Sequence record: OZ035821.1
Strand: one strand, 5' to 3'
DNA: 40,079 bases
Source of the DNA: Kayfunavirus PDP21P1
Shown here: positions 1-40,079 of the stretch, in pieces
How positions within the stretch are numbered: position 1 is the first letter of the stretch
How the letters are laid out: every line of letters begins with the position of its first letter
Translations under genes and position numbers: made by a program
The notes under the pieces: generated by a model
The model's database searches: none
What the model was told of the DNA's origin: nothing
Seen by the model: only the letters and a program-made list of their open reading frames with translations

Positions 1-29
1 TACAAAACGATTAAAGGAGGTGGTAAAAC

Positions 30-293
30 ATGACGCAGATGGACTTAGAGAAGTTCCTCTTGATGCTGGATACTGAACGTGCTAGACTCATGCTGCAAGA
101 CCTGCGGGATGACTCTAAGCGTTCACCTCAGCTTTACAACGCCATTGAGAAGCTACTGGCTCGTCACAACTTCGTGCTAAGCAAGGTGTCTGTTGACGAG
201 AAGACGCTCGCTGATATGGAGGCTTTGAACAGGGAGTACGATAAGGTGCTCTCAGCTACTGAGGATAACGACACCGGGTATGGTGTACAGTAA
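30..293 (+). CDS. 18: Terminase small subunit (DNA maturation protein A), T7 gp18 homolog
   Basis: 87-aa ORF with AGGAGG RBS upstream. Sequence (LxMLDTE...RSPQLYNAIEKLLxRH) parallels T7 gp18 as recalled. Lies directly upstream of the spanin and large-terminase genes. Confidence 0.8.
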   Translation: MTQMDLEKFLLMLDTERARLMLQDLRDDSKRSPQLYNAIEKLLARHNFVLSKVSVDEKTLADMEALNREYDKVLSATEDNDTGYGVQ

Positions 294-297
294 GTGT

Positions 298-342
298 TAG
301 ACTCAAGGTCATTACTATATGTAGTGGCCTTTATGGTTAACA
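298..342 (+). promoter_or_regulatory. Conserved hairpin (AAGGTCA-N13-TGGCCTT), candidate RNase III processing site between genes 18 and 18.5
   Basis: One of five copies of the same stem motif (others at 4139-4156, 5162-5187, 9026-9051, 16437-16461). This one sits where T7 has the R18.5 RNase III site. Confidence 0.3.
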
Positions 343-394
343 CACACTACGGGCGGAGACGCTACGTGGATTCTGAGAAATGAGGAGGGCAACT

Positions 395-832
395 ATGCTC
401 GAACTTTTATGTAAAGCAATCCCGTGGCTGGTTGCAGGACTCCTGTTCTGTTCTGGCTACTGGGTGGCAGACAATAAGTGGGAGGCGAAGGTAAACAATG
501 AGTACATCACGAAACTTGAGGCACGAGAGAATCAACGGGCTGCTGTCCAAGGTGAAATCAACAAAGTGTCAGCCGAGTGGCAAGACAAGATGTCCGCGCT
601 GGAAGGCTCTACTGATAGGATTATTGCTGACCTTAACCGTGATAACAAGCGGCTGCGCGTCCGAGTCAACACCTCAGGTCTCACCGAGTCAGATGTCAGT
701 AGATGCTTCCCTAATGGTAGAGTCGAACTACACCCAGAAACTTCTAAAAGTCTTATCCGATTAACTCAGGAGGCAGACCTTAAGGAGAAGGCGCTTCAGG
801 ACACAATAAGGAGGCTCCAAGGTGTTAAGTGA
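395..832 (+). CDS. 18.5: i-spanin (Rz-like), T7 gp18.5 homolog
   Basis: N-terminal transmembrane helix (IPWLVAGLLFCSGYW) and strong similarity to T7 gp18.5 (EGSTDRIIxDLxxDNKRLRVRV). Start moved to ATG 395, which has a GAGGAGG RBS; the track start at 380 lies inside that RBS. Confidence 0.8.
   Translation: MLELLCKAIPWLVAGLLFCSGYWVADNKWEAKVNNEYITKLEARENQRAAVQGEINKVSAEWQDKMSALEGSTDRIIADLNRDNKRLRVRVNTSGLTESDVSRCFPNGRVELHPETSKSLIRLTQEADLKEKALQDTIRRLQGVK
498..764 (+). CDS. 18.7: o-spanin (Rz1-like lipoprotein) embedded in the +1 frame of gene 18.5, T7 gp18.7 homolog
   Basis: Embedded out-of-frame ORF with a signal peptide and lipobox (LTVITSGC). Closely parallels T7 gp18.7 (MSTxRxLR...GCASES...MVSVDxSLMVExN). 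Confidence 0.75.
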   Translation: MSTSRNLRHERINGLLSKVKSTKCQPSGKTRCPRWKALLIGLLLTLTVITSGCASESTPQVSPSQMSVDASLMVESNYTQKLLKVLSD

Positions 833-1259
833 TTACTACAAAGTGGACCCGGCTAGTCCATCCGGTCTGGTCTCCGTTAGGACTGGAAAGCCTGTGGGGA
901 CATTAAGTCGGATGGGATATTGGATAGTACAGACACGAAGTCTAGGCAGTAAGCGGGCCCATCGTGTGATATGGGAACTAACCAATGGTCCTATACCGCA
1001 TGGTATGCAAATAGACCACATCGACAGGAACCCTAGCAATAATACCTTAAGTAACTTACGGCTCGTTACTGCCGCTGAAAACACTTGGAATACTGGTAGC
1101 CATTATGACTCTAAGACAGGAGTGAAGTGCGTTACCCGTCACCAGAATGGTTATAGGATTCAGGTTAAACGCGGGAATGCCTATATGCGAACAACACGTC
1201 CCACTTTAGAGGAGGCTATCGCTGTCCGGGACCTAATGCTGGAGGGACTATATGTCTAA
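822..1259 (+). CDS. HNH homing endonuclease with AP2-like DNA-binding domain
   Basis: Motifs YYKVDPxSPSGLV, [35 protein letters not shown], and a C-terminal GYRIQV...[15 protein letters not shown]2-like segment. GTG start with GGAGG upstream. Absent from the T7 backbone at this position; AT-rich relative to flanks. Confidence 0.75.
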
Positions 1260-3018
1260 GAAAACACCCGCTGAAAGACAGGCAGAAATGGTCCAAAGGA
1301 TGAGGGACGACTTCGTGTTCTTCATCTTCGTTCTCTGGAAAGCACTAAGTCTTCCGGTTCCAACCCGCTGCCAGATAGATATGTGTAAGAAGCTGGCTGC
1401 TGGGGATAATCGCCGCTTCATCCTTCAGGCGTTCCGTGGTATTGGCAAGTCGTTTTTGACCTGTGGCTTTGTGGTCTGGAAGCTATGGAATAACCCAGAC
1501 TTGAAGTTCATGATTGTGTCGGCCTCAAAGGAACGAGCCGATGCGAACTCCATCTTCATCAAGCGAATCATCGACCTCATGCCTCAGCTTCAGGAACTCA
1601 AACCTAAACAGGGGCAGCGAGATGCGGTTATCAGCTTCGACGTGGGACCTGCCAAGCCAGACCACTCACCTTCGGTTAAGTCCGTTGGTATCACTGGTCA
1701 GTTGACTGGTAGTCGTGCTGACATCCTGATTGCCGATGACGTGGAGGTTCCGAACAACTCAGCGACTCAGGCTGCACGAGACCGTCTATCAGAGCTTGTG
1801 AAAGAGTTCGACGCTATCCTGAAGCCGGGAGGTACGATCATCTATCTGGGTACTCCTCAGAACGAGATGACCCTGTACCGTGAGCTGGAAGGTCGTGGGT
1901 ACACCACTACTATCTGGCCCGCTCGTTATCCACGCGACAGGAAGGACTGGCAGTCTTACGGCGACCGTCTGGCTCCTATGCTTCAGGCAGAGCTGGAAGA
2001 GGACCCTGAGTCCTTCTACTGGCGTCCGACTGATGAAGTACGCTTCGATGATACGGACCTGAAGGAACGTGAGCTGTCCTACGGTAAAGCTGGCTTCGCT
2101 CTACAGTTCATGCTTAACCCGAACCTGAGTGATGCCGAGAAGTACCCTCTGAAGCTCCGTGACCTTATCGTAGCCGACTTGGACCCAGCGTCTAGCCCAA
2201 TGGTATACCAATGGCTTCCTAACCCTCAGAACAAGCGTGAGGACGTTCCTAACGTTGGACTCATGGGTGACTCATACCACACGTATCAGACTGTAGGTTC
2301 TGCCTTCAGTTCGTACACCCAGAAGATTCTAGTCATTGACCCTAGTGGTCGTGGTAAGGATGAAACTGGTTATGCGGTACTGTACCAGCTAAACGGCTAC
2401 ATCTTCGCTATGGAAGTTGGCGGTATGCGAGGTGGCTATGAAGACTCTACGCTGGAAGCCTTGGCTAAGATTGGTCGTAAGTGGAAGGTCCACGAATACG
2501 TCATTGAGGGTAACTTCGGTGATGGTATGTACCTTGAGCTATTCAAGCCTGTAGCTTCCCGTATCCATCCTGCGGCTGTAACTGAAGTGAAGAGTAAGGG
2601 TCAGAAAGAACTCCGCATCTGTGACGTTCTGGAGCCTATCATGGGGTCTCACCGACTTATCGTCAACGCTTCTGCTATCGTCCAAGACTACCAGACAGCC
2701 TCTGACAAGGATGGCGTTCGTAACCCTATCTACTCTCTCTTCTACCAGATGACACGTATCTCTCGTGAACGTGGGGCCTTGGCACACGATGACCGACTTG
2801 ATGCGCTGGCTATCGGTGTACAGTTCTTCGTTGAGTCGATGGCTAAGGATGCCAACAAAGGCGAACGTGAAGTCACTGAGGAGTGGCTGGAGGAACAGAT
2901 GGAGAACCCACGTAAAGGCTTCGAGTCCATCCACACTGAGTTCTGGGACAATGGGGTCCGGGTAACTCACGATACGGACGACGAGCTTGGACTAGGGTCC
3001 TACGTTACGTTCCACTAG
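1252..3018 (+). CDS. 19: Terminase large subunit (DNA maturation protein B), T7 gp19 homolog
   Basis: 588 aa. N-terminus [24 protein letters not shown]...[12 protein letters not shown]...[20 protein letters not shown] matches T7 gp19 almost residue for residue; length close to T7 (586 aa). Confidence 0.93.
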
Positions 3019-3112
3019 CTGAATGAATAACTATAGGCGAAAACTGAATTAATAAGCAGTTAGTAACCTATAGTTACTACCAGTCTAACCTACTGTTTTA
3101 TAAGGAGTTTGG

Positions 3113-3135
3113 ACTTAACTATCACTATAGGGAAG
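3113..3135 (+). promoter_or_regulatory. Phage RNA polymerase promoter (phiOR-like, downstream of gene 19)
   Basis: ACTTAACTATCACTATA^GGGAAG; matches the 11-member promoter family in this window. Same relative position as T7 phiOR. Confidence 0.7.
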
Positions 3136-3315
3136 ACCCCCGGTTACTTATAGTATTACTGTAGTGAATATACATATGCAGACTTTATGCAAGACCTTAG
3201 GAGGCAGACTCCGAGTTCTTACCTAAGGCTTGCACCGATGGAAGGAGGGTGATATTAATCATAATCCCTCCAATACAGATAGTCACCGACCATAGATACA
3301 GGAGGTATGTAGCAT

Positions 3316-3474
3316 ATGGCAAAGACCAAAGCTGTACTTAAAGCTCTGGCGACCAATCGAGCTACATACAGGTTTCTTGCTGCTGTTCTACTTGCTGCTG
3401 GCGTTACTGCTGGAAGTAAGTGGGTCGGGTGGGTCGAGACTCTCGTATGTTCTCTGGTGTCTCAGTGTAATTAA
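3316..3474 (+). CDS. Small hydrophobic protein (gp19.5-position ORF)
   Basis: 52-aa ORF found by hand (below the track threshold). AGGAGG RBS 11 nt upstream; predicted transmembrane segment (FLAAVLLAAGVTAG). Positioned after phiOR as T7 gene 19.5 is. Confidence 0.3.
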   Translation: MAKTKAVLKALATNRATYRFLAAVLLAAGVTAGSKWVGWVETLVCSLVSQCN

Positions 3475-3799
3475 CGCAATCATGGTAACGATTCATGAGC
3501 GGAAGACCTAAGGTCAGTACGTGGATAAAGACTCACTCTACTGACCTTAGCTACTGTAGTCAAGGACTTTAGGTAACACCTTAATAGAAGCTCACCTAGG
3601 GTCATCCTACTTATTGGTCTATCCTAGTGTCGCCTGACCTACGGTCACTCGATGAGTTTGGACCAAAAGTTTGAGACCACATCTCACAGTTCAAGAACCT
3701 CAAGTCTCCCCATAGGCCCTCTTTAAGTCCAGACCAAAGGCCCTACCCGTTACTGCTCCTTGCAGTCACAGACAGTCTATCATAAGGTTGGACTGATGG

Positions 3800-4020
3800 T
3801 CAAGACGTTAGGTCGACGATAGGTCTAGGCTATGGCTTAGGGTAGGACGATAGGTAGGGACTATGGGTCTTCTTTGAGTCTCTATCTGTATAGTGTTATA
3901 GTATAACATTACGTCCTACACCATAAGTCTCACCAACCTACAGTCCTACAACCTACAGTCCTACAACCTACAGTCACAACCATAAGACACCAACACCTAC
4001 AGTCATAGACCTACAGTTAC
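3800..4020 (+). repeat. Short direct-repeat arrays in the terminal-repeat / concatemer-junction region
   Basis: Tandem CTACAACCTACAGTC and CCTACAGT units (about 3937-4016) and GATAGGT/TAGGGTAGG units (about 3806-3866), within a roughly 1-kb non-coding stretch between gene 19.5 and the first early gene. Analogous to the CCTAAAG-type repeats flanking the T7 terminal repeat. Confidence 0.45.
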
Positions 4021-4130
4021 TAGACACAGAGCTATAGACTTAAGGTCTAAGACATGTTAGTCAAAGACTATATCCTCTTAGTCACCATGAGGCCGACGAT
4101 AGCTTAATCAATATTATTTCAAATTACCTA

Positions 4131-4160
4131 TTGACTATAGGTCAAGGATATGGCCTAATA
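4131..4160 (+). promoter_or_regulatory. Candidate host sigma70 early promoter (A1-like)
   Basis: TTGACT (4131-4136), then 17-18 bp, then a weak -10 (CCTAAT/CTAATA); upstream of the first early gene. Overlaps an AGGTCA-N6-TGGCCT hairpin. Confidence 0.25.
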
Positions 4161-4270
4161 GCTTCCGTCAACACGACACGGCAACAACCGGATAGTGAAG
4201 ACGCCGGTCCGGTCCGGTTAAGTAGTCAGCCTGTAAGACATACGAACAACAGGCAACCGACAGAAAGTAG

Positions 4271-4300
4271 TTGACAAGATGTAACGATAAGATGTAAGAT
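4271..4300 (+). promoter_or_regulatory. Candidate host sigma70 early promoter (A2-like)
   Basis: TTGACA (4271-4276), 18-bp spacer, TAAGAT (4295-4300). Resembles the T7 A2 promoter (TTGACA ... GTAAGATAC) as recalled. Confidence 0.4.
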
Positions 4301-4486
4301 GTACCACATCGAAACAACGGTGATGACCAACACTGAAATGGTCTACCTGAAGTCCTCTGACTGAAGGGAATGTTCTTTAACAATCTGGATAAACTCTTAA
4401 TGTGCGCCGACAGTGATTAGCTACAGGGTCTTTGAGTCTACATCTGAAGGCCCTGACTGATAGTCACTAACTAAAGGATAAACAAG

Positions 4487-5011
4487 ATGAAACTGATAGG
4501 CAAGGGCGCGTTCACTAAGTGCTACCTGAAGGACTGCGGGAAGCGTGTAATTCTGGTATCTTCAGACCCAATCAAGGAGTGTATGGCGTGGGGATGGTTC
4601 CCTGAGTCTCCACTGTTCCCTGAAGTCAAAATGATTGAGGTAGGCACGTATGAGATGGAATACATGCCACCAACACGAGGTCTCAAGGCGCATTTAGACG
4701 ATGACCAATGGCAACTCTATCAGGTGTTGCGAGACTGCTTCTCACGGTCTCCGGTAGTCTCTCGACCTGCCGAACTGTATCACAAGTGGTACGAGTTATT
4801 CCAAGATGCACACGACAGGTCTGAGTCTGAGACTGTGCGGGAGGGCCTGATGGATGTTCTGATGGCGCTGGACGCTTGCGCTAACTTCGGGTCAGACATT
4901 CAGTTTGAGATAAGCCCACGTAATGTACGGGCTGTGGATGGCAAGTTGATACTGGTTGATTGTTTCTTCCTTGTGTCCAAGCTGCCAAAGATGAGGTCGT
5001 CAAAATGGTAA
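4487..5011 (+). CDS. Early protein, possible gp0.7-family protein-kinase-like domain
   Basis: 174 aa, first ORF after the early promoters, AAAGGA RBS. Glycine-rich loop IGKGAFTKCY followed by RVILV resembles the T7 gp0.7 kinase N-terminus (LGNGHFSAAY ... RVIKV) only loosely. Not acidic, so not Ocr-like. Confidence 0.45.
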   Translation: MKLIGKGAFTKCYLKDCGKRVILVSSDPIKECMAWGWFPESPLFPEVKMIEVGTYEMEYMPPTRGLKAHLDDDQWQLYQVLRDCFSRSPVVSRPAELYHKWYELFQDAHDRSESETVREGLMDVLMALDACANFGSDIQFEISPRNVRAVDGKLILVDCFFLVSKLPKMRSSKW

Positions 5012-5154
5012 CTTATGGTCTCTGCCAGCACCACGTCACCAACGCCCGGATTATGGTCAAGACCGGGCAGTTAGACCACGATTGGGCTATGCGTCTCTTG
5101 AAAGTGGTCTACAGGAGACGCAAGCGTATACACGACAGCTTGCACGCTAAGTGA
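5005..5154 (+). CDS. Hypothetical early protein (basic C-terminus)
   Basis: In-frame ATG at 5005 overlaps the upstream stop (ATGGTAA) and has a GAGG RBS. 49 aa, ending in an Arg/Lys-rich tail (VVYRRRKRIHDSLHAK). Confidence 0.3.
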   Translation: MVTYGLCQHHVTNARIMVKTGQLDHDWAMRLLKVVYRRRKRIHDSLHAK

Positions 5155-5220
5155 TAAACGAGAGGTCATCGAATGATAGGTGGCCTCAAAGATTATCACT
5201 TACATTGATAGGGGTTAACT

Positions 5221-5388
5221 ATGAAATTTACAATCATCGCACTTTACATAACCATTATTCTATCTTGGCTTACTGCGGTGCTCACTGATGGTAACGCATT
5301 ACGACTGGGCTGGCTGGCAGTGGACATTATATTCTCTCCGGTAGGTGTCGTGCGCGGTATCTTGATGTGGATTGGACTGGCGGGATAA
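5221..5388 (+). CDS. Hypothetical small membrane protein
   Basis: 55-aa hand-found ORF with two predicted hydrophobic helices (IIALYITIILSWLTAVL; GVVRGILMWIGLAG). Weak RBS. Confidence 0.3.
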   Translation: MKFTIIALYITIILSWLTAVLTDGNALRLGWLAVDIIFSPVGVVRGILMWIGLAG

Positions 5389-5391
5389 ACT

Positions 5392-5589
5392 ATGAGTCTT
5401 GCACTATTGATAGCCATAGGCTATGGACTTATCGCCTACATGCTGATGAGAGACATCAACAAGGCGCGTAAAGTCTACAAATTCAACTATGTACGTCTGG
5501 GCCGCTGGACTGTACGTCAACCTAACGGGCGCTTCGCGCGTAACTTAGCGAACGTCTGGGATATAGCAACTCTTGGGAGCAAACTGTAA
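5392..5589 (+). CDS. Hypothetical early protein with N-terminal transmembrane helix
   Basis: 65-aa ORF; N-terminal hydrophobic segment LALLIAIGYGLIAYML. Tightly packed with neighbouring ORFs. Confidence 0.4.
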   Translation: MSLALLIAIGYGLIAYMLMRDINKARKVYKFNYVRLGRWTVRQPNGRFARNLANVWDIATLGSKL

Positions 5590-5915
5590 TGAACAAGTCA
5601 TACGGGATTAATTTGGTACACTCTATGGACGCAGAAATGAACACGTTAAGCCTACTGGCTACCGGGTATCGTCACGGAACGTCAAGTCACTCCGCACGTC
5701 AACAGCAGGAGCGGGACCGTGTACTACAGGCACGACTCCGGGCAGAGGGCCATAAGTACGAACTGATGTGTCTGGCGTATGGTGGACGACCGATCACTGA
5801 CGATGGTAAACTTCTGGTCTCAGGCTGGAAGGCGATAGACCAACGGTCAACCATCAAGCACACGACTCACGGTGACTTCAGTCATCTTCACGCTAACCCT
5901 CTGATATGTAAGTAA
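5589..5915 (+). CDS. Hypothetical early protein
   Basis: 108-aa ORF; start overlaps the upstream stop (TAATG); GGGAG RBS. No recognisable motif. Confidence 0.5.
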   Translation: MNKSYGINLVHSMDAEMNTLSLLATGYRHGTSSHSARQQQERDRVLQARLRAEGHKYELMCLAYGGRPITDDGKLLVSGWKAIDQRSTIKHTTHGDFSHLHANPLICK

Positions 5916-5920
5916 TTATG

Positions 5921-5943
5921 ACTTAACTATCACTATAGGACTC
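5921..5943 (+). promoter_or_regulatory. Phage RNA polymerase promoter immediately upstream of gene 1
   Basis: ACTTAACTATCACTATA^GGACTC, identical at -17..-1 to the promoter at 3113. Lies 70 nt upstream of the RNA polymerase start codon. Confidence 0.65.
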
Positions 5944-6012
5944 AAGGTCTAAGACTCCAAGTGAAAGACCAAAGAGACTCTAAGTGAAAGACTAATAACA
6001 AGGACTTTAAGT

Positions 6013-8694
6013 ATGAGCGTCATCTCTATTGACAGACACGACTTCTCTGATGTGTCGAACGCCATTGAGCCGTTTAACCTGCTGGCAGACCACTACGGGC
6101 AAGACCTTGCAGTAAAACAGCTTCAGCTTGAGCATGAGGCATACACTGAAGGCGAGCGACGTTTCATCAAAAACCTTGAGCGACAGACTGAGCGCGGGGA
6201 ACTGGCAGACAATCAGGTCGCCAAGCCTTTGATGCAGACTCTGGTTCCTAAGATTGCGCAAGCCGTCAGGGAGTGGCATGAAGGCCCAGACGGGAAGCTG
6301 TCAACCTCTCGTCCTAGCGTAGCGTTCACCATGTTGAGCACTGAAGAGAGGGCCGTTAAAGACCGTTCTCTACGCATCTCCTGCGAGTCTGCTGCTGTCA
6401 TCATACTGAAGGTCATCCTCTCCAAGCTGGTCAAGCCTGAAGGGATACCGATTACACCGATGGCCTCCGCGTTAGGTCGCACACTTGAGGACGAAATCCG
6501 CTTCGGTCGCATCCGTGACAAGGAGAAAGAGCACTTCAAGAAGGCGATAGCTGATAACCTGAATAAGCGGGCCGGGGCGTCCTACAAGAAAGCCTACATG
6601 CAAGCGGTCGAGGCATCCATGCTGGAGAAAGGCCAACTGGAAGATGCGTGGGGGACTTGGAGTCCTACAGAGGCTGTCCACGTTGGCATCAAGATGCTCG
6701 AGATTGTCATCCAGTCAACACAACTGGTCGAGCTTAAGCGGTACGGCGCTGGCAATGCAGCGGCTGACGTAGAGATGGTCCACCTGTCAGACTTCTGGGT
6801 CAAGAAGATGGCACAACGAGGATTCAGCCTTGCGGGTATCGCTCCAGTCTACCAGCCTTGCGTCGTTCCACCTAAGCCGTGGACTGGTGTCGTAGGTGGT
6901 GGGTACTGGGCCAAAGGTCGCAGACCACTACCACTGATTCGCTTAGGGTCTAAGTCTGCGGTAGCACGTTACGAAGACGTGTACATGCCTGAAGTATATG
7001 ACGCTGTTAACATTATCCAGAATACACCTTGGAAAGTGAACAAGAAGGTTCTGGACGTGGTGAACATGGTCGAGAAGTTGCACAACACGCCTATTGATGA
7101 CATCCCTCAGATGGAGCCACTGAAGCCTGAGGACTATGTGGGTGAGACTGAAGAAGAACTCAAAGCATGGAAGAAAGCTGCTGCTGGTATCTACCGCCGC
7201 GAGAAGGCCCGACAGTCACGCAGATTGTCGCTGAGTTTTATCGTCAGCCAGGCGAACAAGTTCTCGCAGTTTAAGGCTATCTGGTTCCCATACAACATGG
7301 ACTGGCGCGGTCGCGTCTACGCTGTACCGATGTTCAACCCTCAGGGTAACGACATGCAGAAAGGTCTCCTGACTTTGGCAGTCGGTAAGCCTATTGGCGC
7401 TGATGGTTTCAAATGGCTGAAGGTCCACGGTGCAAACTGTGCGGGTGTTGATAAAGTCACCTTCGAGGAGCGCATCAAGTGGGTGGAAGATAACCACGAC
7501 AACATCATGGCTGCTGCTAAAGCGCCGATGGATAGTATTGAGTGGTGGGGAAAGTTAGACTCTCCGTTCTGTTTCCTCGCGTTCTGCTTCGAGTATGCTG
7601 GCGTAATGCACCACGGCCTTTCTTACTCCTGCTCGCTACCGATAGCGTTCGATGGGTCCTGCTCTGGGATTCAGCACTTCAGCGCGATGCTTCGTGATCA
7701 CATCGGTGGACACGCAGTAAACCTGACGCCATCCGGTAAGGTACAAGACATCTACCGCATCGTGTCCGACCGCATTGAGGAGGAGCTTAAAGTCCTGCTG
7801 GTTAACGGCACGGACAATGAGATGGTAACTCACGAGGACAAGAAAACTGGTGAGATTACCGAACGTCTCAAGCTGGGGACACGAGAGCTGGCCCGGCAGT
7901 GGCTTACTTACGGTATGTCACGTAAGGTCACTAAGCGTTCAGTCATGACTCTGGCCTACGGGTCGAAGGAGTACGGATTCGCAGACCAAGTTTACGAGGA
8001 CATCGTGATGCCAGCGATTGACTCAGGGTCTGGCGCTATGTTCACCGAGCCAAGCCAAGCGTCTCGCTTCATGGCTAAGATGATTTGGGAAGCTGTGAGT
8101 GTGACCGTAGTTGCTGCTGTTGACGCGATGAAGTGGCTTCAGGGTGCTGCCAAGCTGCTGGCTGCTGAAGTGAAGGACAAGAAGACTGGAGAAATCCTGA
8201 AGCCTTGCCTTCCAGTACACTGGGTAACACCTGATGGTTTCCCTGTCTGGCAGGAATACCGCAAGAAGGATACCACGCGTCTGAACCTGATGTTCTTAGG
8301 GTCATTCAACCTTCAGCCTACCGTCAACAAAGGCACGAAGAAGGAGCTGGATAAGCACAAGCAGGAGTCAGGAATTAGCCCGAACTTCGTCCACTCACAA
8401 GATGGTAGCCACCTACGCAAGACTGTAGTCCACACTCACCGCAAGTATGGCGTGATGTCATTCGCAGTGATTCACGATAGCTTCGGGACAATCCCGGCTG
8501 ACGCTGAGTATCTGTTCCGTGGTGTCCGTGAGACTATGGTCGAGACCTACCGCGACAACGATGTGCTGCTTGACTTCTACGAGCAGTTCGAATACCAGCT
8601 TCACGAGAGTCAGCGCGACAAGTTGCCTGAGCTTCCGAAGAAAGGTAAACTGAATATCGAAGACATCTTGTCTTCAGACTTTGCATTCGCTTAA
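6013..8694 (+). CDS. 1: DNA-directed RNA polymerase (single-subunit), T7 gp1 homolog
   Basis: 893 aa. Near-collinear with T7 RNAP as recalled (PWTGxxGGGYWAxGRRPL, FPYNMDWRGRVYA, FCFLAFCFEYAG, HDSFGTIPADA, C-terminal FAFA). Confidence 0.97.
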   Translation: MSVISIDRHDFSDVSNAIEPFNLLADHYGQDLAVKQLQLEHEAYTEGERRFIKNLERQTERGELADNQVAKPLMQTLVPKIAQAVREWHEGPDGKLSTSRPSVAFTMLSTEERAVKDRSLRISCESAAVIILKVILSKLVKPEGIPITPMASALGRTLEDEIRFGRIRDKEKEHFKKAIADNLNKRAGASYKKAYMQAVEASMLEKGQLEDAWGTWSPTEAVHVGIKMLEIVIQSTQLVELKRYGAGNAAADVEMVHLSDFWVKKMAQRGFSLAGIAPVYQPCVVPPKPWTGVVGGGYWAKGRRPLPLIRLGSKSAVARYEDVYMPEVYDAVNIIQNTPWKVNKKVLDVVNMVEKLHNTPIDDIPQMEPLKPEDYVGETEEELKAWKKAAAGIYRREKARQSRRLSLSFIVSQANKFSQFKAIWFPYNMDWRGRVYAVPMFNPQGNDMQKGLLTLAVGKPIGADGFKWLKVHGANCAGVDKVTFEERIKWVEDNHDNIMAAAKAPMDSIEWWGKLDSPFCFLAFCFEYAGVMHHGLSYSCSLPIAFDGSCSGIQHFSAMLRDHIGGHAVNLTPSGKVQDIYRIVSDRIEEELKVLLVNGTDNEMVTHEDKKTGEITERLKLGTRELARQWLTYGMSRKVTKRSVMTLAYGSKEYGFADQVYEDIVMPAIDSGSGAMFTEPSQASRFMAKMIWEAVSVTVVAAVDAMKWLQGAAKLLAAEVKDKKTGEILKPCLPVHWVTPDGFPVWQEYRKKDTTRLNLMFLGSFNLQPTVNKGTKKELDKHKQESGISPNFVHSQDGSHLRKTVVHTHRKYGVMSFAVIHDSFGTIPADAEYLFRGVRETMVETYRDNDVLLDFYEQFEYQLHESQRDKLPELPKKGKLNIEDILSSDFAFA

Positions 8695-8706
8695 CAGGAG
8701 AGAGTT

Positions 8707-8922
8707 ATGAAATTTGCACACAAGCAGGCTGGCGTTAATGGCGGGACTCAAATCGTTACCGTAACGAAACACAACGGCAAGGGTCTGGTGAAGACCACTG
8801 TCATCCCAACTAAGATGTCAAAGCAGCTTAACATCCCGTTCAAGACCCTTGTATATCTGGTCGAGTCCAACCACGAGAAGTACCTGAAGGACGCAGTGTC
8901 CAAGCTGGGGCAGATAAAATGA
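8707..8922 (+). CDS. Hypothetical protein (post-gene-1 ORF)
   Basis: 71-aa ORF with GGAGAG RBS directly after gene 1. No recognisable motif. Confidence 0.5.
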   Translation: MKFAHKQAGVNGGTQIVTVTKHNGKGLVKTTVIPTKMSKQLNIPFKTLVYLVESNHEKYLKDAVSKLGQIK

Positions 8923-8997
8923 CAGACCTACAGTTACTGGCCTTGTAGCTAGGAGCACTCGCAGTATTCACTTTAATCCAACGCAGAAGAGGTTAAC

Positions 8998-9020
8998 CCT
9001 AAACTATCACTATAGGATTA
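8998..9020 (+). promoter_or_regulatory. Phage RNA polymerase promoter (phi1.1-like)
   Basis: CCTAAACTATCACTATA^GGATTA; followed by the conserved hairpin at 9026-9051. Confidence 0.75.
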
Positions 9021-9063
9021 GACTAAAGGTCATGACTCAAAGTCGTGGCCTTCATGATTAACC
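9018..9063 (+). promoter_or_regulatory. Conserved hairpin (AAGGTCA-N12-TGGCCTT), candidate RNase III site (R1.1-like)
   Basis: Same stem motif as at 305-331 and 16437-16461; placed directly after a phage promoter, as R1.1 is in T7. Confidence 0.3.
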
Positions 9064-9093
9064 CTAAATAAACACTACTGGAGATTTAACCGT

Positions 9094-9255
9094 ATGTATC
9101 AGAACACTATCAACTTCGAGCGCATCCGTGAACGTCAGCAGACTGAAGGTTACATTCCTAAGGGCCGTAACGCTCATGACTCCGAGGAAACTAAAAGTCG
9201 CAAGTTGAATAAAGTAAGGAGGGATCGCAGTGAGAAGCGTCATTTCTGTCAGTGA
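9094..9255 (+). CDS. gp1.1-like small basic protein
   Basis: 53-aa hand-found ORF. RKLNKVRRDRSEKR resembles the T7 gp1.1 basic segment (RKLNKTKRDRSHKR) as recalled. Overlaps the start of the next ORF by 26 nt. Confidence 0.45.
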   Translation: MYQNTINFERIRERQQTEGYIPKGRNAHDSEETKSRKLNKVRRDRSEKRHFCQ

Positions 9256-9631
9256 TAGATTCTGGAATAAAGTGGACAAGTCTGGAGAATGTTGGGAATG
9301 GACTGCCTCAAGATTTACTAATGGATACGGGCAGTTTACGATAAACGGAAGACCAATAGGGTCTCATAGATTCGCCTACATGGACACCTACGGTCCTATA
9401 CCTAAAGGCTTATTGGTAAGGCATACTTGCGACAACAGACTTTGTTGTAATCCTTCACATTTATTGTTGGGTACACCACAAGATAATATGAACGATAAGG
9501 TCGAACGTGGTAGACAGTACAGGCCTGAGAGGAAGTATGCTGAGGCTATGATGGTGGGCCTCAAGTATAAGGAGGCAAAAGAACTGTTCGGAATAAGCGA
9601 GACACATTTCTATAGGTTGAAAGGAGCATAA
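9230..9631 (+). CDS. HNH homing endonuclease
   Basis: GTG start with TAAGGAGGG RBS. Motifs CWEWT...NGYGQF, GPIPKGLLVRHTCDNRLCCNPSHLLLGTPQDNMNDK. Same family as the ORFs at 18588 and 32898. Confidence 0.75.
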   Translation: MRSVISVSDRFWNKVDKSGECWEWTASRFTNGYGQFTINGRPIGSHRFAYMDTYGPIPKGLLVRHTCDNRLCCNPSHLLLGTPQDNMNDKVERGRQYRPERKYAEAMMVGLKYKEAKELFGISETHFYRLKGA

Positions 9632-9635
9632 CTCT

Positions 9636-9899
9636 ATGGGCCGACTTTATAGTGGCAATCTCAACGCTTTCAGAGCAGCGTGTAACAGGCTCTATCAGTT
9701 AGACTTCGCTGTCATATCTCAGGAGTTTCAAGACTGTACGTCACACCAAGAGTGCATGAAACTCAGGGTGGATGACCGAGCTGGTAACATCTTCGCGCTT
9801 GTGACCTTCTCACGCTACGATGAAGACGTGCTGTATAACACCGCAACCGACTACCTCAACGGTCTCGCTGACCAACTCGACACATGGAGCAAAGCATAA
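9636..9899 (+). CDS. 1.2: Inhibitor of host dGTPase, T7 gp1.2 homolog
   Basis: 87 aa. MGRLYSGNLxAFxAAxNxLxQLDxAVI ... YDEDVLxN matches T7 gp1.2 as recalled. Confidence 0.8.
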   Translation: MGRLYSGNLNAFRAACNRLYQLDFAVISQEFQDCTSHQECMKLRVDDRAGNIFALVTFSRYDEDVLYNTATDYLNGLADQLDTWSKA

Positions 9900-10921
9900 T
9901 GACAACTATCAAAACCAACCCGCACCGCGCTGTAGATTACTCTGAGTCTGGCATTAAGAAGGCACTGGAAGCAGCCGGGTCTCTGGAAGCTGAAGTGAAG
10001 TATGACGGTGTGCGACTAAACCTCCCGGTCCTGCGTGAAGGTGAGACCTACTGGCTGAGCCGTGAGTCTAAACCTCTGCCTGCCTTGGAGTGGATGAACT
10101 CTGAGTTAGGCAACGCGTGGACCCAAGCTGACTGGCGATGGTTCCTGCGTCAAGCTGGCTACGAAGGTGTTGGCCTCATGATTGATGGCGAGGTCATGGT
10201 CAAAGGTGTGGACTTCAACACATCATCGGGTCTCATCCGAACGAAGTGGCTGAATCCTAGCAACGAGGAGTTCGCTGAATGCTATCCGTGGCGTGGAAAG
10301 AAGGTCCCGTTCTGGGTCGCCAGGTCACGACTTCAGGTTGTGGTTTACGGTGTCGTCGACATGACAACCATTGCTGACCCGAAAGCCGAAGGTCCTATTC
10401 ATAGCGTAACCCGCCTGAAGGCCGAAGCTATCGTCCCTCTCCTTCAGAAATACTTCCCGGAAATCGACTGGGTTCTCTCTGAGAGTCATACAGTGTTCGA
10501 CCTTGAGTCTCTTCGTGATTTGTACGAGGAGAAGCGAGCAGATGGACATGAAGGTCTGGTAGTCAAGGACCCGCTTGGTAAGTATAAGCGAGGCAAGAAG
10601 TCGGGCATGTGGAAGATGAAGCCAAGTGAAGAGGCAGATGGTCACGTTGTTCGCCCGGTGTGGGGAACAGAAGGTCTAGCCAACGAAGGCATGGTCATTG
10701 GCTTTGACGTTATTCTCGAGAACGGGATGGAGGTCTCCGCAACTAACATTAGTCGCGCCCTTATGTCCGAGTTCACGGAGAACGTTAAGTCAGACCCTGA
10801 CTACTACAAAGGGTGGGCTTGCCAGATTACCTACATGGAGGAGACACCAGATGGCTCATTGCGACACCCCTCGTTCGACCAGTGGCGTGGAACTGAGGAT
10901 AATCCTACAGTCAAGATTTAA
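9899..10921 (+). CDS. 1.3: ATP-dependent DNA ligase, T7 gp1.3 homolog
   Basis: Start taken at ATG 9899, overlapping the gp1.2 stop (N-terminus MTTIKTNP, as in T7 MMNIKTNP). Adenylation motif EVKYDGVR; C-terminus ETPDGSLRHPSF..RGTEDNP matches T7 ligase. Confidence 0.93.
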   Translation: MTTIKTNPHRAVDYSESGIKKALEAAGSLEAEVKYDGVRLNLPVLREGETYWLSRESKPLPALEWMNSELGNAWTQADWRWFLRQAGYEGVGLMIDGEVMVKGVDFNTSSGLIRTKWLNPSNEEFAECYPWRGKKVPFWVARSRLQVVVYGVVDMTTIADPKAEGPIHSVTRLKAEAIVPLLQKYFPEIDWVLSESHTVFDLESLRDLYEEKRADGHEGLVVKDPLGKYKRGKKSGMWKMKPSEEADGHVVRPVWGTEGLANEGMVIGFDVILENGMEVSATNISRALMSEFTENVKSDPDYYKGWACQITYMEETPDGSLRHPSFDQWRGTEDNPTVKI

Positions 10922-10964
10922 AGTGGACGAAAGGTCGGCCTTAAGAGATTCATTATGACATCAA

Positions 10965-10998
10965 CCCAGTGGTCTTAGCGGACTGCTGGGTTTCTTTG
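10965..10998 (+). terminator. Intrinsic terminator after the ligase gene (TE-like early terminator)
   Basis: 10-bp stem CCCAGTGGTC / GACTGCTGGG with a 6-nt loop, followed by TTTCTTTG. Same position as the T7 early terminator. Confidence 0.55.
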
Positions 10999-11037
10999 CT
11001 TGTTCTAGCAAGCTATCGTCTGGGCCACCAGCTAGAC

Positions 11038-11060
11038 CCTAAGCTATCACTATAGGACAA
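11038..11060 (+). promoter_or_regulatory. Phage RNA polymerase promoter
   Basis: CCTAAGCTATCACTATA^GGACAA. Confidence 0.7.
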
Positions 11061-11084
11061 CCATCAACAACCAAAGGAGACTCT

Positions 11085-11345
11085 ATGTCTAAGAACTTAA
11101 TGTTCAACCGTTATACCGATACATTCCATCTGTCCAACAACCCGTTCGCTTGCATTAAGAGCAACGAGAAGCTTGGATACTTCGGGAAGGCCGTTAAGCT
11201 GTCACCTACAGTCTATGCTCTGATTAGTCCCGGCAAAGCTGAAGAGGCTCGCCAGAAGCGTGAGACCGACGTACCTGTGGTATACACCAAGTGGCCTCGA
11301 GTTCGTCTGTTTATTGAGTTCATGAAGGAGGTGATCAATGGTTAA
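11085..11345 (+). CDS. gp1.6-like protein
   Basis: 86-aa ORF with AAAGGAG RBS; in the T7 gene 1.6 position, upstream of 1.7. Function unknown. Confidence 0.5.
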   Translation: MSKNLMFNRYTDTFHLSNNPFACIKSNEKLGYFGKAVKLSPTVYALISPGKAEEARQKRETDVPVVYTKWPRVRLFIEFMKEVING

Positions 11346-11781
11346 GGTGGGGGATACAGTTAACTATGTTGGACCAGTTGAAGCCCACACGGGACGCTCC
11401 TGTGGCAAGGTGATAGTGGTTAAGAATGGGCATGTGGCTGTTGTTAAGTGGCCCCGTTTATCTGAACCACTCACTCACTCCATTAATTCCTTAAGTATTA
11501 CCAAGCAGGCGCAGTCCGAGACGACAACCATAGGTCAGGAAGATAGCGTCCGTAAGCCGTCTCACTATCAGGTCTTTGACGGTGTGGAATCCATTGAGAT
11601 TATCGCTCGGTCAATGACTGTCAGCGAGTTCCGTGGGTTCTGCATGGGTAACGTCCTGAAGTATCGACTCAGGGCTGGTAAGAAGTCAGAGCTGGCGACT
11701 ATGGAGAAGGACCTGAACAAAGCAGCCTTCTATCAGGAGCTGTTCGACCTACATAAAGGTAAGTGCTATGCTGCCGAGTGA
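11338..11781 (+). CDS. 1.7: Nucleotide kinase, T7 gp1.7 homolog (N-terminally shorter)
   Basis: C-terminal half KPSHYQVFDGVESIEIIARSMTVSEFRGFCMGNVLKYRLRAGKKSELATMEKDLNKAAFY matches the T7 gp1.7 C-terminus as recalled. GAAGGAGG RBS. Confidence 0.75.
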   Translation: MVKVGDTVNYVGPVEAHTGRSCGKVIVVKNGHVAVVKWPRLSEPLTHSINSLSITKQAQSETTTIGQEDSVRKPSHYQVFDGVESIEIIARSMTVSEFRGFCMGNVLKYRLRAGKKSELATMEKDLNKAAFYQELFDLHKGKCYAAE

Positions 11782-11863
11782 GTGGTGCGAGCGTAAATTT
11801 GAGGAGACAGGTAACGTCGATTACCTTCAGCTCTACAACTTATGGAAGGAGCGTGGTCTATGA
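11768..11863 (+). CDS. Small ORF in gene 1.8 position
   Basis: 31-aa hand-found ORF, overlapping both neighbours (ATGA overlap with gene 2). Position only. Confidence 0.2.
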
Positions 11864-12018
11864 CTGACGTAGAGAAGAAATACATCGTGGAACTTGAGGG
11901 ACGTACCCAGTCTTTCGAGGTTCCGGTGTACGCAAAGTCTCTTGAAGAGGCTACCCTGAAGTCCCAAGAGTATGAGGACGCTGGGTTTGTGGTCGGACGG
12001 ATTCGTCCTGAGACCTAA
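11860..12018 (+). CDS. 2: Host RNA polymerase inhibitor, T7 gp2 homolog
   Basis: 52-aa hand-found [18 protein letters not shown]...[10 protein letters not shown] parallels T7 gp2 (HSFEVPIYAETLDEA...AGFEVTRVRP). GGAAGGAG RBS. Confidence 0.75.
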
Positions 12019-12036
12019 ACTATCACTGTAGGACAG
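12014..12036 (+). promoter_or_regulatory. Phage promoter variant (phi2.5-like)
   Basis: CCTAAACTATCACTGTA^GGACAG; one mismatch in the TATA element. Precedes the SSB gene. Confidence 0.55.
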
Positions 12037-12076
12037 ACGTCCAGTTCGTAACTTTTAAATTAGGAGCTTTACACCG

Positions 12077-12775
12077 ATGGCTAAAGAGCAACTGAAGACT
12101 TTCACCACTCCGGTAGCTGGTATCGTTGAGCCTTACGCATGGCTTAACAAAGCAGACACCAAGTTCAACGAGCGTGGTGAGCATAAGGTTAACCTGACAT
12201 TCGACCTGAGCAACCCGAAGGTCCGTAAGATGATTGATGTCTTGCAGAAGATTCACGACGATGCGTATGCGAAAGCACTCGCAGACCACGAGAAGAACCC
12301 ACCTAAGGTTCAGCGTGGCAAGAAGCCTATTGAACCACGAGAAGGCGACATGCCGTGGATTGAGAATGGTGACGGTACTGTTACCCTGAAGTTTAAATGC
12401 TTCGCGTCTTACCTGAAGGATGGTAAGTCAGAGCCTATCGTATTACGGTTCTACGACACCGATGCTAAGTTAATCCGTGACGTCCCGAATATTGGTGCTG
12501 GCTCCAAACTGAAGGTCAAGTTTAAAGTCCTACCGTTCAAGTGGAACGCTGCGACTGGTGCAAGCGTTAAGCTCCAGCTTGAGTCCTGCCTTCTGGTAGA
12601 ACTGAAGGAGTGGAAAGGTGATGGTTCTGGTGGCGATGGTGGCTGGGGTGACGATGAAGACCTCGGTACTGGGTACAAAGCGTCAACCGATGGTGACTTC
12701 GGGTCTGACGACTTCGGTGACGATGGTTCCGAAGGTGGTGACGACTCTGGCTCTGGTGGCGATTACGACTTCTAA
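12077..12775 (+). CDS. 2.5: Single-stranded DNA-binding protein, T7 gp2.5 homolog
   Basis: 232 aa, same length as T7 gp2.5. Conserved core (RGKKPxxPxEGDMP, GDGTxTxKFKC, GSKLKVK, ASVKLQLES) and acidic C-terminal tail ending in DF, as in T7. Confidence 0.93.
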   Translation: MAKEQLKTFTTPVAGIVEPYAWLNKADTKFNERGEHKVNLTFDLSNPKVRKMIDVLQKIHDDAYAKALADHEKNPPKVQRGKKPIEPREGDMPWIENGDGTVTLKFKCFASYLKDGKSEPIVLRFYDTDAKLIRDVPNIGAGSKLKVKFKVLPFKWNAATGASVKLQLESCLLVELKEWKGDGSGGDGGWGDDEDLGTGYKASTDGDFGSDDFGDDGSEGGDDSGSGGDYDF

Positions 12776-13227
12776 TGGCACAATGGTCTGCAAAACGGGG
12801 GCACTCTGTGGGTGCCTACCGCTCTGGACTTGAAGCCAAGAACCAGCAGTGGCTGGAACAGAATGGCGTCAAAGCGGAGTACGAAAGCCATTATATCAAC
12901 TATGTGATTCCAGCTTCCGACCACAAGTACACACCAGATTTTATCCTTCCTAACGGTATCATCGTGGAGACCAAAGGTATCTTCGATAGTGATGACCGTA
13001 AGAAGCACCTTCTGGTACGAGAACAGCACCCAGAGTTAGACATCCGGTTCGTGTTCTCAAGTTCCCGCTCAAAGTTATACAAAGGGTCTCCGACCACGTA
13101 TGGCGCATGGTGCGAAAAGAACGGCTTTAAGTTTGCCGACAAGTTCATCCCGGTTGAGTGGCTGCGAGAGGCGACTGTACATCTGCCTTCAGGCATACTC
13201 ATTCCAAAGAAGAAAGGAGTTAAGTAA
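12775..13227 (+). CDS. 3: Endonuclease I (Holliday junction resolvase), T7 gp3 homolog
   Basis: 150 aa. YVIPASxHxYTPDFxLPNGIxVETKG, DRKKHLLxREQHPELDIRxVFSSSRxKLYKGSPT matches T7 gp3. Confidence 0.93.
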   Translation: MAQWSAKRGHSVGAYRSGLEAKNQQWLEQNGVKAEYESHYINYVIPASDHKYTPDFILPNGIIVETKGIFDSDDRKKHLLVREQHPELDIRFVFSSSRSKLYKGSPTTYGAWCEKNGFKFADKFIPVEWLREATVHLPSGILIPKKKGVK

Positions 13228-13718
13228 TGAGCAAGAAGTTTAAACTGTCAGTAAATACGTGTGGCTGGCCTCGTGGGACCATCGTTACCAAGTGTGAGAA
13301 GGATCCCACACCATATCCGCACATGACCCTAGTTGAGTGCAGCACTCCGGGCACCTACAAAAACGGGTCTAACGGCCACAACACTCAGCCTGATGGTATG
13401 TGGGGAGCATGGGTCCATGACCATGAACTTGAGGAAATAAAGCAGGAAGAGAAACTCACTGGTGTACAGACCACTCAAGTCATGCCAGCTTCTAGCGTAC
13501 CGCCTGTGACTATGAAGCGTGAAGTCCTGACCATCAACAAGGTTGGTGTAGGTCAGACTTTCATCGTCCACGGTAAGCCTGACGAAGTGTACGTGAAGAT
13601 TAGCAACTCTCACGTCTTCAACCATAAGTTGCTCCAGATGCACACGACTGACGCCCAGCGCTTCCAGTCACACCTGAATCTGGTCGTAGTAGAGCTGGTG
13701 GTGTACAATGGTAAGTAA
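13227..13718 (+). CDS. Hypothetical protein, no T7 counterpart at this position
   Basis: 163-aa ORF with AAAGGAG RBS. Start overlaps the gene 3 stop; end overlaps the gene 3.5 start. No recognisable motif. Confidence 0.6.
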   Translation: MSKKFKLSVNTCGWPRGTIVTKCEKDPTPYPHMTLVECSTPGTYKNGSNGHNTQPDGMWGAWVHDHELEEIKQEEKLTGVQTTQVMPASSVPPVTMKREVLTINKVGVGQTFIVHGKPDEVYVKISNSHVFNHKLLQMHTTDAQRFQSHLNLVVVELVVYNGK

Positions 13719-14166
13719 GGTTCAGTTTAACCCACGGTCCCGGACTGACGCTATCTTCGTTCACTGTTCGGCTACCAAGCCAGATATGGACATCGGGGTG
13801 GAGACCATCCGTATGTGGCACAAGCAGCAAGGCTGGCTGGACGTAGGCTATCACTTTATCATCAAACGTGATGGCACTGTGGAAGATGGGCGCCCGGTCA
13901 ATGTCGTAGGGTCACACGTTAAGGACTGGAACTCAAAGTCCGTAGGCGTCTGCCTTGTAGGTGGAATCAACGCTAAGGGTCAGTTTGAAGCTAACTTCAC
14001 TCCAGCCCAGATGAACTCCCTGCGCAACAAGCTGGATGACCTGAAGGCCCTGTACCCTCAGGCAGAAATCAAAGCACACCATGACGTAGCACCTAAGGCG
14101 TGTCCAAGTTTCGACTTGCAACTCTGGCTGTCTACCAATGAACTGGTCACTTCCGACCGTGGTTAG
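13708..14166 (+). CDS. 3.5: Lysozyme / N-acetylmuramoyl-L-alanine amidase, T7 gp3.5 homolog
   Basis: 152 aa. TDAIFVHCSATKP, WLDVGYHFIIKRDGTVE, AHHxVAPKACPSFDL, C-terminal NELVTSDRG identical to T7. Confidence 0.95.
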   Translation: MVSKVQFNPRSRTDAIFVHCSATKPDMDIGVETIRMWHKQQGWLDVGYHFIIKRDGTVEDGRPVNVVGSHVKDWNSKSVGVCLVGGINAKGQFEANFTPAQMNSLRNKLDDLKALYPQAEIKAHHDVAPKACPSFDLQLWLSTNELVTSDRG

Positions 14167-14189
14167 TAAACTCTAAGGAGAACAACTCA

Positions 14190-14393
14190 ATGATTAAACT
14201 TATCGAATTTCTTGGTCGTACGGTGGTGCGTGGCTATCGTCGTGCTGCGGTACTGGAACGAAAGGTAGAAAAGAAGGCTGCCGATGGTGCTGCTCTGGCT
14301 GACAAGCTGACCATCGCGTCACTGGAAGCTGGCATGAAGGCACGTCAAGCTGACACCAAAGCTGACCAGTTGGCTCAGTTCTTCAAAGCCTAA
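14190..14393 (+). CDS. Hypothetical small protein (Ala/Lys-rich, predicted helical)
   Basis: 67-aa ORF with AAGGAG RBS, in the position of T7 gene 3.8 but without an HNH motif. Confidence 0.45.
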   Translation: MIKLIEFLGRTVVRGYRRAAVLERKVEKKAADGAALADKLTIASLEAGMKARQADTKADQLAQFFKA

Positions 14394-14411
14394 ACTATCA
14401 CCTTAGGGATG
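14389..14411 (+). promoter_or_regulatory. Degenerate phage promoter-like element
   Basis: CCTAAACTATCACCTTA^GGGATG; two mismatches in the -4/-3 TATA region, so possibly weak or inactive. Followed by a GGGAC-N10-GTCCC hairpin. Confidence 0.35.
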
Positions 14412-14456
14412 GGACCTTGAGTCTTGTCCCTTTGTTCGCATTTGTGATTAAGAAAT

Positions 14457-14535
14457 GTCTCCATAGCTCAAACGGTAGAGCGGCGGGTCGTTATGGCCTA
14501 TTGCGATTAGGGTTCGAATCCCCGTGGAGACGCCA
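14457..14535 (+). tRNA. tRNA-like element; anticodon arm unresolved
   Basis: Perfect 7-bp acceptor stem (GTCTCCA / TGGAGAC), discriminator G and encoded CCA; canonical D-arm (TA GCTC AAACGGTA GAGC); canonical T-arm (GGG TTCGAAT CCC). The 26 nt between D- and T-arms do not fold into a clean 5-bp stem / 7-nt loop by eye. Possible loop TTGCGAT (anticodon GCG) or GTCGTTA. Confidence 0.45.
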
Positions 14536-14546
14536 CTAAGGAGTGA

Positions 14547-16250
<1,704 letters not shown>

Positions 16251-16261
16251 GGAGGAGTACA

Positions 16262-16426
16262 TTGCTAAGAAAACTTAAAGCTCGCTACCATCGGTTCATG
16301 TACAAATGGTGGAGCGATGAAGCAACCTGCCTGTCCAACATTCTGGGAGACCAGAGGTTCGACTCTAAGGCATGGAAGAAGGCTAACCGTAAGTTCATGT
16401 ACCACTTCTTACGTACAGACTTCTAG
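16262..16426 (+). CDS. Hypothetical small basic protein (gene 4.x position)
   Basis: Start taken at TTG 16262, 6 nt after GGAGGAG; the track's GTG start at 16229 overlaps gene 4. 54 aa. Confidence 0.3.
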   Translation: MLRKLKARYHRFMYKWWSDEATCLSNILGDQRFDSKAWKKANRKFMYHFLRTDF

Positions 16427-16427
16427 G

Positions 16428-16470
16428 TCTAGACTCAAGGCCATTCACATCGAGTGGCCTTTATGATTAG
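16428..16470 (+). promoter_or_regulatory. Conserved hairpin (AAGGCCA-N11-TGGCCTT), candidate RNase III site upstream of gene 5
   Basis: Flanks (TAGACTCAAGG ... TGGCCTTTATGATTAGAC) are near-identical to the copies at 298-342 and 9018-9063. Confidence 0.3.
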
Positions 16471-16489
16471 ACTAAACGGAGGATTAACC

Positions 16490-18505
16490 ATGTTTGACCT
16501 TAAGAGTATCTGGGGTTCTGACATCGAGACCAACGGTCTCCTTGATACAGTCTCCCAGTTCCACTGCGGGGTCCTGATTAACGCCGAGTCGAATGAGACC
16601 CTTAAGTATGGGGTAGCTCCGATGGTCGGTATCGTCGGTGGCTTCAAAGAGTATGTGCAGAAGGTTGAAGAGATTGCCGCATCACCTGATGGTATGCTGG
16701 TATTCCACAACGGTATCAACTATGACGTCCCGGCTATAGACAAGCTGAAGCGTCTGTACTTTGGGAAACGCTTTAACTTCCCGAAACACAAGATGATTGA
16801 TACCTTGGTGCTGGGGCGCTTGATGTATCCAAACATTAAGTTCTCAGACATGGGCGCGGTGAAAGCTGGTCGCCTTCCACCTAATATGATGGGACGTCAG
16901 TCTCTTGAGGCTTGGGGTTATCGTCTCGGTGAGATGAAAGGTGAGTACAAACACGATTACGTTGCCAAGTGTAAGGCTGAAGGCATCGAATATAAGGCTG
17001 GGGACGAATGGTTGTTCCCGTCTCAGGAGATGCTGGACTATAACGTTCAAGACGTTGTGGTCACACTGGCGTTGTTCAAGAAGTTCCTGACTGACAAGTA
17101 TTACTTCCAGTCTGAAAAGTTCGCTTTCGACCATATTTATGCGTTGCGTCTGGAACATGATGCTGCGTGGACCTGTGCGAAGATGGAACGTAACGGTTAT
17201 CCGATGAACACCGAGATGGTCGAAGGCTTATATCGTGAACTCACTGTAAAACGTGCAGAGCTGCTGGACAAGCTGCGTTCGACTTTCGGTAGCTGGTATG
17301 CACCGAAGGGAGGCAAGGAGTTCTTCAGGCACCCACGGACAGGAAAGGACCTTCCGAAGTATCCGCGAGTCGTGTATCCTAATGTCGGTGGCATCTTTAA
17401 GAAGCCGAAGAACAAAGCTCAACGCTTAGGTCTGGAGCCTTGCGAGTTCGACTCACGAGACACGATGAAGGGAGCACCATTCACTCCAATCACTTACGTT
17501 GAGTTTAATCCGGGAAGCGGAGACCACTTAGCGAAAGTCCTGATGGAGCGTGGCTGGGAGCCTGTGGACTTCACTGACACCGGGAAACCTGTGGTTGATG
17601 ACGAGACGTTAGAACACGTTAAGTTACCAGACGCAGAGGCTCAGGCTTGCGTAGAGCTGGTCCGTGAGTATCTGGTAGTCCAGAAGCGCATTGGTCAGGC
17701 GGCTGAGGGTAAGAACGCATGGTTGAAACTTGTAGGTCAAGACGGACGTATGCATGGTTCAATCAACCCCTGCGGGGCAGTAACCGGACGTGCGACGCAT
17801 AGTGCACCAAACATGGCTCAAGTCCCGGCTAACGGTGCTCCATATGGTGAGACTTGCCGTGGTGCTTTCGGTGCAGCTTGGAACAAGACGGATGGTAAGC
17901 CAGACCCTTGGATTCAAGTTGGTGTGGATGCCTCAGGTCTTGAGCTTCGTTGTCTGGGGAACCGAGCGGCTCCGTTTGATGGTGGTACCTATGCGAGGAC
18001 TGTGGTCGAAGGTGACATCCACTGGGCCAACGCAGTCAACGCTGGGCTAGCACCTAACGTACCACGCGACAAGTCGAGCCACGACCACGATTCTTTCCGT
18101 AACAACGCTAAGACGTTCATCTATGCGTTCCTGTATGGTGCAGGGGCAGCTAAGATTGGACTGATAGTCGGCGGTGGTAAGAAGGAAGGTTCAGCTCTCA
18201 TGAAGAAATTCATTGAGGGTACACCAGCCATCAAGGACCTCAGGGAAGCTGTGAGTAATACGTTAATCTCAGACTCTAAGTGGGTGGACGGAGAGAACAT
18301 CGTTAAGTGGAAACGCCGTTGGCTGCGTGGACTTGATGGTCGCCGTATCCACATCCGGTCACCCCACTCAGCACTGAACGCATTACTTCAAGGTGACGGT
18401 GCGGTGGTATGCAAGCACTGGATTGTTGAGACTGAGCGTATGCTGGAAGCCGAAGGATATGTCCACGGCTGGGATGGAGACTTTGCGTACATGGCATGGG
18501 TGCAT
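16490..18505 (+). CDS. 5: DNA polymerase, exon 1 (T7 gp5 homolog)
   Basis: Start moved to ATG 16490 (GGAGG RBS; MFDLKSIWGSDIETNGLL parallels T7 MIVSDIEANALL). Thioredoxin-binding loop present (GGIFKKPKNKAQR). Exon ends ...DGDFAYMAWVH, directly followed by TAA. Confidence 0.93.
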
Positions 18506-19103
18506 TAACATCATGGTGCACATTAAATCTGGTGAACTCGGTGAACTCCTAATGGGACAATACCGAGCCAAGCCATAGGGAGGATGTATGAGAGGCAAGA
18601 AGTTAATTCTTGAGGCCACTGAGACTGGCTGCATAATCCCTACGTCACATAAATTGAATAAGGATGGATACTTCCGAAAGAGGACTAACGGTGTCCTTGA
18701 GATGTATCATAGAACTGTATGGATTAAAGCTAATGGTCCAATACCTGACGGTTTCGAAGTAGACCACAAGTGTCGTAATAGAGCTTGTTGCAACGTCGAA
18801 CATCTACAAGTATTAGACCGGGACTCACACTTAGTCAAGACCAACAAAGAGCGATACGCTGCTAGGAAGCTAGAAGCACGAGACTACTGGGTAGAGACTG
18901 GGTGTACTGGAACGAAGTTAGCCGAAGTATTCAATGTGTCGTTCTCAGCCGCCTGTGGGTGGATTAGAGAGTGGAAGGCGTAGAGACTATCCGAAAGGAG
19001 TAGGGCCGTGGGTGAGATTCCCACGTAACCCGAAGCGCCAGACAGTCACCTCAAAGACTGATGATATAGTCCGACACTTCCAGTAATGGGAGAATACAGA
19101 AAG
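18506..19103 (+). mobile_element. Group I intron interrupting the DNA polymerase gene; carries an HNH endonuclease ORF
   Basis: Stop codon immediately after exon 1. Exon 2 restores DELQIACRTQEI...LDTEGKIGPTWKECH, the conserved T7 gp5 C-terminus, in frame. 5' splice site after U18505 with P1 pairing (exon GUGCAU : intron GUGCAC at 18516-18521, U.G at the junction). Intron ends in G19103. Possible P10 (intron CAUC 18509-18512 : exon 2 GAUG). Confidence 0.7.
18588..18983 (+). CDS. Intron-encoded HNH homing endonuclease
   Basis: 131-aa ORF within the intron, in a different frame from the polymerase, with GGGAGG RBS. Motif NGPIPDGFEVDHKCRNRACCNVEHLQVL; same family as the ORFs at 9230 and 32898. 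Confidence 0.8.
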   Translation: MRGKKLILEATETGCIIPTSHKLNKDGYFRKRTNGVLEMYHRTVWIKANGPIPDGFEVDHKCRNRACCNVEHLQVLDRDSHLVKTNKERYAARKLEARDYWVETGCTGTKLAEVFNVSFSAACGWIREWKA

Positions 19104-19259
19104 GATGAGTTACAGATTGCTTGTCGTACTCAAGAAATAGCAGAACGTACAGTAGAAATTGCTCAACTTGCTATGCGTAAGGTGGGTGAGTTCTATAACT
19201 TTAAATGTGTCCTTGATACCGAAGGTAAGATTGGACCAACGTGGAAGGAGTGTCACTAA
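19104..19259 (+). CDS. 5: DNA polymerase, exon 2 (C-terminal 51 aa including the D/E of the catalytic HDE motif)
   Basis: Translation DELQIACRTQEIAERTVEIAQLAMRKVGEFYNFKCVLDTEGKIGPTWKECH, against recalled T7 DEIQVGCRTEEIAQVVIETAQEAMRWVGDHWNFRCLLDTEGKMGPNWAICH. In frame with exon 1 after removal of 18506-19103. Confidence 0.85.
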   Translation, partial: DELQIACRTQEIAERTVEIAQLAMRKVGEFYNFKCVLDTEGKIGPTWKECH

Positions 19260-19558
19260 TGGCTATGACCAAACGCGCTATCGTAAGTTTCAACCTTAAG
19301 GCTGTACTTCCTACAGACCAAGAGGAAATAATCATTAAGGGTCTGCGAGAGCTGGCTAAAGGAGTTAACTCTGGTGAAATCAATCCTGACTTTAAGCAGA
19401 GCCATATGTTGACATTGTGGCTGACAGAGGGTATGGAAGCAGTGATTGAGCTTGTTCTGAGGGACAACTTTCGTTCAATGATTAAAGAGGCTGTACAGGA
19501 GTATTCAGATGCAGAGTTATTCAGCGTCTCACCAGCTACTGTGAGGTTCAAGCAATGA
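19259..19558 (+). CDS. 5.5: T7 gp5.5 homolog (H-NS-binding protein family)
   Basis: Start taken at ATG 19259, overlapping the polymerase stop (TAATG); N-terminus MAMTKR as recalled for T7 gp5.5. The track start at 19241 lies inside exon 2. Confidence 0.65.
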   Translation: MAMTKRAIVSFNLKAVLPTDQEEIIIKGLRELAKGVNSGEINPDFKQSHMLTLWLTEGMEAVIELVLRDNFRSMIKEAVQEYSDAELFSVSPATVRFKQ

Positions 19559-19764
19559 GTGAATACTTACGGGTCCTTGCGGCCCTCAAGTCCTGCCCGA
19601 AGACCTTCCAGTCCAACTATGTGCGCAACAACGCTGCACTTGTGGCTGAGGCTGCGAGTCGTGGACATCTAAGCTGCCTGTCTATGGACGGGCGTAACAA
19701 CGGTGCGTGGGAGATTACCGCTGAAGGCACCAAGTTCCTGAACCAACACGGAGGCTGTCTGTGA
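19555..19764 (+). CDS. 5.7: T7 gp5.7 homolog (inhibitor of sigma-S-dependent host transcription)
   Basis: 69 aa, same length as T7 gp5.7. MSEYLRVLAALKSCPKTFQSNYVRNNAALVAEAASRGHLSCL...GAWEITAEGTKFL is near-identical to the recalled T7 protein. Confidence 0.85.
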   Translation: MSEYLRVLAALKSCPKTFQSNYVRNNAALVAEAASRGHLSCLSMDGRNNGAWEITAEGTKFLNQHGGCL

Positions 19765-20627
19765 GCGAAAAGAAGATTGCTCTGGTACTAGATGGTGACT
19801 ATCTGGTCTTCTCATCTATGGCTGCGGCTGAGGATGAGACCGATTGGGGCGACGATATTTATACTCTGATTTGTGACCACGCCAAGGCTCGTCGTATCCT
19901 TGAGAACACCATCGCTGAAATCGTTAAGAAGCGAAAGGCGTGGAAAGACGCTAAGATTGTGATGTGCTTTACTGACGATAACAACTGGCGTAAGGACGTT
20001 CTGCCTACCTATAAGGCCAACCGTAAAGGTTCTCGCAAGCCTGTAGGTTACAAGAAGTTCGTAGCCGAAGTGATGGCTGACCCACGGTTCAACAGCTTCC
20101 TGCGTCCTACGCTTGAGGGTGATGACTGTATGGGCATCATCGGGACCAGACCTCAGATTGTCGGATGCGACCATGCGGTGCTGGTGTCCTGTGATAAGGA
20201 CTTCAAGACCATCCCGAACTGTGAGTTCTTCTGGTTAACCACTGGTGAAATCCTGAGTCATACGACTGCCGAGGCAGACTACTGGCACATGGAGCAGACC
20301 ATAAAGGGTGACATTACAGATGGCTACGGCGGTATTCCGGGGATGGGTGAGGACACCACTCGTGCGTTCCTTGACGAGCCGTACTACTTCGTGCAGGAGA
20401 GCCGCGAGCTTAAGACTGGCAAGAACAAAGGCCAGATTAAGACTGAGTGGAAGAAGTACCCTAAGCGTGAAGACATGACGCTGTGGGACTGCATGGTTAC
20501 TCTGGCTGCTAAAGCTGGGATGACAGAGGAGGAACTTCTGGTCCAAGCTCAGGTCGCTCGTATTTGCCGAGCCTCCGACTACGACCCTAAGTCCAAGGAG
20601 GTAATCCTATGGACACCATCCATGTAA
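19761..20627 (+). CDS. 6: 5'-3' exonuclease, T7 gp6 homolog
   Basis: 288 aa; GTG start with GGAGG RBS. LDGDYLVF, CDHAKAR, NWRKDVLPTYKANRK, SCDKDFKTIPNC, TIKGDITDGY, AKAGMTEE all parallel T7 gp6. Confidence 0.95.
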   Translation: MSEKKIALVLDGDYLVFSSMAAAEDETDWGDDIYTLICDHAKARRILENTIAEIVKKRKAWKDAKIVMCFTDDNNWRKDVLPTYKANRKGSRKPVGYKKFVAEVMADPRFNSFLRPTLEGDDCMGIIGTRPQIVGCDHAVLVSCDKDFKTIPNCEFFWLTTGEILSHTTAEADYWHMEQTIKGDITDGYGGIPGMGEDTTRAFLDEPYYFVQESRELKTGKNKGQIKTEWKKYPKREDMTLWDCMVTLAAKAGMTEEELLVQAQVARICRASDYDPKSKEVILWTPSM

Positions 20628-20701
20628 TTTACTGGGCCGGACTTCTGGCCCTTTACTGCATGTACAAGTGGTTCGGGTCGAACAACCGTCCTAAACACTG
20701 A
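20609..20701 (+). CDS. Small hydrophobic ORF (gene 6.3 position)
   Basis: 30-aa hand-found ORF with AGGAGGT RBS 7 nt upstream; overlaps the gene 6 stop. Hydrophobic core WAGLLALYCMY. Confidence 0.3.
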   Translation: MDTIHVIYWAGLLALYCMYKWFGSNNRPKH

Positions 20702-20753
20702 GTCTAACCGATAGTCATATCCTATCAATCCAACAGTCATCCATAGGTGAAAT

Positions 20754-20776
20754 ACTAAACTATCACTATAGGGACT
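20754..20776 (+). promoter_or_regulatory. Phage RNA polymerase promoter (phi6.5-like)
   Basis: ACTAAACTATCACTATA^GGGACT; full consensus match. Confidence 0.8.
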
Positions 20777-20837
20777 TTAGGACCTAAGATATGACTATAA
20801 GATAGACTTTAGTCTTAACTTAAAGAGGAGATTCAAG

Positions 20838-21110
20838 ATGGCGCTTAATGCTATTGAAAACGTTGTTAAGCAGTTACAGGAAGAAAGACTTGATGTCCCG
20901 AACATCTCCCAGTCTGCCATCCAGTTCCTGCACGTATTGTTCAACGCAAGCTACGCGGAGAAGACGGGAGCTATTAGTCTCCTCAAGCAGCAGGGCTACA
21001 GCGATGCGTTCATTGCCGGATTCATCAAGGGTCTCCAGTATTGCTCTGACACTCTCGACTCTGCGATTGCTATGCGTCGTGAGCTGAAAGATACCGTTCA
21101 GTTTGATTAA
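20838..21110 (+). CDS. gp6.5-like protein
   Basis: 90-aa ORF with AGAGGAG RBS, in the gene 6.5 position. Function unknown. Confidence 0.5.
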   Translation: MALNAIENVVKQLQEERLDVPNISQSAIQFLHVLFNASYAEKTGAISLLKQQGYSDAFIAGFIKGLQYCSDTLDSAIAMRRELKDTVQFD

Positions 21111-21124
21111 CTGTAGGAGGGACT

Positions 21125-21349
21125 ATGTGTTTCAGTCCAAAGATTAGCACTCCGAAGCCTTCGGTCCAAGCACCTGAACCAGCACCCCTGAGTGAGGAAG
21201 TTGCGTCAGTTGACATCGGGGCTGAATCGGATGTTGACACCAACGAGACCAAAGGTATCAAAGACCTGAAGGTCAAGAAGGAGTCTGCACCTAAAGATAA
21301 ATCGTCAGTTAGCCGCGCTATGCGAGCATCTGGCGTAAACATGGGGTAA
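21125..21349 (+). CDS. 6.7: Virion protein, T7 gp6.7 homolog
   Basis: MCFSPKIxTPK ... EPAPL N-terminus as recalled for T7 gp6.7. GGAGGG RBS. Confidence 0.7.
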   Translation: MCFSPKISTPKPSVQAPEPAPLSEEVASVDIGAESDVDTNETKGIKDLKVKKESAPKDKSSVSRAMRASGVNMG

Positions 21350-21353
21350 GACA

Positions 21354-21758
21354 ATGCTACCATATCTCAACTCACGCGAAGGTCGCCACATGTGCGCTTG
21401 TCGCCTCTGGGAAGACGGGCAGTCTAACTTCAAGTCATTCGAGGACTTCAAGGCTCATACTTACCGTATGGCTGACGAGTTCGATGGTGAAGAGTACACA
21501 ATCTACGATGTCTCAGGTCAACCAGTAGCGTATCTCTACATGCTGGCTACCTCATCTTGGCACCGACCGACTCCCGGTCTTGACCTTTCAATCGTCGCTA
21601 TTCGTCGTGACTCGCAGTCCTCCCGCAAGGTTCTTGAGACTGTCAGACACATCATAGACGAAGAGTGCAAGCGTTGGGGTCTTTGCTGGTATTCTCGTGT
21701 CAAGCATGTTTCCGGGTCGGTAGACATCGTAACAACTAAGGAGATTAATCGTGGGTAA
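21354..21758 (+). CDS. gp7-like virion/host-range protein
   Basis: 134-aa ORF in the gene 7 position; length close to T7 gp7. No motif verified. Confidence 0.5.
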   Translation: MLPYLNSREGRHMCACRLWEDGQSNFKSFEDFKAHTYRMADEFDGEEYTIYDVSGQPVAYLYMLATSSWHRPTPGLDLSIVAIRRDSQSSRKVLETVRHIIDEECKRWGLCWYSRVKHVSGSVDIVTTKEINRG

Positions 21759-21999
21759 ATCAATCAGTAAGGCCTTCAAGAAAGTGGTGAAAAGTACGTT
21801 AGGGACCGTTGGTCTTGGCTCTGATGACGCGCCTAAGGTTGTTGAGGCTAAGACCCCAGCAGCACCAGTGGAAGTACCAAACGACAAAGTGGAGGATGTG
21901 GATACTGAAGCAACCGCATCTGATGAGAAGAAAGTGAAGCGTTCCGGTAAGCGTAGCCTTCAGGTCTCTCGCACCTCTGGTGGCGGTATTTCTATTTAA
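21751..21999 (+). CDS. 7.3: Virion protein, T7 gp7.3 homolog
   Basis: GTG start with AAGGAG RBS. Basic N-terminus MGKSISKAFKKVVKS and C-terminus KRSGKRSLQVSRTSGGGISI parallel T7 gp7.3 (SLSVARSSGGGINI). Confidence 0.7.
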   Translation: MGKSISKAFKKVVKSTLGTVGLGSDDAPKVVEAKTPAAPVEVPNDKVEDVDTEATASDEKKVKRSGKRSLQVSRTSGGGISI

Positions 22000-22010
22000 G
22001 GAGGTGACGA

Positions 22011-23579
22011 ATGGCTGAACGTGAAGGGTTCGCTGCTGAAGGAGCCAAAGCGGTCTATGACCGACTGAAGAACGGTAGACAGCCATATGAGACACGCGCT
22101 CAGAACTGTGCTGCTGTCACTATCCCGTCACTGTTTCCTAAGGAGTCCGACAACTCGTCTACTGAGTACACAACTCCGTGGCAAGCTGTAGGTGCTCGCT
22201 GTTTGAACAACTTGGCTGCAAAGCTGATGTTGGCATTATTCCCTCAGTCACCGTGGATGCGACTGACAGTCTCCGAATATGAGGCCAAGACCTTGAGTCA
22301 GGACTCAGAGGCTGCTGCTCGTGTTGACGAAGGGCTTGCTATGGTCGAGCGTGTGTTGATGGCCTACATGGAGACTAACAGTTTCCGTGTGCCATTGTTC
22401 GAAGCTCTGAAGCAGCTTATCGTCTCCGGTAACTGTCTGCTTTACATTCCAGAGCCTGAACAGGGTACTTACAGTCCTATGCGAATGTACCGCTTAGTGT
22501 CCTACGTTGTTCAACGTGATGCTTTCGGTAATATCTTGCAGATTGTGACTCTCGACAAGGTAGCGTTTAGTGCTCTACCGGAAGACGTTAAGTCACAACT
22601 CAACGCAGACGACTATGAGCCTGACACAGAGCTGGAAGTATATACGCACATCTACCGTCAAGACGACGAGTATCTACGTTATGAGGAAGTGGAAGGCATT
22701 GAGGTAGCAGGGACCGAGGGTTCCTACCCACTGACTGCATGTCCATACATCCCGGTACGAATGGTTCGACTGGATGGTGAAGACTATGGTCGTTCTTACT
22801 GCGAGGAGTATCTGGGAGACCTGAACTCGCTGGAGACGATTACAGAAGCTATCACCAAAATGGCTAAGGTAGCCTCCAAGGTGGTGGGCCTCGTTAACCC
22901 GAACGGTATCACGCAACCTCGTCGTCTGAACAAGGCGGCTACAGGTGAGTTCGTTGCCGGTCGCGTTGAGGACATCAACTTCCTGCAACTGACTAAGGGT
23001 CAGGACTTTACGATTGCCAAGTCGGTGGCTGATGCTATCGAGCAACGTTTAGGCTGGGCCTTCCTTCTTAATAGTGCTGTTCAGCGTAATGCCGAGCGAG
23101 TCACTGCTGAAGAGATTCGTTATGTTGCTGGCGAACTGGAGGCGACCTTAGGTGGCGTGTACTCAGTACAATCCCAAGAGCTTCAGTTACCTATCGTCCG
23201 TGTGCTGATGAACCAACTTCAGTCTGCTGGCATGATTCCTGACCTTCCGAAAGAAGCGGTAGAGCCTACTGTCTCCACTGGTCTGGAAGCGTTAGGTCGT
23301 GGTCAGGACTTGGAGAAGCTAACTCAGGCGGTTAACATGATGACTGGTCTTCAGCCGCTATCTCAGGACCCGGACATCAACTTGCCGACCCTTAAGCTAC
23401 GACTCCTGAACGCTCTGGGTATCGACACCGCTGGCCTACTCCTGACGCAAGACGAGAAGATTCAGCGCATGGCTGAGCAGTCGTCTCAACAGGCAGTTGT
23501 CCAAGGTGCTAGTGCTGCTGGTGCTAACATGGGTGCTGCTGTAGGTCAGGGAGCTGGTGAGGACATGGCTCAAGCCTAA
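22011..23579 (+). CDS. 8: Head-tail connector (portal) protein, T7 gp8 homolog
   Basis: 522 aa. YETRAQNCAxxTIPSLFPK, YRLxSYVVQRDAFGN, RMVRLDGExYGRSY, GLVNPxGITQPRRL and TAEEIRYVA are collinear with T7 gp8. Confidence 0.95.
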   Translation: MAEREGFAAEGAKAVYDRLKNGRQPYETRAQNCAAVTIPSLFPKESDNSSTEYTTPWQAVGARCLNNLAAKLMLALFPQSPWMRLTVSEYEAKTLSQDSEAAARVDEGLAMVERVLMAYMETNSFRVPLFEALKQLIVSGNCLLYIPEPEQGTYSPMRMYRLVSYVVQRDAFGNILQIVTLDKVAFSALPEDVKSQLNADDYEPDTELEVYTHIYRQDDEYLRYEEVEGIEVAGTEGSYPLTACPYIPVRMVRLDGEDYGRSYCEEYLGDLNSLETITEAITKMAKVASKVVGLVNPNGITQPRRLNKAATGEFVAGRVEDINFLQLTKGQDFTIAKSVADAIEQRLGWAFLLNSAVQRNAERVTAEEIRYVAGELEATLGGVYSVQSQELQLPIVRVLMNQLQSAGMIPDLPKEAVEPTVSTGLEALGRGQDLEKLTQAVNMMTGLQPLSQDPDINLPTLKLRLLNALGIDTAGLLLTQDEKIQRMAEQSSQQAVVQGASAAGANMGAAVGQGAGEDMAQA

Positions 23580-23597
23580 ACTATCACTATAGGAACT
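23575..23597 (+). promoter_or_regulatory. Phage RNA polymerase promoter (phi9-like)
   Basis: CCTAAACTATCACTATA^GGAACT; overlaps the gene 8 stop codon. Confidence 0.75.
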
Positions 23598-23675
23598 TAG
23601 ACAAGATTCACAAAGCATTAGGCCGGGTGAGACTCCCGGTCGGTTCCTATCATCAACTTAAAGGAGAATGACTCA

Positions 23676-24560
23676 ATGTCTCAATCAGTTTATGCCGAGT
23701 TCGGCGTTAGCTCTAATGCAATCACTGGTTCCGTTGAGGACCTGAACGAACACCAGAAGTCTATGCTTGAACAGGACGTAGCTGTTCGTGATGGCGACGA
23801 TGCTATTACCTTCAAGCAACTGGAAGCTGAAACCGAAGAGGCTACCGAAGAAGACGATAACGTCGACGAGACTGAAGGTGAAGAAGACCACGAGTCCGAT
23901 GACGAAGAGTCTGAGACCGATGGTGAGCAGCCTGAGTTCATCGAACTAGGTGATGCACCGAAAGAGCTGACTGAAAGTGTCACCGCTCTGGATGAAAACG
24001 AAGCTGCATTTGACGACATGGTGTCTTCTGCTGTAGAAGCTGGCAAGGTCACTGCTGATGAAATTACCGCTATCAAGGCTGAATACGCCAAGGACGGTAA
24101 GCTGTCTGACGCATCCTACGCTAAGTTGCAGGAAGCAGGTTACACCAAGCGTTTCGTAGATTCGTTTGTCCGTGGTCAGGAAGCTCTTGCTGAACAGTAT
24201 GCTGCTGGTGTGGTTCGCTACGCTGGTGGTGCTGAACAGTTTAATCGCATCCTGTCACACCTTGAGTCCAACGACCCGTCAACTCGTGAAGCACTGGAAG
24301 CTGCTATCGTTCGTAAGGACATTGCGACTACCAAAGCTCTGCTGAATCTGGCTGGCAAGACTCTGGGTAAAGCTGTAGGTGTTAAACCTCAGCGAACCAT
24401 CACCACTCAGGCTAAACCTGTGGTCGCACCTAAGGCTCCTCAGACCGAAGCATTCAGCTCCAAGGCTGACATGATTAAGGCTATGAGTGACCCGCGATAC
24501 CTGCGTGACGCTAAGTACACGATGGAAGTTCGCGCTAAGGTAGTTGCATCAAGCCTGTAG
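23676..24560 (+). CDS. 9: Capsid assembly (scaffolding) protein, T7 gp9 homolog
   Basis: 294 aa, highly acidic middle region. YAKLxExGYTKxFxDSxxRGQEAL and KAMSDPRY parallel T7 gp9. Confidence 0.9.
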   Translation: MSQSVYAEFGVSSNAITGSVEDLNEHQKSMLEQDVAVRDGDDAITFKQLEAETEEATEEDDNVDETEGEEDHESDDEESETDGEQPEFIELGDAPKELTESVTALDENEAAFDDMVSSAVEAGKVTADEITAIKAEYAKDGKLSDASYAKLQEAGYTKRFVDSFVRGQEALAEQYAAGVVRYAGGAEQFNRILSHLESNDPSTREALEAAIVRKDIATTKALLNLAGKTLGKAVGVKPQRTITTQAKPVVAPKAPQTEAFSSKADMIKAMSDPRYLRDAKYTMEVRAKVVASSL

Positions 24561-24561
24561 G

Positions 24562-24584
24562 ACTAAACTATCACTATAGGGAGA
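24562..24584 (+). promoter_or_regulatory. Phage RNA polymerase promoter (phi10-like, upstream of the capsid gene)
   Basis: ACTAAACTATCACTATA^GGGAGA (initiating GGGAGA as in the T7 class III consensus). Confidence 0.85.
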
Positions 24585-24686
24585 CCAAGAGACAGACTCA
24601 AGGTTTCCCTATTACTTCAGTCCATACGGATTGGGCGTACAGTAAGTAATAAACTTTATCTTTCAATTGAATAGGAGAATTATCAT

Positions 24687-25733
24687 ATGGCAAACGTTCC
24701 GGGTCAGAAAATTGGTACAGACCAAGGTAAAGGCAAATCTGGTTCCGACGCTCTGGCGTTGTTCCTGAAGGTCTTTGCTGGTGAAGTCCTGACCGCATTC
24801 ACTCGCCGCTCTGTAACTGCTGACAAGCATATTGTCCGTACCATTCAGAACGGTAAGTCTGCTCAGTTCCCGGTCATGGGTCGCACCTCTGGTGTGTATC
24901 TGGCTCCGGGTGAGCGACTGTCTGATAAGCGTAAAGGTATCAAACATACCGAGAAAGTGATTACCATTGATGGTCTGCTGACTGCCGATGTGATGATTTT
25001 CGACATTGAAGACGCGATGAACCACTACGACGTGGCTGGCGAGTATTCCAACCAGTTGGGCGAAGCTCTGGCTATCGCTGCTGATGGTGCGGTGCTGGCT
25101 GAAATGGCTATCCTGTGTAACCTCCCGGCTGCATCCAACGAGAACATCGCTGGTCTGGGTACTGCGTCCGTACTGGAAGTTGGTAAGAAAGCTGACCTCG
25201 ACACCCCGGCTAAACTTGGTGAAGCAATCATTGGTCAACTGACCATTGCTCGTGCGAAGCTGACCTCCAACTACGTACCTGCTGGCGACCGTTACTTCTA
25301 CACCACGCCGGACAACTACTCTGCAATCCTCGCTGCTCTGATGCCTAACGCTGCTAACTATGCTGCGCTGATTGACCCAGAGACTGGTAACATCCGTAAC
25401 GTGATGGGCTTCGTTGTTGTTGAAGTTCCGCATCTTGTACAGGGTGGCGCTGGTGAGACCCGTGGTGCTGATGGTATCACTATCGCTTCCGGCCAGAAAC
25501 ACGCATTCCCGGCAACTGCTGATGGTGACGACGTTAAAGTTGCTATGGACAACGTTGTAGGTCTGTTCTCTCACCGTTCTGCTGTGGGTACTGTGAAGCT
25601 GCGTGACTTGGCGCTGGAACGTGACCGTGACGTCGATGCTCAGGGCGACCTGATTGTTGGTAAGTACGCTATGGGTCACGGTGGTCTGCGTCCTGAAGCG
25701 GCTGGCGCACTGGTTTTCAGCCCAGCGGCGTAA
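24687..25733 (+). CDS. 10: Major capsid protein 10A, T7 gp10 homolog
   Basis: 348 aa. ALFLKVFxGEVLTAF, GKSAQFPV, HTEKVITIDGLLTADV, ALMPNAANYAALIDPE, SAVGTVKLRDLALER, YAMGHGGLRPEAAGA match T7 gp10A. Strong RBS. Confidence 0.96.
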   Translation: MANVPGQKIGTDQGKGKSGSDALALFLKVFAGEVLTAFTRRSVTADKHIVRTIQNGKSAQFPVMGRTSGVYLAPGERLSDKRKGIKHTEKVITIDGLLTADVMIFDIEDAMNHYDVAGEYSNQLGEALAIAADGAVLAEMAILCNLPAASNENIAGLGTASVLEVGKKADLDTPAKLGEAIIGQLTIARAKLTSNYVPAGDRYFYTTPDNYSAILAALMPNAANYAALIDPETGNIRNVMGFVVVEVPHLVQGGAGETRGADGITIASGQKHAFPATADGDDVKVAMDNVVGLFSHRSAVGTVKLRDLALERDRDVDAQGDLIVGKYAMGHGGLRPEAAGALVFSPAA

Positions 25734-25864
25734 GCACCTTTAGCCAACCTAACGTCGCTACAGTAGCGGCTGCACCTGAAGAGGAGACTCTAACTCCTCA
25801 ACAGAAAGCTGCGCGTACTCGTGCTGCGAACAGGGCCGCTAAACTGGCTGAGTCCAACAACTAA
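24687..25864 (+). CDS. 10: Minor capsid protein 10B (predicted -1 frameshift product of gene 10)
   Basis: Slippery heptamer G-GTT-TTC at 25712-25718, four codons before the 10A stop. The -1 frame is open from 25718 to a TAA at 25862-25864, adding about 48 aa (QPSGVSTF...LAESNN). Same arrangement as T7 10A/10B. Confidence 0.5.
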
Positions 25865-25867
25865 TTG

Positions 25868-25908
25868 AAACCCCTTGGGTGCCTTCGGGTGCTTGAGGGG
25901 TTTTTTGC
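25868..25908 (+). terminator. Tphi-like intrinsic terminator downstream of the capsid gene
   Basis: CCCCTTGGGTGCC-TTCG-GGTGCTTGAGGGG stem-loop with a UUCG tetraloop, followed by TTTTTT. Architecture and position match T7 Tphi. Confidence 0.75.
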
Positions 25909-25927
25909 TTAAAGTGAGAGGAGACTT

Positions 25928-26494
25928 ATGGCTCAATACATTCCACTGAATGCTAACGATGACTTAGACGCCATCAACGATATGTTAGCTGCTATCGGTG
26001 AACCAGCAGTCCTACAGCTTGACGAAGGCAATGCTGACGTCTCGAACGCACAACGTATCCTGCATCGTGTCAATCGTCAGGTCCAAGCTAAAGGCTGGAA
26101 CTTTAACATCAACGAAGCTGCTGTACTGACACCTGATGTCCAAGACAACAGGATTCGATTCCTACCGTCATACCTTCGTGTAATGACTGCCGGGGCCACC
26201 AGCTACTACAGCAACATGGGTGGATACCTGTACGACCTGTCCACTCAGTCAACCACTTTCACCGACCCTATCACGGTAGAGCTTGTGGAGATGAAGCCAT
26301 TCTCCGAGATGCCTGTGGTCTTCAGGGACTACATCGTCACTAAAGCTAGCCGTGAGTTCAACGCTAAGTTCTTCGGTAGCCCAGAGTCAGAGCTATACCT
26401 TCGTGAGCAGGAAGCAGAACTCTATCAGCAGGTTATGGAGTACGAGATGGACACTGGTCGCTACAACATGATGTCTGACATCGGGAGGGACTAA
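25928..26494 (+). CDS. 11: Tail tubular protein A, T7 gp11 homolog
   Basis: 188 aa. ILxxINRQxQxxGWxFNI, YIVTKASRxFNxxFFGxPE and MEYEMD parallel T7 gp11. Confidence 0.92.
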   Translation: MAQYIPLNANDDLDAINDMLAAIGEPAVLQLDEGNADVSNAQRILHRVNRQVQAKGWNFNINEAAVLTPDVQDNRIRFLPSYLRVMTAGATSYYSNMGGYLYDLSTQSTTFTDPITVELVEMKPFSEMPVVFRDYIVTKASREFNAKFFGSPESELYLREQEAELYQQVMEYEMDTGRYNMMSDIGRD

Positions 26495-26721
26495 TGGCTA
26501 GTCACAATCTGAAGATTCACCGCCAGCACTTTGGTCCGGTACAGCTAGGCCTAAAGACAGCAGAGCTGAGACTTAACGACCGGGACTTTAAGGTTGGCGA
26601 CTGGCTTATCCTGAATGAGTGGGACAACGGGTATACTGGACAACAGGTAGCACGTAAGGTTGTCCACATTGCTGACGTTGGTGACATCGCTGGCGGATAC
26701 GTCCTAATGAGTATGATTTAA
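26494..26721 (+). CDS. DUF3850 / ASCH-like small protein inserted between tail tube genes
   Basis: 75-aa ORF; start overlaps the gene 11 stop (TAATG), GGGAGGG RBS. HNLKIHRQHFGPVQLGLKTAELRLNDRDFKVGDWLILNEWD...YTG fits the DUF3850 (PUA/ASCH-like) signature as recalled. No gene lies between 11 and 12 in T7. Confidence 0.55.
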   Translation: MASHNLKIHRQHFGPVQLGLKTAELRLNDRDFKVGDWLILNEWDNGYTGQQVARKVVHIADVGDIAGGYVLMSMI

Positions 26722-26730
26722 GGAGGGCCT

Positions 26731-29088
26731 ATGCCACTAATTACTCAATCAATAAAAAATCTTAAAGGTGGCATTAGCCAGCAGCCCGATATACTGAGGT
26801 TCTCAGACCAAGGCGAGGCACAGGTTAACTGCTGGTCATCCGAGAGTGATGGCCTCCAGAAGCGTCCACCTACAGTCTTCAAGCGACGTCTTAACATCGA
26901 CGTTGGGAGCAACCCTAAGTTCCACCTGATTAACCGTGATGAGCAGGAGCAGTATTACATCGTGTTCAACGGGTCCAACATTCAGGTAGTTGACTTGAGC
27001 GGTAATCAATACTCAGTTTCCGGTGAGGTAGACTACGTTAAGTCGTCCAACCCGCGAGATGACATCCGTGTCGTTACCGTTGCAGACTATACGTTCATCG
27101 TGAACCGTAAGGTTGTCGTTAAAGGTGGGAGCGAGAAGGCAAACTCTGGTTATAATCGTAAAGCTCGTGCTTTAATTAACCTGCGTGGTGGACAGTATGG
27201 TCGCACCCTTAAGGTAGGAATCAACGGAGGAGTTAAGGTTGAGCATAAGTTGCCAGCTGGTAATGATGCCGAGAATGACCCTCCTAAGGTGGATGCTCAG
27301 GCCATCGGTGCAGCTCTGAGAGACCTTCTTGTTGCTGCTTACCCTACCTTCACGTTCGACCTTGGGTCTGGCTTCCTGTTAATCACTGCCCCTTCAGGGA
27401 CTGACATTAACTCAGTGGAGACGGAGGATGGCTACGCTAACCAGCTAATCAGCCCAGTACTCGACACGGTGCAAACAATCTCTAAGTTGCCTCTTGCAGC
27501 TCCAAATGGGTACATCATTAAGATTCAAGGTGAGACCAACAGTAGCGCCGATGAATACTACGTGATGTATGACTCCAACACTAAGACGTGGAAGGAGACA
27601 GTGGAGCCGGGAGTTGTCACTGGGTTCGATGTCACCACAATGCCACATGCTCTGGTCAGACAGTCTGATGGCTCCTTTGAGTTCAAGACTCTTGATTGGT
27701 CCAAGCGTGGTGCTGGTAACGATGACACAAACCCTATGCCTAGCTTCGTGGATGCTACGATTAATGATGTGTTCTTCTACAGGAACAGACTTGGGTTCTT
27801 ATCTGGTGAGAACGTAATCATGAGCCGTTCAGCCAGCTACTTTGCGTTCTTCCCTAAGAGTGTGGCGACACTGAGTGATGATGACCCTATTGATGTAGCT
27901 GTAAGTCACCCTCGAATCTCAATCCTTAAGTATGCCGTTCCGTTTAGCGAGCAGCTACTACTTTGGTCGGATGAGGTTCAGTTCGTGATGACAAGCTCTG
28001 GGGTACTTACCTCGAAGTCTATCCAGCTTGATGTAGGCTCAGAGTTTGCCTTAGGCGATAATGCCCGACCGTTCGCTGTAGGACGCTCAGTCTTCTTCTC
28101 AGCTCCTCGGGGGTCATTCACCAGCATTAAGCGATACTTCGCTGTAGCAGATGTGTCTGACGTGAAGGATGCCGATGATACCACTGGCCACGTACTGTCC
28201 TACATCCCTAACGGGGTGTTTGATATTCAAGGTACAGGGACTGAGAACTACATCTGCGTCAACTCTACAGGTGCATACAACCGAATCTACATCTACAAGT
28301 TCTTGTTTAAGGACGGAGTACAGCTTCAAGCCTCTTGGTCACACTGGGAGTTCCCTAAAGATGATAAGATTCTGGCGTCTGCTTCTATTGGCTCTACCAT
28401 GTTCATTGTTCGTCAGCACCAAGGAGGGGTAGACATTGAGCACCTTAAGTTCATCAAGGAGGCAACTGACTTCCCGTCAGAGCCATATAGACTACACATT
28501 GACTCCAAGGTGTCTATGGTAATTCCAATTGGCTCATATAATACTGACACCTATAAGACTACGGTTGACATTGGTGCTGCTTATGGTGGCAACGCTCCGT
28601 CTCCCGGTCGGTACTATCTGATTGACAGTCAGGGTGCTTATGTGGACCTTGGGGACTTGTCCAGTATCTCTACTGTGATTACCCTCAACGGCGATTGGTC
28701 AGGACGTACAGTGTTCATCGGACGGCCCTATCTGATGTCCTACAAGTTCTCACGGTTCCTGATTAAGATTGAAGATGATAGTGGCACTCAGTCTGAAGAC
28801 ACTGGTCGTCTACAGCTTCGTCGGGCTTGGGTCAACTACAAGGACACTGGCGCTCTGAGACTCATTGTCAGAAACGGTGAGCGGGAGTTCGTGAATACCT
28901 TCAACGGGTACACCCTTGGTCAGCAAACCATCGGTACTACAAACATTGGTGACGGGCAGTATCGATTCGCTATGAATGGTAACGCATTAACCACGAGTCT
29001 AACCTTAGAGTCCGACTATCCTACCCCAGTGTCCATCGTTGGGTGTGGCTGGGAGGCATCATACGCTAAGAAAGCTCGTTCAGTCTAA
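26731..29088 (+). CDS. 12: Tail tubular protein B, T7 gp12 homolog
   Basis: 785 aa, in the gene 12 position; length and N-terminus (LKGGISQQPD) consistent with T7 gp12. Confidence 0.92.
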   Translation: MPLITQSIKNLKGGISQQPDILRFSDQGEAQVNCWSSESDGLQKRPPTVFKRRLNIDVGSNPKFHLINRDEQEQYYIVFNGSNIQVVDLSGNQYSVSGEVDYVKSSNPRDDIRVVTVADYTFIVNRKVVVKGGSEKANSGYNRKARALINLRGGQYGRTLKVGINGGVKVEHKLPAGNDAENDPPKVDAQAIGAALRDLLVAAYPTFTFDLGSGFLLITAPSGTDINSVETEDGYANQLISPVLDTVQTISKLPLAAPNGYIIKIQGETNSSADEYYVMYDSNTKTWKETVEPGVVTGFDVTTMPHALVRQSDGSFEFKTLDWSKRGAGNDDTNPMPSFVDATINDVFFYRNRLGFLSGENVIMSRSASYFAFFPKSVATLSDDDPIDVAVSHPRISILKYAVPFSEQLLLWSDEVQFVMTSSGVLTSKSIQLDVGSEFALGDNARPFAVGRSVFFSAPRGSFTSIKRYFAVADVSDVKDADDTTGHVLSYIPNGVFDIQGTGTENYICVNSTGAYNRIYIYKFLFKDGVQLQASWSHWEFPKDDKILASASIGSTMFIVRQHQGGVDIEHLKFIKEATDFPSEPYRLHIDSKVSMVIPIGSYNTDTYKTTVDIGAAYGGNAPSPGRYYLIDSQGAYVDLGDLSSISTVITLNGDWSGRTVFIGRPYLMSYKFSRFLIKIEDDSGTQSEDTGRLQLRRAWVNYKDTGALRLIVRNGEREFVNTFNGYTLGQQTIGTTNIGDGQYRFAMNGNALTTSLTLESDYPTPVSIVGCGWEASYAKKARSV

Positions 29089-29112
29089 CTTATTGAAGGG
29101 CCTATAGATTTA

Positions 29113-29135
29113 CCTTAACTATCACTATAGGGACT
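29113..29135 (+). promoter_or_regulatory. Phage RNA polymerase promoter (phi13-like)
   Basis: CCTTAACTATCACTATA^GGGACT. Confidence 0.75.
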
Positions 29136-29164
29136 ATAGGCCATTAAGGTTATAAGGAGACTTT

Positions 29165-29617
29165 ATGTATATTCGCAAGGCTACGGAACCGGATGTCCAC
29201 TACTTTCTGTGGCATCTTTCAGCAGATGATGTTAATGAGTGCAAAGCAAACTACGGGTCAACCGTTGGTCTCTCTGAAAGACTGCTTAAGCACCTATCTC
29301 CGTCATCTGTGGTTTTAACGAACGGTGTAGGCGAAGTGTTTGCCTATGGTGGAAACCAAGGGGATAACGTATGGTTCTTGACTTCAGGTCTGGTCTATAA
29401 GCTGAGACCTAAAGAGAAGCGAGAGTTCATAAAGCGTATCTCTGAGTACAGGGACTTAATGTTAGACCAATACGGGACCATCTGGAACTACGTGTGGTCA
29501 GGCAATAAGTCTCACATTAAATTCTTGAAGTTGCTGGGAGCTAAGTTCCACCCTGATGTGACGATAAGTCCGGTAACAGGTGAGCGTTTTCAGTTATTCA
29601 CAATCTCTAAGGAGTAA
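29165..29617 (+). CDS. Internal virion protein A (gp13-like)
   Basis: 150-aa ORF with AAGGAG RBS, directly downstream of the phi13-like promoter. Assigned by position and size. Confidence 0.65.
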   Translation: MYIRKATEPDVHYFLWHLSADDVNECKANYGSTVGLSERLLKHLSPSSVVLTNGVGEVFAYGGNQGDNVWFLTSGLVYKLRPKEKREFIKRISEYRDLMLDQYGTIWNYVWSGNKSHIKFLKLLGAKFHPDVTISPVTGERFQLFTISKE

Positions 29618-29619
29618 AG

Positions 29620-30021
29620 ATGACCAAAGTTTGTTTAACTTGTGGTCTGGAGAAACCAATCACTGAGTTTCACAAACAGGCCACCAAGAAAGACCCTGAG
29701 CGCCGAAAACCTCATTGCAGAAGCTGCTGGTCCAAGGTAAGGAGGGATAGAACACCTGAGCATAATAGGCGATACAACCTGAAGAAATTCTACGGAATAA
29801 CACCTGAGGAGTATGATAAAATGCTTCGTGAGCAAGGTGGGACCTGTGCCATTTGTCATGGTACAGAGACTGTAGGGAGACTAGCTGTAGATCACTGCCA
29901 TTCTACAGGTAGGGTTAGGGGTCTGTTATGCACCAACTGCAATCAAGCTATAGGCAAGCTGAAGGATGACTCTCAGTTGCTTAGGAACGCTATCAACTAT
30001 CTGGAGGTGAACCGTGTGTGA
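29620..30021 (+). CDS. Endonuclease VII-like (HNH superfamily) nuclease, inserted between genes 13 and 14
   Basis: Cys/His-rich motif CAICHG...LAVDHCHSTGRVRGLLCTNCNQAIG, characteristic of the T4 endonuclease VII N-terminal zinc-binding nuclease domain. AAGGAG RBS. Confidence 0.75.
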   Translation: MTKVCLTCGLEKPITEFHKQATKKDPERRKPHCRSCWSKVRRDRTPEHNRRYNLKKFYGITPEEYDKMLREQGGTCAICHGTETVGRLAVDHCHSTGRVRGLLCTNCNQAIGKLKDDSQLLRNAINYLEVNRV

Positions 30022-30601
30022 ACCAGTATCCATCGGTTTAGGAATTATGGCTGTAGCCGGGGCCACTATGTCCGCGTCTCAACAAGCCAAGGCTGAGGGT
30101 GCTGCTATCGACGCGCAGAACCGACAGGCTAAGGAGATGATTAAGCAGATGAACTACTCTGACGCCAACCTGAAGATGCAAGAGCGGGACCTTAAGGAGC
30201 AGCAGGTCGCTGAGCTGACCGAGACCACTCTGAATGGTATCCGTAATCAGGGCATGGTCCGCGCAGCGGTAGCCGAGTCTGGCCTAGAAGGTAACTCCAT
30301 GAACCGCATTGAGCGCTCGGTGGAAGGCGACACCGTGAAGGAACGGGCTGGCATCACCGAAAGTTACAACCGCGACTATGCGGCTATCTTCGGGAACCGT
30401 ATCGCCAACATTGAGAACACCAAGTCTGCTATCCGTGGTCAAGGTAAAATCATCAAGACCAGTCCACTGGCCCATGCACTTAATGTTGCTAACGCCGGGA
30501 TGCAAGGTTACGCCGCTGGTAAGTCAATGTCTGGGACTTCAGGCTCTGGTGGTGCTGCACCAATTAGTGCTGCTAAAGGCACGCCTACAGGTCATAGCTA
30601 A
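30014..30601 (+). CDS. 14: Internal virion protein B, T7 gp14 homolog
   Basis: GTG start with GGAGG RBS. N-terminus MCEPVSIG parallels T7 MCWAAAIP; 195 aa against 196 in T7. Confidence 0.85.
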   Translation: MCEPVSIGLGIMAVAGATMSASQQAKAEGAAIDAQNRQAKEMIKQMNYSDANLKMQERDLKEQQVAELTETTLNGIRNQGMVRAAVAESGLEGNSMNRIERSVEGDTVKERAGITESYNRDYAAIFGNRIANIENTKSAIRGQGKIIKTSPLAHALNVANAGMQGYAAGKSMSGTSGSGGAAPISAAKGTPTGHS

Positions 30602-30612
30602 GAGGAGGACTA

Positions 30613-32895
30613 ATGGCTAGTAATATTGAATCAGCTCTGGCTAATCGGACTATGGGTCGTGGCAGAGCGCCTGGTAAAACTATCGCCGTCAACTATCAAG
30701 CAGCCAGCGTTCAGGCTCCAACTGGGGACTCAGGGCTGGCTCGTGCATTAACTAACTTCGTTGAGTCTGGGACAGGATTGTACAAGCAGTTCAAGGACGA
30801 TGAGAAGACCAGAGCTGACGAGCGTTCTAACGAGATTATCCGTAAGCTGACACCTCAGCAAAGACGTGAGGCTATCCAGAACGGCACATTGCTGTATCAG
30901 GATGACCCTTACGCTATGGAAGCACTTCGAGTCAAGACTGGTCGTAATGCTGCCTTTGCTGTAGACGACGAGATTAACGTTAAGATTCAGAACGGTGAGT
31001 TCCGTACACGTCAGGACATGGAAGAGTATCGCCACCAGCGACTTCAGGACGCCGCTAAGTCCTATGCTGAAGAGGCGGGTATTAACCCTACCGACGAGTT
31101 CTTCCAGCGTGGATTCAACGATAACATCACGGACCGAAACATCGCTATCTATGGGTCCTTCAATAAGTATTTCAGTAAGCAGTCTGAAGAGACAGCAATG
31201 TTGAATACTCGTATTGAGATGAACTCATTCCTGAACGATGGCGACCTGATGCGTTCACCTGAGTCAGGTAAGACCTTCATGGCCTACCTTCGTGATGGAC
31301 TGACTACTGCTGCTATCCCTTCAGACCAGAGAGCACGGGAGGTCATTACCCAGACGGTCCGTGACGCAATCCAGAAGTCCGGCGGCTCAAACTTCCTACA
31401 GCAAGTACGGGGCGAGCGTATCACCCTTAATGGTGTTGACGCTACCATCGAAGAGATTGTAGGACCTGACGTCTTCAATGCTGCTATGGTTGAGGCCCAA
31501 GGTACTGAGTATAAACTGGTGGCTAAGTATCAGGAAGACTTGTCGTTAGGCGTTCAGTCTGCGATTCTTCAGGATGACCCAACCATCGGTCTGGCCCAGA
31601 TTCAGAAACTCAAGGAGCAGAACAACCTGCTTCAGCCTGGTGAAGAACTCACGCCTCAGCGTCAGATGCTTATTAATGCCGAAGCCAGCTTACTGGAAGC
31701 GGTCAAGCGTAAGTCTGCTGAACAGGCGAAGGAGAACACTAAGTTAATCCAGACTCAGAACAAGCAACTGGTCATCGACCAAGTGTATCAGCGACGTCTG
31801 GCTGGGGACAACGTGTCCACCAACTATGAGGACCTTCCGGTCTCTGAAGCTACAGGAGAGTTCAAGCGTTCAGACATGAACAACTATGCGTCTGCAAAGC
31901 TACAGCAGATTGACCAGATGGACATCCCTGAGGCTGCTAAGGACGCTCAGAAGGTGGCATTGTTAAGAGCTGACACTAACAACGGTCCGTTCCGTAATGC
32001 ATTCCAGACGCTTACTCAGGACGCTGCTGGTGAGTGGCAAGCTGCGGTCATCCGTGGGCAGTACGACCCAGACAAGATGCAACGCTTCGAATCTCTTCGT
32101 CGTGCCTACACTCAGGACCCTTCAAGTTTCGCTGCTCTGTATCCTGACCAAGCTCAGTTGTTCTCTACGTTCGACCAGATGGACAAGATGGGTCTGGACC
32201 CTCAGACGATGATTGAAGCTGATAAGCAAGCTGCAAGTCAAAGCCGTGAGATGCGCATGGAGTCAGACAAGGCGTGGCAGGAGTTGAAGAACGACTCTAA
32301 GAACACCCAGTTGTCTCGCCTCCCAACGTCTCTGGACTCAAGTGCTCGTAAGGTCTGGGACTCATGGTACTATCGTACAGGTAACGCTGACGCTGCAACT
32401 CAGCAGACTCAACGCTGGCTGAATGAGAACACCGTAACGTTCCAGTCTGAAGGTTCTGACGGTAAGTCCATCGGCATGGTGTCCAAGCACCAGCTTATGG
32501 TCGGGGATAACCCAGAGTCGTGGCAGGTGGGTCGAGACATTATCGACACCGCTCGTAAGCAGCTCATTAAGGCCAACCCTTGGGTAGTGAACTCTCAGTT
32601 GTCAGTTGTTGAACAGAACGGCTCTATCTTCCTCCAAGACGCTACGGGGACTATTCGTATTCGATACGATAAAGAACTTGTAGGTAAACTATACCGCGAA
32701 CAACAGCAGAAGGCACAAGATGCCGCATATGCTCAGGCAGAACGTGACGCTAACAAGCGAGCGCGTATCGTCGGGACTAAAGCTGCTGGTGACAAACGTC
32801 GAGCTGACCGAGAGGCCAACATCGAGAAGCGCGGTGGGATGTACAATGACGTCTCACTGGAGGGTATCGCAAATGTACTAATCGGTAAGGAGTAA
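30613..32895 (+). CDS. 15: Internal virion (core) protein C, T7 gp15 homolog
   Basis: 760 aa. DERSNEIIRKLTPQQRREA...GTLLYQDDPYAMEALRVKTGRNAA matches the gp15 family as recalled. Confidence 0.9.
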   Translation: MASNIESALANRTMGRGRAPGKTIAVNYQAASVQAPTGDSGLARALTNFVESGTGLYKQFKDDEKTRADERSNEIIRKLTPQQRREAIQNGTLLYQDDPYAMEALRVKTGRNAAFAVDDEINVKIQNGEFRTRQDMEEYRHQRLQDAAKSYAEEAGINPTDEFFQRGFNDNITDRNIAIYGSFNKYFSKQSEETAMLNTRIEMNSFLNDGDLMRSPESGKTFMAYLRDGLTTAAIPSDQRAREVITQTVRDAIQKSGGSNFLQQVRGERITLNGVDATIEEIVGPDVFNAAMVEAQGTEYKLVAKYQEDLSLGVQSAILQDDPTIGLAQIQKLKEQNNLLQPGEELTPQRQMLINAEASLLEAVKRKSAEQAKENTKLIQTQNKQLVIDQVYQRRLAGDNVSTNYEDLPVSEATGEFKRSDMNNYASAKLQQIDQMDIPEAAKDAQKVALLRADTNNGPFRNAFQTLTQDAAGEWQAAVIRGQYDPDKMQRFESLRRAYTQDPSSFAALYPDQAQLFSTFDQMDKMGLDPQTMIEADKQAASQSREMRMESDKAWQELKNDSKNTQLSRLPTSLDSSARKVWDSWYYRTGNADAATQQTQRWLNENTVTFQSEGSDGKSIGMVSKHQLMVGDNPESWQVGRDIIDTARKQLIKANPWVVNSQLSVVEQNGSIFLQDATGTIRIRYDKELVGKLYREQQQKAQDAAYAQAERDANKRARIVGTKAAGDKRRADREANIEKRGGMYNDVSLEGIANVLIGKE

Positions 32896-32897
32896 AC

Positions 32898-33347
32898 ATG
32901 AAGAACGGGACAGCCAGTGAGAGACTGGCAGAACTGTCAGTAGCTGAAGAGTCTGGCTGTATCCGATTCACAGGCCACTTAGACGGAGAAGGATACGGAA
33001 GGATAATGGTGGCTAGGGTTAAGTATATGGCACATCGTCTCTCCTACTCCATAAATAAGGGGCCAATACCAGATGGCTATGTTGTTAGGCATAAATGTGA
33101 TAATCCATCATGCATAAATCCTGAACACCTTGAAGTAGGAACGCAGGCTGACAACATTGCAGATAAGGTATCCAGAGGCCGACAGGCAAGAGGTAGTGGA
33201 GCAGGCAGAGCTATACTGACAGAGGAATCTGTTAGGGAAATACGCTCCAGTCCATTAAAAGTATCTGAGCTTTCCACCTTATACGGGGTAAGCGTCGTTT
33301 CCATACGAAATATATTGAGGAGAAAGACATGGCAACACGTGGTGTAA
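32898..33347 (+). CDS. HNH homing endonuclease inserted between genes 15 and 16
   Basis: CIRFTGHLDGEGYGRI, GPIPDGYVVRHKCDNPSCINPEHLEVGTQADNIADKVSRGRQ; same family as 9230 and 18588. AAGGAG RBS; AT-rich codon usage. Confidence 0.8.
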   Translation: MKNGTASERLAELSVAEESGCIRFTGHLDGEGYGRIMVARVKYMAHRLSYSINKGPIPDGYVVRHKCDNPSCINPEHLEVGTQADNIADKVSRGRQARGSGAGRAILTEESVREIRSSPLKVSELSTLYGVSVVSIRNILRRKTWQHVV

Positions 33348-36300
33348 GGAACGCAAATCCGGGCAATATCCGTAAGTCCAAAGACCAGTGGGAAGGTGCT
33401 ATAGGCGATGATGGTGCATTCGTTATCTTCGACAGTCCTGAATCTGGGGTCCGAGCATTAGCGAAAAACCTTCAAAGCTACGGTCGCCAAGGTTATGACT
33501 CTATCGAGAAGATTATCAACAGATGGGCACCTCCGAGCGAGAACGACACTCAGTCCTACATCGACTCGGTTGTATCTGCTACTGGTATTCCTGCAACTCA
33601 AAGTCTCGACCTCTCGGACCCGGACACACTGTCTTCTCTGGCGCAAGCTATCAGCTTCCATGAGACAGGCTCCCGGTACGACCCTGAAGTCTATCAACAG
33701 GGAGTCGCAAGAGCACTCAACGGTATCAGCCCAAAGACTCCACCAGTAAGCGCTAACGTATTTGACGCACTCACGGAAGGACTCAAGGCTAAACCTAAAG
33801 TAGCTCTGGGTGAGAACCTTCCGACCGCTGCTGGTCTGAATATTGAGGGTCAAGCACCTGAAGCTCCCAACGAATCGTTCGGTGAGATGTTCTATAAGGC
33901 TACTGGAGAGACCATGCAGGAACGAGAGGACCGCTCTACGTGGTTCGGTTTCGGTGCTGCTACAGAAGCTGAAGTGAAGAACTCTATGGTCGGCGTGGCT
34001 ATCCGCGCTGGTCAGACCGAGGACTCACTGGATGTCATTGGCGATGTGTTTAACCCGACCCGCTGGAACAACCATAAGTGGACTCGTGAAGAGCTTGACC
34101 AGATTCGTAACGCTGGGGTTCTGCCTCAGTATTATGGAGTCATTACTGGTGGGTCTCCTCAGAACCTGACAGAGCTTATTAACTTGGCTCTTGAGAACCA
34201 GAAGTTGGACCAAGAGAAGGCCAAGGCTGGGACTGGTGCTCAGTTAGCTGCTGGTGTGATTGGTGCTGGTGTGGACCCTCTGACCTACGTTCCTATCGCT
34301 GGACAGGTGGGTAAAGGAGGTAAACTGGTCAACAAGATGTTCACCGTGGCGGCTCAATCTGGAGCACTGGCTGGTGTGTCTGAGATGGCCCGTACCTCAG
34401 TGGCTGGTGGTGATGCTCATGTGGCGGAAGCTATCCTTGGCGGTGCTCTCTTCGGTGGTGGCATGACTGCTATCGCTGATGGCCTAGGCAGAGCCTTAGG
34501 ACGAAACACTAATGAGTTTGCTGGCCCAGCTACACGTCTGGAAGCTCGTGAGACTGCTCGTAACGTTGATGGTCAGGACCTGTCTCGTCTACCTATTCAG
34601 GAAGGTGAGCAGACCTTTAGTCATCAAGGTGTTAAGTTCGCTGACGTGCCGAATGAGCCGGGAAGTGTACGATTAGAAGACGGTTCAATCCTGATTGGGG
34701 AGAACCCTCTGAACCCTAAGACACGTCAAGTCTTTGACGAAGTGATTGAGCCGGAACGTGCCGCTGCTGGTGTGAACCTTGGTGGACTTACCGAGATTGG
34801 CCTGAAGCTGCTTCGGTCTGAGAACCCTGAGATTCGTGGAGTAGCTGCTGACTTAGTGCGTTCACCTACTGGTATGCAGTCTGGGGCCTCAGGTAAAATC
34901 GGGACAACTGCGTCAGACGTGTTCGAGAGACTTCGTTCTGTGGACCATCGGTTCTACAACGACATCGACGATGCGGTTACTGAGGCACTAAAGGACCCGT
35001 ACTTCCAGACTGCATTCTGGCGAGACTCTGGCGCATTCCGTCAGGACATCTACCAGCGTGTGTCTATGGCTATCGAAGATGGTAGCGGAAACCTGAAGGC
35101 TGAACTGACTCCGGGAGAACTGAAAGTCTATGACCTACTGAAGAACCAGTTTGACGCCAAGCGTGAGATGATGGAGAACCCGTCTATGTTTGGGCGTCCA
35201 GACGCTCAGTCTATCTTTCCGGGCAGCCGCTTCAAGGGAACCTACGTCCCGCATGTGTATAGCAACCAGATGAAGGAGCTGTACATCAAGGAGCTTGGGA
35301 GTCCAGAGGCACTACAGGAGGCCATCAAGAAGTCATGGTTGACCAGCTATGCGTCTCGACCTGAGGTCAAGAAACGTGTGGACGAGGCACTCTTAGAGGC
35401 TGACCCTACGTTGACTCCAGAAGGACTTGCGGCTGCGGTCGATAAGTACGCCAACGATAAGGCTTATGGTATCTCTCACACCGAGCAGTTCGAGCGTTCA
35501 TCCGTAATGGAAGAGAACATCAATGGTCTGGTGGGTCTGGAGAACAACAGCTTCCTTGAGGCTCGTAACCTGTTCGATAGCGATATGTCAATCGTCCTGC
35601 CTAACGGTCAGACCTTCAGTGTCAACAACCTGCGTGAGTGGGACATGGACAAGATTGTCCCGGCCTACAACCGTCGAGTTAATGGTGATATTGCTATCAT
35701 GGCTGGTACAGGCAAGACCACGAAGGAAATGAAGGACTTAGTTGAGACCATGATGAACAAGGCTGGCGATGACGGAAAGTTGAAAGGTGAAGTATCTACC
35801 TTACGTGACACCTTGAAGATTCTCACTGGTCGTGCTCGACGTGATGGTGCTGATGATGCGGCCTTCGCTACCGTGATGCGCACGATGACAGACCTATCGT
35901 TCTTCACTAAGAATGCCTATATGGGTGTTCAGAACTTGACGGAGATTGGTGGTATGCTGGCTCGCGGCAACGTTCGTGCTCTGCTGCATGGAGTCCCGAT
36001 GTTCCGTGACCTAGCCTTCCGTAACAAGAAGGTAGGGGCTTCAGAGATTAAGGACCTGCACAATGTTATCTTCGGTAAGGAACTGGATGACTCAATCCGT
36101 CCGTCTAAACAGGATGTCATTGACCGTCTGCGGTCTTACAGTGACCTAGGTCGTGGTGCAGCTACAGCTCTGGGGACTGCCAAGTATTACACTGGTGAAC
36201 TTGCAGTACGCTCTCCGTTCACTAAAGTCCTCAATGGTACGACCAACTACCTGTTAGATGCTGGACGTCAAGGATTCCTGTCTGACATCGTGGAGCATAG

Positions 36301-37216
36301 CTTGACTGGTAGTAAGCGTAAGTTCGATGACCGCTGGCTGAAGACAGCTGGTATCTCAGACGAGCAGTGGAAGGGCATTAAGTCCCTAATCCGTGAGTCA
36401 GTGACTCGTGGTCCAGACGGGAAGTACACCATCAAGGATAAGAAGGCGTTCAGTCAGGACCCAAGGGCTATGGACCTGTGGCGTATGGGTGACACCATCG
36501 CTGACGAAACGTTACTCCGTCCTCATAAGCTGTCCAACATGGACGCCAAGGCTTATGGTCCTATCGCTAAGACTGTCCTTCAGTTTAAGAACTTCGTCAT
36601 CAAGTCCATCAATGGGCGAACCATGCGTACCTTCTATAACGCCACGAAGAACAACCGAGCGATTGACGCTGCACTATCGACCGTGATGTCTATGGGTCTG
36701 GCTGGTATCTACTACATGGCTCAGGCGCACATCAAGGCTTATGCTATGCAGGATGGTCGAGACCGTGACTACCTTAAGCAAGCTCTGGACCCAACGATGA
36801 TTGGCTATGCGGCCCTGTCCCGTAGTTCACATCTGGGTGGACCACTTGGGGTAGCTAACATTCTAGGTGGCATCGCTGGGTATGAGGACACTAAGATGCT
36901 CCGTTCGTCTATCCTACCTCGTTCGCCTACAGAGAAGCCTGAACGTGCCATCACGTTTGGTGCAGCTACAAGTGACCCTGTGATGAATGTTGTTGGTAAC
37001 TTCTTGGAGCAGGTTCCAGCTTTCGGATATGCTGCTAACGTTGGCGTTTCTGCTTACAACTTGGCTGGCTACCTCAAGGCTGATACTCGTGTCAACGAGC
37101 GAGACTACATGACCGGGATGTATAATACGTTCCGTGAACTGGTCCCGAATGACCCGATTACCCAGAAGTTGCTGCTTGGAACGTTTGAGGAGCAGGGTAT
37201 CCACATCAAGGACTAA
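33329..37216 (+). CDS. 16: Internal virion (core) protein D, T7 gp16 homolog
   Basis: 1295 aa. Collinear with T7 gp16 from about residue 200 onward (VRSPTGMQSGASGK, GTYVPHVY, GISHTEQF, NNSFLEARNLFDSD, NGTTNYLLDA, DPRAMDLWR, NNRAIDAALS, ELVPNDPxTQ). The N-terminal ~200 aa does not match the T7 transglycosylase domain as recalled. Confidence 0.92.
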   Translation: MATRGVRNANPGNIRKSKDQWEGAIGDDGAFVIFDSPESGVRALAKNLQSYGRQGYDSIEKIINRWAPPSENDTQSYIDSVVSATGIPATQSLDLSDPDTLSSLAQAISFHETGSRYDPEVYQQGVARALNGISPKTPPVSANVFDALTEGLKAKPKVALGENLPTAAGLNIEGQAPEAPNESFGEMFYKATGETMQEREDRSTWFGFGAATEAEVKNSMVGVAIRAGQTEDSLDVIGDVFNPTRWNNHKWTREELDQIRNAGVLPQYYGVITGGSPQNLTELINLALENQKLDQEKAKAGTGAQLAAGVIGAGVDPLTYVPIAGQVGKGGKLVNKMFTVAAQSGALAGVSEMARTSVAGGDAHVAEAILGGALFGGGMTAIADGLGRALGRNTNEFAGPATRLEARETARNVDGQDLSRLPIQEGEQTFSHQGVKFADVPNEPGSVRLEDGSILIGENPLNPKTRQVFDEVIEPERAAAGVNLGGLTEIGLKLLRSENPEIRGVAADLVRSPTGMQSGASGKIGTTASDVFERLRSVDHRFYNDIDDAVTEALKDPYFQTAFWRDSGAFRQDIYQRVSMAIEDGSGNLKAELTPGELKVYDLLKNQFDAKREMMENPSMFGRPDAQSIFPGSRFKGTYVPHVYSNQMKELYIKELGSPEALQEAIKKSWLTSYASRPEVKKRVDEALLEADPTLTPEGLAAAVDKYANDKAYGISHTEQFERSSVMEENINGLVGLENNSFLEARNLFDSDMSIVLPNGQTFSVNNLREWDMDKIVPAYNRRVNGDIAIMAGTGKTTKEMKDLVETMMNKAGDDGKLKGEVSTLRDTLKILTGRARRDGADDAAFATVMRTMTDLSFFTKNAYMGVQNLTEIGGMLARGNVRALLHGVPMFRDLAFRNKKVGASEIKDLHNVIFGKELDDSIRPSKQDVIDRLRSYSDLGRGAATALGTAKYYTGELAVRSPFTKVLNGTTNYLLDAGRQGFLSDIVEHSLTGSKRKFDDRWLKTAGISDEQWKGIKSLIRESVTRGPDGKYTIKDKKAFSQDPRAMDLWRMGDTIADETLLRPHKLSNMDAKAYGPIAKTVLQFKNFVIKSINGRTMRTFYNATKNNRAIDAALSTVMSMGLAGIYYMAQAHIKAYAMQDGRDRDYLKQALDPTMIGYAALSRSSHLGGPLGVANILGGIAGYEDTKMLRSSILPRSPTEKPERAITFGAATSDPVMNVVGNFLEQVPAFGYAANVGVSAYNLAGYLKADTRVNERDYMTGMYNTFRELVPNDPITQKLLLGTFEEQGIHIKD

Positions 37217-37234
37217 ACTATCACTATAGGAAAC
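37212..37234 (+). promoter_or_regulatory. Phage RNA polymerase promoter (phi17-like)
   Basis: ACTAAACTATCACTATA^GGAAAC; overlaps the gene 16 stop codon. Confidence 0.75.
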
Positions 37235-37281
37235 GGGAGGCGCTACCATAGGTCTCCCTTTAATTCATAACAGGAGGCATA

Positions 37282-39813
37282 ATGTCCACGCTTACACAAT
37301 TCCCTTCAGGAAACACTCAGTACAGGATTGAGTTCGACTACCTAGCCAGGACGTTTGTTGTTGTTACGCTGGTGAATAGCTCTAACCCTACCCTGAACCG
37401 TGTACTGGAAGTTGGTCGAGATTACCGATTCCTTAATCCAACGATGATTGAGATGTTGGTTGACCAATCAGGTTTCGACATCGTTCGTATTCACCGTCAG
37501 ACTGGAACTGACTTAGTGGTAGACTTCAGGAATGGCTCAGTGTTGACAGCTAGTGACCTGACCAATGCAGAGCTTCAGGCTATCCATATTGCAGAAGAAG
37601 GTCGAGACCAAACGGTTGACTTAGCGAAGGAATATGCCGATGCTGCTGGTAGCTCTGCTGGCAACGCTAAGGATAGCGAGGACGAAGCACGCCGAATCGC
37701 TGCGAGTATCAGGGAAGCTGGTCTAATTGGCTATATTACCCGTCGCTCCTTCGAGAAAGGCTACAACGTTACAACATGGAGCGAGGTCCTGCTATGGGAA
37801 GAGGATGGTGATTATTACCGCTGGGATGGTACGCTTCCAAAGAACGTTCCTGCTGGTTCAACTCCTGAAACTTCCGGTGGGATTGGATTAGGTGCGTGGG
37901 TTAGTGTTGGTGATGCTGCTTTAAGAAGTCAGATTTCAAACCCGGAAGGGGCAATACTCTACCCGGAATTGCAGATGGCAAGATGGCGTGATGAGGGTGA
38001 TGTTCGAGGCTGGGGTGCTAAAGGGGATGGTGTAACAGATAGTACGGAGAATATAGCTGCTTCACTAAATTCTCAAAAAGCTGTCGTAGCATCAGAAGGT
38101 GTATTCTCTAGTTCTGGTATTAATAGTAATTACTGTAACTTAGACGGTAGAGGCAGTGGGGTGCTAAGTCACCGTTCCAGTACAGGTAACTACTTAGTAT
38201 TTAACAATCCACGTACAGGTCGCTTAAGTAATATTACGGTAGAAAGTAATAAGGCGACGGATACCACTCAGGGACAGCAGGTATCTCTTGCTGGTGGCAG
38301 TGATGTTACGGTAAGTGACGTTAACTTCTCAAACGTTAAAGGTACTGGTTTCAGTTTAATCGCATACCCTAATGATGCGCCACCTGATGGACTTATGATT
38401 AAAGGCATTCGAGGTAGCTATTCCGGCTATGCTACTAATAAGGCAGCCGGATGCGTACTTGCTGACTCCTCAGTTAACTCCCTCATAGATAACGTCATTG
38501 CTAAGAACTACCCTCAGTTCGGAGCAGTAGAGTTGAAAGGTACAGCCAGTTACAACATAGTCAGTAATGTTATAGGGGCAGATTGCCAGCATGTAACTTA
38601 CAACGGCACTGAAGGGCCAATAGCTCCTTCTAACAACCTTATCAATGGGGTAGTGGCTAATAATCCTAAATATGCAGCGGTTGTTGCAGGCAAAGGTAGT
38701 ACCAACTTAATCTCCGATGTGCTTGTAGATTTCTCAACCTCTGATGCTAGGCAGGCTCATGGTGTTACAGTAGAAGGTTCTGGTAACGTCATAAATAATG
38801 TGCTTATGTCAGGGTGTGATGGTACTAACTCTTTAGGGCAAGCTCAAACTGCTACAATTGCACGCTTTATAGATACAGCTAATAACAACTATGCGTCTGT
38901 ATTTCCTAGCTACAGTGCTACAGGTGTTATTACTTTCGAATCAGGTTCTACCCGTAACTTCGTAGAGGTAAAGCATCCGGGAAGGAGAAACGACCTTCTC
39001 AGTGCTACTGGTACTATTAGCGGTGCAGATACTATTGACGGCACTAATAATAGCAACGTAGTGCACGCCCCTGCATTAGGGCAATACATAGGCAGTATGT
39101 CCGGTAGGTTCGAATGGCGGATTAAGTCCATGTCACTTCCATCAGGGGTTCTTACCTCTGCGGATAAGTACAGGATGCTTGCCGATGGGGCTGTGTCATT
39201 AGCTGTAGGCGGAGGTACTTCTTCTCAAGTACGCCTGTTCACTTCTGACGGCACTTATCGGAATATATCACTTACTAGCAGTAACGTGCGTCTTCCTACC
39301 AGTAGCGAAGGTTATTTGCAGTTAGGTTCTAATGCAATGACCCCAGATAGTACTAATACATACGCATTAGGTTCCGCAAGTCGAGCATGGTCTGGCGGTT
39401 TTACTCAATCAGCATTCACTGTTGTCTCAGATGCTAGGGATAAAACAGAGCCTCTTAATATCTCAGATGCTTTACTGGATGCTTGGTCTGAAGTTGACTT
39501 TGTGCAGTTTCAGTACTTGGACCGAATTGAGGAGAAGGGTGCAGACTCAGCTAGATGGCACTTCGGCATCATCGCTCAGCGAGCTAAGGAGGCCTTCGAA
39601 CGTCACGGTATAGATGCACATCGCTATGGCTTCCTGTGCTTCGACAGTTGGGATGATGTGTACGAGGAAGATGCCAATGGCTCTCGTAAACTGATTACAC
39701 CAGCAGGTTCCCGCTATGGTATTCGTTACGAGGAAGTACTGATATTAGAGGCTGCGTTGATGCGGCGTACTATTAAGCGTATGCAGGAAGCATTAGCTGT
39801 TATGTCTAAGTGA
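37282..39813 (+). CDS. 17: Tail fiber / tailspike: T7 gp17-like N-terminal anchor, beta-helix (pectate-lyase-like) domain, C-terminal self-cleaving chaperone domain
   Basis: N-terminal ~150 aa (FDYLARTFVVVTL, VDFRNGSVLTASDL, AIHIAEEGRD) parallels the T7 gp17 tail-attachment domain. Central region has GWGAKGDGVTDST, typical of pectate-lyase-fold tailspikes. C-terminus (SDARDK...WHFGIIAQRAKEAFE...GIRYEEVLILEAA) fits the peptidase S74 / intramolecular chaperone family. Confidence 0.9.
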   Translation: MSTLTQFPSGNTQYRIEFDYLARTFVVVTLVNSSNPTLNRVLEVGRDYRFLNPTMIEMLVDQSGFDIVRIHRQTGTDLVVDFRNGSVLTASDLTNAELQAIHIAEEGRDQTVDLAKEYADAAGSSAGNAKDSEDEARRIAASIREAGLIGYITRRSFEKGYNVTTWSEVLLWEEDGDYYRWDGTLPKNVPAGSTPETSGGIGLGAWVSVGDAALRSQISNPEGAILYPELQMARWRDEGDVRGWGAKGDGVTDSTENIAASLNSQKAVVASEGVFSSSGINSNYCNLDGRGSGVLSHRSSTGNYLVFNNPRTGRLSNITVESNKATDTTQGQQVSLAGGSDVTVSDVNFSNVKGTGFSLIAYPNDAPPDGLMIKGIRGSYSGYATNKAAGCVLADSSVNSLIDNVIAKNYPQFGAVELKGTASYNIVSNVIGADCQHVTYNGTEGPIAPSNNLINGVVANNPKYAAVVAGKGSTNLISDVLVDFSTSDARQAHGVTVEGSGNVINNVLMSGCDGTNSLGQAQTATIARFIDTANNNYASVFPSYSATGVITFESGSTRNFVEVKHPGRRNDLLSATGTISGADTIDGTNNSNVVHAPALGQYIGSMSGRFEWRIKSMSLPSGVLTSADKYRMLADGAVSLAVGGGTSSQVRLFTSDGTYRNISLTSSNVRLPTSSEGYLQLGSNAMTPDSTNTYALGSASRAWSGGFTQSAFTVVSDARDKTEPLNISDALLDAWSEVDFVQFQYLDRIEEKGADSARWHFGIIAQRAKEAFERHGIDAHRYGFLCFDSWDDVYEEDANGSRKLITPAGSRYGIRYEEVLILEAALMRRTIKRMQEALAVMSK

Positions 39814-39917
39814 GTAATACTGGTACGGTATTTTCGCACAATGAAATCGTTGAACACGCTAACCAACGTATGTAACAACTTTGGGTCACGGACGACCCGC
39901 TTTAAACTGGAGGTTTT

Positions 39918-40079
39918 ATGATTGAGTTAGACTTCAAGAATGAGGTCCTTAAAGCCTCTCCTATCGTCGGGACCGCTGCGGCTGATGGTGCCAGTCGGTT
40001 CTTCTTCGGACTTACACTGAACGAATGGTTCTACGTTGCAGCTATCGCGTACACCGTTGTCCAGATTGGTGTGCTAGTC
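39918..40079 (+). CDS. 17.5: Holin (class II), T7 gp17.5 homolog; 3' end truncated by the window edge
   Basis: MIELDFKNEVLKASPIVGT...RFFFGLTLNEWFYVAAIAYTVVQIG parallels T7 gp17.5 (MLSLDFNNELIKAAPIVGT...LFFGLSLNEWFYVAAIAYTVVQIG). GGAGG RBS. The ORF runs to the last base of the window. Confidence 0.8.
   Translation, partial: MIELDFKNEVLKASPIVGTAAADGASRFFFGLTLNEWFYVAAIAYTVVQIGVLV

Follow-up and report, generated by a model that had tools for sequence, protein, structure and literature searches.

A probable free-standing homing endonuclease gene between the spanin and large terminase genes of a Kayfunavirus

The open reading frame at 822–1259 of the window, by which we mean the whole analysed stretch of 40079 nucleotides, a Kayfunavirus (K1F-like Studiervirinae) genome, is best read as a free-standing, selfish and dispensable homing endonuclease gene (HEG) of the I-HmuI-like HNH_3 class with an AP2-like domain, which is not required for packaging; we give this reading a probability of about 80%. 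The gene as such is already known, being annotated as an HNH or homing endonuclease in the records of CR44b, CR8, the CHRF phages and the Hafnia phage, and a possible link between the HNH protein and the terminase at this locus has already been raised in print. A sequence-only reading of the same DNA had offered two possibilities, that the gene is selfish or that it has been co-opted for packaging. The first is supported by its sporadic presence among relatives and by four viable isolates that carry deletion scars, whereas the second found no support, as both the HNH family and the terminase family are different from those of the phages in which such a role is known.

The locus and the encoded protein

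The HNH ORF lies on the plus strand, runs from a GTG start to a TAA stop at 1257–1259 and encodes 145 amino acids. A strong Shine–Dalgarno sequence, AAGGAGG (808–814, plus strand), was read from the sequence 7 nt 5′ of the GTG, and the same AAGGAGG precedes the gene 19 start in genomes without the HNH gene, as seen at the junctions of pO2 and T147P5. The neighbouring genes were assigned with Pfam and PHROGs and comprise the small terminase gene (30–293), the Rz-like i-spanin gene 18.5 (380–832, plus strand, stop at 830–832), the T7-type o-spanin gene 18.7 embedded within it (498–764, plus strand) and the T7-type large terminase gene 19 (1252–3018, plus strand; PF22530 at 1.4e-37). The HNH ORF overlaps gene 18.5 by 11 nt and gene 19, whose ATG is at 1252, by 8 nt, so that the sequence-only reading was exact in its coordinates and right about both overlaps. 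It had also described the gene as an insertion relative to T7, where no gene separates the end of gene 18.5 (37348) from the start of gene 19 (37370), and this synteny claim is therefore correct. The ribosome-binding site of gene 19, GGAGGG (1241–1246), and its ATG (1252–1254) both lie within the 3′ end of the HNH ORF (1241–1254, plus strand) and thus appear to arrive with the cassette. At the gathering threshold, Rfam returned no match at the HNH locus.

The identification of the product as an HNH nuclease held up in the homology searches, which could have contradicted it: the protein matches HNH_3 (PF13392) with an E value of 6.7e-21 over residues 44–87 (951–1082, plus strand) and phrog_99, ‘HNH endonuclease’, at 7e-41. 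The matched segment contains a ββα-metal nuclease motif with the catalytic histidine and the metal-binding aspartate and asparagine. Residues Asp65, His66, Asn78 and Asn87 align with Asp74, His75, Asn87 and Asn96 of I-HmuI, and Asp65, His66 and Asn87 are invariant across an alignment of 21 sequences. An AlphaFold2 model built on 21 homologues was confident (mean pLDDT 91), and in a structural search the predicted fold matched that of I-HmuI, to which a PDB sequence search gave a weak match (E 0.06). I-HmuI from Bacillus phage SPO1 (PDB 1u3e) has 23% sequence identity with the window protein; it is intron-encoded, nicks one strand and has a helix–turn–helix C-terminal domain, whereas the window protein is free-standing and has a C-terminal domain that is AP2-like.

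This C-terminal part (residues 104–143; 1131–1250, plus strand) is a predicted DNA-binding domain, modelled as three β-strands (104–107, 110–117 and 120–126) and one helix (129–143). The strands are predicted to form an antiparallel sheet packed on the helix, as in the AP2/ERF fold, which would provide the nuclease with an attached sequence-reading module. The Pfam AP2 profile (PF00847) gave no match at E≤10 with either the whole protein or its C-terminal 49 residues, and the AP2 label consequently rests on the predicted fold; in longer, more distant homologues PF00847 does align to this region. The AP2 domain claimed earlier thus stands by predicted fold and distant homologues and fails by the Pfam profile, and we consider ‘AP2–HNH’ an acceptable name for the protein, its AP2 part being assigned from the model.

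Among four intact alleles of the type found in the window (HEG-a, see below) dN/dS was 0.05–0.09 at dS of 0.09–0.18, and between HEG-a and the second allele, HEG-b, it was approx. 0.25. Such low values indicate that the HNH protein is maintained by selection. Purifying selection would be expected of an actively homing gene and would fit a useful gene equally well, and the protein is probably active as a nuclease.

Distribution among relatives and states of the junction

The comparison of synteny with related genomes that had been proposed with the sequence-only reading revealed a sporadic distribution, the outcome that this reading had listed as counting against a packaging role. A tblastn search found 181 phage records with a terminase at least 95% identical with that of the window. 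HEG-a, defined as at least 95% identity with the HNH protein, occurs in 13 records by tblastn, among them AN17P1, 101118UKE1, TH16, CR44b, ST10/11/16/56, three CHRF phages and Hafnia yong1, and 12 of the 13 align over all 145 residues in one piece. HEG-b, with approx. 65% identity (range 60–80%), was found by tblastn in about 41 records, including the PRF-SP and STP-SP series, CR8 and the PM129 group; with few exceptions it occupies the junction at which HEG-a lies. One or other allele is thus present in about 54 of the 181 records, and approx. 70% of these phages are without the gene. IME177, which has the best-matching terminase (99.3%), is one of those without it; the gene is also absent at this site from pO2, T147P5, K1F and T7, and HEG-a is found in only two of the 30 genomes that are closest to the window over 3100–28000. 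Of nine IMG/VR loci whose terminase is at least 89% identical, two have the HNH gene, and across 80 terminase loci of this database a full-length homologue upstream of the terminase was seen only in L006, L007 and L020. Presence and absence therefore vary between close relatives at one fixed site beside a conserved gene.

Homologues with approx. 50% identity occur in more distant phages. One lies at 2589–3023 of L020, directly upstream of and overlapping a large terminase gene whose product is 69% identical with that of the window; another, at 2001–2420 of the Aeromonas phage vB_AhaP_PT2 locus (L091, OM716005), is likewise directly upstream of and overlapping the terminase gene and lacks a GenBank annotation. 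OR786095 (Staphylococcus phage MBBL139) and PV615262 (Acinetobacter phage vB_Aba_01KA) are labelled with hosts that do not belong to the Enterobacteriaceae, yet both records closely match the Kayfunavirus of the window, one having HEG-b at the same site and the other 94% backbone identity; mislabelled hosts or contamination are the likely explanation of these labels.

Four states of the 18.5/19 junction were distinguished: HEG-a, HEG-b, a deletion scar and an empty site. HEG-b also encodes 145 residues and has approx. 55% nucleotide identity with HEG-a over most of its length, but the last 75 nt (1182–1256, plus strand) are 91–100% identical between the alleles and are partly kept in the scars. 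In KM02, Penshu1 and vB_EcoP-R1, positions 845–1228 are missing, a 384-bp in-frame deletion between two direct repeats of GGACC (left copy 845–849, right copy 1229–1233, both plus strand) that mark its endpoints; it leaves a stub of 17 codons, or 18 in R1 owing to a 3-nt insertion. Ro45lw lacks 841–1205 (365 bp) and has a separate 1-nt deletion. The retained 3′ segment accordingly begins at 1229 in the first three phages and at 1206 in Ro45lw. As the scars hold the first 7–8 and the last 10–17 codons of the HNH ORF, they are losses and not unoccupied sites. All four phages, with their two types of deletion, are plaque-forming isolates, and Ro45lw has been reported to grow with a burst of 55 (PMC9866566). 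With reading frames derived by hand, every sequenced scar (L001, L003, L087 and L088) retains an open mini-ORF from the GTG at 822 to a TAA overlapping the gene 19 ATG.

At the empty sites of pO2 and T147P5, gene 18.5 ends in AAGGAGG and the GTG of gene 19 follows directly (…AAGGAGGTTGCGTGGCGAATAAGAAAACACC…), the gene beginning GTG GCG AAT AAG... after this upstream Shine–Dalgarno sequence. Scans of IMG/VR, in which this subclade is thinly represented, matched neither the exact scar junction nor the exact empty-site junction. We also looked for a sharp mosaic boundary at the HNH gene and found none: the blocks of identity are patchy throughout, and the flanks do not co-segregate with the gene. 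In the i-spanin/o-spanin region (401–600 of the window, the N-terminal half of the i-spanin) there are two alleles, with 65–71% and 88–98% identity to the window respectively, and as these do not co-segregate with the presence of the HNH gene either, they point to frequent recombination at a scale of a few hundred bases.

Homing, expression of gene 19 and packaging

With so many close relatives that lack the gene or carry a deletion within it, it is very unlikely that the gene is needed for DNA packaging. If it is an HEG, its enzyme would, in a mixed infection, nick or cut the HEG-less allele near the 18.5/19 junction or in the conserved 5′ part of gene 19, gene 19 being the probable target region. 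The T7-type recombination machinery would then repair the break from the HEG-carrying genome, copying the HEG and short flanks into the recipient. The incoming cassette would appropriate the ribosome-binding site from which gene 19 is translated where the site is empty, and its 3′ end would supply a replacement, GGAGGG, together with an ATG, so that the essential terminase would still be expressed. The near-identical last 75 nt of the two alleles, like the mosaic flanks, are consistent with frequent exchange at the right-hand junction. The homologues of approx. 50% identity at the terminase genes of divergent T7-like phages suggest long-lived site specificity of the HEG lineage; an alternative reading of the copies in L020 and PT2, which precede the terminase gene, is a functional association of long standing.

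A different view of the cassette is that it is selfish in origin but now acts in cis, translation of the ORF through its stop codon setting terminase expression with no need for nuclease activity; deletions that upset this translation would then reduce fitness. We regard this as unlikely. In its favour, the ORF contains at its 3′ end both the ribosome-binding site and the ATG of gene 19; so does the near-identity of the last 75 nt speak for it in alleles that are only approx. 55% identical elsewhere, and the authors of the Hafnia phage Ca study speculate that the fragment affects expression of the terminase or the lysin (PMC8861465). In addition, all sequenced scars keep the mini-ORF open, in Ro45lw through the combination of the 365-bp and the separate 1-nt deletion, and translation into the gene 19 start may thus be under selection, although on the present sequences these cases are too few to tell and three scars do not distinguish a selected open frame from chance. 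However, the dN/dS of 0.05–0.09 extends over the whole ORF, which shows selection on the protein and not merely on its translation, and where the site is empty gene 19 is expressed although no such ORF precedes it.

The Hafnia phage Ca (vB_HpaA_yong1) provides data on plaque phenotype that bear on this question. Its description includes ORF 48, the overlaps with a ‘lysin’ gene and the terminase gene, and a spontaneous 397-bp deletion (PMC8861465); large plaques contained more than 98% complete genomes and small plaques more than 98% genomes with the deletion, and HK97 gp74 is cited by its authors (PMC8861465). This correlation hints at a fitness role for the gene or its DNA and is the only point in favour of one, but the plaque data are compatible both with loss of the protein and with a cis effect on the translation of gene 19. 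It seems to us a long shot that the cassette, being translationally coupled to gene 19 or by means of a nick near the terminase gene, increases the output of terminase or the processing of concatemers. The record itself (L086, MK610268) has an extra T at approx. 1375–1380 relative to all other HEG-a alleles (GTCTCCGTTTAGG compared with GTCTCCGTTAGG); the frame is shifted as a result, so that the 143-residue ORF of the paper starts in another frame and its first 18 residues are unrelated. Either this T is an artefact of sequencing, or the very phage of the plaque-size study has an inactivating mutation. A TGGA microhomology at 1344 and 1741 of the same locus has the right spacing for the 397-bp deletion, and we would guess that it marks the endpoints.

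Co-option of the HNH protein as a terminase accessory like HK97 gp74, providing or stimulating cleavage in concatemer processing and packaging, appears highly improbable. It would accommodate the location of the gene between the small and large terminase genes and its overlap with gene 19, the requirement for a terminase-adjacent HNH protein in cos cleavage of HK97-like phages (Kala et al. 2014, as cited in PMC8861465 and PMC10448857) and the enrichment of Hafnia phage Ca deletion variants in small plaques (PMC8861465). Against it, HK97 gp74 is an HNH protein of family PF01844, whereas the window protein matches PF13392 only and a pairwise BLASTP comparison of the two was not significant (E 0.13); the partner terminase is of the T7 type (PF22530) and has no match to Terminase_1, the family linked to gp74-type HNH proteins by Kala et al. 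(2014), as cited in PMC8861465. The gene is absent from approx. 70% of the phages whose terminase is at least 95% identical, including IME177 at 99.3%, and from T7 and K1F, the four isolated scar-bearing phages are viable, and terminases that are 99–100% identical over long blocks work in phages lacking the HNH gene. A comparison of 11 terminase sequences, from which T147P5 was left out as it was out of register, revealed no residues beyond residues 1–2 that separate carriers from scar-bearing or empty-site phages. Moreover, gp74-type proteins partner with a different terminase family in phages with cos packaging, whereas T7-like phages such as that of the window have T7-type terminal repeats, and gp74-type genes are conserved within their own phage group whereas the present gene is sporadic and deletable. 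None of the three marks of a gp74-type protein was thus found, namely homology with gp74, a Terminase_1 partner in a cos phage, and conservation with indispensability.

Finally, an inactive, decaying HEG remnant is scarcely credible. HEGs are said, in Goddard and Burt's cycle, to degenerate once fixed, the gene has been lost from several relatives, and in the Hafnia yong1 record its frame is shifted by +1 beyond codon 17. In the window, however, the ORF is intact and its catalytic residues are conserved; dN/dS stays under 0.1 among alleles that have diverged by up to 18% at synonymous sites, and all but one of the HEG-a records are full-length in one piece.

Related systems and other nuclease genes of the window

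The closest counterparts of the putative HEG are gene 3.8A of CR44b and ORF 48 of the Hafnia phage Ca, which are the same gene at the same site with 96–98% amino acid identity, are annotated as HNH or homing endonuclease and share the overlaps with the spanin and terminase genes. Nothing essential differs, apart from the +1 frameshift that replaces the first 18 residues of ORF 48. HNH proteins with an AP2 domain are an established HEG family, and phage HEGs cluster beside essential genes, including that for the terminase (Barth et al. 2023, PMC10448857). With the family of Magnani et al. (2004) and the IPA-HNH HEGs of the Vibrio phage ICP1, the window gene has in common an N-terminal HNH and a C-terminal AP2 part, a free-standing location beside essential genes including the terminase gene, and a patchy distribution (PMC10448857). 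It differs in having a shortened AP2 part that does not reach the Pfam AP2 threshold, and an HNH part that is canonical HNH_3, a profile from which the ICP1 proteins have diverged too far to match. With the gp74-type proteins of HK97 it shares its small size and a location beside the terminase genes, and the two kinds of case are described as hard to tell apart by bioinformatics alone (Barth et al. 2023, PMC10448857).

The window contains at least five free-standing nuclease genes. Three further HNH_3 ORFs, at 9230–9631 (133 residues), 18588–18983 (131 residues) and 32898–33347 (149 residues), are all on the plus strand, of the Cys-rich zf-His_Me type and distant kin of the 822–1259 protein. 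Together with an endonuclease VII-like ORF of 133 residues between the gp13 and gp14 genes (29620–30021, plus strand), they indicate a genome that is generally rich in mobile nuclease genes. A targeted search with Rfam RF00028 gave a group I intron match at 18496–19093 (plus strand) of 35.8 bits, below the gathering score of 50, with an E value of 3.5e-7; it encloses the HNH ORF at 18588–18983 and lies just past a DNA polymerase ORF of 684 residues (16454–18508). For K1F an intron-plus-HEG has been reported in the DNA polymerase gene (PMC4925675), and the match at 18496–19093 looks like this arrangement. Rfam (37 bits) and ARAGORN agree on a tRNA-Thr with anticodon CGU at 14457–14535 (plus strand), shortly before the primase/helicase gene; a tRNA gene was unexpected in a T7-like genome.

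An HNH gene beside the terminase gene of a T7-like phage should hence not be given a packaging role by analogy with HK97. With its two alleles, two kinds of scar and empty sites, the 18.5/19 locus forms a natural series for the study of the HEG life cycle, and the same series may be useful for marker exclusion between co-infecting therapeutic coliphages. Were the doubtful effect of the cassette on the terminase to prove real, it would explain both the small plaques of the Hafnia phage Ca and the open mini-ORFs of the natural scars, and the gene would be an HEG caught part-way to domestication in a T7-type packaging module.

Follow-up and report, generated by a model that had tools for sequence, protein, structure and literature searches.

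What do the first genes of Kayfunavirus PDP21P1 encode, and is any of them likely to counter host defences? The window analysed here is the whole sequence record OZ035821.1 (40,079 nucleotides), and all features described lie on its plus strand. An original prediction, made from the letters of the sequence, held that positions 4487-5915 carry five unplaced proteins of 174, 49, 55, 65 and 108 aa and no Ocr-like gene, and that these five were the best anti-defence candidates in the window.

The early operon of PDP21P1

The five ORFs were confirmed in both coordinates and size. Each has a Shine-Dalgarno-like sequence and a match in a PHROG family of unknown function (E 1e-24 to 1e-92), while dN/dS values of 0.11-0.48 against Kayfunavirus homologues denote purifying selection. 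The PHROG matches together with the dN/dS values therefore identify all five as real genes rather than chance ORFs.

A consensus scan located a sigma70-type promoter-like site (TTGACA-18-TAAGAT, 10/12 matches) at 4271..4300, which is a candidate host promoter; downstream of it no ORF longer than 21 aa precedes the 174-aa ORF, in agreement with the predicted gene order. No phage-type promoter was found by consensus scan between 3132 and 5923, hence the five genes are true host-transcribed early genes. The host-transcribed block ends at 5924..5939 with an exact match to the phage RNA-polymerase promoter consensus TAACTATCACTATAGG, which occurs 10 times in the window against 0.02 expected. Downstream, the 893-aa ORF of gene 1 (6013..8694) anchors the region; it encodes a T7-type single-subunit RNA polymerase with 99% identity to K1F gene 1 across the first 300 residues. 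The segment 4487-5915 is thus the class-I (host-transcribed) early operon of a K1F-like, T7-type Kayfunavirus, of ordinary operon architecture and collinear with T7/T3 genes 0.3-0.4-0.5-0.6-0.7.

Two RNA structures punctuate the operon. A conserved stem-loop at 4412..4468 (MFE fold z -2.5) lies just upstream of the first early gene and forms the left boundary of a variable slot 0.3; its flanks, GTGATTA.CTACAGG...CCTGACTGATAGTCACTAAC, are kept in the window, SH4, K1F and Vec13 whichever gene comes next. By likeness to T7 R0.3 this stem-loop may be an RNase III-type processing site. A second, strong hairpin occupies 5150..5200 between the 49-aa and 55-aa genes (MFE -23.5 kcal/mol, z -5.2; 0/200 shuffles fold equally well) and is a putative processing site. 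Rfam gave no match across 3000-6100.

Absence of Ocr and of the T3 SAM hydrolase

The proteins that might have been expected at the start of this operon were sought across the whole window with tblastn. Ocr (from T7, K1F and Vec13), the T3 SAM hydrolase and three T7-type kinases all gave E > 0.4, the three Ocr proteins E > 0.8, and the best match of the T3 SAM hydrolase (T3 gp0.3), at E 0.84, fell outside the early region. The positive control, gp1.2, was matched at 9636-9890 with E 3e-29. None of the five early ORFs matched the Ocr PHROG 2568, and the pI values of the 174-, 49-, 55-, 65- and 108-aa proteins are 5.95, 10.6, 8.3, 11.0 and 9.3, respectively. The prediction that the region lacks both an Ocr-like gene and a T3-type SAM hydrolase was therefore borne out.

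Sequence searches of Pfam, NCBIfam and the PDB with the five ORFs, and with 65 relatives of the 174-aa protein, returned nothing meaningful. The profile and structure searches assigned no ORF to a housekeeping family, and the five ORFs match no known anti-defence family. The latter result is compatible with a reading in which none of the five genes is directed against defence and all serve host takeover or fitness in general, through division, the envelope or transcription, the phage being restriction-sensitive or reliant on, for example, site avoidance. We return to this reading below.

The first early gene encodes a minimal kinase-like fold

The first gene (4487..5011) encodes the 174-aa protein, a member of PHROG 11084 that sits in the Ocr slot. 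Its structural model (pLDDT 95) shows a minimal protein-kinase-like fold with the bilobal arrangement of kinases, in which a hinge joins a beta-rich N-lobe, including a helix, to a helical C-lobe that carries the catalytic loop. Three motifs stand out, IGKGAFT (residues 4-10), FEISPRN and LxDCFF, and their conservation was counted over 260 diverse family members with identity down to about 30%. In the Gly loop G7 is kept in 258/260, G5 in 246/260 and F9 in 253/260. The catalytic loop reads E141-I-S-P-R-N146, with the spacing and the Pro of DLKPEN and an invariant Asn146. Asp158 (in L-x-D-C-F-F), the counterpart of the metal-binding Asp of the DFG motif, follows 12 residues after N146 in 259/260 sequences, and the chain ends 16 residues past it. 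The original prediction had noted a 'loose kinase-like glycine loop'; the kinase hint was sound, but 'loose' understates a complete, confidently modelled fold with conserved catalytic-loop and DFG-like motifs.

Two of the canonical positions are altered. Strand beta3 reads RVILVS and the canonical Lys (of VAIK) is absent, L23 standing at the position equivalent to K93, which is invariant in the T7 gp0.7 kinase (T7K). A different lysine, Lys30, lies 7 residues downstream of the beta3 position at the start of a helix and is kept in 257/260 members. Furthermore, Glu141 replaces the catalytic Asp in 260/260 sequences. Loss of the beta3 Lys and a changed catalytic Asp are typical of pseudokinases, and the 174-aa protein might accordingly be a dead enzyme that acts, as Ocr does, by binding: it could be a nucleotide sponge, or it could inhibit a host protein stoichiometrically or serve as its decoy. 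Such a reading would also fit the failure of every kinase HMM to recognise the protein and the fact that it replaces a pure binder, Ocr, in one slot. Pseudokinases, however, usually lose the residues that hold ATP-Mg, whereas here the expected ATP-Mg holders G7, N146 and D158, as well as K30 and E141, are invariant or nearly so over the 260 sequences. A sponge for nucleotides would be compatible with this conservation, but we consider a dead protein unlikely overall and favour an active kinase-fold enzyme.

The substrate of such an enzyme need not be a protein. The best Foldseek matches of the model in the PDB are aminoglycoside 2''-phosphotransferases and a corramycin phosphotransferase, and matches in BFVD include ethanolamine and choline kinases; moreover, no activation segment or C-lobe for substrate binding follows the DFG-like Asp. 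These features would suit a small-molecule kinase of the APH/choline-kinase type, with a metabolite, an antibiotic-like toxin or a nucleotide of immune signalling as its substrate in place of proteins, a possibility to which we attach a rather low probability. A depletion of Ser, Thr and Tyr as the signature of a promiscuous kinase was marginal (early proteins 14.2% vs 15.7%).

The 174-aa protein had no sequence-profile match to kinase families in Pfam (including PF27024), the PHROG kinase families, NCBIfam or the PDB; the PF27024 HMM gave no match at E <= 1 for it or for the 65 relatives, the kinase PHROGs 2828, 15752 and 18305 gave none for 65 PHROG 11084 members, and direct BLASTP against T7 gp0.7 gave noise only. 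With hhalign the family aligned with T7K over 151 columns with the three motifs in register (E 4.3e-5, Prob 69%, against a T7K profile of only 10 sequences) and with the single T7 gp0.7 sequence at E 0.0046. These alignments are suggestive of a remote relationship between the 174-aa protein and the T7 gp0.7 kinase domain.

The family is large, with 791 clusters at 50% identity and 83 phage records from hosts that range from E. coli to Pseudomonas and Cellulophaga. Its proteins are labelled 'hypothetical' in nearly every record, and the longer members show no recognisable domain fusions. Literature searches with the motif strings, the PHROG number and Kayfunavirus plus anti-defence found nothing on the family, which is also missing from the set of 200 accessory genes that Silas et al. 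screened.

Exchange of genes in slot 0.3

We then compared the gene that precedes the gp0.4-like gene in 16 Kayfunavirus early regions. Ten of the regions have Ocr there and five the 174-aa protein, and the two never occur together, although these are related genomes and not independent events. In ST29 the first early gene is a T7K-type kinase and there is no gp0.4-like gene. Slot 0.3 is hence a hot-swappable position that holds Ocr, a T7-type kinase or the 174-aa gene.

Outside Kayfunavirus, in four uncultivated, unrelated viral contigs, a member of the 174-aa family has Ocr (PHROG 2568, E 1e-42) two genes upstream. A T7-type RNAP match lies downstream on the same strand, within the flank, at 16/39 loci of the family, in other Autographiviridae. 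Dickeya Aarhusviruses carry a family member together with a full T7-type kinase, therefore the two proteins are not simply interchangeable and their substrates may differ; this coexistence is one more observation that would suit a small-molecule substrate.

Because it takes the slot that siblings give to Ocr or to a T7-type kinase, and because it lies close to Ocr in unrelated contigs, the 174-aa gene is a good anti-defence candidate, a role that position and neighbourhood suggest. The same observations speak against the reading that no gene of the operon is directed at defence, since the genes that take the place of the 174-aa gene in slot 0.3, Ocr and the T7K type, are both proven to act against defence, and since unrelated contigs also link Ocr to the family. 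The genes downstream, for their part, also favour that reading: the 49-aa protein is homologous to T7 gp0.4, which is known to inhibit FtsZ (PMC9372555), and the core of 49-, 55- and 65-aa genes is conserved in K1F and Vec13 regardless of the slot-0.3 gene, which fits housekeeping takeover functions. On balance we doubt it, while granting it a real chance. Of the five proteins put forward as the best anti-defence candidates, then, the 174-aa protein holds its place by virtue of its slot and its Ocr neighbourhood, the 49-aa protein does not, being of the gp0.4 host-takeover type, and the 55-, 65- and 108-aa proteins are candidates through their early-gene status alone.

The 49-aa protein is a gp0.4 homologue

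The second gene (5005..5154) encodes a basic protein of 49 aa and starts with an ATG at 5005 that overlaps the stop codon of the gene before it. T7 gene 0.4 likewise begins at the stop of gene 0.3, and in K1F and Vec13 the gp0.4-like gene has the same arrangement after Ocr. The protein families match reciprocally (PHROG 5058 and 7202, E 4.6e-4 and 9e-5), the 49-aa protein is 37% identical to T7 gp0.4 over 41 aa by BLASTP, and hhalign of the two families gives Prob 93.8% and E 1.7e-7 over 41/49 residues. It is, on these alignments, which cover the two-helix core, a homologue of T7 gp0.4, similar in length, predicted to be helical and found in the same position. The motif YGL...MV+xG...AM..LK..Y..K is kept between the two, as is a Leu equivalent to T7 L35. 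In contrast, the escape position W28 of T7 gp0.4 has no conserved counterpart in register, and the two proteins differ in charge, the 49-aa protein being very basic (pI 10.6) and the tail of T7 gp0.4 acidic.

T7 gp0.4 is described as an FtsZ inhibitor in PMC9372555 (citing Kiro et al. 2013) and in PMC13423816, and judging by homology the 49-aa protein most likely binds FtsZ and blocks division. K1F infection mislocalises FtsZ, and K1F has been described as lacking a gp0.4 gene and its inhibitor as unknown (PMC9372555). The 49-aa ORF of PDP21P1 is 80% identical to a 49-aa ORF of K1F, which by its sequence is likely to be that 'unknown' inhibitor.

The 55-, 65- and 108-aa proteins

The third gene (5221..5388) lies in the T7 gp0.5 slot and encodes a hydrophobic 55-aa protein of PHROG 7319 (E 4e-24) with a dN/dS of 0.11. 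Transmembrane helices had been predicted for two of the ORFs, and hydropathy agrees: two helices are predicted here (Kyte-Doolittle 19-residue maximum 2.27), and one N-terminal helix fits the 65-aa protein (2.07). The 55-aa protein was considered as T7 gp0.5 itself, and no similarity was found; gp0.5-like peptides take its slot in ST29 and in one IMG/VR contig.

The fourth gene (5392..5589) encodes the 65-aa protein of PHROG 2385, which has a basic tail after its transmembrane helix. By BLASTP it matches an early protein of T3 (41% identity, E 1e-10) and of Dickeya phage JA10 (E 2e-11), and it shares with the 65-aa early protein of T3, phiYeO3-12 and JA10 its length, the N-terminal helix, the motif TVRxxNGRF and 41-44% identity. 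In the window as in T3 and JA10 the gene is early and upstream of gene 1; directly after it comes the gp0.7 kinase gene in T3 and JA10, and in the window the 108-aa gene, which takes the gp0.7 slot. T3 RefSeq annotates the protein as '0.6B', and the label '0.6' of the K1F homologue is positional. An identification with T7 gp0.6A (the MreB inhibitor) was rejected, the similarity being confined to 13-20 residues at E about 0.03.

The fifth gene (5589..5915) encodes a basic 108-aa protein, PHROG 7066, in the gp0.7 position. All of its 143 homologues lie in contigs of ~40 kb, and the best 120 of the 143 are at least 62% identical; by these matches the protein appears restricted to Kayfunavirus. 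Its conserved core spans residues 25-108, and His and Cys residues cluster at 91-107. The AF2 model was unusable (pLDDT 45), and no similarity to Pfam, NCBIfam, PDB or T7K was found. The idea that it might be a detached gp0.7 shut-off domain was dropped after hhalign against full-length T7K, including that domain, proved negative. The description of all five proteins as unplaced thus holds for the 55- and 108-aa proteins; the 49-aa and 65-aa proteins have homologues in T7 and in T3/JA10, and the block as a whole is collinear with genes 0.3-0.7.

A model for the early operon

Collectively our data lead us to a model that we regard as probable, in which a collinear T7-type early operon delivers from slot 0.3 a kinase-fold enzyme for counter-defence or host takeover, followed by a gp0.4-type FtsZ binder. 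The 174-aa protein would be an enzyme in its own right, its protein-kinase fold pared down to an N-lobe, a helical bundle, the catalytic loop and the DFG-like Asp. It would bind ATP-Mg through the Gly loop, Lys30, Asn146 and Asp158, and Glu141 would serve as the base for phosphate transfer. Its targets would be host proteins, which it would disarm or re-program within the first minutes after infection; the 49-aa peptide would bind FtsZ and block division, the 55- and 65-aa products would insert into the inner membrane, and the 108-aa protein would occupy the gp0.7 position.

A bolder proposal, which we offer tentatively, is that PHROG 11084 constitutes a new class of counter-defence enzyme: the smallest stand-alone enzyme of kinase fold known so far, its catalytic centre built on Glu and its ATP-binding Lys relocated, first to be expressed on genome injection, functionally interchangeable with Ocr and spread over podo-, sipho- and myoviruses of many hosts. 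The gene in the Ocr slot is in any case a concrete candidate for a new counter-defence activity, and its product a case study in how far the kinase core can shrink. If the counter-defence reading is true, it would offer an enzymatic alternative to DNA mimicry against restriction, BREX-type or other defences. For practical purposes, the variable first slot is a useful marker to predict the restriction, BREX or PARIS sensitivity of Kayfunavirus therapy candidates, and the 49-aa gp0.4 homologue provides a specific candidate FtsZ inhibitor for the therapeutic-model phage K1F.

Comparison with known systems

The 174-aa gene resembles those of T7 Ocr (gp0.3) and the T3 SAM hydrolase in its slot, as the first early gene with a conserved hairpin before it and a gp0.4-like gene after it. 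It is unlike them in sequence, charge and fold, a pI of 5.95 contrasting with that of a highly acidic DNA mimic.

Small kinases are also found among the type III secretion effectors that act in eukaryotic cells. The minimal effector kinases OspG (Shigella) and NleH1 (EPEC) have no detectable sequence relationship to the 174-aa protein, and OspG and NleH retain the canonical Lys and the catalytic Asp.

A further comparison is with T7K (PHROG 2828, PF27024) and with JSS1_004 of Kayfunavirus JSS1. Early kinases of the T7 type have been proven to counter a broad range of defences (PMC13645617, PMC12345140), and their genes, like the 174-aa gene, are host-transcribed early genes of Studiervirinae. 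At 174 aa against 243-369 aa, the protein lacks two parts of T7K, a helical extension of ~65 aa at the N terminus and the basic shut-off domain that binds DNA, and has Glu for the catalytic Asp, DCF for DPV (as defined for T7-type kinases in PMC13645617) and Leu for the beta3 Lys. Common to both are the Gly loop, a catalytic loop of the form F-[DE]-x-x-x-x-N and an Asp motif about 12-18 residues further on, soon after which the kinase core stops in each. The 174-aa family would thus be a much smaller and widespread relative of the T7-type early kinases, unrecognisable by sequence and with an unorthodox active site.

Results

The sequence is the complete, circularly permuted genome of a K1F-like T7-type phage of the genus Kayfunavirus, and its 4300-6000 segment is 91-94% identical to those of Salmonella, Citrobacter (SH4/SH5) and E. 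coli Kayfunaviruses. The early genes lie between a left part comprising the terminase large-subunit gene (1252-3018), a gp19.5-like ORF (3316-3474) and the non-coding left end, and the downstream T7-type RNA polymerase gene (6013-8694). The phage promoter consensus TAACTATCACTATAGG occurs ten times across the window, with no copy within 3132-5923 on scanning the whole window, and the top sigma70-like site is at 4271-4300. Hence the five ORFs are genuine host-transcribed early genes. An exact copy of the consensus at 5924-5939, directly 5' of the RNA polymerase gene, would let gene 1 be transcribed by its own product, unlike in T7, where no phage promoter is annotated ahead of that gene. Short tandem repeats (CAACCTACAGTCCTA, 2.8 copies) within a looser 30-nt repeat occupy 3913-4011 of the non-coding left end, 5' of the early promoters. 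Directly 5' of the terminase large-subunit gene, and overlapping it, a 145-aa ORF (822-1259) carries an HNH-endonuclease-like motif; an HNH homing endonuclease is annotated at the equivalent place in JSS1.

ORFs of 174, 49, 55, 65 and 108 aa were found at exactly the positions claimed for them within 4487-5915. Each is preceded by a plausible ribosome-binding site, two ORF pairs are translationally coupled through overlapping stop/start codons, and all five match PHROG families (E 1e-24 to 1e-92), every one labelled 'unknown function'. Pairwise dN/dS against Kayfunavirus homologues was 0.11-0.48, indicating that all five are real genes. The original prediction had also noted the lack of Ocr-like and T3 SAM hydrolase genes, and tblastn across the whole window bore this out (all E > 0.4); nor did it detect a T7-kinase-like coding sequence (E > 0.4), while gp1.2, the positive control, was recovered at E 3e-29. 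The description 'five unplaced proteins' needs revision, however, for the 49- and 65-aa proteins, which have gp0.4 and T3 relatives respectively, and the operon is laid out in the way usual for these phages.

The 49-aa protein is, judged by sequence and position, a gp0.4 homologue. The two families (PHROG 5058/7202) match reciprocally, hhalign aligns them with Prob 93.8% and E 1.7e-7, the proteins share 37% identity across 41 residues and the operon position is identical. T7 gp0.4 inhibits FtsZ (PMC9372555). According to Dhanoa et al., FtsZ is mislocalised by K1F although this phage 'lacks the 0.4 gene', and the inhibitor is unknown (PMC9372555). A 49-aa gp0.4 homologue is nevertheless encoded at 1623-1772 of K1F (NC_007456), where it is annotated 'hypothetical protein', and is the obvious candidate for the K1F FtsZ inhibitor. 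Between the 49- and 55-aa genes, a hairpin at 5150-5200 (-23.5 kcal/mol, z -5.2, none of 200 shuffles equally stable) has no Rfam match and is similar to the sites at which RNase III processes T7 early mRNA.

The two small ORFs with proposed transmembrane helices are those of 55 aa, a predicted two-TM peptide with a pair of hydrophobic segments, and of 65 aa, with a single N-terminal one. No relatives of the former were found beyond Kayfunaviruses, and some siblings have a gp0.5-like peptide in its place. For the 65-aa protein, T3 and Dickeya JA10 have early homologues of equal length (41-44% identity, E 1e-10 to 2e-11) that share its TM helix and a TVRxxNGRF motif; the K1F label points to T7 gp0.6A, but this link was unsupported. 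The basic 108-aa protein is limited to Kayfunavirus and gave no usable model in structure prediction. It has an 84-residue conserved core and a C-terminal His/Cys cluster (residues 91-108; window 5859-5912) with a conserved H91, H94, H99, H101, C107 pattern that may form a metal-binding site. In K1F, an unannotated 59-aa ORF (2289-2468), 97% identical to part of this family, is a truncated copy within the 'empty' 358-bp gap ahead of gene 1.

Sequence-profile methods gave no kinase-family match for the 174-aa protein (4487-5011; PHROG 11084). Its AlphaFold2 model, built from a 65-sequence alignment, is very confident (pLDDT 95.2, pTM 0.90), and Foldseek places it in the PDB almost exclusively among kinases, including APH(2''), Rio2, Snf1 and CDK2, with probability up to 0.99. 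In BFVD the neighbours are members of its own family, other uncharacterised phage proteins and viral kinases. The family alignment contains three motifs, namely a Gly-rich loop (IGKGAFT), a catalytic-loop-like FEISPRN that keeps the spacing and Pro of DLKPEN, and L-x-D-C-F-F twelve residues further on. Fold, motifs and a remote similarity to T7 gp0.7-type kinases (T7K) bear out the earlier suspicion of a kinase-like protein.

In a set of 260 diverse family members, G7, K30, E141, N146 and D158 show little or no variation. Where beta3 would carry its canonical Lys, the strand reads RVILVS, which lacks it, and Glu stands in for the catalytic Asp in all 260 sequences, so that we keep alive the possibility of a pseudokinase. 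Against this, every predicted nucleotide- and metal-binding residue is strictly conserved, which argues for a protein that is catalytic, or at least nucleotide-binding. The chain stops 16 residues past the DFG-like Asp, without an activation segment or substrate-binding C-lobe.

Profile-profile comparison with a T7K alignment of 10 sequences gave E 4.3e-5 and Prob 69% over 151 columns, with the Gly loop, FEISPRN/FDxHxGN and LLDCFF/ITDPVSF aligned in register. Given this match, the motif register and the same truncated layout in T7K, we regard the 174-aa protein as a minimal and distant relative of the T7K kinase domain that lies outside the T7K family proper: the family HMMs do not recognise it, and the DPV motif, N-terminal extension and shut-off domain described for T7K (PMC13645617) are all missing.

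PHROG 11084 comprises 791 clusters at 50% identity and was found in 83 phage records, including Kayfunaviruses, Klebsiella Molineuxvirinae, Dickeya Aarhusviruses, siphovirus Seurat, ~98-kb Pseudomonas myoviruses and Cellulophaga, Aeromonas and Ralstonia phages. Some Dickeya Aarhusvirus records already annotate it as 'serine/threonine kinase'; it appears in the SH4 genome paper with no function assigned (PMC4925675), and our literature search found no publication dealing with the family. At 16 of 39 IMG/VR loci the flank contains a same-strand T7-type RNA polymerase match 3' of the gene, indicating an early gene in several Autographiviridae lineages. Three Aarhusvirus loci carry both this gene and a full T7-type kinase, so the two are not redundant. 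In Dickeya phage Mysterion (1057-2968), the early region has the mini-kinase in its first part and, immediately preceding gene 1, a 352-aa T7-type kinase.

Four uncultivated contigs (9-141 kb) encode an Ocr homologue (PHROG 2568, E 1e-42) on the mini-kinase strand, two genes 5' of the mini-kinase. Both genes sit amid a run of small uncharacterised genes (~3720-5480 per locus), separated in one contig (L070) by a single 116-aa gene. These neighbourhoods may represent a cluster of anti-defence genes from a phage that is not T7-like.

Discussion

The analysis documents the fold, conserved motifs, distant homology and genomic behaviour of the 174-aa protein; beyond these, we propose that it would be an active Mg-ATP-dependent phosphotransferase using Glu141, with host proteins as its putative targets and counter-defence as its presumed purpose. 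The counter-defence role is suggested by guilt by position, namely that Ocr, T7K and the 174-aa gene alternate in a single slot and that the family is linked to Ocr elsewhere; such arguments count related genomes and cannot establish the target. The mini-kinase is the valuable item of the region, a variation on the phage early-kinase theme that has an atypical active site and occupies the Ocr slot. It is widespread yet unstudied, and the hypothesis on its putative function is sharp and easily testable.

On comparison with T7, T3, K1F, Vec13, SH4 and ST29, the five-ORF block is collinear with genes 0.3-0.4-0.5-0.6-0.7. Among 16 Kayfunavirus early regions, 10 have Ocr immediately 5' of the 49-aa gene and five have the 174-aa gene there, and none carries both; in ST29 the 49-aa gene is missing and the first early gene is a 243-aa T7-type kinase. 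The left edge of this variable slot is a conserved hairpin at 4412-4468, 5' of the first early gene, whose flanks are common to all four aligned phages (window, SH4, K1F and Vec13) whichever gene comes next. SH4 gp1 (67 aa, PHROG 336) is missing from the window (4470-4495, against SH4 915-1140), and the RBS and ATG that open it in SH4 are those of the window's 174-aa gene; its equivalent was apparently lost by a precise ATG-to-ATG deletion. A ZG49-like IMG/VR contig (2974604219, 1828-2362) has a partial tandem duplication at the 174-aa/49-aa gene junction, comprising a 76-aa ORF that in part resembles the 49-aa protein, a 53-aa kinase C-terminus fragment and, after these, an intact 49-aa gene. 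In K1F, the slot holds Ocr (169 aa), followed by 49-, 55- and 65-aa proteins 80-92% identical to those of the window, and in Vec13 a 110-aa Ocr precedes the same 49-55-65-aa core and the 108-aa gene.

Follow-up and report, generated by a model that had tools for sequence, protein, structure and literature searches.

An intron with gp5.3 in phage K1F's DNA polymerase gene is mentioned in PMC4925675, and the homologous introns of the related T7-like phages PhiI and W31 encode I-TslI and have been reported to self-splice (Bonocora and Shub 2004, as relayed in the passage of PMC3428280 that cites it). Endonuclease VII-motif homing endonucleases have also been described from podoviruses that already possess endonuclease I (PMC6083498), and one Kayfunavirus, whose 13.5 and 18.5/19 genes are the same as those analyzed here, showed a spontaneous 397-bp HNH gene deletion (PMC8861465). 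T7 itself has four nuclease genes, namely three HNH_3 genes (2.8, 3.8 and 7.7) and one PD-(D/E)XK gene (5.3), of which gp7.7 and gp2.8 are putative free-standing homing endonucleases. MZ234021, a close relative of the phage described below, carries four HNH_3 genes.

We analyzed the whole 40,079-nucleotide stretch of record OZ035821.1 (Kayfunavirus PDP21P1), hereafter the window. It represents a Kayfunavirus genome in circularly permuted form; the phage is K1F-like and belongs to the T7 group. Five optional nuclease genes are present: three free-standing HNH cassettes, one free-standing endonuclease VII-motif gene and one HNH gene encoded within an intron.

822..1259, + strand: the 822 gene, a T7 gp3.8-type HNH_3 gene, free-standing, flanked by gene 18.5 (Rz-like) and by gene 19, which encodes the large terminase subunit
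9230..9631, + strand: HEG-A, a free-standing HNH_3 gene of the T7 gp2.8/gp7.7 type, GTG start, 133 aa
18588..18983, + strand: HEG-B, an intron-encoded HNH endonuclease gene, 131 aa, orthologue of K1F gp5.3
29620..30021, + strand: gene 13.5, an endonuclease VII-motif gene at the junction of genes 13 and 14
32898..33347, + strand: HEG-C, a free-standing HNH_3 gene of the T7 gp7.7 type, 149 aa, between genes 15 and 16

An earlier sequence-only reading of this DNA had placed three HNH open reading frames at 9230-9631, 18588-18983 and 32898-33347, where we also find them. It had further called five nuclease genes a heavy load for a T7-like phage; set against the four of T7 and the four HNH_3 genes of MZ234021, the load is ordinary. 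Our main reading, to which we give a probability of roughly 85%, is that the five are independent selfish cassettes, each belonging to a lineage faithful to one site, and that they were acquired separately from co-infecting relatives. Their mobility is putative and is judged from distribution and sequence patterns. The finding overall is ordinary. The intron with HEG-B is the one known from K1F, published Kayfunaviruses contain HEG-C as well as the 822 and endonuclease VII genes, and only the gene 1.1/1.2 copy, HEG-A, is missing from published phage records.

The three open reading frames had been described as homing endonucleases of one HNH family, one of them intron-borne. Pfam HNH_3 (PF13392; curated cut-off 24.8) matches all three, HEG-A with 49.4 bits (E 4e-13), HEG-B with 57.6 bits (E 9e-16) and HEG-C with 50.9 bits (E 1e-13), and HEG-B lies within a group I intron of gene 5, which agrees with that description. 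The number does not hold: the HNH_3 genes here are four, not three, because the open reading frame at 822-1259 matches too (74.1 bits, E 7e-21). That gene had been labeled AP2-HNH. Pfam finds no AP2 domain in its product, either in the whole protein (E<=0.01) or in the C-terminal 54 aa (E<=10). It is a T7 gp3.8-type protein (47.5% identity over 61 aa; best PHROG, phrog_99). The signature said to be shared by the three, read here as GYG, GPIPxGxxVRHxCDNxxCxNPxHLxxGT, DN and RGRQ, is complete in HEG-A and HEG-C, whereas HEG-B diverges, with GYF, CRN, CCNV, VLD and KERY at the corresponding places. Read from the sequence, His replaces the last Asn in HEG-B.

HEG-B lies in the DNA polymerase gene, which is organized as follows.

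16490..18505, + strand: gene 5 (DNA polymerase) exon 1, Pfam DNA_pol_A, ending ..AWVH
18506..19103, + strand: group I intron, 598 nt, supported by covariation and a gapless exon junction
19104..19259, + strand: gene 5 exon 2 (DELQIACRT...KECH*), junction from alignment to intron-less genes

Gene 5 starts with the ATG at 16490 behind a GGAGG Shine-Dalgarno sequence. The intron contains helices P1, P3-P9, P7.1 and P7.2, with the HEG-B open reading frame between both strands of P6; the U.G pair at the 5' splice site (U18505.G) is invariant in five introns, and the terminal intron G (G19103) lies directly before exon 2. In a covariation test on five homologous introns only, with a structure drawn from those same sequences, all 56 pairs form (100% of 280 cells paired) and 11 pairs show compensatory change, while 0 of 500 shuffles scored as high and slid controls gave at most 1. 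A local scan with Rfam RF00028 reached 35.8 bits (E 3e-7) over the full model length, below the gathering score of 50, a value lowered by the 400-nt insertion of the open reading frame; the whole-window scan gave no match to this model. Once the intron is removed, no gap is needed to align the gene with its intron-less counterparts in MZ234011 and MZ234021, and ..AWVHDELQ.. is restored. The insertion point falls between His and Asp within the HDE motif of the polymerase. The covariation test and the gapless junction thus uphold the earlier placement of HEG-B inside a gene 5 intron.

The K1F intron (14937-15534) occupies the same insertion point and is 99.2% identical to ours at the DNA level, with essentially no difference between them, and RefSeq annotates gene 5 of K1F and of 13a as joined CDSs. 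Exon 1 reaches only 84-100% identity with K1F (100-nt windows), so conservation is higher in the intron than in the gene that hosts it. Among 50,697 phage records it was found in 13 at >=95% identity and in 70 in all. The first 100 nt of exon 2 are 96-100% identical to the intron-bearing K1F, CHX131 and Ro45lw. For the aligned part of exon 2 (19104-19255), identity to the intron-less MZ234021 is 77.6%. Intron and exon 2 start together form a high-identity island with Ro45lw, at 99-100%, against about 84% for exon 1 of that phage. HEG-B itself is 98% identical to K1F gp5.3, 76% to the intron open reading frame of phage 13a, and 50% to a free-standing HNH gene located after gene 5 in MZ234021.

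The suspected endonuclease VII-like gene at 29620 is borne out by Pfam Endonuclease_7 (PF02945), which matches residues 54-129 of its 133 with 97 bits, above the cut-off. Its translation contains CAIC, DHCH, GRVRG (R) and CTNCN in the C-terminal half, and the phage has its own endonuclease I (gene 3, 12775-13227; Phage_endo_I, 272 bits). The F-CphI/DHHRN family is characterized by CX2C, DHxH, R and CX2C-N in a C-terminal position together with a separate resolvase (PMC6083498); gene 13.5 has the same motif set and a separate endonuclease I, but differs in being without intron association. The inserted block spans 29615-30014, where K1F has 6 bp; gene 13.5 uses the former Shine-Dalgarno sequence of gene 14 (TAAGGAG) and supplies GGAGG to gene 14. 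Only 7 of the 50,697 phage records carry it, at 80-90% identity, and EcoDS1 gp13.5 is 90% identical in DNA. At the 18.5/19 junction, the variable block of the 822 gene covers 758-1299 (542 bp), where K1F has 128 unrelated bp. An AAGGAGG Shine-Dalgarno sequence lies 5' of its GTG start, and the gene occurs in 57 records, at 95-100% identity in 14 and at about 73%, at the same site, in about 40 more.

The HEG-C block (32896-33328) has a K1F counterpart of 4 bp. HEG-C uses the former gene 16 Shine-Dalgarno sequence and supplies GAGGAG, and its final 19 nt overlap gene 16. A homologue is present at the 15/16 site in 16 of 208 related records, and HEG-C is 76-84% identical to the 15/16-site genes of other phages; CR44b gene '7.7C' lies at exactly the same junction with 84% protein identity and no substantive difference, and the 15/16-junction gene of MZ234011 shows 99.8% DNA identity. 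The adjoining start of gene 16 was compared between haplotypes.

33329..33478, + strand: first 150 nt of gene 16, HEG-C-linked allele, used for haplotype comparison

Six HEG-C-bearing genomes have one gene 16 5' haplotype in common. Four of five HEG-C-free genomes share another, differing at roughly 35 of the 150 positions by our own count, and HC13 is without HEG-C yet carries the linked allele. Over its last 90 nt, gene 15 hardly varies among the genomes compared, with or without HEG-C. On these sequence patterns, 33329..33478 is a candidate for a co-conversion tract, a target region resistant to cleavage, or both; the linked allele could alternatively reflect shared ancestry rather than co-conversion or immunity. 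The whole genome is mosaic, with 100%-identity blocks away from the nuclease genes too, so no specific evidence can be drawn from the raised identity near HEG-C and the 822 gene.

HEG-A lies at the end of an early gene whose two parts have different affinities.

8999..9021, + strand: phage-RNA-polymerase promoter-like element CTAAACTATCACTATAGGA, upstream of gene 1.1 and HEG-A
9094..9255, + strand: gene 1.1, chimeric, from Pfam Phage_1_1 and alignment with relatives and with T7 gp1.1
9171..9621, + strand: HEG-A cassette, 451 bp in place of 93 bp of the 3' part of a K1F-type gene 1.1

By its resemblance to T7-group promoters, the element at 8999..9021 probably acts as a promoter, and 12-mers of its motif recur at up to nine intergenic sites within the window. 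Gene 1.1 matches Phage_1_1 with 32 bits (cut-off 21) at residues 26-50; its codons 1-25 are K1F-type and the remainder is T7-type (..ETKSRKLNKVRRDRSEKRHFCQ*). Homology to K1F, MZ234011 and MZ234021 stops at 9170 and restarts at 9622, and the right edge of the cassette retains AGGAGCATAA, comprising a stop codon and the gene 1.2 Shine-Dalgarno sequence. From the alignment, the T7-type part of gene 1.1 came in with the HEG-A cassette. HEG-A is located between genes 1.1 and 1.2, its start overlapping the 3' end of gene 1.1, with the Shine-Dalgarno sequence TAAGGAGG 7 nt 5' of the GTG, and an independent gene call in a public collection has exactly the 133-aa HEG-A product.

Zero blastn matches to HEG-A were found in the 50,697 GenBank phage records, and 0 of 247 related phage records cover the cassette. 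Its relatives were found in Logan contigs, at 99%, 72% and 64% identity, and all of these overlap the gene 1.1 3' end and precede gene 1.2; the 90%-identity cluster of HEG-A holds 19 variants. With contig L009, HEG-A forms a high-identity island (97-99%, against 91-95% in the flanks). The nearest GenBank phage relative is a Klebsiella Przondovirus HNH gene (IME205 gp09; 46-48%) in the same early-gene neighbourhood, but it sits between genes 1.2 and 1.3, that is, on the opposite side of gene 1.2, and is too distant for the HEG-A lineage. T7 gp7.7 and gp2.8 are 35-48% identical to HEG-A and HEG-C over 117-135 aa, match the same PHROG families (59, 1872 and 6254) and are alike in architecture: an N-terminal CxEW/GYG, an HNH core with a zinc loop, RGRQ and C-terminal helices. 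The sites differ, being 1.1/1.2 for HEG-A and 15/16 for HEG-C, and 2.5/3 and 7.3/8 for T7 gp2.8 and gp7.7.

The family shared by the HNH genes had suggested either intragenomic spread or repeated acquisition. The first would have one HNH gene duplicated inside this genome and moved to new sites, giving three or four copies, and HNH_3 is indeed common to all copies, with HEG-A and HEG-C homologous over their full length (BLASTP, 128 aa, E 1.5e-24). These two are just 37% identical, however, and HEG-B aligns over only 48 aa with HEG-A and 66 aa with HEG-C, the common ground being the N-terminal region and the HNH core. The best PHROG differs as well, phrog_1872 for HEG-A and phrog_6254 (160 bits) for HEG-B, and the HEG-C scores are nearly equal for 6254, 59 and 1872. 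Both the BLASTP scores and a neighbour-joining tree, the latter built on short proteins without bootstrap support, cluster the proteins by genome site and not by genome. Each copy has far closer same-site relatives in other phages, at 64-99%, and HEG-A and HEG-C each stand nearer to T7 gp7.7 and to the gene of Klebsiella phage IME205 than to one another. Intragenomic spread is thus already largely refuted, and we regard it as highly improbable; repeated acquisition fits both the clustering by site and the close same-site relatives elsewhere.

It is also unlikely that some of the cassettes are decaying relics, vertically inherited and no longer cutting or moving. HEG-C homologues at a single site span 56% to 99% identity, which suggests long residence, but the catalytic and zinc-binding residues are intact, zero frameshifts were found, and near-identical copies occur in genomes that are 6-16% different elsewhere. 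About equally doubtful is retention for the benefit of the phage, be it through host DNA degradation, competitor exclusion or, for the 822 gene, help with packaging like that of HK97 gp74. The open reading frames are intact with strong ribosome-binding sites, and the large terminase gene directly follows the 822 gene. Such roles were proposed by the authors of PMC8861465, who report that most virions in small plaques had the 397-bp HNH deletion. Against this, each gene is missing in most close relatives, with K1F lacking four of the five, and homing elements are expected to show patchy presence, fidelity to a site and linked flanks, as seen here. We know of no HNH partner that is necessary for T7-type packaging with terminal repeats, and competitor exclusion by DNA cutting would in practice be the same mechanism as homing.

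Separate acquisition by homing agrees with what the insertions look like. All five genes are present in some close relatives and absent in others, at junctions of conserved genes, with sharp edges for each cassette in alignments against relatives without the gene. A strong Shine-Dalgarno sequence stands upstream of five of five. The earlier suggestion that relatives without a given gene would have a cleavage site where it is inserted is reasonable; for HEG-C the linked gene 16 allele lends it indirect support, and the chimeric gene 1.1 is another indirect sign of homing. In a mixed infection, the endonuclease would cut the gene-free genome close to the insertion point, the gene-bearing genome would then serve as the repair template for the break, and repair would copy the cassette plus part of the flanking sequence into the cut genome. 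Harm to the phage may be limited because the free-standing cassettes sit exactly at gene junctions, borrow the ribosome-binding site of the downstream gene and give a new one, as seen at two junctions (the 29620 gene and HEG-C); for gene 5, the intron would splice out of the polymerase mRNA.

We propose more tentatively, at slightly below even odds, that HEG-A represents a separate lineage of free-standing putative homing endonucleases for the 1.1/1.2 junction that drags donor sequence across genera, and that the HEG-C lineage likewise imposes a linked, possibly cleavage-resistant gene 16 5' allele. If this is true, the chimeric gene 1.1 would be explained, because HEG-A homing would carry donor sequence across genus boundaries, and nucleases would set the allele-exchange boundaries for early and ejectosome genes in Kayfunaviruses.

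The HEG-A protein has the residues of an HNH endonuclease. In an alignment with 48 relatives, the catalytic His H65 is invariant, as are C21, C67, C72 and H77, the presumed zinc ligands, and N74 and N86 are nearly invariant. An AlphaFold2 model (pLDDT 94.3) has a predicted beta-beta-alpha metal fold, and Foldseek ranks I-PpoI and I-HmuI highest among solved structures (probability 0.96-1.0), though with weak E values of 4e-3 to 7e-3. I-HmuI, the HNH intron endonuclease of SPO1 (PDB 1U3E), shares the His-Me finger fold and an HNH_3-type motif with HEG-A (Foldseek probability 1.0, TM 0.47) and is its top profile match, though a very distant one (E 0.02); it is a nicking enzyme whose DNA-binding extension is different.

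The nuclease genes picked out by the sequence-only reading are real, and carrying such genes is ordinary for this phage group. The window is the circularly permuted genome of a K1F-like Kayfunavirus of the T7 group. The K1F gene order is kept, and the closest GenBank relatives share ~93-94% identity with the window across 85-90% of its first 25 kb. As the right end of K1F is matched by window 3502-3882 and its left end by window 3682-4493, we place the physical genome ends, with a collapsed terminal repeat of ~200 bp, near 3682-3882, and regard the window as a permuted assembly. The genes that matter here are the following:

822-1259, the 822 gene, an HNH_3 ORF between genes 18.5 and 19
1252-3018, the large terminase gene
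6013-8694, the RNA polymerase gene
9230-9631, HEG-A, an HNH_3 ORF (133 aa) at the gene 1.1/1.2 junction
16490-18505, exon 1 of gene 5 (DNA polymerase, starting at 16490), ending ..AWVH
18506-19103, the group I intron of gene 5, with a terminal G
18588-18983, HEG-B, the HNH ORF within this intron
19104-19259, exon 2 of gene 5
29620-30021, gene 13.5, the endonuclease VII-motif gene
32898-33347, HEG-C, the HNH_3 ORF between genes 15 and 16

HEG-A, HEG-B and HEG-C each score well over the curated cut-off of Pfam HNH_3, and each follows a strong Shine-Dalgarno sequence at the correct spacing (TAAGGAGG, 7 nt and a GTG start for HEG-A; GGGAGG for HEG-B; TAAGGAG for HEG-C). The signature that the three were said to have in common is complete in HEG-A and HEG-C, but about half of it is replaced in HEG-B (GYF, CRN, CCNV, VLD, KERY). 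By BLASTP, HEG-A and HEG-C are full-length homologues (37% over 128 aa, E 1.5e-24), and HEG-B aligns with either of them over 48-66 aa only, in the N-terminal region and HNH core. The 822 gene had been set apart as an AP2-HNH gene; its product likewise matches HNH_3 (E 7e-21) and belongs to the T7 gp3.8 type (47.5% identity), and no AP2 domain was detected in it by Pfam. The endonuclease VII-like gene is indeed an endonuclease VII-motif gene (Pfam, 97 bits). Its motif lies in the C-terminal half, and the phage encodes a separate endonuclease I; these are the criteria that divide homing endonucleases from resolvases (PMC6083498).

A structural model of HEG-A, with 48 relatives as input, had a pLDDT of 94.3, and its top matches among solved structures were I-PpoI and I-HmuI (probability 0.96-1.0, E 4e-3 to 7e-3). 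A profile search of solved structures gave weak matches only, to I-HmuI (top, E 0.02) and I-PpoI, and single-sequence searches of solved structures with HEG-C and HEG-B returned nothing meaningful. The catalytic His is conserved, as are the Asn residues and four presumed zinc ligands. Since the C-terminal helix-turn-helix matches to Pfam HTH_23 and HTH_28 were marginal (E 0.04-0.1), we infer only that the three C-terminal helices of the model may bind DNA.

Intragenomic spread and repeated acquisition had both been proposed as the origin of the shared family. In a neighbor-joining tree of 26 proteins, drawn without bootstrap values and in agreement with BLASTP scores, the clades follow the site and not the genome: one holds the 1.1/1.2 genes, one the 15/16 genes, one the gene 5 intron genes plus the free-standing gene that follows gene 5, and one the 18.5/19 genes with T7 3.8. 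For each window gene, relatives at the same site elsewhere are 64-100% identical, whereas the window's own genes reach at most 37% among themselves or align over the core only. Their best PHROGs also differ (phrog_1872 for HEG-A, phrog_6254 for HEG-B and phrog_99 for the 822 gene), with near-equal scores for phrogs 6254, 59 and 1872 in HEG-C. Intragenomic spread is thus unsupported, and the data support separate acquisitions of long-established, site-faithful lineages.

The distribution of the cassettes was counted in 50,697 GenBank phage records. The intron occurs in 70 of these (13 at >=95%), including the T7-type phage 13a at 80%, and the 822 gene in 57 (14 at >=95%). The endonuclease VII gene has seven full-length matches and is found in nine records altogether. 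A HEG-C homologue occupies the 15/16 site in 16 of 208 related records, in addition to a divergent gene in GA2A. K1F has the intron only, of the five cassettes, and MZ234011 has an 822-type gene and HEG-C without the intron; no cassette is therefore universally present in close relatives. The view that five nuclease genes are a heavy load for a T7-like phage does not hold, as T7 itself has three HNH_3 genes (2.8, 3.8, 7.7) and a PD-(D/E)XK gene (5.3), and four HNH_3 genes are present in the close relative MZ234021, one of them directly after gene 5. The Kayfunavirus Hafnia phage Ca carries the same 13.5 and 18.5/19 genes plus one more endonuclease (PMC8861465).

For the intron carrying HEG-B, the Rfam group I intron model gave no match in a whole-window scan at the gathering threshold. 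A local permissive scan reached 35.8 bits (E 3e-7, full model length), and as this is below the gathering score of 50, the intron was tested directly, including by covariation. Joining the exons restores the conserved HDE motif, and the spliced gene 5 aligns gaplessly to the polymerase genes of MZ234011 and MZ234021, which lack an intron. With the ORF taken out, five introns were compared (window, phage 13a, Aeromonas phage PT2, Salmonella phage CHRF_10037 and Klebsiella phage mtp4). In the structure drawn (P1, P3-P9, P7.1 and P7.2), which derives from the same five sequences, 56/56 pairs form in all five introns, with compensatory change at 11 pairs. None of 500 shuffles scored as high, and slid controls gave at most one compensatory pair. 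All five introns have the U.G pair at the 5' splice site, and the P6 strands flank the HEG-B ORF on either side. Splicing itself is predicted, by analogy with established phage homing endonuclease systems.

Intron and HEG-B together are 99.2% identical to K1F 14937-15534. PMC4925675 mentions the K1F intron with gp5.3; the founding description is that of Bonocora and Shub 2004 (cited in PMC3428280). Identity to Ro45lw is 99-100% across the intron and into exon 2 (its first 100 nt), but only ~84% over exon 1 (70-93% in 100-nt windows); intron-less MZ234021 matches the aligned exon 2 (19104-19255) at just 77.6%. Directly 3' of exon 2, gene 5.5 (ORF 19241-19558; window 19260-19560) has only ~50% identity to K1F, CHX131 and Ro45lw, against 94-100% in its flanks on both sides; a sharp mosaic boundary of this kind beside a nuclease-bearing element has been described in general terms (PMC10448857). 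In intron-less MZ234021, a free-standing HNH_3 gene of 93 aa (25458-25739), 50% identical to HEG-B, lies right after gene 5. Bonocora and Shub are said to have proposed in 2009 that this kind of arrangement is a precursor of mobile introns.

The free-standing genes have clean junctions. The HEG-C block (32896-33328, 433 bp) precisely fills the space from the gene 15 stop to the gene 16 start; K1F has 4 bp there. HEG-C takes over the TAAGGAG used by gene 16 of K1F, and its 3' end gives gene 16 a GAGGAG. The endonuclease VII gene block (29615-30014, 400 bp) replaces 6 bp of K1F with the same swap of ribosome-binding sites, here with gene 14, and the 822 gene block (758-1299) stands in place of 128 unrelated bp of K1F. 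The higher identity near HEG-C and the 822 gene was considered as a sign of recent transfer; this was dropped, because blocks of 100% identity occur elsewhere in this mosaic genome too and the raised identity is uninformative alone.

At the gene 15/16 site, the first 150 nt of gene 16 are of one haplotype common to six HEG-C-bearing genomes, and four of the five genomes without HEG-C have another, with ~35 differing positions (manual count), while gene 15 hardly varies over its last 90 nt in any of the HEG-C-bearing and HEG-C-free genomes compared. The asymmetry fits co-conversion, a candidate cleavage target in the gene 16 5' end of the HEG-C-free allele, or both; the linked haplotype could also come from shared ancestry. 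HC13 carries the HEG-C-linked gene 16 allele without HEG-C, and may represent a footprint of HEG-C loss or a resistant allele gained without HEG-C. Just ahead of its gene 15 stop (390-402 of L016) is an altered pentanucleotide, CACCT. GA2A has a far more divergent HNH gene (402-851 of L024; 56% to HEG-C) at the exact 15/16 junction, together with its own variant of the gene 16 start; this gene suggests long residence or turnover of the HEG-C lineage at one site.

Published genomes already contain the HEG-B intron, HEG-C, the 822 gene and gene 13.5; new among the five is HEG-A, a gene of a known type at a defined and conserved insertion site. Its block (9171-9621, 451 bp) stands in for 93 bp of the 3' part of a K1F-type gene 1.1, leaving a chimeric gene 1.1 (9094-9255; Pfam Phage_1_1): the first 25 codons are K1F-type, and the rest (..ETKSRKLNKVRRDRSEKRHFCQ*) resembles T7 gp1.1 and the gene 1.1 that precedes relatives of HEG-A on other contigs. 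The right edge of the block retains AGGAGCATAA, the stop and Shine-Dalgarno sequence ahead of gene 1.2. HEG-A had no blastn match in the 50,697 GenBank phage records, and 0/247 flank-matching records cover it; the nearest GenBank phage relatives, in Klebsiella Przondoviruses (46-48%), lie on the other side of gene 1.2. An identical product is present in a public protein collection. The idea that HEG-A is unique was dropped, as a search of 5.8 billion proteins returned 19 variants clustered at 90% identity (the members listed come from nine separate assemblies of ~40 kb) and more distant relatives at 72% and 64% identity. In all three contigs examined, the HEG-A relative lies over the 3' end of gene 1.1, ahead of gene 1.2; one of these contigs, with a T3-type gene 1.05, belongs to another T7-like phage. 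Contig L009, which carries a HEG-A relative, is 97-99% identical over HEG-A and 91-95% in the flanks.

Beyond the demonstrated anatomy, distribution and lineage structure of the cassettes, established phage homing endonucleases suggest how they would move: during co-infection, the endonuclease would cleave genomes without the gene, which would then be repaired from the carrier genome. The clean junctions illustrate how free-standing homing endonuclease genes sit between essential phage genes with translation undisturbed, in lineages that keep to one site yet move between phages. HEG-A and HEG-C, with their putative targets, are ready candidates for biochemical mapping. In annotation, gene 5 should be a joined CDS (16490-18505 and 19104-19259), HEG-A should begin at its GTG start, and the five nuclease genes should be optional mobile cassettes and not core functions. 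Kayfunaviruses are in therapeutic use against K1 and other E. coli, and phage therapy benefits from knowing the dispensable genes and those able to convert co-infecting relatives in cocktails.

Other variable insertions were also seen. Immediately upstream of the primase/helicase gene, a tRNA-like gene (14457-14535; tRNA-Thr with anticodon CGT by ARAGORN; Rfam tRNA 37 bits, gathering score 29) adds 84 bp that K1F and MZ234021 lack. The same gene is found in MZ234011, and the 34 phage records that carry it annotate it variously as tRNA-Thr, as pseudo-tRNA or not at all. Between tail genes 11 and 12, a small gene (26494-26721; 75 aa; Pfam DUF3850/ASCH) is a further variable insertion that encodes no nuclease; it is present in MZ234011 and MZ234021 and missing from K1F, whose homology stops at 26496 and restarts at 26722.

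Follow-up and report, generated by a model that had tools for sequence, protein, structure and literature searches.

What lies between the endonuclease I and lysozyme genes of this T7-like phage, and what could it be for? The window, i.e., the whole stretch of DNA analysed here, is a complete 40,079-bp K1F-like phage genome (Kayfunavirus, Studiervirinae). It carries an open reading frame of 163 codons plus stop (13227-13718, plus strand) directly downstream of gene 3, which encodes an endonuclease I of the Phage_endo_I type (12775-13227, plus strand), and directly upstream of gene 3.5, which encodes the amidase/lysozyme (13708-14166, plus strand). The first-pass annotation had described this frame as tightly packed between its neighbours, overlapping both of them behind a good ribosome-binding site, and coding for a hydrophilic product, and all of this proved accurate. 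The ATG shares one nucleotide with the TAA stop of gene 3 (TAATG), a Shine-Dalgarno sequence read from the DNA (AAAGGAG, 13213-13219, plus strand) lies 7 nt 5′ of it, the last 11 nt (13708-13718, plus strand) overlap the start of gene 3.5, and the predicted protein has a mass of 18.3 kDa, a pI of 8.4 and a GRAVY of -0.47. The same annotation had proposed synteny in relatives as a check, and the ORF was found unbroken and at an unchanged location, flanked by endonuclease I and amidase, in 23 of the 23 IMG/VR loci examined. The gaagaaaggagNtaagNNATG context at the start is identical in all 23 related loci, and the overlap with gene 3.5 measures 11 nt in 22 of 24 genomes and 14 nt in the remaining two. 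The ORF is a real gene, far beyond a chance reading frame. Since the overlaps with both neighbours are conserved, its translation is probably coupled to that of gene 3 as well as to that of gene 3.5.

Judged by the ORF list, sequence identity and profile matches, this is gp3.2, a catalogued and uncharacterised gene that marks the Kayfunavirus lineage and was already known. The PHROG 16385 profile covers residues 1-163 (E 3.1e-92), gp3.2 of phage EcoDS1 is 88% identical in amino acid sequence over its full length, and the position, both overlaps and the C-terminal motif discussed below are those of the family. The present gene is another allele of the orthologous EcoDS1/K1F gp3.2, with no difference of substance, and its exact protein sequence is already present at NCBI (P0001). 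A second profile, that of the 74-residue stand-alone family PHROG 15211, matches residues 94-163 (E 2.7e-39); both PHROGs are labelled “unknown function.” The idea of an insertion in the class II region, put forward at first pass, therefore survives in part: the locus behaves as an accessory hotspot (see below), but the gene is not a new insertion, because it is the same gene as the catalogued gp3.2 of K1F and EcoDS1.

The family is widespread within its lineage. The gene 3-3.5 segment matched 226 phage records overall, 127 of them at 90% identity or more, and it shows 88-93.5% DNA identity to the 40 best-matching records, which include Baskent_phicoli_1, EcoDS1, LM33_P1 and K1F. With the protein as query, tblastn matched 219 phage records and the clustered proteins (90% identity clustering) gave 254 matching clusters; gp3.2 occurs in nearly all Kayfunavirus genomes and cultured isolates, and “hypothetical” is its annotation in about 220 phage records. 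An HMM search of 1.84 billion representative proteins returned just 16 representatives (50% identity), none of them bacterial or characterised, and all those with a checked context lie between Phage_endo_I and Amidase_2 genes in T7-like phages; a second profile search that included divergent C-terminal domains added only a few further near relatives. The absence of a recognisable motif noted at first pass also held, as no match was found in Pfam (even at E up to 10), in NCBIfam, among the PADLOC defence-system models (0 families) or among the anti-restriction proteins catalogued in Pfam (0), and profile searches of the PDB were empty except for one chance match (E 0.3). The literature searched held no paper giving gp3.2 a function, its sole mention of “gp3.2” in a phage context being the gene table of Citrobacter phage SH4, and the HIDEN-SEQ essentiality preprint does not include the genus Kayfunavirus. 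The gene is an ordinary conserved hypothetical gene, with no sign of a new kind of system; what is new here is its domain architecture, selection profile, modular exchange and dispensability.

The nearest phage-RNA polymerase promoter upstream of gp3.2 is the copy CTAAACTATCACTGTAGGA (12009-12033, plus strand), just before gene 2.5. It belongs to repeat family D1, which has 12 copies in the genome and the consensus CTAAACTATCACTATAGG; the next copy (14384-14408) follows a 67-aa gp3.7-like ORF. As these promoters stand at 12009 and 14384 with no terminator between them (no terminator-like site was found between 12000 and 15000), gp3.2 is assigned from sequence signals to the class II (DNA-metabolism) unit 2.5-3-3.2-3.5-3.7. 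The Ala/Lys-rich gp3.7-like ORF (14190-14393, plus strand) comes after the amidase and ends at the promoter copy of 14384. The stretch from that promoter to gene 4, which starts at 14550, contains a tRNA-like element (14457-14535, plus strand), scored by the Rfam tRNA model at 37 bits (gathering threshold 29, E 2.3e-4) and called by ARAGORN as a 79-nt tRNA-Thr(CGT). Because ARAGORN found an equivalent in just one of 19 related loci (L001), this element may not be a working tRNA but a borderline match or one to a structured RNA. Note also that the early region contains short direct repeats resembling ACCTACAGTCCTA (families D7 and D17; 3920-4034, plus strand), and a similar copy is found near 8915-8951; the repeats may mark a replication origin, a regulatory site or a site of RNA processing.

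Alignments and structure prediction divide the protein into two domains joined by a linker. The N-terminal module, termed N1 (residues 1-72; 13227-13442, plus strand), is fast-evolving and replaceable, and the C-terminal domain (residues ~96-163; 13512-13715, plus strand) is the constant core of the family, corresponding to PHROG 15211. Both are modelled as small five-stranded beta-barrels that superpose on known SH3-like domains. The intervening residues 73-95 (QVMPASSVPPVT; 13443-13511, plus strand), rich in Pro, Ser, Thr and Val, have a pLDDT below 50 in both models, vary in length among relatives (a 7-residue indel), are the site at which extra modules are inserted in relatives of 220-227 aa and are missing from the 74-aa forms that consist of the C-terminal domain alone; this linker is probably flexible. 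The alignment places in the C-terminal domain a polar motif block, S126-N-S-H-x-F-N132...Q137-x-H-T-T141...R145-F146 (13602-13664, plus strand), in which S126-N-S-H-x-F-N132, Q137, H139-T-T141 and R145-F146 are invariant even in homologs with a C-terminal domain only 33-38% identical to this one, and M138 is nearly so. No other setting than the endonuclease I-amidase interval was found for this domain, distant Providencia T7-like phages included.

The profile and structure searches advised at first pass yielded no characterised sequence family, and predicted SH3-like barrels whose resemblance to known domains is at the level of the fold. Structural alignments to SH3-like domains mostly show less than 20% identity, gp3.2 matches none of the SH3, SH3b, KOW, FeoA and Tudor HMMs of Pfam, and the sole matches among predicted viral structures were members of the gp3.2 family and small phage proteins that are uncharacterised. 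The models resemble eukaryotic SH3 domains, FeoA, EF-P domain I/KOW, the C-terminal domain of ribosomal protein L2 and Tudor domains in fold only; there is no sequence relationship to these SH3-like families, and the resemblance is not informative on the ligand. We describe gp3.2 as a predicted pair of small SH3-like barrels on a linker, with no catalytic motif, and the generic predicted fold suggests a binding module rather than an enzyme.

The two halves of the protein evolve differently. N1, recognisable by the signature GWPxGTIVTKC...LVE...QPxGMWGAWV, is found in 54 of the 219 matching phage records (about 25%), and in relatives at least six other N-modules take its place, giving at least seven N-module classes without detectable mutual homology (hhalign probability ≤20%). 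Two N-modules in tandem produce three-module forms of 220-227 aa, in-frame deletions of N1 with the C-terminal domain kept occur in three proteins (P0122, P0138 and P0139), and forms of 74-76 aa have no N-module at all, the 74-aa form being the commonest. The stand-alone C-terminal domain (PHROG 15211) is what Cronobacter phage Dev2 and Citrobacter phage SH4 encode as gp3.2; such forms make up 14 of the 23 IMG/VR loci and, as estimated from an evenly spaced sample of 60 records, roughly half of cultured phages, while the other records that are not of the N1 type carry other modules. Altogether some three quarters of relatives lack N1 or have something else in its place. An internal duplication or a common origin of the modules was considered and rejected at the level of sequence, as hhalign comparisons of the N-modules with each other and with the C-terminal domain all stayed at or below 20% probability. 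The guilt-by-fusion search was equally empty: none of the alternative N-modules matches Pfam or another PHROG, and no characterised family emerged from either resource among the relatives and fusion partners of gp3.2.

Nei-Gojobori estimates were obtained for 24 genomes, with the N1 values taken from the six N1-type genomes. The C-terminal domain has a dN/dS of 0.135 (dN 0.124, dS 0.92) over all 24 genomes and of 0.118 (dN 0.045, dS 0.38) in the six N1-type genomes, against 0.107 (dN 0.073, dS 0.60) and 0.131 (dN 0.030, dS 0.23), respectively, for the amidase gp3.5, so that its constraint is on a par with that of the amidase (0.12-0.135 vs. 0.11-0.13). Since its synonymous rate is not suppressed, the C-terminal domain is conserved at the protein level. 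An overlapping DNA or RNA element was rejected as the source of this conservation, given the unreduced synonymous rate, an empty Rfam search and the absence of an internal promoter or terminator. For N1 the dN/dS is 0.24 (dN 0.273, dS 0.88, with six pairwise comparisons saturated at synonymous sites), its dN being six times that of the C-terminal domain in the same genomes. The variable positions of N1 fall mostly between predicted strands, and its higher variability may reflect relaxed constraint, not an arms race.

Though under strong purifying selection, gp3.2 has been lost almost entirely in some natural genomes. Two near-complete Kayfunavirus contigs, L033 (39,256 bp) and L034 (38,292 bp), lack the equivalents of window positions 13313-13670 and about 13367-13646, respectively, and the second deletion was seen again in another sequencing run (L035). 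The two deletions are independent, neither keeps the reading frame and both take away the conserved motif; their flanks are 88-95% identical to this genome, and both leave the last 48-72 nt of the gene, which carry the initiation region of gene 3.5. The remnants, of 41 aa (L033, 1501-1626) and 67 aa (L034 and L035, 1501-1704), are out of frame and still stop within the ATGGTAA where the gene overlaps gene 3.5. Two natural deletions in near-complete genomes thus indicate that gp3.2 is not essential for propagation, with the caveat that these genomes are assemblies of public sequencing runs of unknown propagation history; the remnants suggest that only the initiation region of gene 3.5 is indispensable at this locus. 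A different lesion is found in the records of K1F itself, which differ by one extra C at nt 404 of gp3.2: the 1-nt indel frameshifts the last 22 codons in NC_007456/DQ111067 (gp3.2 at 701-1171 of locus L031), and AM084414 (550-1023 of locus L032) is intact. With the second K1F record intact, the extra C of the 2005 record is probably an error of sequencing.

More distant relatives show what else the interval can hold. The most divergent gp3.2 homologs, with C-terminal domains about 39% identical to that of this phage, occupy the same position in loci L024-L030 and in Providencia phage PSTCR2; in these Providencia-type T7-like phages the endonuclease I is 66-68%, the amidase 53-60% and the primase/helicase 50% identical to the corresponding protein of this genome. 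One or two additional small ORFs lie there between the gp3.2 homolog and the amidase, for example a 118-aa ORF in L027 (4456-4812), which has no Pfam or PHROG match, and ORFs of 117 and 79 aa in PSTCR2 (L036, 1657-2230). With its N-modules swapped, extra small ORFs in Providencia phages and natural deletions, the gene 3-3.5 interval behaves as an accessory-gene hotspot. The hotspot locus, the tight packing and the lack of a known motif are compatible with a role of gp3.2 in host interaction or anti-defence. The upstream side of the interval needs a remark on annotation: the endonuclease I frame of L006, L010-L015, L020 and L021 is intact and has no 5′ ATG, so gene 3 probably starts with GTG or TTG in these loci. 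A truncated gene 3 (72 aa) in some relatives was discarded as an artefact of ATG-only ORF calling, the frame being intact. The same truncation of endonuclease I to its C-terminal 72 residues has entered the published record at least once, in the annotation of SH4 (72 aa).

How, then, might gp3.2 act? We tentatively favour, as plausible though well short of secure, a non-enzymatic, modular binding or adaptor protein serving host takeover or counter-defence; this reading is drawn from its predicted non-catalytic barrels, class II expression, lineage restriction, selection combined with deletability, module exchange and hotspot location. The protein would be a lineage-specific accessory factor, whose gene the phage RNA polymerase transcribes along with the rest of the class II unit, and stoichiometric binding would be its most likely mode of action. 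Through its polar patch (SNSHxFN/QMHTT/RF), the near-invariant C-terminal barrel would attach to a partner that is conserved either among Enterobacterales hosts or among these phages, and the fast-evolving, interchangeable N-barrel would add a second, strain-variable binding specificity. Such an adaptor would be useful in nature and dispensable for growth.

Phage T7 makes several small, non-essential host-takeover or anti-defence proteins, namely gp0.3 (Ocr), gp2, gp4.5, gp5.5, gp5.7 and gp5.9. By analogy, gp3.2 would share with such Ocr-type proteins a small size, a non-catalytic nature, early or class II expression, dispensability in permissive hosts and an expected stoichiometric mode of binding. 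No homology or common fold with them was detected, however, and the combination of a constant C-terminal domain with interchangeable N-modules is a feature of gp3.2 found in none of them. Phage accessory regions have been described as places among the core genes where variable counter-defence genes cluster in hotspots (Silas et al., bioRxiv 10.1101/2023.04.06.535777). The endonuclease I-amidase interval resembles them in its variable content (N-modules, zero to two extra ORFs, deletions), but differs in that an in-frame fusion joins its variable parts to a constant domain instead of leaving them as independent genes, and the gp3.2 motifs were not found in the supplementary files of that accessory-gene screen. 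Homology, fusion partners and the literature searched provided no direct support for an anti-defence role. Note also that the conservation and fixed position of the C-terminal domain could equally reflect a partner encoded by the phage, such as gp3, gp3.5 or the replisome.

Two other accounts look to the phage itself. The first, which we judge unlikely, holds that gp3.2 assists the replication, recombination or maturation of phage DNA as an accessory factor that binds DNA, or that binds one of the proteins gp2.5, gp3, gp4 and gp5 and tunes its activity. Its company speaks for this, as the gene is co-transcribed among those for the ssDNA-binding protein, endonuclease I and primase/helicase, always directly 3′ of endonuclease I and probably translationally coupled to it. 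SH3-like barrels often bind nucleic acids, and those of the Sso7d type and of integrase C-termini bind DNA; the C-terminal domain of the Kayfunavirus forms has, moreover, a pI of 9.2-10. This basic charge is not shared by the divergent homologs (pI 7.1-8.2), though, and among the invariant positions, held by Ser, Asn, His, Thr and Gln, there is a single Arg and no conserved basic patch. Replication does not require the protein, given the natural deletions in near-complete genomes, and swappable N-modules are hard to square with a conserved phage machinery as the partner.

That gp3.2 is instead a partner or regulator of gp3.5, either as a separately encoded SH3b-like cell-wall-binding subunit for the amidase or as a modulator of the regulatory interaction between lysozyme and RNA polymerase, seems to us distinctly improbable. 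The overlap of 11-14 nt with gene 3.5 in 24 of 24 genomes does imply coupled synthesis of the two proteins, but in Providencia phages the one or two ORFs mentioned above separate the homolog from the amidase, and what the deletion variants retain is just the translation-initiation region of gene 3.5. On the structural side, matches of this kind are no better than those to unrelated SH3-like barrels, and no SH3b family of Pfam is matched. The lysozymes of T7 and T3, finally, function without any such partner.

A more specific idea concerns the N-terminal region, for which the first-pass annotation had raised the possibility that its cysteines bind metal. All four potential ligands (C12, C23, H32 and C38) are present in this gp3.2, and C12 and C38 tend to occur together, with both in 24 sequences, neither in 65 and only one of them in 17; as this co-occurrence is confined to one subclade, it can be explained by shared ancestry. 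Comparison of the 106 N1-type homologs tells against the proposal: C23 is present in 106 of 106 and no other Cys is invariant, position 12 is Cys in 31 and Tyr in 49, position 38 is Cys in 34 and Ser in 70, and His is rare at position 32, where 74 sequences have Gly. N1 is, in addition, confidently modelled as an SH3-like barrel, without a metal requirement or a zinc-finger-like fold, and about three quarters of relatives do without this N-domain altogether, whether by absence or by replacement. The alignment does not support a conserved set of three or four Cys/His ligands in N1; a subclade-specific metal site is possible, and a metal site central to the function of gp3.2 is very improbable. 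Hardly credible at all is the notion that the ORF is spurious or non-functional and that only its 3′ end matters, as the initiation region of gene 3.5: the deletion variants that keep just the last 48-72 nt and the one frameshifted K1F record fit it, but it is contradicted by strong purifying selection (dN/dS 0.12-0.24) with synonymous change free, by a frame intact in 23 of 23 IMG/VR loci and matches in 219 phage records, by a motif kept down to 33-39% identity where the amidase is just 53-60% identical, and by the second, intact K1F record, which makes the indel probably a sequencing error.

To return to the modular adaptor that we favour, a bolder version of it can be formulated, which we regard as speculative and somewhat unlikely. 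In this version gp3.2 would found a family of modular counter-defence or host-takeover adaptors, in which the C-terminal domain is a constant anchor that binds a single conserved machine of host or phage by way of the SNSHxFN/QMHTT patch, and the N-modules (at least seven classes, sometimes in tandem) each neutralise or recruit a strain-specific host factor, so that module swapping would be an unrecognised intracellular determinant of host range in Kayfunavirus. Kayfunaviruses (K1F, LM33_P1 and CLB_P1-type phages) are candidate therapeutic phages, and their host range is usually credited to the tailspikes alone. Because gp3.2 is near-universal and strongly constrained, yet deletable, with its front half exchanged among unrelated modules, it is a well-defined candidate for a factor that determines host range or counter-defence inside the cell, and a reasonable choice for anti-defence or host-factor screens. 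If a target is found, the C-terminal domain would represent one new pairing of a small binding fold with a motif, and natural variants in specificity would be at hand as a panel in the N-modules.

Follow-up and report, generated by a model that had tools for sequence, protein, structure and literature searches.

A tRNA-derived, apparently non-decoding element in the gene 4 mRNA leader of Kayfunavirus phages as a candidate RNA-processing signal

INTRODUCTION

The gene 4 mRNA leader of Kayfunavirus PDP21P1 (sequence record OZ035821.1) contains a 79-nt tRNA-like element which, judging from its sequence and that of its relatives, we conclude to be tRNA-derived but non-decoding, because the anticodon arm appears to be replaced by a longer bulged hairpin with a freely varying loop. 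The element is most likely an RNA-processing signal or a small structured RNA and not a working tRNA. It was detected with ARAGORN and Rfam at positions 14457-14535 on the plus strand of the window, by which we mean the whole stretch of 40,079 nucleotides that was analysed, and lies between the 5' hairpin of a phi3.8-type promoter and the Shine-Dalgarno sequence of gene 4.

T7-like phages are a textbook case of mRNA processing by RNase III, and to our knowledge they are described as being without tRNAs. Recruitment of RNase P at the leader would, if true, represent a second host-dependent processing route in the T7 family, and the element would then be a bacterial-virus counterpart of the mitochondrial t-elements and of MALAT1 mascRNA. 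The subject also touches on annotation practice. Pipelines label the Kayfunavirus element inconsistently and entirely miss a second element found in Przondovirus, many phages of the carrier groups are candidates for phage therapy, and 'encodes a tRNA' is a reported genome feature there. Since phages that carry the cassette and phages that lack it both occur in nature, the question lends itself to direct testing.

RESULTS AND DISCUSSION

Sequence and overall fold of the element

On the plus strand, positions 14457-14535 read GTCTCCA-TA-GCTC-AAACGGTA-GAGC-G-[25-nt central region]-TAGGG-TTCGAAT-CCCCG-TGGAGAC-G-CCA. An earlier note, made from the DNA letters, had recognized a perfect 7-bp acceptor stem with an encoded CCA and a canonical D arm, and all of this is borne out: GTCTCCA (14457-14463) pairs with TGGAGAC (14525-14531), followed by the discriminator G14532 and the CCA at 14533-14535, and the D arm (14466-14481) consists of a 4-bp stem and the loop AAACGGTA with G18 and G19. 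The T arm had been described as canonical (GGG-TTCGAAT-CCC). This is correct for its core, whereas the full 5-bp stem (arm 14508-14524, loop TTCGAAT) adds a U.G pair and an AxC mismatch to the three G-C pairs. The t-element motif GGTTCGAATCC (pattern GGTTCRANYCC) lies inside the T arm at 14511-14521, and the elbow set of a canonical tRNA is complete, with U8, A14, G18 and G19, A21, G53-C61, T54-Psi55-C56 and A58. The middle region, which had been thought 3 nt too long, indeed spans 25 nt from the D stem to the T stem as compared to the normal 22, because the central arm comprises 22 nt instead of the canonical 17 and is followed by a 3-nt variable region.

ARAGORN, run on the whole 40-kb window, predicts one tRNA only, a tRNA-Thr(CGT) at exactly 14457-14535(+), the boundaries that had been drawn before. 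The Rfam tRNA model RF00005 matches 14457-14532 with 37 bits, above its gathering score of 29 and with E=2e-4 when the whole window is searched; the acceptor, D and T arms are placed with high posterior probability, and the central 18 nt stay unaligned. These matches are far more than chance would produce. None of the other Rfam families gave a significant match to the element; RF01684 (mascRNA/menRNA) scored 15.9 bits where 42.5 are required. The acceptor forms a simple helix and is not pseudoknotted as compared to the tRNA-like domain of tmRNA and the 3' TLS of plant viruses, and the element is a four-way junction whose stems do not exceed 7 bp, not the long imperfect hairpin of ~20 bp of a T7-type RNase III site.

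The folding energy of the element is not significantly better than that of shuffled sequences (z=-1.3), the central arm alone gives MFE z-scores from -0.3 to -2.0 which are likewise not significant, and in the minimum-energy fold computed for the entire leader (175 nt) the cloverleaf is lost. For these reasons, folding energy was not used as evidence. In the leader fold, nucleotides 14482-14494 (GGCGGGUCGUUAU), which make up the loop and the 5' side of the central arm, are paired with the beginning of the gene 4 reading frame (AUGAUGACC...GCC, 14556-14573); such a pairing, as modelled, could be due to chance or represent an alternative conformer.

Two other readings of the sequence were rejected. 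A second exact match to GGTTCRANYCC at 37855-37865 has no tRNA-like fold and lies within an ORF of 843 aa (37282-39813), and it was discarded as a second element and attributed to chance. A 40-aa ORF with a TTG start (14417-14539) overlaps the element, but its frame is broken by a 1-nt deletion in a metagenomic copy (L180), by a 1-nt upstream insertion in pO91 and by indels in Kc166A, while the RNA pairing is kept; the protein-coding reading was therefore dismissed.

Promoter, leader and gene 4

A promoter for the phage RNA polymerase, of the T7 phi3.8 type, was identified at 14389-14411 (+) by its match to the consensus and by homology to T7. Its core CTATCACCTTAGGGA at 14395-14409 fits the consensus CTATCAC-N2-TAGGGA, which is found 11 times on the plus strand of the window. 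By analogy, transcription is predicted to start at G14406, 51 nt ahead of the element. Folding indicated a hairpin of 10-11 bp at the transcript start (14405-14431, +), the counterpart of the T7 phi3.8/R3.8 hairpin and thus a candidate R3.8 homologue. The motif CCCTTTGTTCGCATT which follows the hairpin is shared with T7, and the leader as a whole is homologous to the T7 phi3.8 leader, which reads GGGAGACCACAGCGGTTTCCCTTTGTTCGCATT|GGAGG. In T7, the RNase site R3.8 follows closely on the phi3.8 start, and from this point on transcripts are less abundant (PMC6938266). The position of R3.8 relative to phi3.8 was taken from the same paper, and the GenBank records of T7 carry no R3.8 annotation. The element thus appears to be an addition to a leader which already served as a point of RNA processing.

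The Shine-Dalgarno sequence of gene 4, AAGGAG, is located at 14538-14543 (+), 3 nt after the CCA. Gene 4 itself extends from 14550 to 16250 (+) and encodes a T7-type primase-helicase with the Pfam domains Helic-prim_T7_N, Toprim and DnaB_C; its ATG at 14550 agrees with the distance of 15 nt from the element given earlier. The element thus adjoins the coding region within the predicted mRNA precursor, transcription being deduced from the promoter consensus.

The central arm and decoding capacity

In place of an anticodon arm, pairing counts, RNAalifold and single folds all point to a non-canonical central arm at 14483-14504 (+). It is composed of 2 bp (27-28:47-48), a 3-nt bulge AUU, 5 bp (29-33:39-43) and a pentaloop (14490-14494). 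Among the copies, the bulge measures 2-3 nt. Collection of related sequences yielded 23 copies of the element, representing 9 distinct sequences, 8 of which were used for the pairing tests; the Kc166A copy was aligned in the frame of ARAGORN rather than by MAFFT.

The helix 29-33:39-43 is paired in 100% of the cells over the 8 distinct sequences, as compared to 67.5% for the stem implied by the ARAGORN register (26-30:38-42). Of the canonical anticodon stem, pair 29:39 is formed in none of the 8 sequences, 28:40 is broken in three and 30:38 in two. Pair 32:40 occurs as U.G (4 sequences), U-A (3) and C-G (1), and pair 29:43 as G.U or A-U, and the outer pairs 27-28:47-48 survive a 1-nt indel in Kc166A. 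RNAalifold independently selected the helix 29-33:39-43 with the pentaloop, and the same helix was obtained with all six variants that were folded singly. Co-variation of 32 and 40 as a base pair is incompatible with the anticodon register of ARAGORN.

The isotypes which ARAGORN assigns to orthologous copies are Thr(CGT), Met(CAT), Stop(TTA) and Ser(TGA), in two different registers. The copies with differing calls are 93-99% identical, apart from Kc166A (Ser TGA), which is 78.5% identical. No register was found that combines a 5-bp stem, a 7-nt loop, U33 and a purine at position 37. When compared with established identity rules, the element also lacks an anticodon-independent identity set: G3.U70, G-1, a long variable arm and A73 are all missing. 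The suggestion of the earlier note that this could be a real but atypical tRNA is accordingly disfavoured, with a canonical anticodon stem that fails in every copy, a co-varying pair 32:40 and an 'anticodon' that differs among near-identical orthologues.

Insert boundaries, distribution and the joint site

The window phage is K1F-like (Kayfunavirus, Autographiviridae), with ~94% identity to ST31 and TM1 over 3 kb. Alignment with K1F and about 15 empty sites delimited an accessory insert of 88 nt at 14453-14540 (+), consisting of AAAT, the 79-nt element, C and TAAG. The empty sites uniformly read ...GTGATTAAGGAGTGACCAATG, and the filled sites ...GTGATTAAG-AAAT-[79 nt]-C-TAAG-GAGTGACCAATG. The repeat TAAG flanks the insert at 14449-14452 and 14537-14540.

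Carriers make up 34 of about 236 related phage records; K1F itself is without the element. Among 80 T7-like gene-4 loci from IMG/VR, it was found in the equivalent of ST31 only, and tRNA calls were obtained for 1 of the 80, in keeping with the earlier remark that tRNA genes are unusual in such phages. One locus (L197) encodes a gp4 that is 99% identical to that of the window, yet the element is absent. It is thus an accessory and dispensable cassette.

A Shine-Dalgarno/start cassette, TAAGGAGTGACCAATG (14537-14552 in the window), is conserved in filled and empty sites, and the insert is found immediately 5' of it. This cassette is a recombination joint at which varied accessory units are inserted, either directly 5' of it or between it and gene 4. 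In SH5, the joint (L196:443-808) harbors an HNH endonuclease gene, the counterpart of T7 gene 3.8; in Kc166A (L003:1607-2146) it contains an ORF of 179 aa without a Pfam match; and in two further loci (L213 and L215) another ORF is present upstream of gene 4. A separate observation concerns gene 5. The annotation of K1F (L001, AM084414) assembles the DNA polymerase CDS from two segments and thereby points to an intervening sequence, whereas the polymerase ORF of the window (16454-18508) appears uninterrupted.

Conservation of the element

Nucleotide diversity in the body of the element, i.e. outside positions 32-40, is ~0.005, as compared to 0.06 for the adjacent promoter/leader and ~0.08 for positions 32-40; third codon positions of gene 4 give ~0.12, a figure that is inflated by one non-homologous sequence. 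Variable columns are rarer in the body (4 of 70) than in the leader (15 of 63; Fisher P=0.005). Among close copies, the apical 9 nt (positions 32-40) hold 6-8 of the 11-13 inferred changes, a clustering with a binomial P between 6e-4 and 2e-5. The acceptor stem of pO91 shows a compensatory change from U2-A74 to C2-G74, and the D arm is invariant except for loop positions 16 and 17, both of which are changed in pO91. In real tRNAs, these are the least constrained positions of the D loop. One metagenomic copy (L180, contig CYGL01000127) lacks a single nucleotide on the 3' side of the T stem, where CCCC is shortened to CCC; this may be either a sequencing error or the mark of a damaged copy.

The most distant copy is that of Kc166A, a phage whose genome is 68.8% identical to that of ST31 (PMC8402661). 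Its D arm and T loop are identical to those of the other copies, and its stem changes keep or repair pairing: G29.U43 became A-U, U32.G40 became U-A, G55-C65 became A-U, and the mismatch A53xC67 became A-U. The encoded CCA is lost in this copy and the acceptor stem is 6 bp. Five acceptor pairs that at first sight seem compensatory in Kc166A were rejected, since they represent a 1-nt slide of the same sequence and not independent events. Overall, the covariation comprises few independent events among closely related sequences, mostly transitions in G.U pairs, and the shuffling control ignores the relatedness of the sequences.

As far as can be judged from these sequence comparisons, the body is probably under purifying selection for a tRNA-like shape; the low diversity could in part stem from recent horizontal spread. 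The earlier alternative of a decayed tRNA is half right. The element is tRNA-derived as proposed, but a body that is about 10 times less variable than the flanking leader, with stem changes that keep pairing, does not fit decay.

Searches for a parent tRNA and further homologues

No parent tRNA was found when 5,426 E. coli genomes were searched with the element by blastn, or when 185,579 species genomes were scanned for the exact D-stem/central-arm motif. A gapped pattern with the same acceptor stem, D stem and T loop retrieved only ordinary tRNA-Arg, tRNA-Lys and tRNA-Phe genes, at most 71% identical and with canonical anticodon arms. The 3' end of the element may resemble that of E. coli tRNA-Glu, a likeness which was not used as evidence. 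Scanning IMG/VR with the D-arm pattern gave generic tRNAs among the matches listed, a more specific pattern returned nothing from this database beyond the ST31 equivalent, and a metagenome scan added two further copies of the element.

Two IMG/VR contigs (L059, minus strand, near 7950, and L032:9942-10020) contain sequences with normal D and T arms in which a central hairpin AGATC-TTTTTTTT-GATCT replaces the anticodon arm. By their sequence, these appear to be another non-decoding tRNA-like element in viral contigs.

A second tRNA-like insert in Przondovirus

A covariance model was built from the element and run on the 80 gene-4 loci. This search revealed no further true homologues of the Kayfunavirus element in these loci. 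Weak full-length matches of 12.9 bits were found at the analogous position in many loci with a gp4 identity of ~61%; such a score corresponds to E=1.7 over 569 kb, and to 6e-4 when the 201-nt leader alone is searched. The loci belong to Przondovirus, the group of Klebsiella phages K11/KP32. Here the empty leader consists of the promoter followed by GGGAGACAATTACGTTTCCCTGTTGTCGC|TTGA|GGAGATTACTTTATG, and in filled leaders ~91 nt stand in place of TTGA, which gives an insert of ~87 nt. The insert site, the interval between the phi3.8-type leader hairpin and the next Shine-Dalgarno sequence, is the same as that of the Kayfunavirus element.

The inserted sequence can be written as UGGUCAG-[6-bp arm]-[4-bp arm]-UCGGG-UUCGAUU-CCCGG-A-CUGACCA and folds into a cloverleaf-like RNA of ~70 nt (z=-2.6) with a 7-bp acceptor-like stem and a canonical T arm. 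It was located at L237:2187-2256 (+; IMG/VR contig 2974501179, equivalent to Klebsiella phage KpV763) and in K11 at EU734173 ~10970-11040. Across six variants the acceptor stem, the T arm and the second arm are paired in 100% of the cells, with three pair-preserving changes, whereas one sublineage has another hairpin in place of the first arm. The insert is present in ~145 of 377 records. None of these annotates an RNA, and some place a hypothetical protein over it. The Rfam tRNA model does not reach the Przondovirus insert, of which the T arm alone matches, against the tmRNA model, and we found no literature on it.

The two inserts, both optional and ~88 nt long, thus occupy the same few nucleotides of a homologous leader in two genera. 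They have in common only the acceptor stem stacked on the T arm, whereas their inner arms differ. The acceptor/T-arm stack is the part of a tRNA that is recognized by RNase P and other tRNA-end enzymes. Both phage elements match the T-arm motif GGTTCRANYCC. They may be either diverged homologues or independent captures.

Proposed function and alternative explanations

By analogy with known systems, we tentatively favor, with a confidence just short of even, a t-element-like signal for RNase P and the tRNA-processing machinery which would also release a small tRNA-shaped RNA. According to this proposal, a tRNA-derived optional cassette would have been inserted into the gene 4 mRNA leader, giving a transcript that would run from a start near 14406 through the 5' hairpin, the tRNA-like fold (14457-14535) and the Shine-Dalgarno sequence into gene 4. 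The fold retains the determinants of tRNA-processing enzymes, i.e. a 7-bp acceptor on the T arm, the D-loop/T-loop elbow, the discriminator G and CCA. The 5' cut, at 14456/14457, would be made by RNase P of the host, whose tRNA 3'-end machinery would also cleave the RNA behind the CCA (14535) and trim it. Cleavage would remove the 5' leader together with any upstream read-through RNA, the resulting gene 4 mRNA would start a few nucleotides before the Shine-Dalgarno sequence, and a stable free tRNA-shaped RNA of ~76-79 nt would be released.

With U at -1, G at +1, an acceptor/T stack of 12 bp, the elbow nucleotides and G73-CCA, the element would on paper be a complete substrate for E. coli RNase P. 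The known substrates of bacterial RNase P include tRNA-like structures, phage RNAs and operon mRNAs (PMC11143913), and t-elements of plant mitochondria with the motif GGTTCRANYCC direct cleavage by RNase P and RNase Z beside mRNA ends (PMC1920247). Of the three options offered in the earlier note, i.e. an atypical tRNA, a decayed tRNA and a tRNA-like signal for processing of the gene 4 mRNA, the last fits best, because the leader is homologous to that of T7 phi3.8/R3.8 and because a second tRNA-like insert occupies the site in another genus; the cleavage itself is a prediction. Several observations weaken the processing reading: the element is dispensable, being absent from K1F and from a phage with a 99% identical gp4; Kc166A is without an encoded CCA and has an acceptor stem of 6 bp; the minimum-energy fold of the leader loses the cloverleaf, with energies no better than those of shuffled sequences; and the covariation rests on few events, while recent spread could lower diversity. 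Since T7-family phages already use RNase III at the leader, the need for a second signal may also be doubted.

The rival that deserves most attention is a neutral relic, i.e. a tRNA gene or fragment that entered a module junction through illegitimate recombination, then lost its anticodon arm, and has since been kept and passed on by recombination among Kayfunaviruses without having a function. We consider this unlikely but a serious contender. The patchy distribution of a dispensable element, the TAAG microhomology at the junction and the presence of other accessory genes (an HNH gene and ORFs without known function) at the same joint would all be expected of such a relic, tRNAscan-based annotations label the element as a pseudogene, and the high identity among carriers could mean that it has spread recently. 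On the other hand, substitutions are unevenly distributed and piled up in the apical hairpin, with a body that is more conserved than the adjacent promoter leader; the stem changes preserve or repair pairing, including those in the distant Kc166A copy; and a second tRNA-like insert is found at the same site in another genus. Decoding by a tRNA with an unusual anticodon arm, either tRNA-Thr(CGU) or, in the other register, a tRNA with a UUA or UGA anticodon that supplements or recodes translation, is very improbable. ARAGORN calls a tRNA, the Rfam score is above the threshold, the acceptor stem, CCA, D arm and T-arm core are intact (the full T stem has one AxC mismatch), and pO91 even has a 7-nt loop CUUUAUG with U at the equivalent of position 33. 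Against this stand the lack of any register with a 5-bp stem, 7-nt loop, U33 and purine 37, a called anticodon which shifts among copies that are 97-99% identical, the pair 32:40 which contradicts the Thr register, the missing anticodon-independent identity set as judged by established rules, and the GenBank pipelines that flag the element as pseudo.

Two further explanations grant the tRNA-like RNA a function other than processing. It might act in trans as a mimic, the released RNA serving as a decoy or sponge for a tRNA-binding host factor such as the anticodon nuclease of a defence system, or an enzyme that modifies or processes tRNAs, with the loop variation reflecting an arms race. The determinants of the L-shape and the CCA are intact, the sole fast-changing part is the loop at the place of the anticodon, and an accessory, patchy distribution is typical of counter-defence genes. 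We nevertheless regard a mimic as improbable: the diversity of the loop (~0.08) is not above that of nearby weakly constrained sites, which relaxed selection fits as well as diversifying selection does, the central arm is not shaped like an anticodon stem-loop, and the Przondovirus counterpart has quite different inner arms. Alternatively, the tRNA-like domain could stay on the mRNA as a cis-acting translational or stability element which either shields the 5' end or serves as the binding site of a tRNA-binding protein through which the access of ribosomes to gene 4 is modulated. The constant spacing to the Shine-Dalgarno cassette in all copies, the location of the element ahead of whichever gene comes first in SH5 and Kc166A, and the equivalent placement of the Przondovirus insert relative to its own Shine-Dalgarno sequence agree with such a role. 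A candidate binding protein is not known, however, and a complete RNase P-type substrate (U -1, G +1, G73-CCA) is, on established knowledge, expected to be cleaved in E. coli, which makes a cis-acting element quite improbable.

Returning to the processing signal that we favor, a wider proposal can be formulated, which we put forward as possible but doubtful. T7-family phages would carry optional 'leader t-elements', non-decoding tRNA-shaped cassettes of ~88 nt at one point of phi3.8-type leaders in at least two genera (Kayfunavirus and Przondovirus), either of independent origin or from an old common ancestor, and these would recruit host RNase P and tRNA-maturation enzymes, thereby resetting the 5' end and the level of the replication-gene mRNAs. 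The tRNA-like RNA set free in this way might, in addition, counteract host defences that target tRNAs.

Comparison with known systems

A 'pseudo-tRNA gene' at the same position has been mentioned for Kc166A, DY1, ST31 and LM33_P1 without further analysis (PMC8402661). This Kayfunavirus 'pseudo-tRNA', also present in GenBank, is the same element, for which the earlier work gave a prediction label only. What is already known is thus that the element is annotated, inconsistently, in some records: existing labels are tRNA-Thr, tRNA-OTHER, tRNA-Pseudo(GTG), 'tRNA' or nothing (GenBank MW748991, OL362275, MT862763 and others). New in this work are the evidence, drawn from sequence comparison, that the Kayfunavirus element is probably non-decoding yet structurally maintained, its definition as an 88-nt cassette at the module joint of a phi3.8/R3.8-type leader, and the finding that another tRNA-like cassette, which is not annotated, recurs at this site in Przondovirus.

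Among processing sites of T7, R3.8 is located in a leader that is homologous to that of the element, running from a phi3.8-type promoter to the gene 3.8/4 block (PMC6938266). R3.8 is an RNA-processing point which sets the level of the downstream class II mRNAs (PMC6938266). RNase III cuts R3.8 as a double-stranded hairpin; the element, in contrast, folds into a tRNA-like four-way junction, lies downstream of that hairpin and is found in some phages only.

In the tufB operon of E. coli and in the tRNA cluster of phage T4, tRNAs are co-transcribed with mRNAs or with other tRNAs. Similar to the element, these are tRNA-shaped units in a longer transcript, and T4 is also a virulent coliphage. The T4 cluster furthermore encodes two extra stable tRNA-like RNAs (PMC11143913). 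The tufB and T4 units are excised by RNase P and 3' processing, which for the phage element is only proposed. The units of tufB and T4 decode, the function of the stable T4 RNAs being unknown, unlike the element, which is without an anticodon arm and lies 3 nt from a Shine-Dalgarno sequence.

The plant mitochondrial t-elements (Forner et al. 2007, PMC1920247) share with the phage element a non-canonical cloverleaf in which the T-arm motif GGTTCRANYCC is kept (GGTTCGAATCC in the phage), and both are found in leaders or trailers of mRNAs. It was proposed, and in part shown, that t-elements direct the cuts by RNase P and RNase Z which make mRNA ends and a small stable RNA (PMC1920247). The t-elements belong to an organelle and not to a phage, and their cleavage has been mapped, whereas for the phage element cleavage is predicted, the D arm is fully canonical and CCA is encoded; the two do not share common descent.

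Eukaryotes offer a further parallel in the MALAT1 mascRNA and MEN-beta elements, where a tRNA-like fold within a long transcript is cut by RNase P, which defines the end of the RNA and frees a small tRNA-like RNA. These RNAs (RF01684) resemble the element in having a tRNA-like fold with a non-functional anticodon arm; they are eukaryotic and nuclear, and neither their sequence nor their model matches the phage element (15.9 bits versus 42.5).

Follow-up and report, generated by a model that had tools for sequence, protein, structure and literature searches.

Introns in gene 5 of T7-like phages

An intron with its endonuclease at the gene 5 site is already known: such elements were described for T7-like phages in 2004, reportedly by Bonocora and Shub, who dealt with the polymerase genes of PhiI and W31 and their group I introns. 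The enzyme of the PhiI intron, I-TslI, is said to have been studied by the same authors in 2009 (Curr Biol 19:223) together with its counterpart, the free-standing enzyme of T3 gene 5.3. According to PMC3428280, the PhiI and W31 introns are self-splicing group I introns of subgroup IA2, with an HNH ORF in P6a and an insertion at Pol I site 881. I-TslI is listed among the intron-encoded homing nicking enzymes in PMC8845596, and the K1F polymerase is mentioned with a 'putative group I intron' in PMC4925675. HNH-bearing group I introns are also found in the family A polymerase genes of SPO1/SP82/Bastille, Pf-WMP3 and phiL7, as in the phage analysed here; however, their insertion sites are Pol I positions 674 and 676 instead of 881, and the endonucleases they encode are different. 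The Pf-WMP3 intron is likewise given as IA2, with its ORF in P6a, in PMC3428280.

The stretch of DNA analysed here (the window) comprises 40,079 nt of Kayfunavirus PDP21P1 (OZ035821.1), and all features discussed below lie on its + strand. Sequence comparison places it in Kayfunavirus: in the intron region its identity is 99.2% with Bacteriophage CHX131, and 97% with K1F. The records of K1F (DQ111067), CLB_P1 and 13a give gene 5 as a joined CDS of two pieces that flank a 'homing endonuclease'. K1F and CLB_P1 share with the window the genus (Kayfunavirus), the insertion site and the 598-nt length, and their full introns are 99.2-99.5% identical to the one described here; their internal homing endonuclease is gp5.3, and the differences from the window are of strain level only. 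Phage 13a (Teseptimavirus) has its intron at the same position, with about 80% nucleotide identity and 76% identity between the endonucleases. It differs in belonging to another phage genus, in a 3-nt length difference in the P1 loop and in compensated substitutions in P5, P7.2, P8 and P9.

The PhiI and W31 introns resemble the window intron in being IA2, in having the HNH ORF in P6a and in being inserted after the motif C His. Their records (AY769989 and AY769990, respectively) are partial ones; the 13a intron, at about 80% nucleotide identity, served as their proxy. The earlier note on this DNA had pointed out that group I introns were reported in gene 5 of some T7-like phages, as agrees with PhiI/W31 (PMC3428280) and with the joined CDS of K1F, CLB_P1 and 13a. 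It had left undecided whether site and endonuclease were the same. Judged from the sequence of 13a, the window intron occupies the same insertion site and carries an endonuclease of the same family as the reported T7-like introns.

The free-standing T3 gp5.3 belongs to the HNH_3 family like the window enzyme, with 49% identity over 95 residues and a DNA similarity of 78% over 123 nt. It is, however, only 101 aa long, is encoded downstream of an uninterrupted gene 5 and is without the C-terminal tail of about 30 aa (...WIREWKA) that overlaps P6a/P6 in the window.

Gene 5 exons and the position of the break

The family A DNA polymerase is encoded by an ORF ending at 18508 (Pfam DNA_pol_A, E 1.8e-27). 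Based on the ORF list and the Pfam match, exon 1 of gene 5 spans 16490..18505 (672 codons) and ends in ...GDFAYMAWVH, its last codon being CAU; a TAA follows directly after the His at 18506-18508. The ATG at 16490 is the likely start of the polymerase, with a GGAGG 7 nt upstream and the same start in the K1F joined CDS, and the GTG at 16454 is only the opening of the mechanical polymerase ORF. Exon 2 (19104..19259, 51 codons DELQIAC...KECH plus stop) reads DELQIACRTQEI...LDTEGKIGPTWKECH, has its stop codon at 19257-19259 and aligns to T7 gp5 654-704.

The joined-exon peptide aligns without gaps to T7 gp5 residues 641-704 (E 3e-28; PDB 1T7P and others), which places the break between H653 and D654. 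D654 is the motif C aspartate of T7 gp5, which binds the catalytic metal, and H881-D882-E883 is motif C of E. coli Pol I. In an intron-less Kayfunavirus, Acinetobacter phage vB_Aba_01KA, GGGTGCAC runs uninterrupted into GATGAG, and its gene 5 fragment reads ...GGGTGCACGATGAG.... Bounded by this relative and by T7 gp5, the insert is exactly 18506-19103, i.e. 598 nt (3 x 199 + 1). As its length is 3n+1, the genomic frame of exon 2 differs from that of exon 1, and precise excision alone restores the frame.

These results bear out the stop after ...FAYMAWVH at 18506-18508, read by the earlier note from the letters and present in the ORF list, as well as its placing of the break after the His codon and before the Asp codon of the HDE motif. 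The alignment of both exons to intron-less homologs that it had suggested is continuous against T7 gp5 and vB_Aba_01KA. Its statement that the C-terminus resumes in frame at 19104 stands as to the restart but not as to the genomic frame, which differs from that of exon 1 until excision.

Insertion at a catalytic motif is also typical of inteins, so an intein, or a translational bypass by recoding, would fit the site. We give this reading no credence: the His codon is followed at once by TAA, every frame contains stops, the length is 3n+1, intein motifs are absent with HNH_3 as the sole Pfam match, and the ORF has its own Shine-Dalgarno sequence and ATG. The exclusion of an intein proposed before therefore holds on the immediate TAA, the 3n+1 length and the ORF's own ribosome-binding site and ATG. 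The frame argument used for it is half right, as the HNH ORF differs in frame from exon 1 but shares the genomic frame of exon 2.

Intron identity and comparative structure

Gene 5 is almost certainly interrupted at 18506..19103 by a mobile group I intron belonging to subgroup IA2. The intron is 598 nt long and without P2, as delimited by Rfam RF00028, the exon boundaries and covariation. When the region alone was searched in E-value mode, Rfam Intron_gpI (RF00028) aligned in full (model positions 1-253) to 18496-19093, with 35.8 bits and E 2e-7, below the curated gathering cut-off of 50 bits. A gathering-mode Rfam scan of the whole window reported only a tRNA and not the intron. Homologous introns do exceed 50 bits, with 61 bits for MQM1 and 58.9 bits for Arash. 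The low score of the window intron may come from the 396-nt ORF insertion in the P6 region/P6a together with the absent P2.

Because the Rfam score is under the curated cut-off, the fold was checked comparatively. Homologous inserts were found by BLAST of phage genomes, and 12 further copies were taken, giving 13 introns with that of the window. The further copies are from Teseptimavirus 13a and BUCT788, Kayfunavirus CHRF_10037, Vibrio phage Vp_R1, Aeromonas phages PT2 and MQM1, Edwardsiella phage DT115P1, Klebsiella phage RCIP0053, the Gordonclarkvirinae coliphages PE006, SU7 and PAS59, and Salmonella phage Arash, whose intron is a sibling without the HNH gene. An IA2 structure was drawn on the alignment of the ORF-deleted cores, and pairs were counted over the 13 introns, which represent several phage lineages.

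Standard pairs occupy 95.9% of 779 cells, versus 36-43% in controls with the 3' partners shifted by 1-3 columns, a comparison in which the drawn structure is somewhat favoured as it derives from the same sequences on which it was tested. Compensatory changes, i.e. on both sides of a pair, occur in 31 of the 62 pairs among these 13 homologous introns, and none of 500 shuffles reached the observed value on any of five measures. All helices are supported (P1, P10, P3, P4, P5, P6, P6a, P7, P7.1, P7.2, P8 and P9), and the structure contains the group I core of P3-P4-P5-P6 and P7-P8-P9 with its P3/P7 pseudoknot. Folding the ORF-deleted core as a single sequence recovered P1, P4, P5, P7.1, P7.2 and P9 (z = -2.7) and neither the P3/P7 pseudoknot nor P8. 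Since the support from single-sequence folding was weak, the comparative test was preferred.

The group I assignment made in the earlier note is thus backed by the full-length Rfam match, by the IA2 fold with 31/62 compensatory pairs and by the continuity of the exons. Of the checks proposed there, the covariance-model search returned Intron_gpI at E 2e-7 on the region alone, though below 50 bits, and the P3-P9 fold is a complete IA2 core whose covariation exceeds that of all 500 shuffles.

Anatomy of the ribozyme

The window coordinates of each intron element were checked base by base against the sequence. P1 (18500..18521) pairs the exon GUGCAU (18500-18505) with the guide GUGCAC (18516-18521), U18505.G18516 marking the 5' splice site. 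All 13 sequences have this U.G, and the switch of the outermost P1 pair from G-C (7) to A-U (5) goes together with a change in the exon. The P10 guide UCAU (18511..18514) is complementary to AUGA at 19105-19108 in exon 2, giving 4 bp, with 86.9% of cells paired and 2 compensatory pairs. The last intron base, the terminal guanosine (omega G) at 19103, is a G in all 13 homologs. The 6-bp P1 with its U.G, the potential P10 and the terminal G had all been recognised before from the letters; the P1 coordinates hold.

In the core, the 5' strand of P3 (UCUGGUG, 18528..18534) pairs with its 3' strand (CGCCAGA, 19036..19042) in 100% of cells, with 5 of 7 pairs compensatory. P4 (18538-18543/18561-18566, within 18538..18566) encloses P5 (18547-18550/18554-18557), and both also appear in the single-sequence fold. 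P6 consists of GCC (18567-18569) and GGC (18977-18979), is 100% paired and shows a C-G/U-A/G-C switch at pair 107-148. P6a, CCAU (18573-18576) with GUGG (18971-18974), is 96.2% paired and three of its four pairs are compensatory. The two strands of P7, GACUAU (18985..18990) and AUAGUC (19066..19071), are 100% paired, form the pseudoknot with P3 and include 2 compensatory pairs, which come from the Arash sibling. The P8 hairpin (19043..19060; 19043-19047/19056-19060) is 96.9% paired with 4/5 compensatory pairs, and 4/5 pairs are also compensatory in the P9 hairpin (19077..19092; 19077-19081/19088-19092).

The subgroup follows from the segment between P7 and the P3 3' strand. According to PMC3428280, IA2 introns have P7.1 and P7.2 there, joined by G-U-A. 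The window intron has both elements of this signature within 18991..19031, namely P7.1 (18991-18992/18997-18998) and P7.2 (19003-19012/19020-19031), the latter with compensatory pairs, and the GUA linker between them (19000-19002) is invariant in 13/13 introns.

The endonuclease ORF

The intron contains an HNH homing endonuclease ORF of 131 codons at 18588..18983, of the I-TslI/T3 gp5.3 family. Its domain matches Pfam HNH_3 with E 9.4e-16 and 57.6 bits (cut-off 24.8); a search of the protein against solved structures gave no meaningful match. The ORF starts in the P6a loop, downstream of the P6a 5' strand, where a Shine-Dalgarno GGAGG (18579..18583) lies 4 bases before the ATG; the GGAG is kept in the homologs. 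At the other end, the last codons (...TGG AAG GCG TAG) supply the 3' strands of P6a (GUGG) and P6 (GGC), and P7 begins two bases past the stop codon. The 3' end of the endonuclease gene is therefore under a double constraint, from protein and RNA, and across lineages it covaries with the P6/P6a partners.

A T7-type promoter for the endonuclease was considered and rejected: 'AUAGGGAGG', located ahead of the ORF, looks like the end of such a promoter, but the phage's own consensus, CTAAACTATCACTATAGG, has no copy within the intron. This leaves the gene 5 precursor or the excised intron as the presumed message for the ORF. Elsewhere in the window, the motif CTAAACTATCACTATAGG(G/A) occurs at about 9-11 sites on the + strand (3119, 5927, 9004, 11044, 12015, 14390, 20760, 23581, 24568, 29119 and 37218), presumably the promoter set of the phage RNA polymerase.

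Two further small ORFs were rejected as genes and are annotation artefacts. The one at 18934-19086 ('unknown' in K1F) overlaps the ribozyme from P7 to P9; the one at 19086-19259 ('gp5.4' in one K1F record) opens at an ATG of the intron and overlaps both the ribozyme and exon 2. The second would matter if a free-standing HNH gene had cut gene 5 and the resulting fragments, of 672 aa and 57 aa (from ATG 19086), assembled into a polymerase without splicing. Its ATG does open a reading frame running into exon 2, some records give a separate 'gp5.4' or 'DNA polymerase' CDS, and phages are known with split essential genes bordered by homing endonucleases. However, the break parts adjacent residues of the catalytic HDE triad, and ATG 19086 lies inside the P9 hairpin without a Shine-Dalgarno sequence. 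The roughly 200 nt of non-coding flanks form a complete, covarying group I core with an Intron_gpI match, unexpected for a simple insertion, and the homologous PhiI and W31 introns are reported to splice (cited in PMC3428280). We consider such a split polymerase extremely improbable, and the spliced intron is the reading followed below.

Proposed splicing and homing

Based on its homologs, we infer that the intron splices in the window phage. The phage RNA polymerase would transcribe gene 5 through the insert, and the RNA would fold into P1, the P3 to P9 core with its P3/P7 pseudoknot and the P7.1/P7.2 extension. An external guanosine would attack after U18505, held in the U.G pair of P1; with exon 2 aligned by P10, the free 3'-OH of exon 1 would then attack after G19103. 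The ligated mRNA, ...AWVH-DELQ..., would restore motif C and encode a polymerase of 723 aa.

Homing activity of the element is likewise predicted. By analogy with I-TslI of PhiI, the HNH enzyme would cut or nick intron-less gene 5 near HDE in mixed infections, and repair would copy the intron into the cut intron-less alleles. Within the intron, the non-coding sequence on either side of the ORF (82 nt before, 120 nt after) is 100% identical to that of K1F and CLB_P1, and the HNH ORF is 98.7-99.2% identical, with three to five substitutions. In the final 100 nt of exon 1, identity to the same phages is only 87-88%, and exon 1 is 10-13% diverged beside the intron. Mismatches in exon 1 occur every 8-10 nt or so up to 18484 (K1F) or 18475 (CLB_P1), followed by none until 18660 in the HNH ORF. 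This sharp break in identity lies some 21-30 nt ahead of the insertion point and may be the recombination or co-conversion endpoint of a recent homing event. The insert is covered in only 18 of 182 related phage records. An intron far more conserved than the adjoining exon 1, combined with this patchy distribution, indicates recent lateral movement.

An element whose intron or endonuclease has decayed and no longer homes would have kept its splicing, the polymerase being essential, but would be passed on only vertically. The few residues at which the window HNH protein differs from that of K1F could be taken in this sense. We nevertheless regard such decay as very unlikely, since the ORF is intact with its HNH residues conserved in 12/12 copies, the intron identity to K1F/CLB_P1 is far above that of the adjoining exon 1, and the element is patchily present among close relatives. 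An element that still homes is therefore the preferred reading.

Downstream of the polymerase, identity to K1F/CLB_P1 drops from 97-100% in exon 2 to 72-75% at 19260-19759 (gene 5.5/5.7), which places a mosaic boundary right behind the polymerase gene.

Consequences for annotation

The correct product of gene 5 is a single 723-aa polymerase, join(16490..18505, 19104..19259). Several deposited genomes, CHX131, Ro45lw and CHRF_10037 among them, instead list three products: a 'DNA polymerase' cut short, an 'HNH endonuclease' and a small one named 'hypothetical protein' or, once more, 'DNA polymerase'. Automatic pipelines likewise split the polymerase into pieces. As the gathering mode of Rfam misses the intron, ORF-bearing phage introns of the same type are systematically under-called.

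A tRNA-like gene was also observed at 14457-14535, roughly 65 nt past the promoter-like motif at ~14390 and immediately ahead of the primase/helicase gene. ARAGORN calls it tRNA-Thr with anticodon CGU, and Rfam tRNA gives 37 bits (cut-off 29). Conservation of the surrounding 241 nt (14380-14620) is 90-99% in 177 phage records; among the matches listed, 1 of 12 has the gene annotated ('tRNA-OTHER').

Spread across phage lineages

The boundaries CAU/...G/GAYGAR (H/DE) are found in 12/12 polymerase-borne copies, including the window. All 12 copies at the H/DE site encode a homologous HNH protein of 131-142 aa. The lineages with this cassette comprise Studiervirinae, Gordonclarkvirinae, Aeromonas phage MQM1 and the 112-kb Vibrio phage Vp_R1 (Grimontviridae), as well as other Autographiviridae of Edwardsiella and the closely similar Klebsiella phage RCIP0053, which is taxonomically unclassified. 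The P7...P7' core motif was used to scan IMG/VR, and 80 of the 82 stretches listed were examined. The polymerase junction ...AAUACAG..G/GAUGAR is present in about 36 of the 80, and the rest are related IA2 cores in other settings. Taken with the copies from different families, these stretches show a single intron and endonuclease lineage widely dispersed over the invariant HDE site. In most of the records of Vp_R1, PE006, SU7, PAS59 and two other phages, the polymerase is annotated as separate fragments and not as a joined CDS.

A relative at a different site was observed in Arash (OQ632216). At 859-1136, this phage has a group I intron of about 280 nt, with a core homologous to that of the window's intron, a P2 hairpin and no HNH gene. 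The interrupted gene is a family A polymerase, split at motif B (...VTF/GLLYG...); its halves are named 'DNA polymerase nu' and 'DNA polymerase theta' in the record, which places a 'hypothetical protein' in the middle.

The element of the window is a textbook pair of selfish intron and endonuclease on an invariant catalytic motif and brings no new principle. The breadth of the lineage, on the other hand, may not have been described systematically before. That the intron and HNH cassette reached the same H/DE site in several unrelated phage lineages by repeated homing across families is a proposition for which we see the chances as evenly balanced. If true, one universally conserved target would have been hit repeatedly across phage families.

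Follow-up and report, generated by a model that had tools for sequence, protein, structure and literature searches.

A predicted T7-type -1 frameshift where the capsid gene of Kayfunavirus PDP21P1 ends, as known from phage K1F

We propose that the major capsid gene of Kayfunavirus PDP21P1 contains, near its end, a programmed -1 ribosomal frameshift site of the T7 gene 10 type (G_GUU_UUC), and that this site yields a longer capsid protein, 10B. We consider this to be very probable. The slip site and the 10B extension are already known: they have been published and annotated in close relatives. Our analysis covers a stretch of 40,079 nucleotides (OZ035821.1; one strand, 5' to 3'), which we will call the window, and all coordinates are positions in it. 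The features that we will discuss are:

24566..24584, + strand: phage RNA polymerase promoter (the phi10 analogue), AACTATCACTATAGGGAGA, 5' of the capsid gene; identified by its motif
24687..25733, + strand: major capsid protein gene 10A, zero frame, 348 aa, predicted 36.3 kDa; from the list of open reading frames
25694..25696, + strand: TGA in the -1 frame, which is the nearest upstream stop in that frame (7 codons before 25718) and the upstream limit of the stretch where a frame change reaches the extension
25712..25718, + strand: slippery heptamer G_GTT_TTC, at the Val-Phe codons 343-344 of 10A; read from the sequence
25718..25864, + strand: predicted -1 extension of 10B, 48 codons plus TAA; from translation, homology, and the codon-position pattern
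25724..25759, + strand: candidate 3' hairpin with an 8-bp stem, AGCGGCGU/ACGUCGCU (25724-31/25752-59), and a 20-nt loop; from fold prediction
25867..25906, + strand: Tphi-like intrinsic terminator with a 17-bp stem (25867-25883/25888-25904) and a T-run (25901-25906); from folding and a terminator scan

The zero frame of 10A ends with CTG GTT TTC AGC CCA GCG GCG TAA, and the stop codon is at 25731-25733. The first-pass annotation, which was made from the sequence alone, had placed G GTT TTC four codons ahead of the 10A stop, and both the register and the four sense codons can be read directly from the sequence. It had also described a 48-codon extension in the -1 frame that runs to TAA 25862-25864, immediately before a Tphi-like terminator. 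Translation in the -1 frame from 25718, where the first codon is CAG, gives the same 48 codons (QPSGVSTFSQPNVATVAAAPEEETLTPQQKAARTRAANRAAKLAESNN), and the stop codon of this tail is 3 nt from the start of the terminator hairpin. The complete 10B, or join(24687..25718, 25718..25864), would have 392 amino acids and a predicted mass of 41.0 kDa. This is 4.6 kDa more than 10A, close to the gain of "about 5 kDa" that had been given. The predicted transframe peptide of 10B contains ...GALVFQPSGVSTF... More broadly, the T7 10A/10B arrangement that the first-pass annotation recognized holds up, as the heptamer, the capsid family, a homologous tail, a pattern of selection on that tail, and the Tphi-like terminator are all present.

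In the proposed mechanism, most ribosomes would read through G_GUU_UUC and stop four codons on, which would give 10A (348 aa). In a minority of cases, the tRNA-Val in the P site (GUU to GGU) and the tRNA-Phe in the A site (UUC to UUU) would slip back by one base. Translation would then continue in the -1 frame from CAG at 25718 for 48 codons, to the TAA at 25862-64, and give 10B (392 aa, 41.0 kDa). 10B would co-assemble with 10A, so that a fraction of the subunits would expose, on the outer surface of the head, a C-terminal tail of 48 residues. By analogy, the display experiments with K1F that are described below support a tail on a fraction of the capsid subunits. From its composition and its pattern of conservation, the tail would consist of a probably flexible linker that is rich in Ala, Pro, and Glu, with a conserved basic stretch, LTPQQKAARTRAAN(R/K)A, after it.

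The tRNA slippage, the incorporation into virions, and the efficiency of ~10% are taken from published work on T7, Kvp1, and K1F. Condron et al. (1991) reportedly assigned the T7 site to ribosomal slippage by sequencing a transframe peptide. The efficiency of frameshifting in T7 is about 10%, and a review gives G_GU for T7 among the variants of X_XX (PMC5009743).

The best matches to the 1.37 kb around the site are from Kayfunavirus (K1F-like Studiervirinae) and are 96-98% identical, with 354 phage records matched; Escherichia phage TM1 is an example of a close match to this 1.37 kb query (98.3% identity). The gene order is T7-like: the scaffold gene 9 (23676-24560), the promoter, the capsid gene, the terminator, and the tail tubular gene 11 (25928-26494). 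By its match in Pfam, the product of the capsid gene is Gp10A-like (PF21703, E = 1.1e-103); it is near-identical to PDB chain 9vvq_I and matches T7 gp10A (2xvr) at E = 2e-146. The core of the promoter, AACTATCACTATAGG, is present in 7 copies on the + strand (at 3117, 9002, 20758, 23579, 24566, 29117, and 37216), while 0.01 copies are expected by chance, and the EcoDS1 record has a promoter annotated at the position equivalent to 24566..24584. Among the seven copies, only the one that precedes the capsid gene has the full GGGAGA start.

The window looks like a complete phage genome that is circularly permuted. In relatives with the conventional orientation, the region that matches its genes for a holin, the small and large terminase, and an Rz-like protein (30-3018) is at the right end (36392-39692 in phage yong1, for example). 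There is an RNA polymerase-sized ORF at 6013-8694, and an ORF at 37282-39813 is in the position of gene 17 (tail fibre), although this assignment is from gene order only. In a crude gene call for the + strand, large ORFs tile nearly the whole strand, and we do not consider a 48-aa TTG ORF on the minus strand, across the terminator (25790-25936), to be a gene.

The predicted tail is a homologue of that of T7 10B (E = 2e-11 by BLASTP, with 36 amino acids aligned at 64% identity), and it matches the PHROG family phrog_12582, or 'head protein' (E = 3.7e-10). A distant-mode blastn search with a 181-nt query (25690-25870) found 176 records, of which 97 were at least 90% identical. A tblastn search of a phage collection with the 48-aa tail gave no match, probably because this Ala-rich query was masked. 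We analyzed variation by codon position in 17 distinct 63-nt blocks around LTPxQKAARTRAANKA, from 27 loci that span T7-, Yep-phi-, and K1F-like phages. At codon positions 1, 2, and 3 of the -1 frame, we found 9, 8, and 20 variable columns and 493, 478, and 1462 pairwise differences. On this comparison, the -1 frame of the tail shows a pattern of purifying selection at the protein level. Also, the tail of Sarma103 is shorter than the window's and the tail of T7 is longer, yet these length differences leave the -1 frame readable to each tail's own stop.

We compared the 3' ends of 84 capsid genes, which came from the window, five GenBank records, and 78 of 80 loci from IMG/VR (the other two could not be scored). 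Because of the relatedness among these loci, the following counts do not represent independent events: GGTTTTC was present in 51 of the 84 sequences, and 49 of those 51 have a conserved -1 tail (45-96 codons). In another 21 of the 84, the homologue of the Val codon is GTC, GTA, GTG, or ATC, which are mostly synonymous changes, and none of these 21 has a conserved tail; in most of them, the terminator comes directly after the 10A stop. Because GGTTTTC and the tail occur together, and the tail is absent where GTT has been replaced, the slippery Val codon is retained only where there is a tail to be reached. Two loci kept the heptamer and have broken tails. In one (L010, from the same contig as L087), the 10A stop is short of one A (TAAG to TAG), so that the tail falls into the +1 frame; the other (L050) has a TAG inside the tail. 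Either a dispensable tail was truly lost in these two, or their records contain sequencing errors.

Instead, the slip site and its open -1 frame might be a relic that was kept by descent from a T7-like ancestor, with negligible shifting and no role for 10B. In keeping with this, T7 and T3 can reportedly do without gp10B (PMC3276506), two relatives have broken tails, and we did not find a supported stimulatory structure in this clade. Against a relic, the variation is biased towards the third positions of the -1 frame (20 variable columns, as against 9 and 8), related tails of differing length stay readable in that frame, and the GTT codon is kept in every tail-bearing lineage and replaced where the tail is absent. 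Also against it are the display on K1F virions of domains fused to the end of g10b, and the 131 nt of otherwise non-coding DNA that the tail fills in a compact genome. We think that a relic is very unlikely.

If the tail is translated by frameshifting, the frame change must occur within a short stretch. Between the TGA at 25694-96 and position 25861, the -1 frame lacks any ATG, GTG, or TTG. As the frame is closed at that TGA and has no start codon, the tail can only be translated via a frame change inside 25697-25733, and GGTTTTC is the only tandem slippery motif within these 37 nt. This bears on whether the tail could be made by another route, namely independent initiation of a small ORF, readthrough of the stop codon, or slippage by RNA polymerase on the T run. 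Several published annotations do list a separate small '10B' ORF (PMC4283147, PMC4925675), and the members of phrog_12582 are short 'head proteins' of this kind. Independent initiation is at odds with the lack of start codons. Readthrough of the TAA at 25731-33 would continue in the zero frame, which reaches a TAG after 10 codons, while the conservation lies in the -1 frame. Transcriptional slippage generally requires longer homopolymer runs, and the T run here is only 4 long, so slippage by the polymerase is unlikely; the reported transframe peptide of T7 also points to the ribosome. Overall, we regard another route to the tail as exceedingly improbable.

The heptamer count and the length of the ORF are, by themselves, within what is expected by chance. 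GGTTTTC is not enriched (2 copies in the window, with 3.9 expected), and among 41 genes from a crude call, 12 have a -1 ORF of at least 44 codons beyond the stop; such ORFs mostly arise where that frame enters the next gene. The placement of the heptamer is another matter, as the sole copy on the + strand is in the correct register and inside the 37-nt stretch from the -1 stop to the zero-frame stop (25697-25733), which we roughly estimate from its frequency in shuffles to have a chance of ~5e-4. The case beyond chance is carried by access to the frame, homology, selection, and the natural control, not by the number of heptamers or the length of the ORF. Given the homology of the tail to T7 10B, the codon-position pattern, the close association of heptamer with tail in the 84 sequences, and how precisely the heptamer is placed and in which register, it has a probability near zero that a heptamer and an open frame merely coincide in a spacer without coding function, and we view it as already effectively refuted by the comparative data.

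We now return to programmed frameshifting and ask what might stimulate it. The first-pass annotation had recommended a search for a downstream RNA structure, and we found no convincing one: a candidate hairpin with an 8-bp stem is predicted, but it has no support from covariation, and the 82 nt downstream of the heptamer fold no better than shuffled sequences (z = -0.9). At sites of the dnaX or IS-element kind, an X_XXY_YYZ heptamer is paired with a local hairpin or pseudoknot 5-9 nt to its 3' side. The candidate starts 5 nt 3' of the heptamer, with a predicted energy of -9.3 to -10.0 kcal/mol. Across 12 relatives, we saw one-sided changes in it and no compensatory ones. The stem is weakened in K1F (-4.5 kcal/mol versus -9.3), a phage that is known to make 10B, and Sarma103 has a deletion of the 3' arm. 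A 201-nt fold has z = -3.9, but we do not count this in favor of a stimulator because this stretch contains the terminator hairpin (-25.2 kcal/mol alone). When IMG/VR was scanned for exact copies of the candidate's 3' arm, 8 contigs were found and no further variant of the tail; with only 8 contigs, a larger set for covariation could not be built. A scan of 24400-26100 against Rfam gave no match at E ≤ 1. By eye, there is no convincing match to a Shine-Dalgarno-like stimulator upstream of the heptamer, in GAAGCGGCTGGCGCACT. We also dropped a small hairpin in the block that encodes AARTRAA, which by eye has a central mismatch in T7 and in Yep-phi-like sequences.

The terminator is strongly predicted (-25.2 kcal/mol, z = -4.9, with 0 of 200 shuffles as stable), is invariant across the 12 relatives, and is annotated in EcoDS1, Penshu1, and SP7. 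Frameshifting in T7 is reportedly affected by a CCCC that lies in the terminator, over 200 nt downstream of the site, and the review describes this effect as unexplained (PMC5009743). The window's terminator has a CCCC in its 5' arm (25871-25874), 153 nt from the slip site, that is likewise invariant in the 12 relatives, but the terminator stem needs it anyway.

We did see a more convincing pattern of base pairing in another group. In seven Yep-phi/BP12A-like relatives that have a T7-type tail (L009, L032, L035, L036, L044, L052, and L063), we compared the 78-81 nt from the heptamer onward. There is a two-tier stem-loop 6 nt 3' of GGTTTTC; five of its pairs change on both sides yet stay paired, and z for single sequences is mostly -2.5 to -5.7. 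The 5' arm of this stem-loop, which has no equivalent in the window's clade, contains the 10A stop codon.

Among the relatives, the 10B tail acts like an exchangeable cassette (25712-25866 in the window, 2523-2813 in L015, and 2523-2810 in L014). The capsid proteins of L014 and L015 are 94-95% identical to the window's. Up to GGTTTTCA, the sequences are nearly the same; their -1 extensions are unrelated (94 codons versus 48 in the window), and from the last codon through the stop and the terminator (AACTAATTGAAACCCC...) they are identical again. The 94-codon type of tail matches phrog_7473 (unknown function) at E = 2e-36 and has no match in Pfam.

Other relatives have Big_2 (Ig-like) tails in the -1 frame, of about 90 to 180 codons, and lack a TTTT run in the last 12 codons of the capsid gene (L040, L048, L057, L060, L062, L064, L066, and L067). 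For L040, the one such locus that we tested, the match to PF02368 has E = 5e-15. All eight have x_xxA_AAG_G two codons before the stop, which fits with the lysyl-codon slip that is reported for T3 and phiYeO3-12. In two more loci (L047 and L068, from IMG/VR contigs 3300034349_000001 and 3300034127_000003), a 475-codon -1 ORF lies downstream of G_GTT_TTT. It begins with a Big_2 domain, which is followed by ~390 residues with no Pfam match even at E ≤ 10; the motifs FEGDSLT and DGTHS resemble GDSL/SGNH esterases, by eye only. If this ORF is expressed by frameshifting, it would be an unusually large addition to a capsid.

A bolder proposal, which we offer tentatively and which as a whole is rather doubtful, is that the K1F-like clade has either a different stimulator from T7's or none, that the slip site and Tphi are fixed junctions between which unrelated tail cassettes recombine, and that LTPxQKAARTRAAN(K/R)A has a specific binding role instead of being a passive tail. 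Stimulation in this clade may come from the weak hairpin 5 nt downstream, which is specific to the clade, or a heptamer near a stop codon may suffice by itself.

The record for Penshu1 (another Kayfunavirus) in GenBank has a joined CDS, labelled 'minor capsid protein', with a -1 frameshift, and the amino acid sequence of its tail is identical to the window's. In the EcoDS1 record, there are notes on a 'slippery sequence' and on a 'region of similarity to gp10B'. In the RefSeq record for K1F, only 10A is annotated. In many Kayfunavirus records (PQ133619, OM867676, and relatives; L001 and L002), the plain 10A ORF (347 aa) is called 'minor capsid protein' or 'minor capsid protein 10B', and there is no entry for the product of the frameshift; the 347-residue chain 9vvq_I in PDB carries the same 'minor capsid protein' label. 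A 10B that is missing or mislabelled in the records is a gap in annotation, not in knowledge. To annotate this genome correctly, join(24687..25718, 25718..25864) should be added as 10B. As the end of 10B is a proven site for low-copy display in K1F, the position just before the TAA at 25862 should work for this purpose here as well. The importance of the site is mainly for annotation and engineering, and it tells us nothing new about frameshifting itself.

The closest known system is that of Kayfunavirus K1F, which shares with the window an identical heptamer with its immediate flanks, the register, and the terminator. Over the 181-nt query (25690-25870), the two are 96.7% identical. One of the few nucleotide differences is the one that weakens the candidate hairpin in K1F, and the 48-codon tails differ at one residue (A to D). 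In K1F, g10b is a published product of -1 frameshifting that adds 44 triplets, and fusing GFP, EGF, or Ig-like domains to its end gave stable phages that display them (PMC6277420, PMC10367136, PMC13370021).

In the 10A/10B system of T7 (Condron, Atkins and Gesteland 1991), whose 10B is annotated as a joined CDS, a homologous capsid gene carries an identical G_GUU_UUC at its end. The tails of T7 and the window share the block EETLTPxQxAARTRAAN(K/R)A, and in both, the stop codon of the tail comes shortly before a Tphi that has CCCC in its 5' arm. The differences from T7 are minor. The T7 site is 3 codons before the 10A stop instead of 4, and its tail has 56 codons instead of 48. The sequences just 3' of the site are unrelated: T7 has a run of GGGGG and a predicted stem 4 nt downstream (z = -2.3), whereas the window has neither. 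In Kluyvera phage Kvp1, which belongs to a different genus, mass spectrometry identified peptides from a 10B that is made by slippage at TTTTCA (PMC2579914). Systems of the T3/phiYeO3-12 type also give a minority of subunits a C-terminal addition by a -1 shift at the same place in the gene, but they slip at lysyl codons (x_xxA_AAG) and not at G_GUU_UUC, and their tail is a folded domain of ~86-91 residues (Big_2, PF02368, in the loci that we examined) instead of an Ala-rich tail of 48 residues. As far as can be judged from sequence comparisons, the window essentially holds the K1F version of the T7 10A/10B system.

Follow-up and report, generated by a model that had tools for sequence, protein, structure and literature searches.

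An optional DUF3850 gene with a minimal ASCH fold between tail genes 11 and 12 of Kayfunavirus PDP21P1

The window analyzed here, a 40,079-bp stretch of DNA (OZ035821.1), is a complete Kayfunavirus genome in circularly permuted form, with the genes for the small terminase subunit, spanin, and large terminase at its 5' end. A 75-aa ORF lies within the tail gene block between genes 11 and 12, where the initial annotation had placed it; the flanking products matched phrog_446 (gp11) and phrog_457 (gp12). Genes for the portal, scaffold, and capsid are located 5' of gene 11, and those for gp13, an endonuclease VII-like gp13.5, and gp14 are located 3' of gene 12. The locus is 96–97% identical at the nucleotide level to those of ST31, CY1, and EcoDS1, and gene 11 itself shares 96–98% nucleotide identity with gene 11 of EcoDS1 and ST31. 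At least four free-standing HNH/EndoVII ORFs are present in the genome, all away from the 75-aa ORF. The features of the locus are summarized in Table 1.

Table 1 Features of the gene 11/12 region of PDP21P1 (window coordinates).
Feature	Position	Strand	Remarks
phi10-like phage promoter core TCACTATAGGGA	24571..24582	+	nearest upstream; pattern search
Tphi-like intrinsic terminator ACCCCTTGGG...CTTGAGGGGTTTTTT	25870..25906	+	just 5' of gene 11; terminator scan and sequence
Gene 11 (tail tubular protein A / gatekeeper)	25928..26494	+	phrog_446, E 7.9e-68
Shine-Dalgarno-like GGGAGGG	26483..26489	+	within gene 11 3' end, 4 nt 5' of ORF ATG; read from sequence
DUF3850 / minimal ASCH-fold ORF	26494..26721	+	ATG start, 75 aa; stop codon included
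Presence/absence cassette, 237 bp	26497..26733	+	relative to K1F-type 11/12 junction; ATG to ATG
Gene 12 Shine-Dalgarno AAGGAGGG	26720..26727	+	overlaps ORF stop codon; part of cassette; read from sequence
Gene 12 (tail tubular protein B / nozzle)	26731..29088	+	phrog_457, E 1.4e-283
phi13-like phage promoter core	29122..29133	+	next downstream; pattern search; EcoDS1 phi13 at equivalent place

The translation of the ORF is MASHNLKIHRQHFGPVQLGLKTAELRLNDRDFKVGDWLILNEWDNGYTGQQVARKVVHIADVGDIAGGYVLMSMI. Both motifs from which the gene was first recognized are literally present, HxLKIHxxxF as H4-N-L-K-I-H-R-Q-H-F13 and RxNDRDFxVGDxLxLxEW as R26-LNDRDFKVGDWLILNE-W43. The gene 11 stop codon TAA (26492–26494) shares its last A with the ATG of the ORF (26494–26496), forming the TAATG overlap described in the initial annotation; the translational coupling that was read from it is a plausible consequence of this arrangement. 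At the other end, the ORF stop codon TAA (26719–26721) lies inside TAAGGAGGG, 4 nt upstream of the gene 12 ATG at 26731. The product is charge-neutral, with a pI of 6.9 and a net charge of approximately 0.

The assignment to DUF3850/ASCH was borne out by Pfam. DUF3850 (PF12961) was matched at 67.8 bits against a cut-off of 22.9 (E 9.3e-19), with residues 4–73 aligned to positions 2–76 of the 77-position model. The ASCH match (PF04266) was marginal and N-terminal only, with 25.4 bits against a cut-off of 21.2 (E 2.4e-5) over model positions 2–57 of 103. Since the product ends at residue 75 and matches the first 57 of 103 ASCH positions, it can be regarded as a truncated "mini-ASCH". It also matched PHROG 986 (E 1e-34), a family labeled "RNA-binding protein", and the PHROG search gave no structural-protein match. 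In the Pfam and PHROG scans, DUF3850 and ASCH alone were detected, and no nuclease domain (HNH, GIY-YIG, LAGLIDADG, or EndoVII) was found. The best PADLOC match, to PDC-M07B, was partial and non-significant (E 0.0078, 14 bits); PADLOC and NCBIfam scans of the product and its longer homologues likewise yielded no significant match.

An AF2 model built with 62 diverse homologues (pLDDT 95.3) consisted of a five-stranded barrel and one helix. This predicted fold is the same as that of the solved DUF3850 member 3IUW, a PUA-like β-barrel, and a BFVD fold search returned viral proteins that were unnamed or annotated as DUF3850 or ASCH, and nothing else. Our PDB searches gave a single close relative (E 5e-10, profile E 9e-24), 3IUW ("activating signal cointegrator" NP_814290.1 of Enterococcus faecalis V583). 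This structural-genomics protein comes from a bacterium, probably from a mobile element, and is not encoded in a T7-like tail operon. Since 3IUW itself has no assigned function, the match names the family and not the activity. The fold put forward in the initial annotation is hence upheld, while the "RNA-binding" attached to it is an inherited label that neither the pI of 6.9 nor the fusions to DNA- and nucleotide-related domains described below particularly favor.

About 160 phage genomes in GenBank have this ORF annotated. Kayfunavirus copies, including those of EcoDS1, ST31, and CR44b, share the position between genes 11 and 12 and the length, mostly with 95–99% amino acid identity. The EcoDS1 counterpart, AS9_0040, is an "unknown product" between genes 11 and 12; CR44b names the ORF gene 11.05, and the names used elsewhere are RNA-binding protein, DUF3850 protein, and activating signal cointegrator. 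Gene, position, and family label are therefore already in public records; as an optional annotated cassette, the finding is correct but ordinary, and as a genome feature it adds little. What is new is the exact boundaries of the cassette, the two-allele picture, the Tphi read-through context, and the GKER motif with its difference at K7, together with the recognition that the propagated "RNA-binding protein" label is without direct support.

The gene belongs to a 237-bp cassette, which comprises the ORF without its start codon and supplies gene 12 with a new ribosome-binding site and start codon. Among approximately 221 phage records with a close gene 11, about 161–164 carry it. It is absent from K1F, the type species, in which the end of gene 11 and the start of gene 12 coincide at base 22939 in a TAATG overlap, and from Midid (OX461104), whose locus is 93% identical to that of PDP21P1 and whose junction reads GACTAATGCCGCTT / GACTAATGCC. 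SFP21A also lacks the cassette, with a junction that differs from those of K1F and Midid and reads TAATAGGAGGTGATATG. The 11/12 junction is intact in all three of these phages. T7, which the initial annotation rightly described as having no gene here, has just a 23-nt spacer without an ORF between gene 11 (24228–24818) and gene 12 (24842–27226). Because Midid resembles K1F in the bases to either side of the junction, the states with and without the cassette look like old alleles swapped by recombination rather than the result of repeated deletions. The clean absence of the 237 bp from K1F and Midid indicates that the ORF is dispensable and not a part of the tail. Moreover, nature provides near-isogenic phages that differ in the cassette (EcoDS1-type versus Midid/K1F), which makes a phenotype screen straightforward.

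The dN/dS values among ORF orthologues were 0.04–0.28, including pairs with dS > 1, and those of gene 11 over the same pairs were 0.00–0.15. This range indicates that the ORF is selectively maintained. It co-diverges with gene 11 as far as Cronobacter phage B1 (76% nucleotide identity), which suggests a long residence at the locus. The DUF3850 match, the conservation in about 160 phage records, and the dN/dS range together place the ORF far beyond chance, and it is a genuine gene. We concluded that it is an accessory gene of EcoDS1-type Kayfunaviruses, kept by selection although dispensable, and that it encodes a stand-alone, minimal ASCH-fold barrel that is not a tail component.

With regard to transcription, the core TCACTATAGGGA had 16 matches in the pattern search against 3.2 expected, and no phage promoter core was found between the phi10-like core at 24571 and the phi13-like core at 29122. 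The Tphi-like terminator closely matches Tphi of T7, which lies at the equivalent place, and EcoDS1 has phiTE at the same place. Being downstream of this terminator and within the promoter-free stretch, the ORF would need terminator read-through for its expression. Expression of T7 genes 11 and 12 by read-through of Tphi is established. By its position the ORF is classed as a late gene, as had been claimed, and the accompanying claim that its product is made at high levels is doubtful, given its location downstream of Tphi.

We then compared the putative pocket with those of characterized ASCH enzymes. The ASCH octapeptide GxKxxExR occurs in the product as G19-L-K21-T-A-E24-L-R26. HMM and HH alignments to Escherichia coli YqfB (N4-acetylcytidine amidohydrolase, an ASCH protein of 103 aa; PDB 1TE7/9KYF) were gap-free over residues 4–26, with the octapeptide aligned column for column to YqfB G19-R-K21-T-I-T24-I-R26; K21/E24/R26 thus correspond to YqfB K21/T24/R26, and K7 to YqfB T7. 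In YqfB, K21/T24/R26 line a narrow pocket that takes the acetyl group of N4-acetylcytidine (ac4C), and position 7 is Ser/Thr in both YqfB and the TRIP4-like clade (preprint 10.64898/2026.08.01.741249). From the alignment columns, the octapeptide is read as the glutamate (GKER) form, whereas YqfB is of the GKTR type. The YqfB-type signature, Thr/Ser in the T24 column and Ser/Thr at position 7, is replaced by E24 and K7; the last ~28 residues of YqfB, including E74, are lacking; and the HMM similarity between the two proteins is marginal (E 0.1; hhalign probability 81%).

The GKER-type proteins TthASCH, EOLA1, and the ASCH domain of TRIP4 remove ac4C from tRNA, for which the Lys and Glu are essential (preprint 10.64898/2026.02.27.708502). 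This Lys–Glu dyad is present in our product as K21 and E24. In contrast, the GKER/TRIP4-like proteins (TthASCH, 2DP9; EOLA1; the TRIP4 domain) have 120–160 residues with extra helices and Ser/Thr at position 7, the pocket-facing residue that characterizes the TRIP4-like clade, while the PDP21P1 protein has 75 residues and Lys; Pfam also keeps DUF3850 separate. With only 75 residues, it has no counterpart of the C-terminal helical region of ASCH in which YqfB E74 and TthASCH Y81 are located. The substitution Tyr81Ala abolished nucleoside hydrolysis by TthASCH in vitro, and the GKER proteins ZmASCH and TRIP4 showed no hydrolysis of free ac4C in vitro (10.64898/2026.02.27.708502).

Among the 62 diverse DUF3850 homologues, K21, E24, R26, D29, L40, and E42 were invariant, and H4, K7 (96%), N28, R30, G35, and D36 were conserved in at least 95%. 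The PDP21P1 product has all the residues that typify the family (H4, K7, K21, E24, R26, N28, D29, R30, D36, and E42). Relative to characterized ASCH enzymes, DUF3850 adds an invariant N-D-R loop and E42; D29, R30, and E42 have no described counterpart there. Judged from the YqfB alignment, K7, K21, E24, R26, D29, and E42 would cluster in one pocket, and this pocket, hence its ligand, may differ from that of YqfB or TRIP4-like ASCH. On these comparisons the product is assigned to DUF3850 and the ASCH/PUA-like superfamily, is not of the YqfB type, and appears only loosely TRIP4-like.

DUF3850 is a very widespread mobile-element protein, and it is as a test case for this family that the PDP21P1 gene has value. 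A word-indexed search detected 1,774 family proteins at E < 1e-3 and an exhaustive search 4,953 representative clusters at E < 0.001, and tblastn revealed homologues in 556 phage records (T1-like, P2-like, Listeria, Enterococcus, Gordonia, and Vibrio phages, and others). The short members are mostly acidic, with a median pI of ~6. In agreement with the initial annotation, the papers mentioning DUF3850 in our literature search reported no function for any protein of the family.

The neighbors of DUF3850 genes were surveyed in 73 non-Kayfunavirus viral contigs, in which 142 distinct neighboring proteins were scanned. The genes were located in early or accessory regions and never in tail modules. 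In the T1-like phage SRT8, for example, the gene is one of a series of small ORFs, with a polynucleotide kinase encoded five genes away; in a P2-like phage it follows replication gene A directly, and in a 44-kb phage it is found within a cluster of small ORFs. An integrative and conjugative element (ICE) of S. mutans also carries one. Unannotated families were the most frequent neighbors, followed by DNA methyltransferases, integrases, P2 gpA-like nickase, NinB, PAPS reductase, and Ren; the methyltransferases, the commonest annotated neighbors, matched phrog_116, 56, and 1996 in 5, 4, and 4 of the 142 proteins, respectively. No single conserved partner gene was found among these neighbors.

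Fusions were also examined. Proteins in which the same DUF3850 domain is joined to a ParB-CTPase fold have parA as a gene neighbor and show enrichment in phages and prophages (PMC12704722); these two-domain proteins bind CTP via the ParB fold, whereas in PDP21P1 the domain stands by itself and neither ParB nor ParA is encoded nearby. Among 142 representatives surveyed, the fusions were to DUF551 (10), DUF7415 (2), and a dATP/dGTP pyrophosphohydrolase (1), and a LexA-type wHTH–DUF3850 fusion was also identified (P0103). A fusion to a T1-type Dam (PF05869) occurs in the viral contig L052; it was found in 2 phage records only and is taken as a hint. The N- and C-terminal extensions of longer homologues were mostly without a Pfam match. 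The fusion partners suggest a link to DNA and nucleotides that is no weaker than one to RNA, and the ParB-CTPase fold, Dam, dNTP pyrophosphohydrolase, and LexA-type wHTH in particular favor DNA or nucleotides over ac4C-containing RNA.

Here, we tentatively propose that the product is a cytoplasmic mini-ASCH that serves a modified nucleotide as enzyme or reader, most probably as a hydrolase of N4-acyl cytosine (ac4C-like), a reading we consider plausible while holding it at somewhat less than an even chance. The gene would be transcribed late from phi10-type promoters by Tphi read-through and translated in step with gp11 via the TAATG overlap. Probably working in the cytoplasm, this small protein would offer a pocket for a base or nucleotide. 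A nucleobase, either free or flipped out, would enter a cleft lined by the octapeptide residues K21, E24, and R26 together with the DUF3850-specific K7, N28, D29, R30, and E42; the N4-acyl group would then be hydrolyzed off cytosine, turning ac4C into C in a free nucleoside or nucleotide or at an exposed base of a tRNA. Hydrolysis seems the most likely chemistry because it has been demonstrated for other GKER ASCH proteins, and a small-ligand pocket fits a neutral or acidic protein better than electrostatic binding of RNA does. We know of no benefit that a T7-like phage would gain from ac4C removal. Our analysis establishes the gene, its fold and motif, the purifying selection on it, its dispensability, and the location of its homologues outside tail modules; the ligand, the catalysis, and the gain for the phage are inferred. 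Recent work on ac4C deacetylases of the ASCH type and on PUA-type mononucleotide sensors supplies concrete candidate ligands.

A different role is conceivable, though we regard it as unlikely: the protein may be a non-catalytic reader or sponge for a modified DNA-derived base or mononucleotide, such as m6dAMP, methylated dCMP, or m6A in DNA, and might blunt the host PUA-like-domain sensors Metis and PUA-Cal-HAD. PUA/ASCH-clan domains of anti-T7 defense systems sense m6dAMP, which comes from host-DNA degradation (10.1101/2025.11.05.686725; 10.64898/2026.01.15.699771). The Dam fusion of L052, the methyltransferases at the top of the annotated neighbors, the ParB-CTPase–DUF3850 proteins enriched in prophages (PMC12704722), the single dATP/dGTP pyrophosphohydrolase fusion, and the neutral product within an acidic family are all in line with such a sponge. 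However, the Dam fusion is rare, and methyltransferases are common anyway in phage accessory regions. The conserved residues of the pocket (K, E, R, D, E) make it polar and charged, unlike the aromatic cage typical of methyl-base readers, and the invariant Lys-Glu-Arg triad suggests catalysis. In addition, the ORF is placed late whereas counter-defense genes are usually early, PADLOC gave no significant link to a defense system, and the counter-defense reported against PUA-Cal-HAD consists of DNA-mimic proteins, not PUA proteins.

The label used by PHROG 986 and many GenBank records implies a generic RNA binder, possibly a translational regulator of late mRNAs that tunes, for example, translation of gene 12. 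The PUA-like superfamily does contain many RNA binders, and the ORF stop codon overlaps the Shine-Dalgarno sequence of gene 12. Nevertheless, the label derives from superfamily membership and not from an assay, neither the net charge of the product nor the median pI of its family suits it, and the stand-alone catalytic ASCH domains of YqfB and Afu3ASCH showed no tRNA binding alone. Gene 12 is expressed without the ORF in K1F, Midid, SFP21A, and T7, and the homologues occur in many unrelated operon contexts. We therefore give this explanation little credence.

The 11/12 junction is an insertion hot spot. In Hafnia phage yong1 an endonuclease ORF lies directly 3' of the DUF3850 ORF, Enterobacter phage B1 has an unannotated 158-aa ORF at the junction, and several Klebsiella T7-like phages carry endonuclease VII or a homing endonuclease between genes 11 and 12. 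These inserts, the presence/absence polymorphism of the cassette, and the HNH/EndoVII ORFs of the PDP21P1 genome would suit a selfish or neutral passenger, brought or kept by homing-endonuclease traffic with no benefit to the phage. Such a passenger is improbable: purifying selection is clear even at dS > 1, phage and bacterial homologues share the motif residues without exception, no nuclease domain is encoded, and the co-divergence of the ORF with gene 11 to Cronobacter phage B1 indicates long residence.

More speculatively, and at a still lower probability, DUF3850 could be a phage counter-measure whose barrel captures or disarms modified nucleotides of infection, with the cassette polymorphism mirroring hosts that have the corresponding sensors. 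Its targets may be methylated dNMPs from host-DNA breakdown, which are sensed by Metis and PUA-Cal-HAD, or ac4C from tRNA breakdown. Finally, a tail assembly factor or minor virion protein partnering gp11 and gp12 would suit the location of the ORF between the two tail genes and its overlap with the stop codon of gene 11, but is very unlikely. K1F, Midid, SFP21A, and T7 build tails without it, and siphoviruses, myoviruses, prophages, and an ICE encode close homologues elsewhere than in tail modules. Virion mass spectrometry of the related phage B1, which did not report the 75-aa product, is uninformative because this insensitive assay also missed gp11 and gp12.

An antisense ORF at 26517–26687 (56 aa) was rejected as spurious, being unsupported and located inside a gene under purifying selection. 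The Rfam scan of 25700–27000 returned a single sub-threshold snoRNA match attributable to chance and no RNA element explaining the locus. The PDP21P1 copy has Gly67 where its relatives have Glu, Asp, or Pro, a variable position, and otherwise shows no notable difference from them.

The junction between genes 11 and 12 is a site of repeated insertion. Some relatives carry an extra insert between the DUF3850 ORF and gene 12, which overlaps the start of gene 12. In Hafnia phage yong1 (L085 1334-1774), the second insert was an annotated endonuclease ORF, and in Enterobacter phage B1 it is ORF41, an unannotated hypothetical protein of 158 aa (PMC12785254).

The genome of the window is itself heavily colonised by homing-endonuclease-like genes. 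Four free-standing ORFs of the HNH/endonuclease VII type were identified, all on the plus strand and each located between conserved genes. One of them, gp13.5, is present in the window but absent from K1F, the Kayfunavirus type phage. The window is a complete, circularly permuted genome that opens with the terminase and spanin genes (1-3018).

Features of the window
Feature	Coordinates	Strand	Remark
Small terminase subunit	30-293		First gene of the window
Rz-like spanin	380-832
HNH/endonuclease VII-type ORF	822-1259	+	Between spanin 18.5 and terminase 19
Large terminase	1252-3018		Followed by the early region
RNA polymerase	6013-8694		After the terminase genes
HNH/endonuclease VII-type ORF	18588-18983	+	After DNA polymerase
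Capsid gene stop to Tphi	25734-25865		Counterpart of the EcoDS1 annotation 'region of similarity to gp10B'
Antisense ORF (56 aa)	26517-26687	-	Wholly within the DUF3850 gene
HNH/endonuclease VII-type ORF (gp13.5)	29620-30021	+	Between genes 13 and 14
HNH/endonuclease VII-type ORF	32898-33347	+	Between gp15 and gp16

Residue 67 of the DUF3850 ORF in the window is Gly (IAGGYV; codon at 26692-26694), whereas Glu, Asp or Pro occupies this position in almost every close relative (IAEGYV). This change is probably neutral, since residue 67 is variable across the DUF3850 family. No supporting evidence was obtained for the antisense ORF as a gene.

In the stretch between the capsid gene stop and Tphi, an intrinsic terminator homologue upstream of gene 11, a frameshift might extend the major capsid protein, as in T7 gene 10B.

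DUF3850 was also identified in other contexts among viral sequences. A single 232-aa ORF of the IMGVR contig L052 (IMGVR_UViG_3300010261_000168; 3530-4228) is a fusion of a T1-type DNA N6-adenine methyltransferase (PF05869, E 2e-35) and a C-terminal DUF3850 domain (E 5e-28), and the same fusion was found in only 2 GenBank phage records. In the T1-like Escherichia phage SRT8, the DUF3850 gene is surrounded by a run of small unknown ORFs and lies five genes upstream of polynucleotide kinase (L089 2489-2791 and 4266-4799); this arrangement hints faintly at a connection with RNA or tRNA repair.
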